Below, in pieces: positions 1 through 64,000 of a stretch of DNA of 64,000 nucleotides. Each line of letters opens with the position of its first letter. The first letter of the stretch is position 1. The notes under the pieces are model-generated. The model saw nothing but the letters and a program-made list of their open reading frames with translations, made no database searches and was not told the DNA's origin. The stretch is taken from NCBI GenBank assembly GCA_037447605.1, contig CM074807.1, positions 3,422,829 through 3,486,828 of the forward strand. The letters run 5' to 3'. Source of the DNA: Zygnema circumcarinatum SAG 698-1b. Taxonomy: Eukaryota > Plantae > Zygnematophyceae. The translations under genes were made by a program, and so were the position numbers.

Positions 1-84
1 TTCGCGTACACCTTATGCCTGCATATGTTCCATGTCAGTTGCACTGACTCCGTTAAACTGACGTTCCATGCAAGCGATTCGCAG

Positions 85-867
85 GACGAGGGTCTCGGCT
101 CCCTCTCTCTCGGTCTGCTCTACAGCTGTCTCACCTTCTTCTCTTTCGGAGCGCCAGCTGTCGTGCGGAGATTGGGCGCAAAAAATTCGATGCTGTTTGG
201 CCTTTCAGGTTACTGGCTCTATGTGGCGGCGAATCTGTTACCCTCATGGTAAGCCCTTCCATGTGGAGTAGTTAAACGGGAGGAGGAAGGGACAGGGAGA
301 GACGGGACGAAGGAGGGAAGAGGGAGAGAGAGGAAGGGGGAGAACGATGGGGAGATTCTTGGGCTTACTTGTCATTCTTTATGTCTGAGTGATTTTTAGT
401 TGAATTTCAGGGAGGCGTGTCTGCAGGTACACTTTGGTCCCAGCTTCAATATATTTGGGATTTTGTGCTTCTATTTTGTGGGTTGCGCAGGTACCTCCCC
501 ATCCCCCCCCCTCTCTCTCTCTCTTGCTCCCTTTCTCTCCCTCTCCCTCTCTTCCGCTTTGCTTCTCTCACTCCTTTTTTGTTATTTTATGCCTCTCTTG
601 TTATGAACGCAGGGCGCGTATTTGTCGTTTGTGGCAAAGGGCCACGCGGGGCTATGTCATTTGTCAGAGGAGGCCACAATTGGTTCATTTAACGGCCAAT
701 TTTGGAGCCTGTTTGCAGCAAACCAGGTGCTTTTTCTTAAGTTCATGTTAGGGTTTTAGGACCTAAGTATTCCAGAAAGCATGGTTTTTCAACCAAGCGA
801 AACTAAAAGTACTCCACAAACCTCAATCGATTGTCAAAGAATCGGCGGAACTCATCGAATAACTTGT

Positions 868-927
<60 letters not shown>

Positions 928-2091
928 TGAGGGAGAACTAAAGTACCCACATACTTGATTCCCTAATTGCTCAAACTCCAATCACCCCATCATTTTCGAC
1001 CTTTGCAGGTGCTGGGAAACGTGGTAGTCCTCGTTATATGTCTTCTTCTTGAGCACAGTTCCGTAGATCCGTCACACGTGTCCAGTTCCACGCAACGGAT
1101 TCTGTTCGGAGTCCTCTTATTGAGTCTCACAGTGGGAACAGTCCTTGTCTTTTTTATTCGGAATCAGAGCCGGCGGCAGGTCTTGCTTGTACTAGGGGAG
1201 GAGGGAGGGTGGGAGGAGGAGGAGGAGGGGGAAGAGGGAGGGGAGGGGGGAGAGAGAGAGGGAGGAGGGGCAGGGAAGCTTTTGAAGGAGGCAGTAGCGC
1301 TATTGGGGGAGCGAAAAATGGTGTTTTTGGTGCCTTTATTGATTTATTCGGGGCTCCAACAAGCCTTTATTTGGTGAGTAAAATCTGAGAGGGGAGACAG
1401 TTTAGCTTGAGTTACGCATTGGCAATTTAGAGGAACATTTTACATTTAAGAAGGGGGGGGGGCTCTGGGTTTTAGGGGTTTTTTTTCGTTTGGGGAAGGG
1501 GAAAGTGGGGGAATGAAAAGCATTATGAGGAGACCCATGAAACGATGTAAAGCCTTTGTGTCATGGTAAATCTGACTCTTTCTCTCTCCTCCGCCCCCCT
1601 CTCTCTATCTCCCTGCTCTCACTCATTCTGTCCCTTTCTTTCTCTCTCTCTCTCTCTCTCTCCCTCTCTCTCTCTCTCCCTCTCTGTCTGTCCCATCCCC
1701 TCCTCCCAAAACTACAGGAACGATTTCACAGCGAGTCTTGTGGCTCCAACTTTGGGAGTTGCATGGATCGGCGGAGTGATGGCCATTTACGGACTGTCCG
1801 ACGCAGTGGTGAGTACTGCATAGAAACTTGACAATTGAAGGAGCCATTCAGCCCAAGCCCATGTGGTGTTGGTCATGCATGCATACATGCATGCATGCAT
1901 GCATGCATGTGATGTATGTCAGTATATGACGTGACGTGACGTGACGTGACAGTCCTCGGCCGTGGCGGGGCGGCTCTCCGCGGGAGAGCGGTCCATCGCA
2001 GCGATCGTGAGTGTGGGGGCGGCAGGACAGGCGGTGGTGGTGGGGGCGCTGCTGCTGGGCCGGAGGTGCGGCCTCTCTCTCTCTCTCTCGG

Positions 2092-2141
<50 letters not shown>

Positions 2142-2298
2142 CCTCTCTCCCTCTCGCTCTCCCCTCTCTCCCTCTCTCTCTCCCTCTCCCCCTCTCTCTC
2201 ACCCCCTATCTCCCTCTTTCTCCCTGTCCCCCTCACTCCCTCTCTCTCTCTCCCTCTCCCTCTCCCCTTCTCTCTCCCTCTCTATATTCCTCCCCCCT

Positions 2299-2354
<56 letters not shown>

Positions 2355-3046
2355 TGATTCGAGCTACCCACCTGCCTGCCTGCCTGCCTGCATCGCTCCC
2401 CAGGCAGGGCGGCGGGTTTTTGTTCCTCGCCGCCGCGCTGTGGGGCGTGGGCGACGGCGCCTTCAACTCGCAGCTCAGCGCGCTGCTCGCCATTCGCTTT
2501 CCCGCGCAAACGGTGCGTTCCATGTCGCCTGCTCCGTAAACAGTAACAGCGCACGGAACTGTTAACTCGTACATAGAACTGTTGGAATGAACATGCGTAC
2601 CCGTCATGCTTATATGCCCATCATTCCTTTAAAACCTCCAAGACCCTCAAACCCTAAAAATCTTGAAACTTTAAAGCCTTCAAAACCGTTCGGAAGCCCC
2701 CCCTAGATTTGCTTTCTGCGACCAGTCCTTAAGCATCCTCACAACTAAACAAGGTCAGCACTTCATGACCAAGATTGTCGAACTCCTGAACCCTAAACCC
2801 CAAACCCGGAGCCCGAATATTGTCAAACCCTGTACAATACTTCCTCACGTTAACCCTAACTTTTTGGGGGAGCAGGAGGCGGCATTTGCCCAGTGGAAAG
2901 TGTGGCAGAGCGCTTCAACGGCGGCGATGTTCTATGTGGCTCCGTTTGCAGGATTTCAGGTGAAAGTGATCACTCTCGCCGTGACACTTGTCGCCTCCAT
3001 GGCGAGCTTCTACAAGGGAAGCGAGGGAGAGACTGAATTGATTTAG
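85..3046 (+). CDS. UNC93: UNC93-like MFS transporter / ion channel regulator (5' part outside window; multi-exon)
   Basis: Approximate exons 85-248, 428-491, 612-726, 1009-1373, 1717-1808, 1953-2065, 2404-2512 and 2876-3046 with GT-AG ends. Family-like peptides: LGLLYSCLTFFSFGAPAVVRRLGAK, YTLVPASIYLGFCASILWVAQG, PLLIYSGLQQAFIW, LWGVGDGAFNSQLSALL, EAAFAQWKVWQS. Confidence 0.88.
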
Positions 3047-4479
3047 AACAAGTCTCTCTTCCTCTCCCAATCTCAATCTCTCACTCTCTCCCTCTCTGTC
3101 TGACTCTCCTCCTCTCTCTCCCATTTTTCTACGATGGAGTGTCAAGGCAGATGTGAGGGCTCCTCAAGAGGAGGCCAAAACCCTAAAGATCAGGGGTTTC
3201 CATGCACAGCATGAAAACAAGTATGAGCTCAGAAATGATAAGGGCGGATATCCCTCTCCTCTTCTCGGAACTGGAACTGCAACTGAGAACTGCACAGAAC
3301 CTGAAGGGAAGATCCTGCTGACTTCCCTCTCACAACCCTAAAACCTCGAGGAGGCCTGTGCCATGCCTGCGTTAACTGTTCCGTATTCAGTTTATGCGGC
3401 TCCGTACTCCGATACGGCACAGATACTGAAGCCCCTCGCATAGAACAGCTTCAAGTCTGAATATGTAGGATAGGAAGTGAACAGTTTGACTGTAAAATTG
3501 TTGAGGAGGCGCAGAAATAGGGTTTAGGGTTTAGGTTTTGAGAGGAGGGGCCAGTTTCGAAATAAGTATTTGCTGGATGGCACCAATGCCTTACTTCTAT
3601 TGAAGATTTAGAAACAGTCACGTTCGTTTTTTTTTTTTTTTTTATTATCGTTAAAAATGTCTTTGATTTTTGTAAATGGAAATTCTCACTCTTCTTTTCC
3701 GTTTTTCACCCTTCAATTTGATGAGGAATTGTGAGTTCTCTGTTTGTTTCTCTTTTTTGGAGAAATAGCGACGAGATAAGGATGGGAAACTTGTTGCCAA
3801 GAAATACGAACTGAGGGAACAAAAACGACTGAAGAAAGCATACAAACTCCAATATGAAATAAAATGACAGTTTTTTTGAGCTCCCTCACATCCATTCAGA
3901 GGGCGGCTTACACATCCTGAAGACTGCTTAACGGCCAAGAATGGAAAAGGAAACTAAAACTGACACTGAAACTGAGACCGAAAGATGAAACATGGAATGG
4001 TTCTTCAGGTTAGGTTTTGGAAGGCTGTCTGACTTTCAAAGGTAAGAAAATGGATTGAAATCGGCATTGAAAGAAAACAATAAGAGAATGAACTGGATTA
4101 GATGAGATGTGGCAGGCACTGCTGCAGAAAGGGACAGCCCTCCCCCTACCATTTACCTCTCTTACACTCCCTCCCTCTTTCACACCAGCGTCACCTTGAT
4201 GCAGGCGTTGACCTCCCTTTGATTCCAGTGAACAACAAGAGCCAACCGCATACGATCAATGTGCTTGACCAAGAATAATAAATGCACACAAGTTGAATTA
4301 TTTAATGTACAGAATCAATTTTCTCCATCGCTGCCCCTTGCTGTGATCGAGAAACTGCAGGCATATCAGGGTCGTTCTGTCAGAGCTCTAAACTGCTCAA
4401 GCTGTTTCCATCCTCATGTTCTTATTGTTCAGCCTCTGATAAATAGTCAAAACTGAATATGACGATGCAGTATCCATCA

Positions 4480-5691
4480 TCACTTTAAACTGCTGAGAAA
4501 TGCACGCACGTCTGTTAACCACTCTTCCTGATGCTTGCTTGCATGTATGAGATGTCCTGCTTCCGAGTAATGGCGCTCTCTCCCTCGTTCCCATGTTGTC
4601 AAGATTTTTTTTGCAACTTCAGGTTGGCAGACACCTGCTCCCCCTGCTGTCTGAAGCAAAGCAGGAACCTTCACATCTGCAACAGCCTCGTTGATATCAT
4701 CATCCGTACTCCGAAATGTTGGTTCAATCGTATCAGCATCGAACAAGCGCAAGCTTTCTGTCTCTGTGATTGCAAATGGATGATTCAACTTTAGCTTGGA
4801 ACCGTCAATCTCATTCACATCAGCAAACTCGGCAGGAGCAAGCATTTTTAGCTCTCTTGACTTTGGAAACGGATTGGGAGCAGTGCTGGAGGGATAAATT
4901 GGCTCTCCAGGAAGTCGCAGCCATGGCGGATCTTCTAACAGTACACCCTTTACAAGCTCTGGATAAAGCTTCGCTACACGCGCTGCAGTAGCTGCTCCCA
5001 TGGAGTGGCCTCCAAGAAACACTGGCGCATGAGGCGAGAAATATTTGATCGCATTTGCAGCATCCGACACCAGATTTGACATAGTGAAGGAGCCAGCAGG
5101 GATCGGCTGGCTCTTGCCATGGCCTCTTGCAGAAGGCAGAAAAATGCGAAACTCATCTGCAAGTTCTGAAAGCACAGGGATTTCTGCAGGGCCCGACGAT
5201 GTCAGACCATGCAGGAACACAAAAATGGGCAGCTCTTGGAGCTGCATCGTGTAACAATATGATGCCAGAACTCCATTTGTAGAGAAGGATTCTTCCGCCC
5301 AGTGAACCTGCTCCTTGGGAGCTCTGTCAGCTTGCGAAGAGAAAGAGAAAGAGGTTCTCGAAGTGGACGATTTCGATTGCGGTAAAACGCTCACTTTGTT
5401 TCGGTGAACATGAGACGAGCAAAAACCGCCAACTTCTTCACTTAATAAATCCTGGCAGTTGCTCTTTGTTGCAGTGGCGGGAATTTGGTGAAGGCGTGAT
5501 CTTGAAGGACGCAGCTCAGCCTCAAGGGACGCACTTGAAATGAAGCGACTCCGGAGGAGAAACTTTTTACCAAATTCAGGGCTTCTTCTGCAAACAGAAA
5601 CACCAAAAGAAGAAAATCTTGTCTTTGAAATCACACTTAATAGGGAGGTGGCATCATATGTGGGAAGGGCAGCCATGGCTCTGCAGGCCAT
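4480..5691 (-). CDS. Intronless alpha/beta-fold hydrolase (Abhydrolase_1/6) with Ser/Arg-rich organelle transit-peptide-like N-terminus
   Basis: Single ORF with probable ATG at 5691 (MACRAMAAL). Motifs: oxyanion VFLHG, ARGHG, nucleophile elbow GHSMG, LLEDPPW and catalytic His region AGHLIH. Confidence 0.85.
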   Translation of the reverse strand: MACRAMAALPTYDATSLLSVISKTRFSSFGVSVCRRSPEFGKKFLLRSRFISSASLEAELRPSRSRLHQIPATATKSNCQDLLSEEVGGFCSSHVHRNKVSVLPQSKSSTSRTSFSFSSQADRAPKEQVHWAEESFSTNGVLASYCYTMQLQELPIFVFLHGLTSSGPAEIPVLSELADEFRIFLPSARGHGKSQPIPAGSFTMSNLVSDAANAIKYFSPHAPVFLGGHSMGAATAARVAKLYPELVKGVLLEDPPWLRLPGEPIYPSSTAPNPFPKSRELKMLAPAEFADVNEIDGSKLKLNHPFAITETESLRLFDADTIEPTFRSTDDDINEAVADVKVPALLQTAGGAGVCQPEVAKKILTTWERGRERHYSEAGHLIHASKHQEEWLTDVRAFLSSLK

Positions 5692-6506
5692 CGCTTCAAT
5701 TTTTTGCCAGAGGGCACTACAGAGAGCCGTGAAGGAGATTCCAATTGCTGTTTTTTTTTTTTCTTTTCTTATCGTAGTGACAATTGGCCAACCATGGCTC
5801 GCCACGTGTACAATGATGACATGGCAGGCTGTGATTGGCTCTGAAATTTCCTGAGTTTTCAGGGTCCATTGTGTAGATCCAATTGGATCTCCGAATGGAC
5901 GGGTTCAACAAAGTGGATCACGGAACGCAAGAAGTTTTCAACGCAGTGAATCATGAAACCAAAAATATTTACAGAGGCGGATCAAAGGGCAGATTTAACA
6001 GAGTTGAATTTTGATCCATGGTGGATGTTGGCACTGTCACAGTGGGCCTTCTCCCACAGACGATAGTTTTAATCAACGTGTTCGACCTACTTGTTATAAA
6101 CTTCAAATTTTTTATTTAATCTCAATTTGACTCACAATTTAATTTCGTATATTAAGCTGTTGCCATTATAATTGTGGATTGGAATTGATCCTGAAAAAAA
6201 AAATGAAGTTTATGATACATTGAGGGCGGGAATCCCTGTGGTTTACATTCAATCGATCTTAAAAAAAGGCCACTCAACAGCTGAAGCCAAAGTCCCAAAA
6301 GAAAATAAATTGATGCACCGAATGCTGACCAGCCCCTCGTCTACTTCTGTCGCCATTTTACAGTCCTACTCTGATAAATCCTTCTGTGGGCCTCCCTCCC
6401 CTCTCTCTCTCCCTCGTCTCTCCCTCTCCCTCCCTCTCCGTCTCTTCCCTCTTCTCCCATATCTCTACTTCCACCCCATCTCTCTCATCTCCCTCTTCAC
6501 TCCCTC

Positions 6507-9500
6507 CTACACTTTCTCCTCACCCCCCACATTCACTTTTTTCCCTTCTGCTTCCCGCCTATCTCCCTCCACCTCCACTCCCTCGGCCTTCTCTCCGTCT
6601 CCTTCTCCGCTACCTCTACTTTCACTCCCTTCCTCCCTCTCCACTACCTCCACCTTCACTCCCTCCTCCGCCTTCTCTCCCTCCTCCCTCTCCACTCCCT
6701 CCACCTTCAAATCCTCCTCCATCCTCCCTACCTCCTGAACCTTCTCTCCCTCCTCCCTCTCTACTCCCTCCACCACTCCTTTCTCCACCACTCCCTCCTC
6801 CACCTTCACTCCCTCCTCCATCTTGCCTACCTCCTGAACTTTCTCTCCCTCCTCCCTCACTACTCCCTCCACCACTCCCTTCTCCACCACTCCCCCATCC
6901 ACCTTCCCTCCCTCCTCCACCTTCTCTCCCTCCTCCACCTTCACTCCCTCCCCCTTCCCTCCCTCCCTCCCCTCCGCTCCCTCCCCCCCCTCCTTCTCCC
7001 TCTCCTTCTCCCTCTCCTTCCCCCCCTCCTTCTCCCTCTCCTTGGGCACAAGTCCCAACACTTCCATCATCACGGGGTCATACCGCCTCTCTCTCGCGTT
7101 CTCCGGAACTCTCTCCTGCCGCGACTCCCAAAACTTTAACTTCTCTCTCTGCAGCCCTCTCTTAAATTCAAGCATCGCTTCAAACTGCTTCTTCCGAAAG
7201 CTCTGCCATCTCTCCTCCTGCTCCTTTTCGTACCTCCCCCACTCCAAGGCGAGATCATTTCCCTCTTTCAGAGACACTTCATACACTCGCAGCTCTTCCT
7301 CAAGCTCCTCTTCGTCTCTCCTGCCAACAAAAATGACAAATTCAACGCTTTGGGGGCTACATAAACCGAAATTCTTGCAAGGTTTGCTGAACAGCAGCTA
7401 TCTTTCAGTCACAAATAACTTCATAAAAGATGTCTGTATCGAAAAATAAAGACAACGCAACACTCCCTGGTCTCCGATGAAGCTCACCCCTTCTACCCCT
7501 CACACTTTCCCTCTCTCCCTTTCCTCCGCTTTGCATACCTGCTTTGCTCCTCCTTCGGCATGGGATTTCTCGCTCCGTCTCTCCCTCCTCCTGTGGTCGT
7601 ATGGGAGAAGGAGTTTCTCTGCATCCTCGCTTTCCTCCTCACCTCCTCCAGCTTCAGTTCAAGCTTCTTCTCCATCTCACGCTTCACTTGGTCAATCTTC
7701 TTCTTCGTCTCCTCCTCCGAGTACTTCATTTGCTCTTCGAAAATCAGTTCCATCTCCTTGACCTGAACCACCCGGAAAACCTCAAAACATTAAATCTCCA
7801 TGCACACCCCTTTCATCCTCCGCTATCCACTCATCACCCTCCCTCTTCCCCTTTTTCCCTCCCTCCCTCTCTCCCTCCCTCCCTCCCGCCCTCCCCTCCA
7901 CTCACCTCCTTCTCCTTCTCCCTCTTATGTTTCGAAAATTTGTCTCGCACTGCCTTCAGCTCCTCCGCTTTCCCCTGAAGCTTCTTCGACAACTTCTGAA
8001 TGTGATTTTCCACATTCATACTCTGCTCCTTGAGCTGCTCATTTTCCGCATTCATAACATGAAGGTTCAGCTGAAGGTGGCGGGCTCTCTCCGCATCCAA
8101 CTGGGCCTGCTGCATGGGGATCTCTACTACCTCCTTCCACTTGCAGAGAAGGGCCTTAACAGCAGACTTGCCTGCGGGTGAGAAAAGAAAACAGAGCAGG
8201 AGGAGGAGGTGGTGGAGGAGGATGAGGAAGGGTAAGATGAGGATGAGGATGGAACTGTAGGATCGAAGGTATAGAAAGGGTTGCTTGGTACCTCTCTCTA
8301 CCTCCTCCCTTTCAACCCTCCCCCCTCCCCCNNNNNNNNNNCTCCCCCTCACCCAAGTGGGTGTTGAAATCCTCCAGGTCGTCCAGCGTGGCCAGCCATC
8401 CGTGCAGGAGCCTCTTCCCGTCCGCCCCCACTTGCCCCCCCGGACCCCTCCGCAGCCACGAGTTGCGCCCTCTGTTCTCTTCGTTGAAGAGCACACTCAG
8501 CCGCACTGCCTCGTTGTAGCCCTCATAGCGGGGCTCGAATATGAGGAGGGAGAGGCCGCGGTGGCCCTACAAAGGACGGGAAAAGGAAAGGAATTCGAGC
8601 AAAGTTTGGGGGGGGCATAAGGGGATTTGGGCTTGTGTTTTTCGCGTTTGTGGGGTTCGTTTTGTGTGCAAGAGTTGGACGAGAGTGTGGGTTTGTGAGG
8701 TTTTGGGGGGTTTTAGGTGTACCTCTGGGCCGTATGCATGCTTTCGTCGCTGTATGTGTTTGAAGGACTTGAAAGTGTCTTTAAGCTCCTCGTTGCCCAT
8801 TCCAATCCACTGTTCGCACCAGAAAATAAAGAACGAAAGAAATATATATTAAGGGAGATGGCGGGCTAGAGATGGGACGGGGACAAAAACAATGGGAGAA
8901 AGAAAGAGAGAGAGGGTGGGGGAGAGGGAGGGAATGAAAAGGAGAGCGAAAGTGGGGGCGGGAGGGGAAAGAGTGGGAGAAGGCGAGCGCAGGGAAGGGA
9001 TGTGAGCGAGGGCGCGAAAGGGAAGGGTAGAGGGGGGAGGAGCACGAAGGGAGAGAGAGAGAGAGAGAGAGAGAGGCGAACCTTATCCCCGTCCTGGTAC
9101 AAGCGTGTGTTGACCACCATCACAATGGGAGGCCAAACCACCACCTTCTCTCTCTCTTTGGGTGCTTGCTCCCCCGGAGCACTCCACCGGCCTTGTGGCT
9201 CAGAGCTGAGGATGGTCAATCCCCTCCTCTCCAGCACTGCCTTCAAATCCACAGCCAACTCTCTGTGCTCCCTCGCCCTCCTCTTCTTAAAAGTGGAAGC
9301 GTGGAGGGCGAGGGCAGAGAGGCCTGTATACCATTGGGTCTCTCCCCGCCCTCCTAAACACACCTTACATTTCCATTCCTTCCCCACCTCGTCTGCCAAC
9401 TCGTTCTTAGTATAAACGGACTCCAACTCCATCAGAAACTCCGACACCGCTTTGCTGTGCTTGCCCGAGGCTCTCCTTTCCGCTGCCACACTCGCCGAAT

Positions 9501-11511
9501 CAATGTCCAAATCCTCATCGCTATCAAACCCTAAATGATCGTCCTCGTCGTCTTCGTCGTCACTCAGAACTCGGCCCACGCTCTCTCTCTCTCCGTCTTC
9601 CTCCTCTCCTCCAGCTTCCTCCTCTCCGTTCCCTCTCTCGCTCCTTTCCCCCGAAGGCCTTGCTGAGCTCAAACTCTCGACCTCCAAGGGGTCGAATTCA
9701 CTCACCCATTTTCCCGTTCTAGCAGATTTCTCCGTGTCCCATAGAACTGTGGTTCCTGCAGATGCCAATCCGTGGGCCGATTCCTCTATGTAGGATTCCG
9801 TAGACTGATATTCTGACTTCTCTTCCCATGCATTATTTTGTTTACTAATCCTGTTGGTGTTCTTGTTCCCTCCCTTCTTTCCTCTCCCAGTTTTTGTCTC
9901 CCAAACCCCCTCCTCCAACCCCTCTCCCTCTGCTCTCGCATACTTGGGCTCCCACCCAGGGCCTCCTCTGGGAACAGGAAGCTCAAGACTGCCCCCACTG
10001 CTAACTGAACGGCTATCTGCCTCCATAGCTGCGCGGTTTCCAGCAGGAAAAGACTTGCTATTAGGAATAGCTGGCCAGCTGCCTTCCGCGGAGACTTTCC
10101 CTCCAGACCCAAAGCTCCCGACGGGAGAAACACTTTCTCTCCCTCTCCCTCTGCCTCTCCCTCTTCCCGCTTCTCTCTCCCTCTCCGTCTTTCCAGCCTC
10201 CCCCCATCCATCCTTCGCTTCGTTGCCAGCCCATGGATTGGCTGCAGGCTCTTTACCTTTCCTCCCTCTTCCACTCCCTTGGCCCTCCTCCTTTACCAGT
10301 GCTGAACCCCGGCCTCTCCCTCCCTTACCCCCCCAATGGGAGGGAGGGGGAACAAGGGGCTTAACCCCGAAATCCTCTGAAGATAAGCTGCCCTCCCCAT
10401 CTGTTCCCCAATAATTCCTCCAGCTCGCTTCTGCCTGAGATCGTGGCATCCCCCAGGTTCCCTTCTCCAACGGCCTCCCGTTTGACGGAACGGGCTCTGC
10501 GGGAAGTCGCATAGAACCCCCTGGTTGCGTGGCAGGGCCATTCCCTCCCGTTGAATGCGTTCCATGTGGTGGAACTTTTTGAATTTTTTTCTCCGGTGCC
10601 TCTCTCCAAAAGCCCCATCCCTCTCCACCGCTGCTGGCCAGAGTGCTCGAACCTGAATTCATGGAAACATGCGGCTCGGTTTTAGGGTTTGGTTCGCCCC
10701 ACCCCCTCGCGATTCCGGCGGACCTTTGAACGGGATTATGGGCAGAGCTTTGGACGGAATTAGAAGCGGAGTTTGGAACAAAATCATAAGCCGAGTTCTG
10801 AACGGAATCTTGAGCAGAAATATGAGGAAAAGCTTCCACATTCATTGCTGCCTCAAGAGGAGCATCCTCCCATCCAGTGATTTCCCCCCACCCGTTCTTC
10901 ACCGGAACTTTCCCGGGCGGCCATGTGCTCCTTTCCTCTGCCTCAGCACTCCAAGCACCCCCCACTTCAGGAGCAGCAGCAGCAGGAGGAGCAGGCGGAG
11001 GAGGAGGAGGAGGAGGGAGAGAGGGAGGGAGAGGAGGGCGAGGGGGCCCTGAGCCCCCGTCCTCCCACTCCTTCCCAAAGGATGGCAGCTCTATGTCCGA
11101 CCGCGAGGCGCTGTCCCTTTCCCCATGCGCCAGCCCCTTCCCGTAGTCGATGCTCTCTCCGCTGTCGGACACCACGCTGCCCCAATGGTGCTTTCTGGTC
11201 GGCTCCATGGCCATGGCCACGCGGGACGCCCCCCATCCGGAAGCCCATGCATCCGCCCCGCCCTGGCCGAGGCCCTGGCTGGCACCTGCAGGAGGAGGCG
11301 GAAGGGGAGAGGGAGAGGGAGAGGGGGGAGGGAGAGGGTAGCCATGGAGGCTTCCTCCAGCTCCAGCTCCACCTCCCCATCCCCCTCCCTTTCCCAAACC
11401 TGCTCCTGCAGCTGCTTTTGCAGATCCTGCTCCTGCATTTGATCCTCCTGCTCCTCGTCCCTTACCTTTTTTTCCCTTACCTTTCGCATTTCTAGGAGGA
11501 ACTGAAGCCAT
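6507..11511 (-). CDS. SGS3: SUPPRESSOR OF GENE SILENCING 3-like (IDR + zf-XS + XS + coiled coil), ~1344 aa
   Basis: Exons 11511-9082, 8809-8723, 8566-8353, 8171-7906, 7762-7539 and 7320-6507 join in frame (4035 nt). zf-XS: [28 protein letters not shown]...HRELA. XS: [70 protein letters not shown] coiled coil follows. Confidence 0.92.
8332..8341. other. Assembly gap (10 N) inside an SGS3 intron
   Basis: Run of n; the flanking exons stay in frame across it. Confidence 0.99.
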
Positions 11512-11574
11512 GGACGCTGGATGGGGCAGCCGGAAAGGAGGCAAGAGCGAGAGGAGAGGGAGAGTGGGGGAAGG

Positions 11575-11701
<127 letters not shown>

Positions 11702-12015
11702 GTGGGAGAGGGAGTGAGGAGGGCGCCTCTCCCTCTTGAGAGGGAGCTGCAGCTTTCACACAGGAGCTCCCAAATCTTGAAGTGAAGAAATTCGGCCTCT
11801 TGCAACGTGGCAACAAGTTCAGCAAACCATATATATCTTCTTGCCACGTGGCGTGTTCTCATTGGAGAAAACAAATTAGCCCCATTTTTTCTGAAGCCCC
11901 TTTGTCGGTTTCGAACCGGCGTCACACCTGCGGCCGGTGTGCAACTCGTGGTTTCGAAGCGGAATCGGGAAATTTGGGCCCTTGTTTTATTCCGTACAAT
12001 TTTTTTTTTTTTAGG

Positions 12016-12163
12016 TAAATGCTACCCACACACCTTTTTTTAGACTAGATACACACTTTTTTTCACCGGTCAAATTTTATTTTCGGGTTTTTATGGTATT
12101 GGGAATTTTTTTTTGGTAAGGTGTATCTAGATTCTAGACAAACAAGGTGTGTAATAGTATTTA
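12016..12163. repeat. Degenerate inverted repeat (~150 bp), possible old MITE
   Basis: CTAGATACAC (12045-54) pairs with GTGTATCTAG (12121-30). ACACACCTT pairs with AAGGTGTGT. TAAATGCTA pairs imperfectly with TAGTATTTA. Confidence 0.5.
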
Positions 12164-12737
12164 GTAATTCATTTTTTTTTTTTTTTGTGTACTACTGTTC
12201 CCATTTCTCTCAACCAAACAGACCTTGTCTAGGAGCAGCGTGCGCAGGCACGCTGCTCTGAGTTCCTCCAAGGATTTGAATTTGACTTCAAGTGGGTCTA
12301 CAGGACTGGAAGGCTGAACGTGGCAGATCCATTGAGCAAACAACCTCGGCATCTTGCCTGGATGATGCACTCGTCAACTCAAGTGTTGGTGAAAAGAAAT
12401 GATAGAGATGAGGGGTCGGCCAACCCTGATTTTCCGTCTCCAGTATGCTTTGTCATAGATCCCTCCACCAGTGACGCAATCAACCCTCCTGCTCTCTCTC
12501 TCTCTCTCAAGCTTTCTTGCTGAACTTGTATTTACCCGTACAGCTGAAGGAGGAGCTTGCCAACTGTTACATTTGGTAATCAGGCCCCAGGCCAAAACTG
12601 TCCAATCGCGTATGGGAGAATTCGAACACGTGACCTCCGACCCCGGGGGGGAGGCATCAAGCGTGCCGCCACGTCGGATGGCGCTTCCAGGTTCAAATCA
12701 CCATTTCGGGTCTACGTGGTCACCGCCAATTCGCTAA

Positions 12738-13080
12738 GGGTGGGGGTCCATCAGCGTTTTTTCGCCGACGTGGAGGTACAGGCGTAGTTTTGGAGGATGA
12801 TGTGGCGCCGTCGTGGCGCCGACTAGGACCGACGTGGAGGTACAGGCGTAGTTCCCCAGAAACCTCAGGAGGTGAGTTCTGGGGAACTACGCCTAAGTTT
12901 TCCAATCGTGCGCCGCCGCGTGGCGTTGAAGATCCGTTCGAGACGCCACGGGGGTGCGGCGGCCACGCTGATTGGCGTCCGCTGATTGGCTCGCGCGACC
13001 TCTGATGGAACCCGCAATTCTCCCTTCATGACTCATGATCCGATGTGGCGGTACAGGCAAACGCTGATGGACCCCCACCC
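12738..13080. mobile_element. Tourist-type (PIF/Harbinger) MITE, 343 bp
   Basis: Perfect 22-bp TIRs GGGTGGGGGTCCATCAGCGTTT / AAACGCTGATGGACCCCCACCC, flanked on both sides by TAA (12735-37 and 13081-83). No coding capacity. Confidence 0.88.
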
Positions 13081-13808
13081 TAAGATCTTCAAGGTCGATA
13101 ACGGTCAAGGAGAGTCCCGCGATCGATATGTACGTGGCGACATGTGATTGGCTTATGACCTCGCATTTTGTGGAACCTTCTGTGGAGACTTTTGGCATAA
13201 CCACGTGGCAGCCACGTGGCAGCCACGTAGAATTAACGTCAGCAAAACCTGCCCTCGTGGAACCCGAAAAAGCGTCGTATACGACGGCGAAACTGTCCAT
13301 GGAGCCGCGTCCTGCCAGTTTTACGGCCGCAGACGAGGACCGTGACCCCAGACTGAACTGGGAACTGGCCCGTGAAGCGTCGGCGCATGGAGCTCCTCCC
13401 TTCCTTCCTTTCCAGGGTGCTTGTTCCTTCCTTCAAACTGACATTTGGTGTCACCTTTTAAGCCAAGCCAAGCCAAGGCCATGGGTTTAATGCCACAACA
13501 AAGGGCTGGAGGAAGCGCTCTGCAAGCAAAGGAGAGGCACCAATAGGAGTCCACCATCCCTATTTCTTCGATAAATAGTAAGGCTAGAGTTGAAGTTATT
13601 TCAGCATCCTAAAGACAATAGCATACGTACTGTACCTACCTATGTATGCATGTGCCTTGACTAATAGATTGAGGTCTCAGATTGCCAGCACAGACTGTAG
13701 TGATGAACAAAAGGGTTTCTTCTTCTATTTCTAAGGGAACGAAATTGTGGCTTCTACTTATGCCACGAACTCTACACAAAAGCATTAACAAAAAACAATG
13801 TGTTGTTG

Positions 13809-16800
13809 TTACACGTATCCCATCGCCTTCTTGTACGCGACCTGGTCCTGCAAAGTCAGCCGGTCTTCTGTCCAGTTGCCGCTGCTTGTTCGCTTTCGGA
13901 AGTTGCGTTTCTTTCTCTGTCCTGTGATCTCCGTGAACACTGCCAGACCCAAAATGCAATGAGCTGTATAGGTCAGATAAAACGATTGAACGGAGCGTTT
14001 TTGTAAAAGATTCACATAAAAAAGGAAGCTTCAGCTTATACTAACCTGTACTAACAGACGCAGAGCCTAGGAGAGCACGAAGAGGGGACTGAGATTATTG
14101 GAGGTGCTCTGCTCACCTTCATTGAGGTTGCAGGTTTTGACGCCGTCAAATATCTCATCGGGATCGATGGCTGCTTGTGCAATCACATGCGGCATGAGAT
14201 ACCTTTCCCTGTTCCCGCATGCAGTCAAACCCAAACAGAGAGTCAAAACCTTCAACAATAGCTAGAAAGGAGTCCATTTCAGGTCAGCCCTGCTTCAGAC
14301 AAACTTGTCAGATAACAATGTACACCCCCAAGCTCCTTACATCAACATTGGCATGCTGACTTCTGGAGTAACGTTAAGGCCCTGATCTGTTTAGCAACCC
14401 CTCTTGATTTTCAAACAGAGACCAAAAAGTCCCCCCATATTGACTTACTTTGTCCAAAGCGGGCACGGCTTCGTCGGTCTCCTGTCCATTTCCTCGTCCT
14501 CATCATCATCTTCATCGTCAGAGTCCCGGTAAGGCGAAATCTCGTAGTTTACAGGCCCTCCTTTTGGGACTGCAACCGGCTCTTGAACTATTGGGGTCGC
14601 TTTCAAAGTCTGCAGACCAGACTCTCCTGAACCTCCCATGCTGGTCTGTGTGCTTTTGACCCCCCCTGCCTTCATAGCGGCCAATAGAGAAGACTTGTCA
14701 GCTGATCCAAAAGGGACTTTTGTCTTCAGATCTGCCTCCTTCTCCATTGCGATTGACCCCTCCTCCGTAGTCTTCTTTTTCACAGCAGCATTGCTTAGCC
14801 ACCCTCCAGGGCCAACCACAAGGTTCGATCCAATAGTGCCCCCCCCAATGCGCTCTGTAGACTTAAAGCTACGTTCCTTTGAAAGGTCGATGAACTTGCC
14901 AGCTTTGACTTCGATAGCTTTGTGGGTTTCTTCCAAAGTAGGGTTTCCCATCAACGATGCAATTGGACGCTCCTTATACAAGGCAGTGGGTGACCTTCCG
15001 GTTGCTCTCAACCCCCCACGTAATGCACCAGCATTCTCAGCTGATAAGGACAATTCTGCAAGAGCAGAATATCCCCTTCCCACTACTACCCCCTTAAGAG
15101 AGGAGGGCTCACACATACCCGTCCCACCACTCACAACGTTCTTTCCAACCGCATGCTGCAATCCCTGCTGTGGTAGGAAAGAGGAAGAAGAAGCTCCTGA
15201 TTTGCCTGCATTCCCTAAGCTTCCTGTCACTTTAACTCCGGGAGCTACAGGAGCCCCACCCAATGCATATTTCCAAATGGGGCTGCCTTGAGAACTGTCT
15301 CTCTGAGTTAAGAGGGAGCGAGAGCTGCTTGCAGCTCGAATTGTGCCTAAAGGAGCACCCAGAAGGCTGGTAGTAGTTGGGATTTGACTATAGGGATTTT
15401 GAGCTGCAGAAAGGGCAGCCTCTCCTAGGCGAGCCTGCATAGAAGACCACCAGACAGTGAATTTACATACGGGGGACTGAACATTAAGACGGGAGACTTA
15501 GCTACACATCTCCTTTATGCACTCAAGTAAACACCTATTTTTCGTAAAAGTGAGGGGTACACTTTGCTGGTAAAAAATGCAGTAGCTAAAGCTTCCCCTT
15601 TTTGTAAGCAGCAGATGTTGCCGTCTCCAGGCAAAAGGAAGAGGAATCTGTCTGTTGCTTCTTTATTTAGGATTCGCCCTTCCATGTTGAAAATGTACCC
15701 AGAGAGGCTACTGAAATACTTCCAGCTCCAAAGCAGCTCTTGCAGAGTGATCAAGAATGTATTCAAAGTTTTTTAGTAGTGATGCCCAATCACTCACCCG
15801 CCTTTCTCCTTCAAAGCGCTTTTTTTCGTCGTCTTCCCATTCCTTCCTTTTCTGAAAGAGCTCTTCCTTCACCTTTGCCTTCTCGACCACTTTTGCCGCT
15901 TTTGCCTCCTCCTCCTCCCTCCTCCTCCGTTCTATGTCTCTCTCACGCTCCATCCGCTTGTGCCGTTTATGTTCGTCCTCTGCAGCCTTCCTCTCTCTCT
16001 CCGCCTCTTCCTGTGCTTGCATTTGCACCCAATTTTCGTATCAGTTTCAGAGCTCAAATAGCTTATAACTAGAACCTCGATAATGTCCAATCAGTCTGAA
16101 TTCATAACGTGACTCTATGGTTCAAAAAACTTTGAACTGAAGCATGGGAGTGTGAGAAGGCGTGGCTTGAATATTCTTGAATATTCAGTGACAGCAATCA
16201 GTGAACAGCAAGAAAGGTGGGCTCTCTCTTTCTCATCTTGCTATGCTTGAAACTCATGCAGAACGCAGTGAAGGGGTGTACCATACAATACAGAAGTATG
16301 TGAGCACACTCTATGTCCTCAACAGGCCAGGATGAAATTTCTGTAACGGAGAACCAAAATCCGAAGCTTTTGCCTATTCCTATCTCGACTTATGATGTCA
16401 AAGCATTTGTAAAACTTGACCTCATAATCATGAGGAGAAAGGAAAAAGCAAACTTACAGCAGCCTTTCTTCTCCTCTCCTTCTCCTCCAACTCCGCTCGT
16501 TGCCTCTCCGCCTGCCGTTCTGTCTCACCCCTCTTGGCCCTCACCACCTCTTCCCTCTGCCGCTTCCTTCCTGCTAACTCTTCTTCTTTCCTCTTCTTCT
16601 CTTCTTCCTTCAACTTCTTTTCCTCCTCCATCTTCTTCGTCTTTTCCATATCCATCTTCGGCTTTGAAGCCGCCTTTCTCTGCCTCAGCACTCGGCCTGC
16701 CTGCCCAGTCAAAGCTGTTTGACTCTCATCAAATGCTTTAAATCCTGCACCATATCCTCCAGACTCTAATGAATCTAACTGTAACATGCGATCATTGCTG

Positions 16801-19800
16801 AGGTGGGGTCTTACAATAGTTCTCCTTCCGTCCTCCTCCCCCTTTTCCTTTGATAGTTCCCACACATTATGCTCACTTTCCGTTTCCTTTTCCAATTCTC
16901 TTTCCTTATGCTTCTCACCGACTCTCTCTCGGGCTCGCTCCATTTCCTGCTCCCTCTGCCTCTCCTTCTCCTCCTTTGCCTTCTCCATAGCAACTCTTCT
17001 CTGTTTCCTTTCTTCGGCCTTTCGTTCCTGTTCTTTACGAGCTGCCTCAGCTGCCTCCAAAGCGCGTACTTTCACCCCTTTCTTTCCTGCAATCCGAGCC
17101 AAAGAGTGGTCAAATTCGGAAGACTTAAAAAATTCAAGTGAATCTTTTACCTGCATGATCTGTTACATCGCTCTGTTTCCAAAATCTAACTCTATAGAAT
17201 GTGGTCATTCACAGTCTTCTGCTTCAACCGGAGACAATAGTCTATGATCTGCTAAACATAGCCCAGTCCAAGTAAAAATTGCCTTTCTTTATTCAATCAG
17301 ACTCTGATACAAGTCAAGCCATTGAAACAAGTCTGCCTTCCATAGATCAATATCATTTCCATCTTGTAACTGGACAGTAAAAAGGCACAAACCTGCGGCA
17401 GGTGGTAGTGGAGGCGGAGGCTTCTTCATAAGGGCTGCGAATGACATCACAGAAGTGCAAATATTCGGACAGGATTCCGTTTTGATTTCAATTTTCCCAA
17501 TTGCATTCTCGACCTGAGTCTCACTGCCTGCTTGCTTTTCATTTTCCCCATCCTCTCCTTCTTCCAGCACTCTTGCTGATGGGTTTTCTTGAACCTCTTC
17601 CACTTCCAAAGGCTGCTTCTGCTCAGCATTCAAGACATTCGAACCACATTCGAAAGTTTCCTTCTCAAACTGCTTTTCCAGTTCGAGCTTCCTTCCACTA
17701 AGAAGAGGTGAAACCTGCTCTGCCAGGTTTGGCAGCTTTCTCGCAGAAAGGCTTTTGAGATATCCAAATACAGCAGCAACTCCCCTAACAACACTCATTT
17801 GTCTTGGGCTTGGAGTAGTCGTAGCTGCTACCATCCTGACTATGGTCTGATTTGAAATCGGGGTGCCTGCACTTGGCCCATTTAATTTCTCACCCACTTC
17901 AACTTGTGGGCCAATTTCCTCACCGGCTTCAACTGACCTGAAGGGAAGTGCGACATCGTAGTTTAATTCTGCTTCCTTTCCTTCATTCTGCAAGTTAGCA
18001 TCCTCCTTCCTCATTCCTAGAGCTCTTTCCTGTATATCCGAAGAAGCTGTTAGCTGAAAGTTCTCATGGAATTCACCAATATTGCCATTTTCCTTTACCT
18101 CCACAGCATCGTCGTCGTCCTCTGACTCTGCCACATCGTCCTCCTCCTCTACCTCCTCCTCCTCCTCTTCCTCTTCTTCCTCCTCCTCTTCACCTTCCTC
18201 CTCTTCCTCCTCGTCCTCCTCCTCCTCCTCCACCATATACACCTTCTCGACCGTGCTCCCTTGTTTCTCAACTCTTGCTTCACCCTCTCCTACTGCTGTT
18301 CCCCCTGTCCTGCTTATTTCCCCCTGCACAGGGCTCAGAATCGAACTCCTTGGCACGCTTTCAGGTTCGTGTTGACCTTCAAATGGTGGGATCACAGAAA
18401 GTACAGCATCATGGTTGAATGCTAGATCCTCTCCCACTTTCTGCAGGTTGAGATCATCCTGCCTAAGTTCTAAAAGTCTGAAGAAATCGGTCGAAGTTGT
18501 TTGCTGAAGGTGCCGAACATAATCACTCTTGCTGACGCTTTCGTTTGCTTTCAAAAAGCTTTGTTCCTCCTCCCTCTCCGACTCTCCTACCTCCTCCACA
18601 TCCTCGTCGTCCACTTCGTTCTTCTTCTTCTCCCTCTCCTCCTCACCCTCCTCATCCACTTTCTCCTCCCTCTGCACTTCTTCCTCTCTCTCCACCTCCT
18701 CCTTTCTGATGCTTTCGTTTGCATTCAAAAAGCTTTGTCCCTCCTCCCTCCCAGACTCTCCTACCTCCTCCACCACTTCTTCTTCCTCCATCTCCTCCTC
18801 ACCCTCCGCATCCACTTTCTCCTCTCTCTTCACTTCTTCCTCTATCTCCACCTCCTCCTTTCTGACGCTTTCTTTTGCATTCAAAAAGCTTTGTCCCTCC
18901 TCCCTCCCAGACTCTCCTACCTCCTCCACCACTTCTTCTTCCTCCGTCTCCTCCTCACCCTCCTCATCCACTTTCTCCTCTCTCTTCACCCTCTTCCACT
19001 CTCCTCTCTTCACTTCTTCCTCTCTCTCTACCTCCTCCTTTCTGACGCTTTCTATTGCATTCAAAAAGCTTTGTCCCTCCTCCCTCCCAGACTCTCCTAC
19101 CTCCTCCACCACTTCTTCCTCCTCCGTCTCCTCCTCACCCTCCTCATCCACTTTCTCGTCTCTCTTCACTTCTTCCTCTCTCTCCACCTCCTTTCTGACA
19201 CTTTGTTTTGCTTGCAAAAAGCTTTGTTCCTCCTCCCTCTCCGACTCTCCTACCACCTGCACATCCTCGTCGTCCACTTCTACCTCCTTCCTCTCCTCCT
19301 CACCATCCTCATCCACTTTCTCCTCACTCTTCACTTCTTCCTCTCTCGCCACCTCCTCCCTCGTCTCATCCTCAACCATCCTCCACTGTTCGTCAACTCT
19401 TGCTTGTTCTTCTCCATCTGCTGTCCCTCTCCTGCTCTCATTCCCCTGGCTCAAAGTCGAGCTGCCTGCAAGACTTTCAGGCTCCTCAAGGCCTCTTGAT
19501 TCTAATTTCTCTCCTTCCTTCTTCTGCATGTCGAAGTCCTCGTCCCTAGGCTCTAAGGCCACTTTTTCTATGTTCCGAGGAGCTATTGGCTCTAGATGTT
19601 CACCTAACTCCGAGATGTTTTTACCATCTTTGACCTCCCGAAGTCCTATTTCATCTATCGTCTGGGATACTTCTACCTCTTCCTTTTTGTCCTCCTCGTC
19701 ATCTTTCTCTGCTCTCTCCTCTTTCTCCTCTCTCGCCTCCTCCTCCTTCCCACTGAAAACAACCTTCACAGAAACAGCCGAAGAATGGTTGCCCTTTTTC

Positions 19801-21158
19801 CCTCTCGTCTGCCTTGTCGATTTATTTGTCAGAGGAGGTACTGCTGGTGTATCTTTAATATCATGTCCTCGTGCCCGAGCCCTAGTCACGCGCGACCCCT
19901 TTCTGACCTTTGACCCGGACATTTCTGCGAAATCTGAGAAACCTACTGATGGAACTGCTAACCTGTCGGTTGCAGGTGTCGACAGGTGGAGTACATTTTG
20001 GACTGTTTCCTGTCTCATATCAATGTCTTCCGTCTGCACTGCCACCTCCACTTTCTGGGAGGAAAGGTCCTCCTGCAGCATCGGAGCATCACCTTTCGCC
20101 GTCCTATTTGGCTCCTCCACCACCATCTTCGCTACTTCAATTGGACCTTCTTTCTCCTCTCTACTTGCATGCGAGCTTTCTGCCAACGAATGCGAGTTGG
20201 GGTCTTCTGCCGCTGCTGACACTTGCCCGTCTGTCCTGAAACATGTTTTAGGCTGGACACCAATTTTTAAAGTACTACAATTAGCAAAAGGGCTGCATAC
20301 GCTATGCTTAGTACGGTCCAGTGATTGGGTCCCAATGCCTTTCTGGTGAGGCTTGACGCCCGATTCACCTCTAGCTGGTGTGCATCTAATCAGCGGTATC
20401 ACATTCTCTTTGTTCTGACTATCCCAAACAAGCTGCCTTATTACCTTGCCACTTGTGGAAGGGGCTTCAGGTCCTCCTTCCCTCTTTCCTGTTTGCTGCT
20501 GAACACTAGGGGCACGGATAGACTTCATGGCAACAACATTGGAACTAGGAGTTTCAGTCGCAGTCTTAATCAGACTGGGATCTGGATCCAAGGGATGCAA
20601 CCGAGCACGTTTTGTCTTATGGAATCCCGACTCACCGGCTCCACTACTGCTAAAATTCTTCTCAGTTCCAAAGTTCGCTGTGCACTTTTGAGCCCAAGTG
20701 AATATGACTTGCAGATGCTCATCGCTAGCTTCTTTGCCCAGCTGTACATGTAGCCTCAATTTTTCCTGCAGATGTCATTCAGAAGTGAACTTAGAATGGG
20801 AGTGAGAGCTGTATTGAAAAAAAAATCGAAATCATGTCCAGTGCAGGCTAACTTCAACTGATCCCAAAGAGCAAATCGCTGTGTGGATCAATACAGGTCA
20901 AATGTAGCCTATCAAATCAAATACGCTCTTCTGTCAATATGGTGAAATAAATTCTGGTATATTGTTTGACAAAAAAAGCCGAAGAAATAGACCGGAAAGG
21001 CAAGTCTACTACATACTTTTCGAAAAGAAACAATGTACTGGAACCTGAAGTTTCGAACCAAACGGCAATCATCCTGTGGCGTGACAGACTAGGAACCGGT
21101 AACTCACCAAAATACCATTCATGCAGTTCAGTTCTCCAATCTTGTAGTATTCCGCCAT
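13809..21158 (-). CDS. INCENP: Inner centromere protein (INCENP / WYRD-like), chromosomal passenger complex scaffold
   Basis: Probable ATG at 21158 (in-frame TAA upstream). Large exon ~20765-17393. Plant WYR-like KGVKVRALEAAEAARK plus charged single-alpha-helix exons. IN-box is split over the last exons: YEISPYRDSDDEDDD..KPCPLWTK / QAAIDPDEIFDGVKTCNLNE / VF..FRKRTSSGNWTEDRLTLQDQVAYKKAMGYV*. Confidence 0.88.
18530..19360 (-). repeat. Coding tandem repeat, five ~52-aa acidic units in INCENP
   Basis: Unit EEVEREEEVKREEKVDEEGEEE..VVEEVGESGREEGQSFLNA.ESVRK; QSFL occurs 5 times. Confidence 0.9.
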
Positions 21159-22369
21159 CTTGAACTGAAGGTGCTTGAGTTACTTTGCTTTACAGGCTAG
21201 TAAGCACAATATTCAGCACGTTCGTGCGTTCTTCTTCCTTGTTCAATGAGCAGAAAGTCGTTTGAACTTCAAATCTACCTATAACCTATTCCCGCGCCCA
21301 CTTACCTCCACACCTCCTTCAAGAAATGTTCCTTACCTCTGCTTCACCTCCTCACACCTCCTACATTCCAGCAAACCTCTCTCAAAGTGCACCCTCCTCT
21401 AAAGAAACTCCTGCAGAACCACCATTCCAGTCCACAATACCCCCCTTCCTGCAACCAGAGACCCCCCTACGCTCCTCCCCTCAGGCCCTAGTCCTGCCAT
21501 TAACCCCCCAATCAAGGCGTTGGGAGATAATCCATGGCGCCTGTGAGGGATATACAGATCAATATATGAAGAAAGACTTTACGAGCCTTTGCTTATTCTG
21601 TTCCTTTACTTATTTCTTATGATTAATCGAATGCAGGGAAAAGAGGCCCTGCAGGAGCAGGAGCAGGAGCAGGAGCGGCCGTTGCAGGATTTGAACGCGG
21701 GCGCGCTCCCTCCTAGCCGTTGGGACGCCCCCGCAGGAGGGACGGCCGGCACATGTGAAAGTTCAGTTCCGCGTTCAGTTCCCGTTTGGACGGGGAAGTA
21801 GGCGCATGTGAAGGGGTTTGTGATTCGGCGATTCCAAAATTCGAATTATGAACGTCCGCCGTAGTTTTGGAGGACTATATACCCCCCCCCCCCTTTGGTT
21901 ACCCCGCCCCTGTTTTTTGGAAAGCCAACTATAGGTCCGTATGTATCAAACGCGTGTATAATACGTCGTATACTGTAATACGTGCGTATTATACGACATT
22001 TTAAAATACAGTGTATTTTAAATATATTTAACGTCTTTTCTTTCGTTTTCTTGCTAATTAGACAGAGATTGATTATAATAATTGAAGCTTCAAATCGTAA
22101 GGCAGCTCTAGGACACCTTATACTAGTCTCAAAATAGTTGTTTTGAAAATTAGATCCACAAGAGCAATTTCAGGAGGGACGGTGATGATGGGACATGTGG
22201 TAGTGCTGCTACAATGGTGAAGGCATCATGAGAAGGATAAGCGATGAAGAGCAACAACAAAATGATGATGAAAACTCTTTATGCACACAACAAAAAAAAG
22301 CCACACCGTTTTTCTTCTTCTATTATTTATAATAATCACACCCAAAGAAGACAAGTGATGGGACAAGTG

Positions 22370-22572
22370 ACATCCTCTTATGCATCCGGTGCATCATCCC
22401 ATACATCCTTTACATCATCCCATGCATCCCATGCATCATCCCATGCATCATCCCATGCATCATCCTATCCATCATCCCATACATCATCCCATGCATCCCG
22501 TTAAATCATCCGATGCATCATCCCATGCATCCCGTGCATCATCCCATGCATTTTGTGCATCATCTGATGCAT
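22370..22572. repeat. CATCCCATGCAT-type 12-bp minisatellite (copy 1)
   Basis: Degenerate tandem units of catcccatgcat / catcccatacat. Confidence 0.9.
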
Positions 22573-23999
22573 CACCGCACCAATCACGTCATGGTATAAA
22601 AGCAGTTTTGTTTTTTTTTTAACTTGAAACGACGACGAATTGGTTGTTACACAAAGGTGCAAAATCTCACACAAAAAAATTTAGTACAATTGTAAAACTT
22701 GGTAAATATCCATGTACAATGAAGGGCTGTATGATTGATCGTACAATAGAACGTCTGCTTTGTACAAAAGACTATACGACTAGTTGTACACTTGTACATT
22801 ATGCGTCTGCCAAGCCTAATAAACGTGCAACAACCTTTAACACATATCTAAGGCGACCTTATGTCACATAACGCCTTGCTACCAACTGGCTCTACTCATT
22901 CTTTACACTAGTAAAAGGTTCGACAAAGGGAGTTGAAGGGCATTGGCAAACTCCTAGACCTTGCTAGAAACCAACATACAAAGAATTAAGGCAAAGGGGT
23001 CAAGGAGCCTTTAATTACATCCTAAGTATCCATTCACTCACTATCCTTCATAGCCTTTTTACACAAACAAACACAAAAGTCAACCCCTTATAAAGCAACC
23101 TTCTCTAAATACCCATGACTACATGATGTGACACCATTGTATCATAACCATTCATACAAAGACATACAGTTTAGCTAAACAATATACAAAAACTATAAAC
23201 TGATTCAGTTTTTTTGTCAATTGTTCAACCTTTAACCATGCACCATCACATGTATAATTTTGTAAAGCTAGACTCACCATCAACCTAGCTTGTACTAATC
23301 GTATTACTTGCCTTGACACTTGCGCTGTCTAATTTGTCATTGACTTTTAGCCAAAGTGGTAACAATATTGGCAATATTGTTTAATCAACTCTACACTAAC
23401 AATGTCTGATTGCACACTTACATTCTAACTTTGTGCTGATATTTTTTGCTTTGCATGCTACCACATGTTTACTAACATCCAAATTGCTCCATACAATCTA
23501 GCATTGTAACTATATTATTGCTTGCTTTTTTGTATTGCCAGACACTCTTTGCCATACACTATTTATGGACCCATTTGTATTGTGCACACTCCACGCACCC
23601 TGTAATGACTTTGTACAATCGCCAACAAAATTTTCCATATCCTAGGAATGCTATGACCACACCCTGTTACACAAGTTGAATGACAGCGTACCCGTATTGA
23701 GTAAGTAGCAAAGTAGCCTTGTTGTTGCTGCACATAAGATAACAAAAAAAAATTCACAAATATATTATTAGATATTTTTTATAGTTTAATAAATTTTCAA
23801 ATCTTTTAAACTTTGCACATTGTTATACAAACTGAAGAATATTATTGAACTTTATAATTAGTAATTACTTTAAACATAAAATTATATAAATTTATTTTCA
23901 TTTAGTCTATTTAAAATATTACTAAAAAATTCACATTTTAAATTTCAATGCTATATTTAGTAGAGTTTTATTGTATAAAAAGAAAAGAATCTCACCTTA

Positions 24000-26900
24000 T
24001 CAATTTTTTTTCGAAGAAGACTTCATGTTTGCCAGTACATCAACAACTAGCCATGGAAAGCTGATCAATAATCCCGAATGCAACCCATTTAAGCTAATTC
24101 CAGCTCCTCCTTTATCATCCTCATCTTCATTTTCGATTTCATTTTCCTTTCCAAGCCAATCGGGATGATAAGTCACATAATACCACGCTGAAGCAACAAC
24201 CTTCATCATTGTTGTAAATTTTCCAAACGTCCACCATTTTGACGAACGTTGATCAAAAGATGTTTCCTTATTGTTTTCATTGTTTTCATTGTTTTCATGT
24301 TCATCATCTTTGTAGTTGCTCGCAATACACCCGCTTTGAACCAAAAAAGCATGGCGATACTCACGCCGTATGATAGAATATGCGAGGTTGACTTTTTCTT
24401 TAGAAGATCCTTGATTCTTTTGATAAAACCGTGACATATGGATGATTTGCCCAGTTACCAATTCCCCTTCAGTCGTTATTCCATACTGTCCCACAAAAAC
24501 AAGAATCACAATAAAAAAATATAGTCAAAATAATCAGCGATCACAATCAAAACGATTTAAACAATGTAAAAATATGTTTTTTTCACAAACAAATGTGCAA
24601 ATTTGTATTCAAGTCTACACATTCACCTACGAAGAAGTTTATCTAACCTCATGGTTTTACTTTTTACCTCCGTTGGTTGCATTTATCTTGGGAAGTGGCC
24701 ATTTAACATCTTTTTATAAACAAAATCGGGCAATTCATCATATTGAATTATGATCAAAGACCTTGATGTTAGCATACCAATCCGGAACACTTGTTTCATT
24801 AAATCCACAAGTTTCACATAATGCAATAAGCTTAGTGTATAGCCCATGATGAGATAGAACAAAGTAACAACTAAGATACATGGTTTAAACTAATGAAGAA
24901 GAACCATACCAACAACTGTTGCATTCAATAATTGTTTGAAAAGGCGGCCATGGCTGCCGCAGAGGAAGGAGAGGAGGAGAAGGAGAGGCAGGGGGGAGGG
25001 AAGAGAGGGAGAGGGAGAGAGAGAGGGGAGAGGGAAGAGAGGGAGGAGAGGGTAACACAATCATCTTGGCAGAAACAAAAAAAGGCAGCCCGCCTAGTCC
25101 AACCCCAAAAGAGAAGGAGGCTGGTATGAAATACCTGGTACATAAGCAGGCGGATGGCAGTTGTATATTCCCGCTTGATCTTGAAGGCTTGCTCAAGATG
25201 CTGCTCATAACCAGCCACGATCAAATCAGAATCAAACGACGACGCAATTGTCTTGCTTGCAAGGAGCCACTCGTTGGTCACTCCTCGTGGTTCCTTTTTC
25301 TGGGCCCCAATCGAAGCCACATTGGCTGCTTCTTCACTGGTCACCTTGCCCTTCACTCGTCGATACAACTCTCCAAGTACTTTCTTTGAAGTGTAGGTTT
25401 TGCCCTCGTCCTTTTCCATGAAATCAGGATATTCAGAAACTTTCAGATCTGGGGGCATCACACCCGGAATGCCCGTCTTTGGAAAGTCAAAAGCAACAGA
25501 TGCTTGCTTGGCCAACTCCAAGCATTTGGGATCACGGGCGCCAAGACTGCTCCTGTCTGCATGCACCACATGCGCATTGCAGATGATCCCCACATTATCG
25601 TTCAGCATCTGCTCCACAAAGTTCTCTTGAAGATCCTGCAGTTTGCCCATTTTGAAGCCCACAATAAACTTCAGTAAGTTGAACGTTAAATATCAACCAT
25701 TGGCTTTTCCATTGTTCTAAAGTACCCACGCAAATACTAGTAGTGATTTCCTGACAAGACGAACAAGGATATCCATTGCAAGATAGTATGTCTCTAATGC
25801 AAGGCAATCGGCGAGTTGAGATTGGGTAAGGGACGGTTATAACACATAATCCATGGCAGATAGCCCGTTCCCTCTAACAAAGATTTTAGGAGATGGGATA
25901 TATTTTTGTGATTCAAACGGCAACAAATTCTTCCCTAATTATGATCCACTAAAAACAAAGGAAAGAAAGAAGATGTCGCTCCCTCCCACTCTTCCAACAG
26001 ATCCTTTTGAGATTCACAAGCGTCACAGGCATAGCTTCTTTCCCGGCACAAAAATGAGAATGCATGAGTAAAGTCTTCAGAATTCCAAAAACACAATGCA
26101 AACTCCCCTTGCATCTCCATCAACCAATCGACCCCTTCTAATCGAGCAGCAACCCACCACTGAGAAGTCAAGATATGACGGAACCCAAGATCCCTTTCCA
26201 CTGAAGCATAAAACTAATGAAAAAAACACATGAGAGTGTTCAAATGAGAGTAGTTCAATCACACACATTTAACTTCACGTCCTCTTGCAACTTCGCCTGA
26301 TTGGCTGTATACTCCATGGGCTCTGCGCTTTCCCCCCCCGGGTGAAGGAGCTCTACATCCCAATGTACGAAGTACATATCCCCATCGAAGTCGCTCCCAG
26401 AAGCTTCATTTGCATGCGAGCGAGGGCCCTTGATAGGTAGCACAAGGCAGTCCTTTAAGTGCTGCAATTCTGGCCTGTCTACAGCTTGAAGGAATCGGAG
26501 GTCTCCGGGATGAAGGCAGGGATTCTTCCCAAAGCAAATGGGTCCTGTGATAACTCGTGGAGAGGATGCTGAGTCTATTCCCTCGCTCGTTTTCATGCTC
26601 CAATCCCCTTCAGATTCCGGACCAGACACTTGAATGAAACACTCCCCATACTGACAATCAATGGCAACATCAAACACCACGTTTCAGCTCAAAATTTTCA
26701 ACCAGTTTTCAGCTTTCGACCATCATGTCATGGCCAGACAGCAAAATGCAGTTGCCAATGTCGTACTCATTATGTCTTTCTCGACAGTTCTGATATGCTG
26801 CTACTCATAGTCCCCTGGTGCCTTTTCCTGTCTTCAGCTCAGAAAATATTGTAGACTACTACACCACCTCTTCCAAACAACAGGACACATGCAGGTTTAC

Positions 26901-29746
26901 TTTTCTTCTGTTTATTTGTGCTTACCTCTAAGGTGCCGCTTTCATCGATAACCCCCATCAACCATCGGCCTTTAGGAATATAGATTCGTGCTTTTGCGAT
27001 GAGATCTTGCAGCTGTGAAGCCCTGTCCTCACATTCGACAAAAAAAATAGTCAAAGCTGACATGAAGCAACAAGATTAACTCAGAAAATCTTAGGGCACA
27101 AATGGCCTGAACCTCAGGACGTTTCGGTTCAGTTTCAGTTTCAGAATTTTCTTCCCTTTCTTTTCAGTTTAACAACAAGGTTATTGATTGATTTCTTTAT
27201 GAAATCGAGCTTCTGTCCCTCGAACTCACCGGATAGCTTGCATCATGTGAAGCAGATGGGGTTCAGTCTGTGGATGGAAACCTCCTTGGAGCATCATAAC
27301 AGCAGGAGAATAAGGTTCTTCAATGCATGCCAGAAGCAAATGAAGAGCAGCCTCCTCGTCTACTAACGCTCTATCCAAATGGGCCACCATTTTCTCCTGC
27401 ATATCCAAAAAACACCACAAGAAAAACAGTCAGCAGCTTACGACATGAACTTTCTAGTTCTTCCCCTTCTTGCTTCCTATTCTAAGAAAACATGGCCTTC
27501 TATTCCTGGAAACAAGACTTACCTGTCTTTCTATGAAGACATGGTCAGGCACACCCAACGTTGAGAGGAGGACGATGATCTGTCGGTTGAGATAACAAGG
27601 CTGAAACTTTGTCCAATTGATCACCTCCAAATCGCAATGTGGAGAAGGAAACTTCTCCATACTGGGCCTGAAAAACAGCTTCTTTTGGCTCCCCTCCTGA
27701 GCAGCCCACTGTGCCAAAACCCCCTTATAGCCTGCATAGCGAATCTGGAAGGCCGAGGGGGGTTTTTCGCTTCCTGTAAAAGGGTTCAGGAAAGTAACAA
27801 GCCCCTCTGCCAACTCCTCTGCGAATTGGGGCGTAATTTGTCCAATTCCATCGGAAAACAACTCATTTCCGCGCTTGATTTCTTCGATGACTTCCACATC
27901 CGATCTGGGAACATGTTTTCTATGTACGGTAGAGGAGAAGCATTGCCCCATGCGAGCCTGATACTTGGCTGTGTTCTTTATTCTGCTGAAATCTCCCAAC
28001 CAAGAACGAATCTCCTTCACCGTGAGATTGGAGCCAATTTCGGACCCTCCCTCCCCAAAAAACCACGCGGACTTGTTTCGGAGCTGGCTTGAACTGCAGG
28101 CCAAATATTCGAACCGCCGTCCGCAAAATTCAAATCCCTGCAGGATTGGAAAGGAGGGGTACTGATTCAATGAAGAGGAAGCATACATAGTGCAGAATGC
28201 TGGAAATGGAACTTATAAAAAGGAATGGCTGAAATCACACTTCTGAAAGGGTCAGATGCACTTGAGAGAATTGTAGTAAGCTTACACATTTGACAATGTT
28301 CAGGATGCGATCATAGACTGTCGTACGGCCTTCCATTCTCCTATATTCCTTTCCCATTGATCCTTGTGTCAGCAATGCGAAGGATTGGAGATCATGCATA
28401 GCTTCATCCGTAAACGTAACTCTCACAAAGCTGTCGATGTGGTCCTTATAATGTCGGAGAACTCTATTAGAGAGGTCGTATTCCGGCGGCAGAGCATATG
28501 CAGTCAAAGGAGTTATGATAATACGTTTGACCAAAACGTGGTTTTCAGTGACCCACTTGGGGGAAGGGGATGGTGAGGGGGATGGGGAGGGGGAGGAGGA
28601 GGGGGAGGGGTGAGGGGGAGGGGGAACCCCTTTTGTGAACTTTGATTTTGCAATTCTTCCCATCTCCAGCTCAATTCTGTTCGTTGGCTTAAAGGCTGGA
28701 TAGTGGTAGTGAAGCATTTTTCTCAAGGCAATGCAAGAGATGTCCGGATCACTCTTTGCCAAGAGCTGAAGCAAATTGTTATCAACAGTTGTGCATGGAA
28801 CTATGCCCCTCAACACGAGCGAGTTGAGAAGGAACAAGACATTGAATGGGATCTTGTTTGAAGCGGCGACTCTTTTCGAAAATGTAAGAAGGCTTTTGTT
28901 TCTTCCACCCCATTTTGGCATATGCAATGGTTCGAAGTCGAGCTCCCCTGTTGGCCTCCATCCTGTGTTCCATGTGTACTTGCTGAAGGCCTTCAAAACA
29001 TCGACAACTGTTCTCTGACGAAAGACTGATACTGCAAGACAATAAAGCGTACACAACCCAATAAGTCCATCTTTTGTAAAGTCTACTGTCCTCGACCAGG
29101 GATCTTCATTATCCACACTCCAGGAGTACATAACGTCGTCCTTCCAAACATCATCGTCTGCTTGCCTTTCATATATATGAGGAGCAACCCCAACTTCAAA
29201 GAAGACCCTAATGATAAGCCTCTCGGTGAAATGCCGAGATTGCCAGCATGCCTTTATGTTCCGGAGAAGAAATTCCAGTTTGTAATCCTTGGATTCCTTT
29301 TCCCCCCGCTGTTGCACGACTATGCAGAGCTTCTTATTATCAAAATCGAATCCGACGGTTGCATTCTTCTCCGATTGCCACCCACAAGAGAAAGTTTGGA
29401 ACCCAGAGAGAATGCCACATTGAACAGTTACATTCTCCAAAACATGGGGGGTTCGAGGTTGAAGTTTTCCCATGCGAACTTTCAGTTTGGACCCATTGAA
29501 CTCCAAGGAGCCATTCCTGGCTAAATCAACCGCATATAAAGCCTGCCTTTCGTTCAAAAGCAGGACGAAAGCAGGACCGGCATGCTGCCAGGGTGCCTTG
29601 TTTTTCTTGAAAACTCCTTTCAGTTTGCACCATAGAACTGTGCAACCTTCCTGCACGAAGATCTCGACGAGTTTCTTTGCTGACGTCAATCCAGCAGCAA
29701 TATCTGTCACACACACAGAACATGGTAGCTGTTCTGTCTCTGACAT
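24000..29746 (-). CDS. RDR6: RNA-dependent RNA polymerase, RDR6-like (alpha clade), catalytic motif DFDGD
   Basis: Approximate exons 29746-28286, 28137-27523, ~27400-27229, ~27025-26926, ~26660-26271, ~25635-25135 and 24485-24000. RDR6-type motifs: EDPWSRTVDFT, ITPLTAYALPPEYDLSNRVLRHY, KYQARMGQCFSST, FSDGIGQI, AFQIRYAGYKG, WTKFQPCYLNRQII, KNPCLHPGDLR, NEASGSDFDGDMYFVHWD, GIICNAHVVHAD, ASAWYYVTYHPDW, SFPW. Confidence 0.93.
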
Positions 29747-31663
29747 GCTTCAAATGCGACGAAAATCTTGCATGGATGAAAAGGACTCAATCTGTAAAAT
29801 TTATTTTTTCCTGCAAAGGCCAAACATCAATACAACCACCTCTGATTAGATCCGTATAATGATGAAGAAACAGCCCTTTTCGGAAGCACCCTCAACCTCA
29901 ACCATAATTACATAAAAAACGCGAATAACATCAAATGCAATGAGGAATAACAACGAAGAGACATCAATCCTCTTCTAATATCGATGGTCAGGTTCCGACT
30001 TGCCATTTTCAGATCACGAAGTGCATGGCTCCACTCTCCATAAAACTCCATTGTGAGTAAAGGCTCCAAAATCCTGCAAAACAGTAACTTAAACTTAATA
30101 ACTTGGATTGACGTTGAAAGCATATTAGACGTCGATTGCGCGATGCAGTCAGAGATGACCGATAACAAGACAGGTTTCCACCGGATCAACCTTCCGCATG
30201 TTTGAATATGAATAAATATACCGAATACGACTGCCTGCAACGGTTGAATGTGATTACAAAATTCCGTGACTGCGAAGGAAGGCTTTCGACTTTCAACTTA
30301 TACATTCCTACGTGCACTGTGGACAGAAAAAGGAACATCTGCAAGATCAAGATTTGTTGCAGGTCAGAACGCACCCTCAGGGAGCCGCACGTGTGAGGTT
30401 GCACGTGCAGACCCGGTGAGAATGCCCCCCCTCGCCCATCGCTAGAAGGGCCTGCATTGCGCTTCAAGCCATCCGCTCTCCACCGTCCAATGGTTGGCAC
30501 CAGTTACAGGATTTACACACATATGCGAACCTGAAGAGGGGAAACATAAAAGGTGAAAGAGGTTAGGACAGATAGAAGGAGTAGGTTATAGAGGGAACAT
30601 TCGGCAAGTTAGAGAGGAGCAAGTCAGAGGGGGGAAGGGGTATTGATTTAAATGATAGTTTTGCATCATAAAGTACAATATAATACACAGGACTAGTAAT
30701 GCCCACAAAACTACAAACAGCAAAACGGTGTAGCCAACCAAACAATAATGCTACCAGTTTTGGTACACCGTAAAGGTACAAAAGAAAACACATAAAAAAC
30801 AAGAGGGCTGCCGCAATTTATTGTAGTAGTGTCTATTGAAAGACAACAAACTCTATCGGCTGATTGAATTTGGTTGGTAAAGCAACACAGTAAAATTGTC
30901 GTGCACATTCCTAGACTTCAATTGAAAGGTGTCATGTCAAGCTACGCTGGCTTTTCTCAGTGATCCAAAGTTCTGAAAAACAGAGAAGAATCGCAGAATA
31001 ATTATTAATAAAAAGCAGTTTCAGTTTCAATGTTAGTTTTAGTTTTTCTTTATTTCAAGGGGGTGAAAGGTATCATCTACAGGTTGAGCAGACTGCGTCT
31101 TGAACTCATTCAAACAATCAAACCATGACTGAACCATTCACATCACCATTTTGAAAAAAAAAAAAAAATCTCCAGAAGAGAGCGCTCACCGAGTACAAAG
31201 ATTTCATCCTTTCCCTATTTCAACAGCATGAAAATTTCAGCCATATTTCGCACAGGCCCTCCTTCCAGCAAGCTCCCTCCCCTCCCTCCCTTAAAAAAAA
31301 AGGTTGAATGTGGTGAAGGCCTGCACTGATCAGGCGAGGGCATCCCGTTCCATGTCCCTGTCAAAGTTTCACTGTCACAGTTTCCAATTTTTTGCACAGT
31401 TTTAGCATTGCCTGTACGAACCTCACATGGAATGCCCGTAATACCAACACTGTATAAGATTTGTAGTTTTTCCGGGAAGTTCTATGATGTACAATCGAGG
31501 CTCTACATGTTTCAAATGTTCTGTCTCGCTTAGCGTGTCATATGTAGCACACTCCAGTTCGCACCCCAAACGGTACTTTCCATGTTGAAAATCGGATCAC
31601 AGTTCCAGAAAAAATCGCCGGCTTTAAATCGAGGCGACGACCGTACGGCGGGATTGAGGTGGA

Positions 31664-31740
31664 AAACCGCAAACCGCAAACCGCAAACCGCAAACCGCAA
31701 ACCGCAAACCGCAAACCGCAAACCGCAAACTGCAAACCGG
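31664..31740. repeat. (AAACCGC)x11 heptamer array
   Basis: Nine perfect units plus AAACTGC and AAACCGG. Confidence 0.95.
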
Positions 31741-32149
31741 CATTGTGGCGGCCTCATCGCGAGGTCAGACTACGGGGCGGCTGACCAGGTGGCTAACTAG
31801 CCAACGGTTGACCAGAAAGCTGGCCTCTTTTTGACCGCATGGTTGAGTCCATGGCTGACCAATCGGTGGAGAAGTACCTTAACCACGTGACTGACCAAAC
31901 GGTTAGCCAGTTAGCCATTTTCCAGCATCATATCATGCCTCTACAATGTAGAACGAACTCGAACACAGTTTACATGCGCAAGGAAGGAAAGCCGAAAATA
32001 AGAACGAAACAAGCCCCAAATTAACAAACTTGAGACGGTGTGTCCCTCAATCCGCATGCGTTCCACCGGTGTTGTAAATCTCTCTACTGAATATCACACA
32101 GACGACCCACAGAGCTGACCTCTCCTTTACAGGAATTCCGAAGTTGTTT

Positions 32150-32203
32150 TTAACCCTAAACCCTTAACCCTAAACCCTAAACCCTAAACCTTAAACCCTA
32201 AAC
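32150..32203. repeat. Interstitial plant telomere-like repeat (CCCTAAA)n, degenerate
   Basis: taaccctaaacccttaaccctaaaccctaaaccctaaaccttaaaccctaaac. Confidence 0.85.
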
Positions 32204-32279
32204 TCGTTTTAGGAAACGCTAAAGACCCTCACACCTTGCCACATATTATCCTATGGTCCTCATTCATTCATTCATTCAT

Positions 32280-35200
32280 TCATTGAACGAGAGCCGCGAG
32301 CCATGGCCGGGCGAGGAGGCCTTGCAAGTCGGCGTCCCTTTGCAGGTCGGCGGGCGCGAGGGCCCCCACCGCGTGCAGGCGGCGCAGGGCGGCGGCCGCC
32401 TCGGCCTCCCTCCCGAGGAGGGCCGCCGCGCAGGCGAGGTTGTACAGGGCATCGCACGCGTCGCTGAAGCTCAGCTCACTGCCGCCTGGACACAGACACA
32501 CACTTTCAGATCACAATTCACAAAAAAGAGATAAAAAGGACATTTTATGCGTCAAAAAAAAGACACTAAGGTGTCGGATGTTCCAAGTCAAACCAAGTCA
32601 AACCAAGTCAATCCAAGTCAATCCAAGTCAATCCAGGTCAAGTCAAGTCAATGCAGGTCAATCCAGGTCGATGCAACTCAAATCAGGTCAATCCAAGTTA
32701 ATGCATTCAATTCAAGTCAATCCAATCAAACCAAGTCAATCCAAGTCAATCCAAGTCAATGAAAGTAAGACGGGTCGTCTCTTCCAGCACTTACAGGACA
32801 CCAAAAATTGAAGTTTTCAAGGAAAAACTGAGTTCAAAATCTGACCTGCTCGAATCGATGCCACCGCTTTGCGATACATGGCGATGCTCTGCTCCCATTG
32901 GCTGGCTGCTGACGTGGCATCACCTCGAGCAGCCAGCCACTTACCTGCTGCCAGGTGGCAGTCGCCCAATCCCAGCAAGGCCTCCACATTGGAGGAATCG
33001 ATTCGCAATGAGGAATTATACCCTTCTTCTATGGCTGCCTTTAATAGCGGTAAAACCTGCAAAAGAAATACAACAGGGAATGAGGAACTTGGAAATAGAG
33101 TGTTCTTTACAGTTCGTAAAGCATTATTCAAGTTATTATCTTAGGGTTTGCTAAAAAAATCAGCTTTAGTCTTAACAGATTTCCTAACAACGAAGAGAGA
33201 AGGAGAGAGATGACAGAGCAGGAGGGAGGGAGGGAGGGAGGGAGGGTACATGTTCGTGCTGTTCCGTTACAGTTTGACAGCGCTCAGCATGGAGACTGAG
33301 AGCCTCTCCAAGAGCCAGTTTTGAAGCCAAGTCGGTGGGGTGAAACTGCCCGGCATGCCGAAATTTTTCAGCTGCTTGAAGAAATAGTGATGTGGCAAGC
33401 TGGGGGTCTCCAACTCTCTGCATGGAACAGAAAAACTATGGCACTTTGAAGGTCCTTCTTGCGGCATTAGGGTTTCCGTTTCCTTCTACACATTCAAATC
33501 CCCCCAGTTTCCTATGGTTTCCTACTCGTCCTAGAAACCGGTTTCCAAGATGTTTGGGAGGGCTACATTCTCTTCAGCCCACAAAGTTTGAACATTTTTA
33601 GGGTTTTTAACGAATGTTTGAACCTGCCTGTGCCATAGAGAGAAGCGCTGAACCCCAGTTGTGAAGGAGACCTGCCAAGTCATCTCCCGTTCTTGTATCT
33701 GATCTCTCACAAGCTGTCCCATATATGTCCAAAGCCTGCTGGTAGAGGAGCTTGGCCTCCTCCCATATGGGGGGGCTCTCTATGAGAGAGGCAGCCTAAG
33801 GGAGAGAAGGAGAGGAGGAGGAGGAGAGAGGAATAGAACGAGGACAAGGTGGAGATTATGGTTATGGGGTTTGGATGGAAGCAGGGTAAAACAGAGCATA
33901 GATGGGGGGTACTGGTGGGGTTTCAAATAGGAGGGAGAGAGAGGGGGAGGGGACGGGGAGGGAGAGGAGCGATACAATATGGACAGAGAGGGTAGAAGGA
34001 AGGAAAGGGCGGAAGGGAGGGTAGGAAGGGAACGGGAGGACAGGCCGGTGAGAGGTAGGGAGAAGAGGAAGGGGCAGGGGTTGGAGGAAGAAGGAAGTAG
34101 GGGGGAAGGGAGAGGGGAAGTAGACAGGAAGGGGGAGAGGGAGAGAACGAGGAAGAGGGAGAGGAAACGGGGTAAAGGAAGAGGATGGAGGAATCAGAAA
34201 GCATAGAAACCCACCACCAGTTCAGCACGCTTCACGTAACAGTCAGCCAAATTGGTCAAAATTTCAATATCTTCTGGGGCAGCTAGCAAAGCTTTTGCAT
34301 ACCTGCCCCCACATCCAAGTAGGGCCCAAACATAAAAGCAACTGTTGGAACTAGCAACGATCCAAAACCTTAAAAAAAGTTCAAACCCTTGAACCCCAAT
34401 TTCAATTGGTGACCAAAAACCTTGAACTTTTCCAGTCCATCGTTCCAACTGCAAGCAGGACCTTGTTTTCAAGGAGCTGAATTTCCCATTCATTGCAGGA
34501 ACAGTAAAGCAATGTTTACCTCTCATTTGCTTGAGTCAAAAGCTGCGTGGTTTCATTGCATCGACTGCTTCCGTGGAGACTCTCTAGAGATTCAGTGTGA
34601 ACATCTGCCCAAGCCATTAGAGAGTTCGCACTATTCACTAATGCACTTTGGCGGAGACTTTTTTCGGCACCTTCCGATGAAGCAACTGTCTCATAGGCCT
34701 CATAGGCCTGCCTGCGAATCACCGCTCGCCACCTGTCACTCTACGAACAGGCTCTTCTTTGTATGCGAAAAAATCCGGCAGTCTAGGGTTTGCAAACGGT
34801 GAATCATGGCTACTGGGGTTGGAGAGGATTATCAGGAGGGAACAAATGAAAAAAAAAAAAAGGGTAATTTTTTAGGGTGGGCGACTGGCATCCTGAGCCC
34901 CCCCACCTGCACAAGTCAACTGCCTCATGATTGGCTCGAAGCTCCACGTCAGCAGCTTTCATTCGAGTCGTGGATTTTCTTTCATCGAATGGACTGCCCG
35001 CAGACTTTCGCCCTTCTACTAGAACTGATTCAGAGAGAAGCTGAAAGGCTTCTGCCTGGGGAGGAGAGCAGAAAGAATTACGGGAAAAACACATTTCACG
35101 TTAAAAAGGTTTAACTTTTCGACACTTTTCGGAACAAGGAGAGAACAAGGAGAAGGTCTGGCTCATGATTCTGTCCTTTAGTGGGTTTTTTAAATTGACC

Positions 35201-36286
35201 TAAAGTAAGCAGGGGTCTTTAGCGTATAGGCGTTTTGACCTGAAAACTAGTGACCAGAAGTAGTTACTATGCACGAAGAATTCTCTTATTCAATTTGTTA
35301 CTTTATTGTGGCTACGGAATTTACTTCGGCTCACTCGTATGTTTTGCCCTTTTTTAATTAACATTCCAGCTGGTTATCGTAAACGTGAAAGTGGGCAGTG
35401 TGAAAACGAAACGACAGAACGAGAGAAGTAACCAAAAGGACATTGGAAGAGGGAAAGAGGAAGGTGCTGCATGGAGGGAAGAGAGAGGAGGGGGAAAGGG
35501 CTTGCATGAGAGTGAGAGGGTGGGGAGAGGTAGGGTTGCGTGGAGGAGAGAGAGAGAGTGAAAGGACGACAGAGGGAGAGGGGAGTAATTGTTTACTCAC
35601 CAGTTCAAACAGAGCGTCAAAGCGCACAGAGTCCTGCAGAGGCTGTGAGAGCGCAGCAGCATAGCCCTGAATGCTTACTCTCAGATGGTTTGAGCTCCCG
35701 GAGCCGCTCCCCCGCCTCTCAGCGGCTTGCTTGTGCCTGCCAGCCTCTGTCATCACTAAAAAATTTCCCTCAGAGAGAGAGAGAGAACAGAAGCAGAGCG
35801 ATGACAATACACAACTACATCGAATCTGACCTCAACGCTAACCTTAGGCCAACCCTAACCCAGCCCAGCCCCAGAAGTAAACTCCAACTTGAGCCTAGAT
35901 AAAACTCTAACCTATCCGCATCAGACCTGAAACGAAATCTCCTTTCTAACTCTGAGTCTGAGTGCAAATCTTAACGCTAACCCTGGTCTCAGTCCTAACC
36001 CCGACCATGAGCTAGCCCAGGCACAACCTTGATGCTCCTCCACCTCCCTCCTACCCCTTCCCTCCGCCCCCTGCCTCTCACTCCTCCTCCTCTCCCTCCC
36101 CCTCCCCCTCTCCCTCTCCCTCCTCCCTCTCCCTCCTCCCTCTCCCTCTCCTCTCCCTCTCCCTCTCCCTCCCTCTCCCTCTCCCTCTCTCCCTCTCCTC
36201 TCCCTCTCCCTCTCCCTCTCCCTCTCCCTCTCCCTCTCCCTCTCCCTCTCCCTCTCCTCTCCCTCCCTCACCAGCAAGGAGGACAT
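32280..36286 (-). CDS. TPR/helical-repeat protein with C-terminal TPR-like cap (start uncertain)
   Basis: Spliceable exons give YAKALLAAPEDIEILTNLADCYVKRAEL, EEAKLLYQQALDIY..LLHNWGSA, LALGEALSLHAE, NVEALLGLGDCHLAAG and ALYNLACAAALLGREAEAAAAL..DADLQGL. Tentative first exon MSSLL at 36286. Confidence 0.75.
32583..32760. repeat. CAAGTCAATC-type 10-bp minisatellite in the last TPR intron
   Basis: Repeated ccaagtcaat / ccaggtcaat units. Confidence 0.9.
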
Positions 36287-37414
36287 GCGGCGCCAAATGC
36301 AAAGCGGTTCCACTGCCACTGCGCCCTCGAGTAGAGCGCCCACGCCCTCTGCTCTGGCCGCCACGTGTCATTCTCCAGCAAAGAAGAAGCTGCTCGACGC
36401 ACAGCTTTCAGCCTTTCAGTTCGCTGCAAAGCCCCGGCAGGAAGAAGAGGAAGAGATGCCTACTGAAGATCTCAAGAGTTTATGGGGTTTCTACCTTAGG
36501 GCTTTTTAAAGGTTTTATTAATGTTTCTGGGTTCAGTTAGCCATAGAGTCTCTATATGAGGATCGGCGCACCACTGACTTTCCATAGCCGGCGGAGGAGG
36601 GGCGACCATCATCCTATGGGGACTCGCCAAAGAGAACAACTGTCTCTACATGCAGATCGCTATTGGCAGGAACTTAATGAACTTTTATCTTTGCTCAGTG
36701 TTGAGGAACAAACGAATGTTTTGGCAAACCGACTTTGAGCTTTGGTCCCTTCAGCACTTTAAACCTCCTCTCCTGCAAGAGGCTGGTTCAGCTCAAAGGG
36801 CGCTACTGCAGTTCTTTGTAGATGGACGAGCATTGGGCATCTTAACAAAAAGCGATTCACGATGGTTGTAAAATGTTGTACATTGTGTTGCTTTTACGTC
36901 ACACTTTGGTTTTGCTTTGAGGTAAGAAATACTTTGGTTTGTTTGGTTTCTTATATTGTAGTTGAATGTTTGGATCAACTTTTGATGTCTAAGCCAAATC
37001 AATACAATATTTTCTTCATCCTTTTCCTCCATTTGCTCAATCCTCTGAAATGGTGTCCCCCTCCCATTTCTCCACACCCCCCCACTCCACCCCCCCCCCC
37101 CTCCCCCCCAATAAGAATGGCTCTCGCAAAGGAGCCAAAACATAGGGCTTTGAAGTTTAGGGCCAAAGGTTTCCTCCTCTCCTTGATGTCCTTAATGGCT
37201 TTAAGACCCTAGTTTTAACCTAGAAGAGTTTCCAAGATCTTTCAATTTAGGATAACTCTATCTAGCATTCGTCACCTCCTCTAATCTACAAAGGCTGAAG
37301 ATCGTGAATACCCCTCGCCCAGTTTTGCCCATAAGGCCATTTACAAACGAGTCATTTACTGAAATTCAATACCTAATAAAAGCCTGCAAACCACTAGGGA
37401 TGCTGCTTCTGATT

Positions 37415-39603
37415 TCAAGAAGACTTGTGAGTGGAAATAATGGGTTCATCCTTTTCGTCAAGGATGTTGGTATCCAAAATTTCCGATATGGGAATTTCCA
37501 GGTCCTCCGCCAGCAGCTCTGATTGACTTATCTGTTCTGCATCTGCTGATAGGGAGGACCCTAATCTTGGCCCCTCCTCTACCTTGTCAGGCTCTACCTC
37601 GCTTCTACTCAAGAAAGAAAAGTAGCGAGCTTTTACCGCATTCCCTTTTCTGCTCACCAGTTAAAAAGAGGAACAGAAACAGTCAAGTGAGTGGTAAAAC
37701 AAGCTAAAGAGTCACAGAAGCAAGTGATGATGATGTACTCTAAGATTCATCATCATTCCCTTCACGGCACTTCATCAGTATAGGTCTTTCATAAGAACAG
37801 TAGCCAAACATCATTTAACTCATCAATCATCTGCCGTGTAAGTGACAGGATTCTCTTAGCGAAAATCAGATGTAAATAAAGACTGCAGCTGTACCTGCAG
37901 GGGAAGTTTTTCGTGATATTTGTCCAGACCCCTTTCTCGTCATGGAACAGCCTAAGCAGATTTGCGTCTTCCTCTTCAGTCCATGGCGGCTCACTCACTG
38001 ATGATCTACCTGAAGTTCAGCCACCAAAACCAGCTTCAAAATCAACGTGAGAAAGAGAAGTCTACTTCAATAATCACAAAACAAACCTCAAAAAGTGAAT
38101 GGAAGACTTCACTCTGCTCGTGCAAGCGATAAACAAGTAGGCATCCTCAGAAATGCCATCCACGGATCAGCAAAACTCCAAACCTTTCAAGATTGTGTGC
38201 CAAAAGTTTGTCACGCTTCAAGAATAGTGAACAATTAAGTAGAAATGGAGCAGCAAAAGATAACATGACTTAGAACAAGACTGCAAGATAAAGGTCTAAA
38301 ATGCTTAGTTCTGCCATCTAGCAGCTGCTTACCTTCATCAGCTTGCTCTTCATCCTCATTGTCACGATCATTTTCATCGGCTACTTTCAAAGGGGACACG
38401 TCCTCCATTATCACTTTTTCACTAACTCCGGTTGCCACCGACTTTTCTCGTTCTTCTTCAGCATTCTCGTCACGTGTTCCCACCAATGTCATCTCAACAT
38501 TGTCTTCACGTATCCTTTCCAATGTCTCCAAGAATTCCAACTTTACCGCTACTCCACCGTCCGGCTGCCTCTGCTCCTCTGTCTTCTTTTCAACCGTTTC
38601 AAGTTCCAATGAAGGGGGAGGATCTGACGAAGAAAGAGAAGTAAGCGGCTTATTTGTTGCAGGAGAGGGTACAGGTTGACTCTGATGAACAATTGATGCG
38701 GCAGCAGGAGCTGATTCTGCAGCTGAGGGAGTGGGAGCTGCTGTGGGAGCAGAGGGTATAGAAGGAGGGAGTTGGAGATTTCTTGCAATGGCGGCATTGA
38801 TTGGAGCAGGATGCGTATCTGAATGAGAGGGTGCAGGGAGAATAGAGGGAGCAGCGGGACTTTTAGGCACACTCGGGGTAGGAGCTGATATCGATGTTAA
38901 TTTGGGAAGGGAAGGGGAAGGCGACGGGAGTGAAGCAGATTTCAAGCTGGTCGTAGCTTTAGTTGCTTTAGCTTGAGAGCTTGTGGAAGAAGAACCTGCA
39001 AAGCCAACCTCCCACTTGTCAGGGAAGCTTCATTCTTTTTTTGCAAAGCATCCATACAGCAGTTCATCAACCATGTATTGGCTTGCAATCAGACACTCTT
39101 CGACTTTGAATTTAGTCTGTTAAGATTGCGAAATTAAGTCAAACAAAGCACCTCCAGTGCTAAAAGTTGTGAAAGAAGGGAATCAAAGCAAAGAAACCAG
39201 TTGTACCACATTTCCAAACCCTACTCCTGACCACACAGCCTTCGAATTGCAAACGAATAAGCAAAAAAACGATGCAGAACAACGTGAATCCGAGATCTTG
39301 ACAGGTAAACAAATTCTGCGCGCAACACCAGCAGGAACATACCAAAAAAGTGCTGCAAAAAACAGGCAAACTGAACCATCTTTGATCCATACCAGCTATT
39401 GCAACTGGTTGCTGAGTAGTAGGCTTCTTTCCAAGAGGAGGAACCTTAGCAAATGGTAAAGTCCACTCATAAAACTCCTCTGGTGTGCTGCCAATGGAGG
39501 GGACAGCCCAGTGCTCAGCCATGTGCTGCTGCAGGGACAGCATCTGCGAGACAGTATACAGCTCCGATGCAGATGCAACCTTTCTCTTCTTTGTGCGAGC
39601 CAT
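37415..39603 (-). CDS. Single Myb/SANT-repeat protein with Pro/Ser-rich linker
   Basis: ATG at 39603 (MARTKKRK, NLS-like). PWTEEEDANLLRLFHDEKGVWTNITKNFPCR is spliced to KGNAVKARYFSFL, giving one Myb repeat. Confidence 0.75.
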
Positions 39604-40049
39604 GGCTAATACCTTCCTTCTGTATCCTTCCAATTCTAACTCGCCCTATCAAGCCCTGCAAGTCAAAGCTCCAAATGTTCTGCAGCTTCGGAAATGGGCG
39701 CAGGGAGACATGGTCCGCTCGAACTTCAGGGTCGCTTCCAAGATTAAGAAGGAATGGGGGGAAGCGAACAGGGGATGGGATGAGTCATGAGCGGACCATG
39801 TCGCTTTGAATTCTTCTTGAAGCTTCGGTGCTCGGAGGCCAAAGCGTCTTACAGGAGCGCTAATATCTTTCTAGAAAGAAGAGTCTTGACGTATTTTACG
39901 ATAGACCTGCATGTTGAATGAAGGAGCCTCGTAAAGAGACGAGAGGCGGCTGGATATTGTGGCACTACCTAAGCATTGTAGACAGTACTACTCAACAGCT
40001 GTATTTTGCAGGCTACTTAGAGAAAAGGAAGTTTTTGTAGTTGCAAGAT

Positions 40050-41736
40050 ATGGCAGCTACTTGTGCTGAGGATATTGAAGAGCTGCAAGCGCTGCTTGCT
40101 CAAGCTAAGAGGCCTCGCGTGCAAAAGCTGCTCAGCGATGAACTCAGCAACCTGAAAAAGGTGTGCTGTCAAAACTGTAAAATCAAATCATTTCTTCCAT
40201 ATGATACAGCTTGTCTCGAAAATAGGTGTAAGGATGTCATGTCTTCAGCAGACCCCAAGCTTTTTGGCTATGTATGAGTGAGCAAAATGAAATGGCTGCT
40301 TCTACCGTCGCTGCAGCCTCTAACCTTTTCAGGTTCAGTATGGTTGAAGCTGTTCCTTTACCGCAGGATGCCTGATCTTTGCTTTCCTTTCCGCTGTTGA
40401 AGAAAGCTCATAAATACGTCATCATAGTTAGTAATTTTTCGAGATAGTTCTTTGGAATGGAATGGATCAATTATGTCTGAGAGTATCTGCGAACGCAGCG
40501 TATGATTGTGATGAAGTTTTCTCGACTAATAATGTCTCTTTGAAACTTGGTGGAGTATTACATACTTCAGATTGACGAGCAGACGAAACCAAGCATAGCA
40601 ACACAAAAACCTGTTCTTTTGGAACGAACTTCAGCGACTCCACATATTACATATAGCACCATCCCAAGCTTTTCGTGGGATCAAGACGATGAAAGAGTCA
40701 AGGTATGTGCCCGCTCTTGCAGGTTTCGTTTTACATTTGCTCTTCACGCTATATCTACAAAGTAGACTTTGCGGATTATTGCTTTCCCGACTAAGATGGT
40801 CGCGGCTGTAATTCTTGCAGATATACCTATCTTTGGAAGGTGCTTCGTCGGAAAAGCTGAATGCAGATTTTGGACCACAGTCGTTTGATTTGAAGATTCA
40901 TGATGTTAGCGGAAAGAATTACAGATACGCTATTCCAAAGCTGAGCAAGCACATTGACGCCAACCAAAGCAAGGTCATTGTAAAGCCAAAACGAATTATC
41001 GTGAGCTTGAAGAAGAAGGATTGGGGCAACTGGTTTGACCTGCAATACAAGGAGAGTACGGTGGGTGCTCGCTTTCTTTGGAAACTTAACTGCTACTTTT
41101 GTTTACATGTTGAGCTTCACTTCACATTCGCAAAGATTTCAGTTTTAATCAGCATTTTGCCGTATTTCAATCCTTTTAGTCCCTGCGAAAGAATCACGGA
41201 GGGGCATTCTGTAACAGAATTAATATGTGTTGTTGTATTGTTTGGAGGAGCAGTTCAAACCGAAAGTTGGTGATGACAACAAAGACCCAATGGGGGGAAT
41301 TATGGACCTAATGAAGGTAACGTTTTTGCAATTCCGCCCTCATTTGTATTCTCGGGTGATTAATTGCTTCGTTTTACCGCAAGTTGAAGGTGATGAAGTC
41401 CGAATACTGAGTAGAAGTTTTACTGCTTATTACCTCTCGTTTGGTTAGATGTGTATATACAAGACGATAGCCAGCAAGAAAATGTACACCAGTCACCAGT
41501 CAGTCGTTCATTTTCTGACAGTGTTTCCTTCATTCTTAGAGCTTGCCTAAGCTCGCTTGAATCTGCTGCTACAGAGTTCTGGCCATGAATTAACAGCAGG
41601 GCTCGTTGCGGCATATTTACAGAACATGTACGACGAGGGCGATGAGGACATGAAGCGGACAATCGCAAAGGCGTGGTCTGATGCGCGGTCAGGCAAAAAA
41701 GCCAATCCAATGAGCGACTTCCAGTCAGATATCTAG
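40050..41736 (+). CDS. CACYBP: Calcyclin-binding protein / Siah-interacting protein (Siah-interact N, CS, SGS domains)
   Basis: Exons 40050-40160, 40571-40702, 40821-41060, 41254-41316 and 41623-41736. Motifs DIEELQALLAQAKRPRVQKLL, FSWDQDDERVKIYLSL, FDLKIHDVSGKNY and DPMGGIMDLMKNMYDEGDEDMKRTIAKAW. Confidence 0.93.
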
Positions 41737-42968
41737 TCATCTCTCTCTCGCTCTCTCTCTTTTTCACTCTCTTTCTCTCTCCCTTCCCCCTCCCTCCCTC
41801 TCTCCCTCCCACAAACCAATGCCTTCACCACTGGAATGTATGTGGTTAGACCAGGCACGTTTCTTTGACACATCACTGTGCCACAGGACAGTGAACATCA
41901 GTGGAGATACGACCCAGTTTTGCTTGCAATGAGCTTTTGTAAAGGTGGCGATAGGAGATTCAGTAAGGGGCAGGTTACAAGCGAAGGGCAATAGTTGTCC
42001 CTTTTTAGATTTAGGGTCTTTTCCCGGTGCTCAGTGAGTGAGCACAATAGAGCGGACTGAGAGCACAGTGATGAAGTGCAGCTCACAATAGAGTGTCCCC
42101 TTGCTGGTGGTGGGTGTAGGGGATTAGGAGTCTGAGACCTCGTCAGGGCTTTGCATGTGATGCCTATATCAGGAAAAAAGTTCCTTACGTTCTTTTGCAT
42201 TTCTTCTTGTGTAGGTCTCTCTCTCTTTTTCTCTCTCCCCCCCCTCTCTTTCTCTCCCTCTCTGAGTGTTGTATGGATTACTGACTTTACCATGCTTTGC
42301 TCCTCCTCTCAAGGTCTGACTCTATGCATAGACTCATGGCCATACATCTGATGGACACATACATGCCCCATGCAGCCATATCCCTGTTCTGACATGATAT
42401 CATATGCCGCCGTGCCATGCCATGTCGGGTCAAACACAAAGTGAAATTAAGCAATTCTTTACTGCGGGTGCTTTTGTGCATCCATTCAGCGTCATCGCTC
42501 TACAGGCTTGAAAGACATACAAATGCTACTCACTGTAATTGGCTCTAAGATTTTACAATTGCGAAACCAGTCGCAGTGTGGAGCTAATCTTGTATTCGTC
42601 TGACTACTTAGAAATGCAAGCTCTTCTGCCATCATTCCCTTAAGCATCAAGCAGGAGGAGAGAGAGGGGGCGAGGGAGAGGGTGAGGGAGAAAGAAAGGG
42701 AGAGGGAGAGGGAGAGGGAGCGGCTACCTCGTTTCCTATTGACCCCAACAATCGAAGCACTTTGCCCAGTGAACATAGTTTCAAGGTTCGCATATGAAGG
42801 GAAATATTACTAACCCTAAAAAAAGGGGACCGTGGGATCTCACACACTTGAATGTGACGTGACTATTCAGAGAAAAAAAATCGGTTATGTGGGTGCAGGA
42901 GACTTTGAGCTGTATTTAGCCTTACTTATTTTATTACTTATTATTATTATTATTTTTATGCATTGGCA

Positions 42969-45106
<2,138 letters not shown>

Positions 45107-46208
45107 GGGGGGGCTCCTCCAGGGCGAGAAGGTAGGCGGGTTGGGAGGAGACAAGGGCGGGGGGGAATGCTCAGAGCTCAGAAGATGTGAGAGAGTGCGC
45201 GAGAGAGTAATGGATGGATGAATGGGCCTTTTTCCTCCATGCCTCCTTCCTCGAGGTGAGTATCGACGAATGGGGGCTCGCCAAGTGGACAGAAGGGCAG
45301 ACGTGGCAAATCGGCATTGGCTGATGGGGCCATATGGAAGCCAAGAGGCAGGTTCTCGTCACAAGAGCATGGAAAGAGCGCGTTGAGCGATCTCCGTTCC
45401 CGTTTAACGGCGGTGTCGTTGGAGAAGGGCGCTGTGAGCCGTTGGATGTGAGCGTGTGAGTTCTTTCGGAGTCATTGAGGGATGCAAAGAACGGCTGAAG
45501 AGAAGTAGATGGAGGGAGGAAGTGAAGCATTGAGAAGGGGAGGGTGGAGGGGTTGGAGGTAGCAGGAGGCAGTACCTTACTTTAAGAGAAGGTTTCACTT
45601 TACAAAATTATTTGATTTATTCATTTGCACGAGGAGAAAAAGAAAATCGATGGAAAGGGAGAGGTTCAGCGCCTGCACAAGTAACCTTCCTAGTTCTGCA
45701 TTCTGCTCCTTTGCTTCCCTGAAATTCTAAAAGCGAAAAACACAGTTCCTATACTCTTTTAAAAAAAATTGTTGCTGAACAGTCATTGGAATACCATGCA
45801 ACCGTCACCCTAATACATCTTCGAATTTCTATATTCCTAAAAGCTAGAACCTAACTGTACATATAACTTTAACAATCTGTCGGTTTTGTGAAGCCACAAC
45901 TCAGTACCATGAGCATATTTTTTCGATGACGTCACTCCCTTCGGTATTGCGGTTTCTTCGTACAACCCATTTCTATAGTTCCAATTACCAAAATGTCTCT
46001 CTGCGGTTGGAATGGCTCTCTCTTTCTCCCTCTCTCTGAGGCTCTGGACCCTTAACTCTCTCCCCTTATCGGACACTCTCTCTCCCTCGTCCCTCGCTCC
46101 CCTCCTTCCCCCCTCTCCCTTCTCCCTTCTCCCTTTCTTTCCCCCTTTCCCACACACCCTCCCCCCCCAACCTCCTCCCTTCCTCCTCCCCCCCCCACTT
46201 CCTCTCCT

Positions 46209-46550
46209 TTATTTGGCCTTGGATGAGAGCCATCGAGCTGCCAAATGGTCCCCATAGAGTGTGACCCGCAAGGTACTGACTTCAAGTTCAAAAACGGCGC
46301 CCTTTTTCGGAATCACTGCATAGAATCAGTGAAAAAGAAATTACTCAAAATAGAACAAACCAATCGAAACCCTCGATTTATTATCGAAAGAGAATGTAAA
46401 ATAAATCCGAGAAACTTTGCGACATAGAATCTGCAAATCCCTGAAACACCCCAACCCTGAGCACTAGGCGCCAAAACCCTCGACCTACGAAACTTCAAAT
46501 CTCCCAGTGCAGAGGGCGGAAGAGAGAGAGAGAGGGAGAGGGGGGGAGGG

Positions 46551-46631
<81 letters not shown>

Positions 46632-46652
46632 GGAACAAGAGAGAGAGAGAAC

Positions 46653-46697
<45 letters not shown>

Positions 46698-49419
46698 GAG
46701 AAGAGAGGAGAGAGAAGAGGAGAGAGGGGGGGAACAAGTGAATTAAGATGTTTACTTTTTATGGAGCTCTGGAGAGTGATGAGATGGAAAGCCTGGCGAC
46801 TGTCTCTCACAACTATTCCGTTGGCAGCCACAAGAACGGGGTCCTTTGCTCGCACAACTGCACAAAAATGAAAAAAAAGAAGATAAAATAAGAGGAACAT
46901 AATGAAATGACACGCTGACAAGGAAGACATGCTCACAAGTTTCTTTGGAAAAACTTTATGCAACACGTTCTTTAAGGACTTGAAGCACTCATGAATTGGG
47001 GCTTTGGGAAGGGCCGTTATCAGGGTTTAGAAAACCCACCAGTAAGAATCGCCCCGTGAAGATCGGCAGTCAGCAGTCTCGCGCTGAGCACAGAGTCACT
47101 GTCCCACCTCCCACTTTTATAAGCACAGGAGGGGAGGGAGAGAGGAGGGCGGAGGAGGGAAGGGGGGGGTGGGTGGGAGAAGGTGGAGGTGGGGGGGGAG
47201 ATGGGGAGGGGGAGGGGTAGGGGGAGTTGAGGGGAGGGAAAGGACGGAGGAAGGGAGGAGGGAGGGAGGGAGGGAGGGAGGGAGGGAGGGAGGGAGGGAG
47301 GAGAGCACAACTGGGTGGGAGGGAGGTAAGGAGGGGGGGAGAGTGGGAGGCAGCAGGTCTCAACAGAACCCTAGCCCTAACAAAATCCTAAACCTGATAC
47401 TAAGAATTATTGGTCCTTCTTCCTTCGTGTTCAATTATCATCAGCTCCAATAGAGTCAGAAAAAAAAAAGAAAGGGGGCGGCAGGCAAAAAAATTACCTG
47501 CAGTTTGCGAGAATCTTTGCGATGTATTCCTTCCACATTTCATGAAGGGGGATATAAATTTCATACCTGCATTTTCCAAAAATCCTCCCAACAATAATAA
47601 AAAGCAGTTATTCCGAAACTTCATAAAGAACATGCCAAAATCAGAAAAAACCGGCAAAAATCAGTAAACAACAAAAGTAAAAAAAGAGGTATAATGGAAG
47701 CTAGACATTTTCTAAATGAACTGAACCAAACCCCAAAACTAGAATAAAAAAAACTCCCAAACACCATTATCTCAGTTTCATCATTTCAACGCTTTCAATA
47801 AAAACCGAGACGATTCGAAACCCTAAAGAAAAGTTATCAGCATATATTACTCCACCGTCGAAGGTAGGGCGGAAAATTACCCAGGCAAGCAGCCAAACCC
47901 CCAGTACTATAAAACACAGAAACCGAAATAAACCAAATAAAGAATTGAAAAAAAAAAAATGCAACCGTCAACTCCGACAACTCCAACCCTGTCAAACCTT
48001 CAAACCTCCATCCCCTTCCCTCTCCCTTTAACCCTAACCCCAAAACAGAATGAATCGAAGCAAGCATAGAGAAAGCTAGGCCCTTTACTTCTGCAAATCC
48101 CGCGGGATGCTGAATGTACCCAGCCGGCGGTGCTCCGAGAGAGTCATGTGCCCCTCCCACCGCCTCCCTTTGGCTCTCTCCTCCCTCCTCCTCCCTCTCT
48201 CCCTCTCTCTCCCGCTCTCTTTCTCCCCCCCCGGGTTGTGCAGCAGCACCACCCTCCGCTCCACCTTGCTCTGCAGAACGCTTCCTGCGTCGCCCACTTT
48301 GGAATTGCTCTCCAGAAGGCTCCGCAGGAGGCCCTGAACCCCCGCCTCCGGGCTGCGGCCCTGCACCCGTCCCTCGGGGGCGAGAAGGGTTCCGGGTTCA
48401 GGGGCTCGGGGGGGAAGGAGATCAGGGTGTAGGCTTCAGGTTCGAAATGTAGGGTTCAGGGTTCAGGGTTCAGGGTTCAGGGTCAGGGTCTGGGGTTCAG
48501 GGTTCAGGGTCTGGGGGTCAGGGTTCAGGGTCTGGGATTCAGGGTTCAGGGTCTGGGGGTCAGGGGTCAGGGTTTGGGGTTCAGGGTTCAGGGCCTAGGG
48601 TTCAGGGTCTGGGTTCAAGGTTCAAGGTTCAGGGTTCAGAGTTCAGGGTTCAGGGTTCAGGGTCTGGGGTTCAAGGTCTGCGGTTCAGGGTCTGAGCTTC
48701 AGGGTTCAGGGTCTGGGGTTCAGGTCCTGGGTTCAGGGTTCAGGGTTCAGGGTTCAGGGTTCAGGGTTCAGAGTGCAGGGTTCAGGGTTTGGGGTTCAGG
48801 TGCAGCCTATCCACCTGCAGGCTGACGGAGTCGAGGTCCTCCAAGAGGGATGTCGGGAGTCGAGCGTACACTGCATCTTCCAGGGAGTCTGCAGACGGCG
48901 GGGAGGGAGAGAACCCCTCAAAAGCACTCAAATGACCTTAAACCCTAAAAACCATAAACTTTGACATGCTCGATGGACTTCAAGTAATATACAATCCTGC
49001 AAAAGCCTTAACTTATCTATGAACTTTAAGTAAATCTTAATACGACGTAAAACCCTTCAATGACGACAAACCCTACAACGAACTGAGACTAGAATCCCGC
49101 CAGAGGCCAAAACCCTACCTGTTTCCGTCACCTCCTTCTGCGAACTTTCCGGTGTCTCCGCCGCCGAAAAAGTAGAGGCCCAACTTGCGCCACTCCTCTG
49201 CTGCCGCGTGTCTCCAGAGCCACTCCTCTGCTGCCACGTGTCCCCAGCGCCCGCCTTCCCCGCCACATATCCCCTCCTCTTCCCCCCTTCCCTTTCCGGC
49301 TGCGTTTTTAGGGTTTGCCCCCCCCTCCCCCCCGGCGAGAGCGGCTGCTTGCTCTGAATCCTCCTCTCCAGCGCCGCCAGCCGCCGGCTCTTGGAATCGG
49401 ATGGCGGAGCCGCCGCCAT
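46209..49419 (-). CDS. POP4: RNase P/MRP subunit POP4/RPP29
   Basis: Plant-type N-terminus RRLAALERR. Exons give HMTLSEHRRLGTFSIPRDLQK, YEIYIPLHEMWKEYI, LLTADLHGAILT, GIVVRDSRQAFHLIT and VIPKKGAVFELEVSTLRVTLYGDHL. Confidence 0.85.
48452..48800 (+). repeat. Telomere-variant (TTCAGGG/TCTGGGG)n array in a POP4 intron
   Basis: Dozens of gggttca units interspersed with gggtctg. Confidence 0.92.
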
Positions 49420-49485
49420 CGCGTCAAATAGACCTCCAGGGTTTAAGCGATCGGAAGGCTTAAGCCATCGGAGGGTTCAGGGGGA

Positions 49486-49517
<32 letters not shown>

Positions 49518-50180
49518 ATGGCATGGTGGGCGCTGCACATGTCGCGAACTCATGGCCAAGGATGGCGCCATGGCTGCTGCCGTACCATTTCTTACAATGA
49601 CAATGTACGGAAAATGTACAGAACATGTCAAGGAACATGCCACGTGGCGCTGGAACCACATCCAGGCAAGATTCTGCGGGGAGCAAGCAGGCGGCAGGCC
49701 CTGCCACGTGGCACGTAATTTTTTTTGGGTCACGGTCAGCTCCCAGATATTTGAGATTGGGCGGAGGATCAGTTTTAAGACCAGTTTTGTAATATGTTCT
49801 TTGCGGAATTGCACGAATATTTCGTACGAAGATTTGTACGGTCCTTTTTTCCCTGGTGCCTGCAACTCTTCTGAGGAGAGCAGGCAGCAGGGGGAGGTGG
49901 GGGGGAGCAGCTATGCAGCAACTGTATGCATTTGCTTGCAGGAATACCAATACGGTGAAAGGATTAGGGAGGAGATGTCTATATTTTAGGTCTTATTGAC
50001 TGCTGTGCTGCACTCTTCTTACTGCAGGGCGATTATCGAGGGTTGAGGAGCTAATTAATGGGCGCTGCGTTCATGTCACTACTGATCTTTACAAGCATTT
50101 GGTTTGGTTTGCCTCAGGCTCCTACTGTTAAGCAAACCTCTTGGAAGACCTTGAGCTGAATTGCAATCAGTGGAGGCTCA

Positions 50181-53100
50181 ATGTCAGTAGCCCTGGCTTA
50201 TCAGCTTATCCCTGGCTTGGTCAGGACATCCTGCGGTTCACCTGCAGTTCCGCATTCACTCTCTCAAAGCTCTCTAGTTGCGTCAGATTCTTGCAACTGT
50301 CAGCTTGAGAGATCTTCTAGCAATTCAGAGTTTCGTTTTGGTCGACCAAATCTAACCAAAGTTAAAGCTATTAACGTTACAATGCCTTGTTCCTTATCGA
50401 AAGCTCTTGCTTTGACTTCTATGGGTACTGCTCCTGCAAGAAGCCTTCACTTTTGCTACTGCAGCAAAATCTTGGATGAAGGATGGCTTTCTTCAGCTGG
50501 CTCTCTTAAAGTAACAACGTTTCGTGCTGGGCTAGCACAGTCATGGCGGCCTTTCTCGAGCAGTCTCTTCATGAGGAGCTTTCATGCAGGAAGTCCTAAA
50601 ACGGGTCGCTCTGAGGCTGTACTTGAAGAAGAAACTTTTCCTCCTTCAACAAACGAAGTTCTTCTTCCGGAATTCAATCATCTGCAACTAGTTTTAGACT
50701 TGCCAATGAACGAGTCAGTCTCCGACAGTGCTCAGCTGGATGTAGGCTCTGCTCAGTTCAGTGCATCTATATCGACTTATCCACCGGCACTCGAGGCAGT
50801 GGAAATGGCAGATGCATCTTCAGGAGTATCTGAGACTCCTGCTGAATGTTTAGCTACTTCAACTTCAGCTGGAAGGAGCTTAATCTCGCCTCCATCGTTT
50901 GTAGAGACAAGTATTTCAGAGGCTGGAGGTGCTGATTTCGTAGCTTTTGATGAAAGCAGCACTGCTGTAGCAAAAGGTTTGACAAGTCAAGGGAAGCAAG
51001 GGGATTCCAAGCAAGAAACGAAGGACTTGCTTGAGGATATGGAGGAGCTTATATTTGATACGAATGGACTGGAATTAAGGAGTGCAGCCATAGCAGTCGG
51101 AAAGAGACATGATCCACATTTCTTGGCTCCCCTTGGACGGAAGAGACACCTTCCTCTCCTTCTTTACCTTCCAGGACTGGATGCAACTGTGAGTGCCTTT
51201 TGTCATGTTTCTCTTTTTTATCTTTTGCTCATCTTTCATTTTCGTCGCAAGATCCTCTCCTCCCCTTCCCCTGTTGCTTTTGTTTCTAATGAAACCTTAT
51301 CTCTTTTTCTTCTCCTCAAGCAACACGGTTTGGACTGTGTTCAGTGAGTGATGTTCTCAAAGTCACGACGTTTGAATCTCTCACAAGAAAACAAGCTTTC
51401 TGGCGCGTTCTCGCTTCTTTTAGTTCTTTTTAGTGAATACTCCAAAACCCTTACTCGTCGTTTGACGCTTGGCTTGAGCAGGGACTATTCTTGGACTGCC
51501 AACTTTCCAGACTTTCGGATTCGTATGATATTCGATGCATGGCAATCCCACCCACAGCATTGAAATCGTATGCAGATCTCGCAGCTAGGTGAGCACAGTG
51601 GTTCGATTTTTTCCTTGTTTTGACACACAGTAGGAGAGTCATGGTGGTCGAAGAGAAAAGCACATAAAGGAGAAAGGGACGATGGGAGACGGAGGAAGTC
51701 ACAAAAAGGTAAATAGATGAGTGATACTAAAGACATAGAGGGTCAAAGACGACGAATGCTATTTTTGCAGCAGCGCGTTGACACGTCACACATAATGAAT
51801 AATGATCAGGATTAATGCAGCTTGGTTTTTGCACACACGTCTCAGCTTAGAGCAGCAGGATGGGTGCTTTGCGAGAAAATGTCAGTTTATGCTGACTTGT
51901 GTCCTAGGCCTCGGGGTCTTTTGGAGCCAGGGCTGCAGCTCTCATCCGATACGAAGGATCTTTACAAATGAAAAGCGATTCTGCTCCCAATGATGGTCGC
52001 CCTTCAACGCTGCAAATGCCTGTAACTGTTGTCGCAGAGTCCTTCGGAGCTGGCATAGGAATTGAGCTTGCAGCCAATCATCCCGACCTTGTGCAATACC
52101 TTGTGTTGGTCAACAGGTGGTACTCATCTCTATTATTTAATTACTTGACTACAGGGGTGTCCTCCTTTTCATGTGAAATTCATTCGAGGTAGAAAAGATG
52201 ATAGTGGAGGCTGCTGATGTTTTGGCTTTCAAGTTGTGGTCATAGTCCACCAATTTGAGTGCTGTAAGAGCATACAATAACGGTGTTGTAAAAGCTCAAT
52301 GGTTTCGACCGCCATTGCTTCATGATGTCGCTTTGGAAAAGGAGCCTTCGTGTAATGGAGGTATAAGAAAAAGCACTGGACAACTTCGTCTTGCTGTTTT
52401 ACAGCCCCGTTAGACTATTCGGAGAGTTCTATATATATATGTATGCGGAATGCTTCACGGTGTGTCTGCTGTAAATCGAATATGCACGTCATGACCAGGT
52501 TGTTGTAGTAATCTGCATTTTTTTATTCTTTATCTTCACTTTTTTTCATCTTGTCACCCCCTTTCCTTTTGAGCAAATTTTGTATCTTCCAGGGAGTAAT
52601 TTAGCCTAATCTGAGACATTGCTTGTCCCCATATTTTCCAACAGTGGGAGCGGAATACGGCGACAGCCAGCATTGATGTATGGCTCCCTCCTGGTGGGTC
52701 ATCTCGCTTTCCTGTCAGAATAAGGTCTGAGCTTGCATACAATATGATTTATTTTTCCTGGCAATCGATTCTTGGGTCTTTGTTCTGTCAAAAAGCCTCC
52801 TCTCGGGAGGAATTGTCAATGTTTTGTGTACTGAATGTTTCTCGTATTTAAGGCCGAGGAGCTGAAGGTGATCTTTAGCTCTTGTAGGTAATGGGCATGC
52901 GTTCTAGGAAAGGAGGAGACATGAAGTTGTTGATATTGACTGCTTTATATCCATTGCCATCTACTGTTACCTATCCATTGCTTACTACCGCTATTGATCT
53001 ACTGCTGTCTTCCACTGCTATCTGCATGTAGTGTTTATGACGTATGTGTAGATGTTCGTTTGAACTATGGGTCCGAAGGGCAGGTACCCTTCACCCCATC

Positions 53101-56100
53101 GATTCCATCTTTGCATGAGCTGTCCTCTTTTGCCATCGCCCCCCTTTTATCCAATTGGCGACGCCTCAGTGAAGATAATCGCAAGCTGATTCTGCCTCCC
53201 TTCAGGTACCGCTCCTATTGAAGGAAAAGGAAAGAGTTGGCTAAGCTGAACTTCCGGGATTTTCCTACAGGGCTAGTCTTCTTGCTTGCCTATGCTTGTT
53301 ATGCATGATAAAGATCTTTTCCAAAAGTCTTCTCAGAGATTCGAAATTGAGCAGGCTGACTCTATGCGTTATGCTTAACGGTCACCAGTCTTTTCCTTCC
53401 TCTTTTTCTTTCCTCTCACCATAGAAGTTCGATTTGATTAAAGGCTGACCATTATTCCTTCATTTTGTGACTCTCAATGTTGGAATGCAGCCTGGAAGTG
53501 CTTCCACAGGAAGTTGTGAGCCATCGGCTTCAGATGATGGCTCAGTGGGGGCCGTCCGATGCTCTTTTGCAGCGCATCACTGCTCGCACTCTCTTACTTG
53601 CAAGGTTGGTAGATCTGTCAGCAGTTGCTCGATGGAGTCTAATTGCAGAGGCAAAGTGTTGAATACTCTGTTCTTGGGTGTTTCGGCTCTCAGTTTTTTA
53701 GCAGCTGACTGTCTTATTCCTTCAGAGAATTGTATGTGTCAACACAATTTTGCATTAGTATTAATAGCTAAATTGACCTTATCGTCCAAGGTAGTCGCGA
53801 AATAAATTGGTAGGCATAAGAGTTGAAGAAAAGTTGTTGCCAACTGAGGGTTTCTTGGAAGAAGCAGTCCACTTTCAGCTATAGTGCTCATTATGAAACT
53901 CCTTTCTAGAGATCCAACGTCTACAAGGAAATGGGATTGGGCATCCCTTCTCTCCATCATTTAGATGAATTTTCTTAAGAGCAATGCCTAGAAGAATTTA
54001 TTCCAACAGAGAATCTACTATACTGCAACGGGCTCCTCTACACGAAAAAAAATTACATAAGAATAACCAACGAATCGATGATGAAACCCCTCCCCCAACA
54101 ATCTTCTCCATTCTGATCGTCAGATTGTTGTTTGTCGGAGGGATCTGTAGTGGAGCAGACCGTCTTCTTCCTTCTGTCGAAGAAGCTTACGGACTTGCAA
54201 CATGTATCAAAGACTGTACAATTCGGATACTTCCGCTTTCTGGCCACGTTGCGCTGCTTGAGGTGAGAGAAAGAACAAAAAAAGTCCTTAAGCCTTGACG
54301 TTCAACTTTGGGGGAACGTTTGCCTGCTAAAATGTCAATGTTTTTTATATTGATCTCGACAGAATGTAAAGGGGAGAGTTTCTTAATATGTTTCAAAATC
54401 TCTGCTCATGATTTGTTGATTGGTGGATTTTGAGGTGTGTTGGTTATCCTCTACCAGGATGATGTGAGCCTGTTCCAGCTTCTAGAAGAAGCATCAATGG
54501 TTACTATTGTTTCCCCTCTGTTCGAAGAAGAGGCAGCTGCCACGTCCTCTCCAGTCAATTGCTCGCATCCTTTATCCTTACCTGCAAACGGGGCTTCTTC
54601 ATCAGTGAGTACTAGTACAGATCCGTCGTTTAGTAAGGCATCCTCTACAGAAGAAGGCCCAGCATGCTTGACTACTCCATCAGTTGCTAGCTTAGGAGTT
54701 CAAGGCTTTACAGAAGATAGTGCTCTATGCGGCGAAGAATCCGTGAAGAATAGGAGAATGGGACTACAAGGGGCTGAGGGGGCAAATGAGAGGTTTTCGG
54801 AGCTTGTAGTTGTACAGGCTGAGGTAAAAATAACAACCTCTGCAGAACATCCCAACGAGGAGGAAGCCGACTTGGAAGAAAGCTCCTCTCAGCCTCTTCT
54901 GCAGGCCTGGATAAGGGAAAGGGTAAGGCAGGAGAGCAGGGGAAAGACTAATGCGAAGCGGAATTCATTAAATGGCTTTCGAGCAGTTTTACAAAGCCAG
55001 CGAGATTGGCGGTGGGCTCAATGGATGTTTCCTTTCTCTGCTAAGAGGGATTCCCAAGGAGGGGAGGGAGAGGAACAGACATATCTCACATCAACCGCAA
55101 TGAAGAGAGGAGCAGGGAGCCAAGAACAAGAGGCAAGATCAATGCCAGCTCTATTTTCTGCTGCTTTTGCTCCGCCCTCACCATTGAAAAAAGGGAATTT
55201 GTTGGAGGAAGAGGAGGGAACTGCGATAGGAGACACGACATCTCGACAATCAAATGGGGTAGCCATTTCACTAGTTCCTGAAGAGAAGGACGTCTATGAG
55301 GGTTCGGAAGCTGTTTTTAATGAAGCTGTTCTGGCAAACGCCGAAGAGAAGAGGGTGAATTCACGCTCAGAGGAGGGCTCCCATCAACAGACAGCCCAGA
55401 GAGAAGGAGGCGATGGTAATGCCTTTATTTCTTTCAACAACAGACAATGGCTGAGCTCAAGCACTAGCAGCAGTCAGCCTCCTGTTGCTGGGGGGGAACC
55501 AGATATGCTACAGCCTGGCCCCTCTTCTACAATGAGTCTTTCTAAGGCAGTTCACAGAGATAATACAGGGGGTTCTGTACCTAAAGTTGCAAATGAGGTG
55601 GATGTTTCAAAATTAGCCCATTCTTCATCATCAGCCCTAACCAGGGTGAGAGAAGGAAATGCAGGGCAGCAAAGGGTGAGAAGGGGTAGCTTAGGGGAGG
55701 CTGGTAAACGAGCCCGAGAACAGCCCAGAAGTGAAAGAAAGTCAGTGGAAGAAGTTATAACAGCACAGAGAGGAATGCTGGTGGATCTCCCTCAGTACCG
55801 AGTGTGGAATTGGCTTACTCGTCCCGAATACTATGGTATGTGCCTAAGGATCTTTTTGTTCATTGTGTTGGGACCACTACAGTGTAGCTAACCTTTTTGA
55901 ACATTTGAACATTTTTTCGGGCATTTGAACTTGTTTCGAATGTTCAAATAGTTCACTCATATGTGCGGATTCAATCATGTTGTGAATCACGATTCAGGCG
56001 ATGGAGCCGTCAGACCTAGATATAACTGTTCAAAAGTTCAATCGGTTTCGAAATTACGAAATCCTTCAATTGAACAAGAAATGTTTGTATTGTTTTTCAA

Positions 56101-58916
56101 TATCACTCGAATTCGATTTGGTAATGAGATTCTGGCATTATTGAAATATTAAGAAATTCGAAAGAGTTAATTTATTCAAATGTTCAAAAAGGTTAGCTTT
56201 GCGGTATGCTGGAGTGTTTTCGACTGCCAAAAAAGCATACCTGTTGTTTGCATTAGTAAGCCCGTTCCTTGTGATACTGTTCATGTTGGAATCGAGATTT
56301 TGTTGTCAGTTAGGATGCAGTTATATGCATTGCATTCTAGCAGGTAGCATTACAGAACTTTACCTTTTCAGTCAAGGAGTTGGAAGTATGCAATGCCCCT
56401 TACCTTCTTAACAGTATTTTCAGGACTTCTATTAGTCAATGCATTAACAGTAGTCTATAGTGTTCAACTGTTTAGGCTGGTAGTCTAACAAAGGGCCCCT
56501 CACAAAATGTTTCTGCAGGCCTTGAGAACCTTCCCAGTGCAGGGGAGGGGCCTCTGCTTTTTGTGGGAAATCACACCCTCTTCGGCATCTACGATATGTG
56601 TGTCTCTCACACACTTGACTTTTGTTATTGCCTGATATTAAATCCTCTTTGGCTCAACTGGGTGATGCTTGGAATTGAGTTTGCCAGGAATTGACTCAGC
56701 AGTCCTCTCTCGTCTCTTTGTCTGCAGGCCCCTCATGTTGTATGAAGTGCAGAAACGGAGAGGCATCACTTTGCGTGGGCTTGCTGATCCCCTGCATTGG
56801 AGCACTGGGATTGGGGAGATTTTTGCCAAATATGGGGCTGTGAAGGTGAGCGATTATCTGCTTCTGAAGGATATGAGATGACGAGGGAGAGATTTTAGTG
56901 AAGTACTTAAGTAGATAGCTGTGTGTACAGAAAAGTGTCGAGTGAACTTGATCTGAGAAGATTTGGATATCTTGAACCTCCGAGTTGAACTCAATATCTA
57001 GGACTGTAGCGTAGAGCGAAGGACTAAGTGCATATTTTCTTTTCTCAACCTGATGCTTAGTTTTGAATCGTATGGATTTGGTCAAGCGCACCTCCGAAAA
57101 TGAAGCTTGGCAAATTGACCTTCATAATATCCTCATTCACCTATACATGCATGTCAATTTACAAATCGGGATACTTGTTCTATACATAGTTCCTTCCCTG
57201 ATGCTCTATGTGCAGGCCACCCCCCGGAATTGCTATAAGCTCCTGGGTGATGGGGAGGCTGTGCTGCTATACCCGGGAGGAGGGCGGGAGGTGGCAAAGC
57301 GGAAGGGGGAGAAGTACAAACTCCTTTGGAAGGAGAACACAGATTTTGTTCGCATGGCTTTGCGCTGCAATGCGACAATTGTGCCTTTTGCTGCCATTGG
57401 GGTAGAGGATGCGTTCGATATCCTTTTGGACCCAGAGTGAGTATGATAGCTGAGAGTTGATATGTACCACTCAGCATGACTTAGTAAGTTATGAGTAAGT
57501 GAAAGAGTATGTTACTAGTATTTTGGCTCAATCAAAGACAAGTTTTCCTCTTTGAACATTACCGGTGTATTTTGTGGGTCAATTAACTCTGCGGGGGGTT
57601 GGTGTTGGGGCAGGGAAATTATGGCTTCACCTCTTGGAGAAATTTTACGACCTGCACTTAAGGCTTCTGGTAAGAAACTCAATTCCAAAGTGCAATTAGC
57701 TGAGCAAGAAAAAGAAAAATACTGTAGGAGGATGGGCTTGGAGGAAATGTGCTGTATGTTCAGCCTCATTGCTTTCATTCTGACTCACCTACAATGGAAC
57801 CACATCCTTCAATGATGCTAGCACCACCGTCCAAGGTATCATTCACAAAAAAATGGAGCGGTCCCCTCAAAATAGACTTAATAGGCTCAATGCGCGACAT
57901 TTCCTTTACTTTGACAGCATTGACTTTTTGTTTAAAGTCTGAGGGTCTCTAAGCGCTAAGGTATTTGAAATCCAGTGTGGTGCTTTTACGACGAGACGAG
58001 AGCGTTAATTTGAATGTGAATGTCGGGTCTCAGGAATTGAAAGTATGCAACTCCCTCTCGCCACTGGAGGTGGTCTTCTCCCTCGGCCAGAGCGTCTCTA
58101 TTTCTATTTTGGTACATCCTCGGTTCCGTCTTTCTTATTTTCCCTGGTTAAGGGCTGCGAATGAGCCCTCCTCTTGTAATGAAGCTGCTGTTCTTTACAG
58201 TTAGAGCTCTGATCTCTTCTGTTACACAGAATGGTGAACCTTTTCAGTAAAGTCAGACCAGGAAGTTTATGTCACTGGTGGCTGATTTCTGTTTGTTGAA
58301 TATTCAGGTAAACCGTTGAAGGCAAATGAAGTTGGAGGGAAGGAGCTTGTGGCTGATAGAGGACGGTGTCATGAACTTTATACGGTGAGAGGTTATTACC
58401 TGCATTGAATATCAGAGAGGAGAGGTAAGGAGCGGGAGAGGTTATAGTATGGAGCTGCTGGTAGAAATAAGTTCTGACTAGCAGATGTGACCACCCTTCT
58501 AGGGGAGAGTGTTCCACAGCACCTTCACTCCTATCGATTTCACTACCATTTCGAGCGTTGAGGGTCGATAAAAATATGGATTGGCTTTACGTGATTGAGT
58601 GCAGCACCACTTAGCCATAATTATCGTTCATACTATGATCTATGATCCGTCACTCTAGGCAGGTTTCTGTTAGGCTTGTAGTTTAATGTGTATATAAAGG
58701 ATAGTCCAAGTTGGTCATTTTCCTTCTATTCAGTTTCTTCTATGTGAGGTTTTCTAAATTGCGTGTGAGGCGGGAAATATGCAGGAGGTGAGGCAGTCGG
58801 TAAATGATGGCATTCAGTTTTTGTTGGAAAAGCGGGAGAGTGATCCCTTGAGGGAACTGATACCTCGGACCATGGTAGGCTTACGTCACTCCTCAGTGAG
58901 GAAAGAGGGGAGTTAG
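50181..58916 (+). CDS. PES1/PES2: Phytyl ester synthase-like acyltransferase (esterase/lipase/thioesterase + DAGAT domains), probably plastid-targeted; last exon boundary uncertain
   Basis: Hydrolase domain: LPLLLYLPGLDAT, VVAESFGAGIG..HPDLVQYLVLVN, DRLLPSVEEA, SGHVALLE. Acyltransferase domain: GLENLPSAGEGPLLFVGNHTLFG, LRGLADP, VLLYPGGGREVAKRKGEKYKLLW..DFVRMA..TIVPFAAIGVED, LLEKRESDPLR. Confidence 0.88.
55886..56198. mobile_element. MITE-like element (313 bp) in a PES intron
   Basis: Perfect 24-bp inverted ends AGCTAACCTTTTTGAACATTTGAA / TTCAAATGTTCAAAAAGGTTAGCT; AT-rich interior with repeated TTCGAA/TTCAAA motifs. Confidence 0.78.
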
Positions 58917-58942
58917 GAATGTGGAGGGAGGGAGGGAGGGGA

Positions 58943-59107
58943 GAGAGTGTGAGTTCAAGTGGGAGTGACTGCCTATAAGATTCGTCTCTTAATCACTCTC
59001 TTCCTTCAGCCACTGTAGGCTCGGTGAGAGTGTGAGTTCAAGTGGGAGTGACTGCCTATAGGATTCGTCTCTTAATCACTCCCTTCCTTCAGTCACTGTA
59101 GGCTCGG
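58943..59107. repeat. Direct tandem duplication of an 83-bp unit just 3' of PES
   Basis: gagagtgtgagttcaagtgggagtgactgcctata...cactgtaggctcgg starts at 58943 and 59026, with about 3 mismatches. Confidence 0.9.
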
Positions 59108-59906
59108 AGTCTTGATGTTCAGGGAGATTTCGATCGTGCTGTACGGCTTTCTTATCGTGTTCGTTAATCAGCAGCACGATACCTCCTTTGTCCGTCTGCT
59201 CTTTGATGTAAAATATGACAACAAGAGAGCGAGAAAGCTAGGCGTATAAAAGGGGAGAGAGGGAGAGAGAGAGGGCGAGAGCGCGAGAGATGGAGAGAGA
59301 GAGTGCGCTGAAAGGGGAATATGAGTGAGGGAGGAGGAAAAGAGGAGGCAGAGGAGAGGAGAGGAGAGGAGACAGAGATAGGGGGGCGAGTGAGGCCGGG
59401 GAGAAGAGCGACAATGTGCGTAGAATGACTTGGGGATGGGGGGGTTGTCTGAATGCAGATCAACGTCTTTGAGGGGTGGGATGGACTGTGACTGTCTCTC
59501 TCGCCCTCTCTTTTTATTATTCAAGCTGGTGTTCAAAAAAGCTTTGTGTGGCCGTATCCTTGGTACAAATTTGAAATTAGTTACTTTAGGGTTGATAGTG
59601 ATGAAAAAAATTCCATTTTTTGTACAAACCAAGTTCCTTCCTAACAAGCATTTCAACATTCCTTTAAGACGAGAGAGGAGGTTTCACCACTGAACACTCA
59701 CGACAGTTTCAGGCTGTTGTGATTGTCGAATGTGGAATCGTTTTTACGGCAGAAATTGATACTGAATCTCCGATTGATCATGCCCCATCAAGTTCCGTCT
59801 CCCATTTCAAAAGGATTAGGGGGAAAAAGTGAGCGGTTTACATTTTGGTAATTCAAAGCTTTCTTTGTGTCAATTACATGGCCCAACAACACCGACTCGA
59901 TGTGCG

Positions 59907-60204
59907 GCATCCCATACACCATCCCATGCATCCCATGATGCATCGCATGCCTCCCATGCATGCTACACATTCTATGCATCCCATGCATCATCCCATGCAC
60001 CATCCCATGCATCATCCCATGAATTATCCCATGAATCATCCCATGCATCATCCCATGAATCATCCCATGCATCATCCCATGCATCATCCCATGAATCATC
60101 CCATGCATCATCCCATGAATCATCCCATGCATCATCCCATGAATCATCCCATGCATCATCCCATGCATCATCCCATGAATCATCCCATGCATCATCCCAT
60201 GCAT
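59907..60204. repeat. CATCCCATG(C/A)AT 12-bp minisatellite (copy 2)
   Basis: Highly regular catcccatgcat / catcccatgaat units. Confidence 0.95.
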
Positions 60205-60269
60205 GGACGAAGCCTATCGGTCGTACGCCGCGAACCGCATCGGTCCCTCCACGCTTGGCCCTCCGTCCC

Positions 60270-61340
60270 CGGCCTCTCCTCTCCTCTCCCACTCCCACTC
60301 CCACTCCCAATCCCAATCCCACTCCCACTCCCACTCCCACTCCCACTCCCACTCCCACTCCCACTCCCACTCCCACTCCCACTCCCACTCCCACTCCCAC
60401 TCCCTCTCCCTCGCCCTCTCCGTCCCCCTCTCTCTCTCCCACTCCCACTCCCACTCCCACTCCCAATCCCTCTCCCACTCCCACTCCCACTCCCACTCCC
60501 ACTCCAACTCCCTCTCCCTCGCCCTCTCCCTCCCCCTCTCCCTCTCCCTCCCCCTCTCCCTCTCCCTCGCCCTCTCCCCTCTCCCTCTCCCACTCCCTCC
60601 CACTCCCTCCCACTCCCTCCCACTCCCTCCCACTCCCTCCCACTCCCTCCCACTCCCACTCCCACTCCCACTCCCACTCCCACTCCCACTGTTCCCACTC
60701 CCTCTCTTCCCTCGCCTTTCTCCGTCCCCTCCCACTTCCATTCCACCTTTCCCTCAGCCTCTTCTCCCTTCCCTTCCTTTCTCCCACTCATTCCAACTCC
60801 CTCTCCTTCGCCCTATCCCTCGCTGCCTTCCCCTTCCCTTTCTCCTCCACCTCCATTCCGTCCCTTCCCCTTCGCTCCCCCTTCCCCCTTTCTCCACCAT
60901 TTCCATCTCCCTTCGCTCCTTCTCTCAAGCCTCTTTCTCCCCTTCCTCCTTCTCCCACTCCCATCTAACTCCCTTCTTCTTCTCCTCCCTTCTCCTTTCT
61001 CTCCCTTCCTCTACACCTCCTGCTCCTTCTCCCTCTCTCCCATCTCCATCTTCCCCTTTCAAAGTCTTCTCTCCTTCCCCTCTCCTTTCCTCCCACTCCC
61101 ACTCCAACTCACTTCTTCCTTCCCTCTTCCTCTCCTTCCCTCTTCTCCTTATTCTCAAGTTCTTCCTTCTCCTCTTTCCCTTCCTTTCCTTCTCCCTTCT
61201 CCTCTCCTCTTCCCTTCCTTCCTTCCCCTCTTTTCTCCCCTTCTCCCTCTCCTCGCCTCTCCCTTCCCCTTCCTTCCTCTCCTCTTCCCTTTCCCCACTC
61301 CCTTCACTTCTCGCCCTCACGCCTCTTTACCCCTCTCCTT
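60270..61340. repeat. (ACTCCC)n hexamer array followed by a ~650-bp polypyrimidine tract upstream of the LRR gene
   Basis: Directly visible. Confidence 0.9.
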
Positions 61341-61349
61341 TGCGGCGCC

Positions 61350-63727
61350 ATGGCGGCATCCGTCGCTGCCCTTGGTCCCGCCTCCGCCTTCCTCGTGGCG
61401 CTGCTCTGCCTCGCCGCCTCTGCGAACGCCGCACCTGTGAATGCCGCGCAGCAGAGTGAGTGGGCGCGCATGGAGGCCCGCTAGAGTGCATACACGGGTC
61501 CGGTGCTGCATACATTAGTGCATGCATGCATGGGTCTGACGGGAAATGCGCGGATGTATGCATGCATGGGGGCATTGGCAGCGGCCCTTCTGGCGGTGCG
61601 CGCGAGTCTGAAGGTGTGCGACGCGGCGGTGCTGAGCTCGTGGGTGGCCGCCGCGGACTGCAGCCAATGGGCGGGCGTCACGTGCGACGAACAAGGGAAC
61701 GTCCTCCGCCTGTCAGTGAGGGAGCGTGCAAGGGGGAGGGGGAGGGNNNNNNNNNNGGGAGAGGGGAGGATGATGACGATATCTAAAGGACCTTTGTCAG
61801 TGATTTTTGGAATTTTTTTCCTAATTATTTTCGTTTCTTTGTTTTCATTTGCTTCCTGAAACCTCCTAACTTTTATTTTTTTGGTTTTCGTTTGCAGTAT
61901 CCTTACTACCACTCGACCTCATTTTTATGATACCGGTCCGACCATTAATGCGAATTATCCAATCACCAAAAATGGAACGCTTTCTGCCAAAATTTCAGAC
62001 CTCCAAAAGTTAGAGTATCTGTGAGTTCTTATTTGGTTCCAGTCATTTTTTATTTAAAAAAAAAAAAAAAATGGAGGCTTTTTTTTTTGCTGCTTGAGTT
62101 TTCCACGTTTTCGTGACATCTGAAGCTCATAGTGATGATGTAAAATTGAAATTGAAGAAGTGAGGGATTGAGTTTAACAACTTTGAAAAATTAACAATTG
62201 TTTTTTGTTTTTGATTGACAAACATATATATATTTCTTTTTGTCGCAGACTCCTTAATTCCCTCGGCCTCGGGGGGAAAATTCCGACAGAAATTGGAAAT
62301 CTGAAAAATCTTAAGTTTCTGTAAGCGCCAACTTCTCTTTATGAAAAAAGGAAGAAACAATTGAATTCAATCATGAATTGGCGCTGCTTGTGTGAAGACT
62401 ATATAAGAAGAAGAAGAAGAAGAATTTTGTTTTATTTATTTCTTAAAATTTCACGTTTTTTTTCTGTTCGGTGGAGGGTGCAGTTTACTTGACGGAAACA
62501 GTTTTACGGAATTGCCTTCAAGTGTCGGAAAATTGACGAATTTGGAAATCTTGTACGTCCCCCATTCAATACTTTTATTGCTTTGTAAATTTTTCGCTTT
62601 CCCAATTTGAATTTGAATTTGACTGAAGGCAGCATCGTAAGAATCAAAACATTTCATTTTTTTTTCTTAGTAACAACATGGAAAAAAACCAATGGGAAAT
62701 AGTCAAGTAGTGACGTCATTCTTTTTGACTCCAGAGCCCCAACTCGTTTTTTTTTGTGACACTAAAATCAGTGTTCGATTTGCTTGTTGCAATTTAATTT
62801 AATTTTATTTATTATGTTTGCAAAATTTCTTACTACTGAAAATATTTCATCTTTGATTTGAATGCGGCGCAGATCTTGCTCCGACAACTTTCTGAAAGGC
62901 TCAATTCCCAACGAAATCGGAAGCCTCTCAAATCTTAAGATCTTGTAAGTAAATTTTCATTTTGGAGCTCCTGAATTGTCTGAATCCGATTACATCTTAT
63001 TGTTTGACGAGTGTTCTTTGATTAAAAAAAAAAAATTGCTTTAAAAAAACATTGTCTAAAATGGTATTATCAGTGTACAAAACCTTTCCGCTTACTTTTG
63101 GAATTTCAAGCATTCAATTCTATTTTATATTCTATTTTATTTTCATTTTATTCTTTTTTTGTATTTTACTGAATCCATGTACGCTTTCTGCTTGAAATTG
63201 GGACTTTTTGCAGGGACTTTTCTGAAAATAAATTGAGCGGAAAAATTCCTCCGCCCGTTGTCAATCTGCCAAGCATATTTCTTTTGTGAGTTCTCCCTTC
63301 AGAGACTTTTTTTTGACGCCCCCCCCAAAAAAAAAAATAGGTGAACCCTAGAAAATCCCTAGTACAGCTGTACGAAAAAAGTTTAAGAGGCTTTATCATT
63401 TAAAAAAATGATAAGATAAAATGGAAAAATGAAATGGTAAAATGATAAAGGCGAGTGGGGGGGGGCTATTAACTGAAACATGTAGTAACTAATTCTCAAA
63501 AAAAAAAAAATTTATAATTGTTTTTGAACTGGCGATTCATGCCCGAATCTTTTTTTTTTTTTTTTTTTTTTTTTTTTGCAGATTATTGCCCAACAACACG
63601 CTGAACGGAAGCATTCCGATCAGATCTTCGAATCTGTCACCAATTTCTGCAGTGTGAGCGAAAGAAAGAAAGAAAGGAAAAAAAGATCCTTTGAAAGGTC
63701 TTTTGGTTTTGGGCACTTCATGGTTCC

Positions 63728-63759
<32 letters not shown>

Positions 63760-64000
63760 ATTGCTATGATTCGCATCATAAGGATTATAAGCTTAATCAA
63801 ACCTAATCTTAATCTTTGATTATTTTTACATACAGTATACGGTTCTGAATTACGCCTCTTATTCTTTCTTACATGTGAGCTGAAGTCTAGATGAGGTGGG
63901 GGTAACTTTAAGGACAACATCATCTTCGTATCTTTTTTATGGTAACCGAGCGAAATGTTTTTTTTCTTTTTTTTTTCAGGTATTTGAGCTCGAATGCGTT
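61350..64000 (+). CDS. Extracellular leucine-rich-repeat protein (LRR-RLK/RLP type), runs out of the window
   Basis: Signal peptide MAASVAALGPASAFLVALLCLAASANA. LRRNT: ALLAVRASL..LSSW..DCSQWAGVTCDEQGNVLRL. ~72-bp plant LRR exons: LGGKIPTEIGNLKNLKFL, NFLKGSIPNEIGSLSNLKIL, NKLSGKIPP, NTLNGSIP. 10-N gap at 61747-61756 lies in an intron. Confidence 0.88.

Follow-up and report, generated by a model that had tools for sequence, protein, structure and literature searches.

[quoted passage not shown] Is such closeness the mark of a functional gene cluster or is it incidental? We found that the genes are real and that their linkage is real as well. As for the origin of the linkage, we consider it likely that we see three ordinary, independent genes in incidental proximity and not a selected or co-regulated cluster. 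Both the SGS3 and RDR6 families have already been reported in streptophyte algae (PMC5907777, PMC7994812).

Arrangement and contiguity of the locus

The main features of the locus are as follows.

6507..11511, minus strand: SGS3 orthologue; six exons, 1344 codons, ATG at 11511, stop TAG at 6509-6507
8332..8341, no strand: assembly gap of 10 N within SGS3 intron 3 (8352-8172)
~14070..20760, minus strand: INCENP-like gene with the IN-box (PF03941) in 14448-14750 and 14070-14261
17289-20759, minus strand: large acidic repeat exon of the INCENP-like gene, with tandem repeats of 156-336 nt at 18528-19359
24000..29746, minus strand: RDR6-clade RNA-dependent RNA polymerase (Pfam, tblastn, ML tree), stop at 24000-24002

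The genes follow one another head to tail in the order RDR (29746-24000), INCENP-like, SGS3 (11511-6507). Between the SGS3 ATG and the RDR stop (24000) there are 12.5 kb, with the INCENP-like gene as the only gene in this interval; measured from the XS domain of SGS3, the RDR stop is 15 kb away. The initial annotation had named the three genes as SGS3, INCENP and RDR6-like, and had described them as co-oriented, with a spacing of about 12.5 kb and one intervening gene; the identities were borne out by Pfam, the transcripts and the tree, and the arrangement agreed with the coordinates. It had also seen no N gap between SGS3 and RDR, and the sequence from SGS3 exon 1 to RDR is indeed gap-free. 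The only N runs in the window are at 8332-8341 and 61747-61756. Since N letters are absent from 8342-61746, SGS3 exons 1-3, INCENP and RDR are situated on one uninterrupted contig. Simple repeats, including (CT)n, are abundant in the region, with a (CT)n repeat at 11582-11692. An Rfam scan of the entire window found no family, and the window's larger ORFs showed no other silencing domains. Every search used the exons singly and not a joined spliced protein model.

The intervening gene was recognized by its IN-box. In INCENP, a housekeeping gene of cell division, the IN-box is the C-terminal, Aurora-binding part. The PF03941 profile matched the exon at 14070-14261 with 23.7 bits (cutoff 22, profile positions 26-53) and the preceding exon, at 14448-14750, with 15.2 bits (profile positions 3-23), and the two matches are collinear.

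The SGS3 gene and its domains

The exons of SGS3 were determined from RNA contigs and open frames.

11511-9082, minus strand: exon E1
8809-8723, minus strand: exon E2
8566-8353, minus strand: exon E3
8171-7906, minus strand: exon E4
7762-7539, minus strand: exon E5
7320-6510, minus strand: exon E6

All six exons are open, and GT..AG borders are present in 5/5 introns. The spliced mRNA was observed in RNA contigs from runs X2, X3 and X20, that is, in three runs from three studies. For the gene start we kept the ATG at 11511, the choice of the initial annotation; the start could also be at another ATG in frame further upstream, near 11862, with RNA coverage extending to 11428. In transcripts of three runs position 8170/8171 was joined to 8352/8353, with 8171-8351 skipped (cut +1). 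Therefore, as the transcripts join exactly the exons that flank the N run, these exons belong to one mRNA and the SGS3 coding sequence is unaffected by the gap.

Along the protein we distinguished the following regions.

9400..11511, minus strand: Gly/Ser/Ala/Pro-rich disordered N-terminal extension of ~700 residues (composition)
9265..9369, minus strand: zf-XS-like motif CxxC...H...H (read from the translation)
8354..9141, minus strand: XS domain (PF03468), split over the end of E1, E2 and E3 (collinear profile matches)
7906..8171, minus strand: probable coiled-coil exon E4 (weak matches to unrelated families, heptad-like by eye)
6510..7043, minus strand: Glu/Gly/Lys/Val-rich repetitive C-terminal tail (tandem repeats, translation)

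The XS domain was identified most clearly in E3 (8354-8566), where PF03468 reached 40 bits (cutoff 25; E 5.4e-10) over profile positions 53-112; weaker pieces were found at the end of E1 (positions 2-20, 13.3 bits) and in E2 (positions 25-50, 13.5 bits). For zf-XS (PF03470) there was no Pfam match at E<=1 in the SGS3 ORFs. The layout of the zf-XS-like motif fits by eye the SGS3 sequences of Fig S5 in PMC5907777, with Spirogyra pratensis the nearest. In the ESM Atlas, the top feature matches of the exon carrying this motif were zf-XS clusters at 0.89, which we take as a lead only. A comparison of the same exon with PDB sequences gave chance matches only, and a word-indexed protein search with the zf-XS/XS region of exon 1 scored nothing at E<=0.001 or at E<=10. 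The weak matches of E4 to several unrelated families are probably due to a coiled-coil type of composition. No match to the XH domain (PF03469) was found in the ORFs covering E4-E6.

The description of SGS3 as atypical in the initial annotation was justified at both ends of the protein, by the long Trp-rich N-terminus and by the repetitive acidic tail. The N-terminus contains 24 Trp residues, 12 of them adjoining Gly, where the shuffle mean was 7.2 and at least 12 were reached in 157 of 5000 shuffles. In this part of the gene, RNA contigs cover 9083-10127, 10174-10963 and 11045-11287 with no splicing. In the tail, tandem repeats with units of 18, 51 and 99 nt occupy 6563-7043.

Structure and class of the RDR gene

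A tblastn search with the full-length relative P0001 (1246 aa) aligned residues 1-1244 from 29746 down to 24015, end to end, in six homology blocks.

29746-28289, minus strand: RDR block 1
28146-27190, minus strand: RDR block 2
27024-26893, minus strand: RDR block 3
26677-26285, minus strand: RDR block 4
25635-25135, minus strand: RDR block 5
24506-24015, minus strand: RDR block 6
26378..26392, minus strand: catalytic motif DFDGD, with the three Asp kept and Phe at the second position

From this alignment the gene appears to be intact, and in length it agrees with P0001. The Pfam RdRP profile (PF05183) was matched in five minus-strand exons (E 1.4e-62, 5.3e-34, 6.8e-26, the others weaker), with profile positions 1-61, 64-272, 328-359, 359-478 and 478-582 found in successive exons. 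The first exon carries RDR6_2nd (PF24577; 63 bits vs cutoff 27.5), and RBD_RDR6 was not detected in it. PH_RDR2 reached 19 bits, below its cutoff.

In the ML tree the window RDR falls into a clade of 21 rows with support 99/96, along with all named RDR6 sequences, Marchantia paleacea P0029 and Diphasiastrum P0003. This tree was built on one exon, the catalytic exon of 214 residues. RDR1-type sequences formed a separate clade in a quick tree, and the named matches of the closest relative of the window RDR were angiosperm RDR6 sequences, with 750-780 bits compared to 581 bits for RDR1.

The catalytic motif confirmed that RDR, too, is atypical, as the initial annotation had held: the usual motif of RDR6 is DLDGD, present in 158 of the 170 motifs of the fetched relatives, while the window RDR has DFDGD. 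The nearest relative of the window RDR also has DFDGD, in its mRNA, and Closterium has DMDGD. It is known that DFDGD defines the RDR-gamma class, with Arabidopsis RDR3/4/5 and tomato Ty-1/Ty-3 (PMC3610679, PMC4442973). The window RDR shares this motif with the gamma class, but its domain content and phylogeny are of the RDR6 type (alpha), and we rejected the gamma-class reading on these grounds; with gamma-class sequences absent from the ML tree, it is the well-supported position among RDR6 sequences that carries the rejection, rather than a comparison of the two classes side by side. With the RDR6/SGS2/SDE1/SHL2 clade the window RDR has the RdRP and RDR6_2nd domains in common, and it differs from that clade in having DFDGD instead of the DLDGD norm and in the undetected RBD_RDR6.

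Origin of the linkage and comparison with known systems

The initial annotation had proposed a silencing or defence gene cluster, co-inherited or co-regulated. This proposal was left unsupported, though not refuted. SGS3 and RDR are separated by the unrelated INCENP-like gene and thus lack the contiguity of a functional cluster. The three genes are all read in one direction, therefore a shared divergent promoter is impossible. The 1.2 kb regions upstream of SGS3 and RDR have 6 nine-mers and 1 ten-mer in common, which does not go beyond chance (shuffle means 5.1 and 1.3, respectively). A microsynteny check across streptophyte algae and bryophytes, suggested along with the proposal, was made at five RDR loci of distant relatives, by annotation or tblastn (E<=0.1) in 10 kb flanks: no XS gene was found within 10 kb of the RDR genes of Closterium NIES-64, NIES-65, Naga37s-1, Marchantia paleacea and Chara, a weak result since the 15 kb that separate RDR stop and XS domain in Zygnema exceed the flank searched. 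With the INCENP and hydrolase exons as tblastn queries, no microsynteny was seen at the RDR loci of other species either. Because of the short flank the cluster is unsupported and not refuted. A rough a priori estimate of the chance that SGS3 and RDR fall within two gene slots of each other is 0.1-0.5 %, under the assumption of 11,000-16,000 genes, of which about 4 are of the XS and 1-4 of the RDR kind. However, the pair was picked post hoc, among many possible partner pairs and ~1200 windows, hence such a low chance is unremarkable.

A selected linkage could work by keeping matched alleles together in inheritance, or through a common chromatin domain, to the benefit of an antiviral or anti-transposon amplifier, as a two-gene module and perhaps a specialised variant. 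The known functional partnership of SGS3 and RDR6, their same orientation at 12.5 kb, the unusual features of both (the Trp-rich N-terminus, DFDGD) and the estimated chance of less than 1 % for this named pair speak for it; nonetheless, we find it unlikely given the housekeeping gene in between, the missing promoter signal in the upstream k-mers, the five other streptophyte loci and the post hoc choice of the pair. Also, in Arabidopsis SGS3 and RDR6 are unlinked, on different chromosomes. The stronger version, in which selection has maintained the linkage in zygnematophytes for a co-evolved amplifier made of a Trp/Gly-rich, possibly Argonaute-binding SGS3 and a DFDGD RDR6, we hold to be quite unlikely.

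The deviation from DLDGD could also indicate that one gene is non-functional or a redundant paralogue, for instance that RDR is silent or decaying while another RDR6 does the work. This seems improbable, as an expressed full-length relative can be aligned with RDR over its whole length in gap-free coverage, the three catalytic Asp of RDR are kept, the mRNA of the relative has DFDGD too, and SGS3 is correctly spliced in three runs of three studies. An assembly mis-join that put SGS3 and RDR on one scaffold would fit the presence of N gaps in the scaffold and the plentiful simple repeats, and contigs of the DNA runs, at just ~200-300 nt, do not reach across 20 kb; still, it is highly improbable, with the single contig extending from SGS3 exon 1 to RDR and the sole gap within the locus (8332-8341) spanned by spliced mRNA. 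The linkage is probably incidental. RDR6-clade RDR, INCENP and SGS3 would then be ordinary nuclear genes of this streptophyte alga, each transcribed independently, with SGS3 and RDR most likely its counterparts of the RNA-silencing amplifier of land plants. By homology with Arabidopsis, the most likely roles are that SGS3 would bind and stabilise cleaved or aberrant RNA via its XS domain and bring it to RDR6, which would copy it into dsRNA for Dicer to process into secondary siRNAs.

The locus provides a gene model, supported by transcripts, for an SGS3 of zygnematophyte type with double the usual length, together with an RDR6-clade enzyme whose DFDGD weakens the textbook rule equating this motif with RDR-gamma. 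Both are of use in annotation and when silencing is compared among streptophyte algae. Were the linkage conserved and co-regulated, it would mean that core RNA-silencing partners can be grouped as one module in the genomes of those algae that are most closely related to land plants, and would give a handle on the evolution of the secondary-siRNA amplifier. With a selected, co-evolved linkage, a cluster of silencing genes would be described for the first time in the plant lineage.

Functional gene clusters of plants (metabolic, tandem NLR) have related non-homologous genes within ~20 kb, as is the case here. The locus differs from them in having just two members, which are separated by an unrelated gene, and in that co-regulation and conserved linkage are unsupported. 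In comparison with known SGS3, the window protein is unusual in its ~700-residue Trp-rich, Gly/Ser/Pro-rich N-terminus, in its repetitive acidic tail and in the zf-XS-like motif, which the Pfam zf-XS profile did not score; its length is 1344 residues, compared to ~625 in Arabidopsis SGS3. On the other hand, the conserved XS motifs of known SGS3 (WPP..., W.GMGN and AYGP.GHRG) are all present in it. SGS3 of land plants and charophytes (PMC5907777: Spirogyra pratensis, Klebsormidium nitens) likewise shows the order zf-XS-like, XS, coiled-coil-like without XH, the absence of XH being the feature that separates SGS3 from IDN2/FDM. Over the motif region, the SGS3 of Spirogyra is by eye the nearest to that of the window.

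SGS3, the INCENP-like gene and their surroundings

The initial annotation had described SGS3 and an RDR6-like gene, both on the minus strand, with INCENP in between, about 12.5 kb from the SGS3 ATG to the RDR stop and no N gap between the two. We found this observation to be correct in all particulars: the SGS3 orthologue occupies 6507-11511, the INCENP-like gene about 14070-20760 and the RDR gene 24000-29746, all on the minus strand. The INCENP assignment is borne out by two halves of the IN-box (PF03941), at 14448-14750 (15.2 bits) and at 14070-14261 (23.7 bits; cutoff 22). The window has the character of eukaryotic nuclear DNA, with a GC content of about 50%, short GT..AG introns, numerous (CT)n tracts and about one gene per 6.5-7 kb; it holds only two N runs. 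The individual features are as follows.

Features in the window (coordinates, strand, description)
4480-5805, minus: alpha/beta-hydrolase ORF directly downstream of SGS3 (Abhydrolase_1, E 2e-18)
6510-7043, minus: C-terminal tail of SGS3, Glu/Gly/Lys/Val-rich units in tandem repeats of 18, 51 and 99 nt
8332-8341: 10-N gap within the third SGS3 intron
9400-11511, minus: N-terminus of SGS3, roughly 700 residues, disordered and Gly/Ser/Ala/Pro-rich by composition
17289-20759, minus: INCENP-like exon of 1156 codons with 156-336 nt tandem repeats, very acidic units and a poly-Glu run
26392-26378, minus: RDR catalytic motif DFDGD, all three Asp intact
40812-41270, plus: CS-domain exon, p23/HSP20-like co-chaperone type (PF04969, E 1.4e-9)
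46313-46966, minus: possible p29 subunit of RNase P/MRP, the match being weak and under the cutoff (22.4 bits against 27)
61747-61756: 10-N assembly gap outside the SGS3-INCENP-RDR stretch

The interval between INCENP and RDR (21000-24000) is AT-rich, with a GC fraction of 0.35 at 22-24 kb, and carries a 12-nt tandem array at 22390-22573. An ORF and an RNA family were looked for in this interval and neither was found; no Rfam family scored anywhere in the window.

Structure and domains of SGS3

Logan contigs of four sequencing runs were aligned to 7200-11550, and three of the runs (X2, X3 and X20, from three studies) behave as RNA. The contigs of these three runs skip 7320-7537, 8171-8351 and 8566-8721, each stretch being bounded by CT..AC on the plus strand, that is, by GT..AG on the minus strand. 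Additional contig pieces placed an intron between 9083 and 8810, and one 25-letter stretch carried exon 4 on to 7906. Moving the cuts to the GT..AG borders gave five introns, at 9081-8810, 8722-8567, 8352-8172, 7905-7763 and 7538-7321. The six exons are open and in consecutive phases (810 + 29 + 71 + 88 + 74 + 270 whole codons); with two split codons (Gly and Arg) they make 1344 codons, ending in a TAG stop at 6509-6507. Arabidopsis SGS3 is about half as long. Exon 1 is mostly covered by RNA contigs, without splicing, and 11511 is a plausible start codon. Just upstream, at 11544-11718, there is an extended (CT)n/(GA)n microsatellite, which probably sits in the 5' UTR or promoter. Still, the frame is open through this tract and an in-frame ATG near 11862 precedes it, so the true start is uncertain.

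The domain searches were run exon by exon, with the exons never joined into a single protein. The XS domain (PF03468) scored 40 bits in exon 3 (cutoff 25, profile 53-112), with collinear pieces in exon 2 (profile 25-50) and at the end of exon 1 (profile 2-20). Upstream of XS, in the position of zf-XS, a CxxC..H..H motif occupies 9369-9265; this region gave no Pfam zf-XS score, while the top clusters in an ESM Atlas feature search were zf-XS at 0.89, which we treat as no more than a lead. Exon 4 is coiled-coil-like and profile searches of the ORFs found no XH domain, a combination that fits SGS3 rather than IDN2/FDM. In the N-terminus, 12 of the 24 tryptophans adjoin a glycine (GW/WG), compared to a mean of 7.2 in shuffled sequences, and 157 of 5000 shuffles reached at least 12. 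This is a modest enrichment (p about 0.03); going by composition, an Argonaute hook might just possibly be present here.

Identity and clade of the RDR gene

The Pfam RdRP profile (1-582) is spanned by exons within 29746-24925, and RDR6_2nd scored 63 bits in RDR exon 1. By sequence, relatives in the PDB were of RDR2 type only. An exhaustive search with exon 1 returned a single close relative, the 1246-aa full-length sequence P0001 from an mRNA contig of SRR8128908 (44% identity), with all others at or below 122 bits. Six blocks lying between 29746 and 24015 together match residues 1-1244 of P0001, so the RDR gene looks intact. Among the named relatives of P0001, angiosperm RDR6 scored 750-780 bits compared to 581 bits for RDR1.

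The nearest genomic relatives of the window RDR are Closterium genes, in keeping with a streptophyte algal source. We built a maximum likelihood tree from the catalytic exon only (214 residues, 70 rows, 1000 ultrafast bootstraps), in which the window sequence grouped with P0001 (100/96), joined next by Closterium (99/96). This group was nested in a 21-row clade (99/96) alongside P0029 from Marchantia paleacea, one Diphasiastrum gene and all of the named RDR6 sequences; in a quick tree, the RDR1-type sequences formed a separate clade. The Closterium RDR6-type gene models are very long (1440-2217 aa) with large insertions, and hardly any other gene is annotated in the 10 kb around them.

Of 170 catalytic motifs in the fetched relatives, 158 read DLDGD and nine DMDGD, including all Closterium sequences checked; DFDGD occurred among them in P0001 only. 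DFDGD is the motif by which the RDR-gamma class is defined in the literature (PMC3610679, PMC4442973), whereas the window enzyme belongs to the RDR6 clade. With all three Asp kept, we read it as a conservative variant, not a change of class. In zygnematophytes, position 2 of the motif seems to tolerate different hydrophobic residues.

Linkage of SGS3 and RDR

In Arabidopsis, SGS3 and RDR6 are on chromosomes 5 and 3, and we found no report of their linkage in the literature searched. The initial annotation suggested that the pair may be a silencing or defence gene cluster, co-inherited or co-regulated; promoter k-mers, domains in the window and 10-kb neighbourhoods elsewhere lend this no support. 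The three genes are co-oriented, which leaves SGS3 and RDR no common divergent promoter, and their 1.2 kb upstream regions have no more 9- to 12-mers in common than shuffled sequences do. Among the remaining ORFs of the window, the larger ones contained no Argonaute, Dicer or other silencing domain. Microsynteny was assessed in 10-kb flanks, left and right, of the RDR genes of three Closterium strains (NIES-64, NIES-65 and Naga37s-1), Marchantia paleacea (RDR6 clade), Chara braunii and Calypogeia (RDR1/2 type). No neighbour within that distance had an XS domain. A tblastn search of the loci with the window XS exons gave nothing at E<=0.1, while recovering the window's own exons, and INCENP was likewise absent from the flanks. 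This test is weak, as the window XS lies 15 kb from the RDR stop, a spacing that 10-kb flanks would miss, and the compared genomes are distant. The SGS3 region had no match in word-indexed searches, so the linkage was approached from the RDR side only.

At the gene density of the window, a genome of at least about 75 Mb (1177 windows of 64 kb) would hold roughly 11,000-16,000 genes. Assuming about four XS-family loci and one to four RDR genes, we put the chance that any XS gene and any RDR gene are no more than two gene slots apart at about 0.1-0.5%, by reasoning rather than computation. Such a value would be notable for a pair named beforehand. On the other hand, this pair was spotted post hoc across about 1200 windows, with thousands of partner pairs per genome, and by the same uncomputed reasoning about one chance-adjacent pair is expected. 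Selected linkage of the two genes is unlikely. We give a similarly low probability to one partner being non-functional: the RDR motif departs from the usual form, but the RDR gene aligns almost throughout with P0001 and the SGS3 frame is open and spliced. An assembly artefact is very improbable. The stretch does contain a gap, at 8332-8341, but its flanking exons are spliced together in the mRNA, so the scaffold join is correct and the SGS3 coding sequence untouched. The closeness of SGS3 and RDR is, in our judgement, quite probably incidental linkage.

Both genes have counterparts in known systems. Charophyte SGS3-like genes with canonical motifs have been described, including Klebsormidium nitens GAQ92898 and that of Spirogyra pratensis (PMC5907777). 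By eye, the motif region of the window aligns with published bryophyte and charophyte SGS3 and looks closest to the Spirogyra sequence (Fig S5, PMC5907777). The RDR6 clade has been traced as far back as streptophyte algae (PMC7994812), and Marchantia paleacea is reported to have an RDR6 orthologue (PMC4476159). The SGS3 and RDR of the window are new members of these known families, with some variant features.
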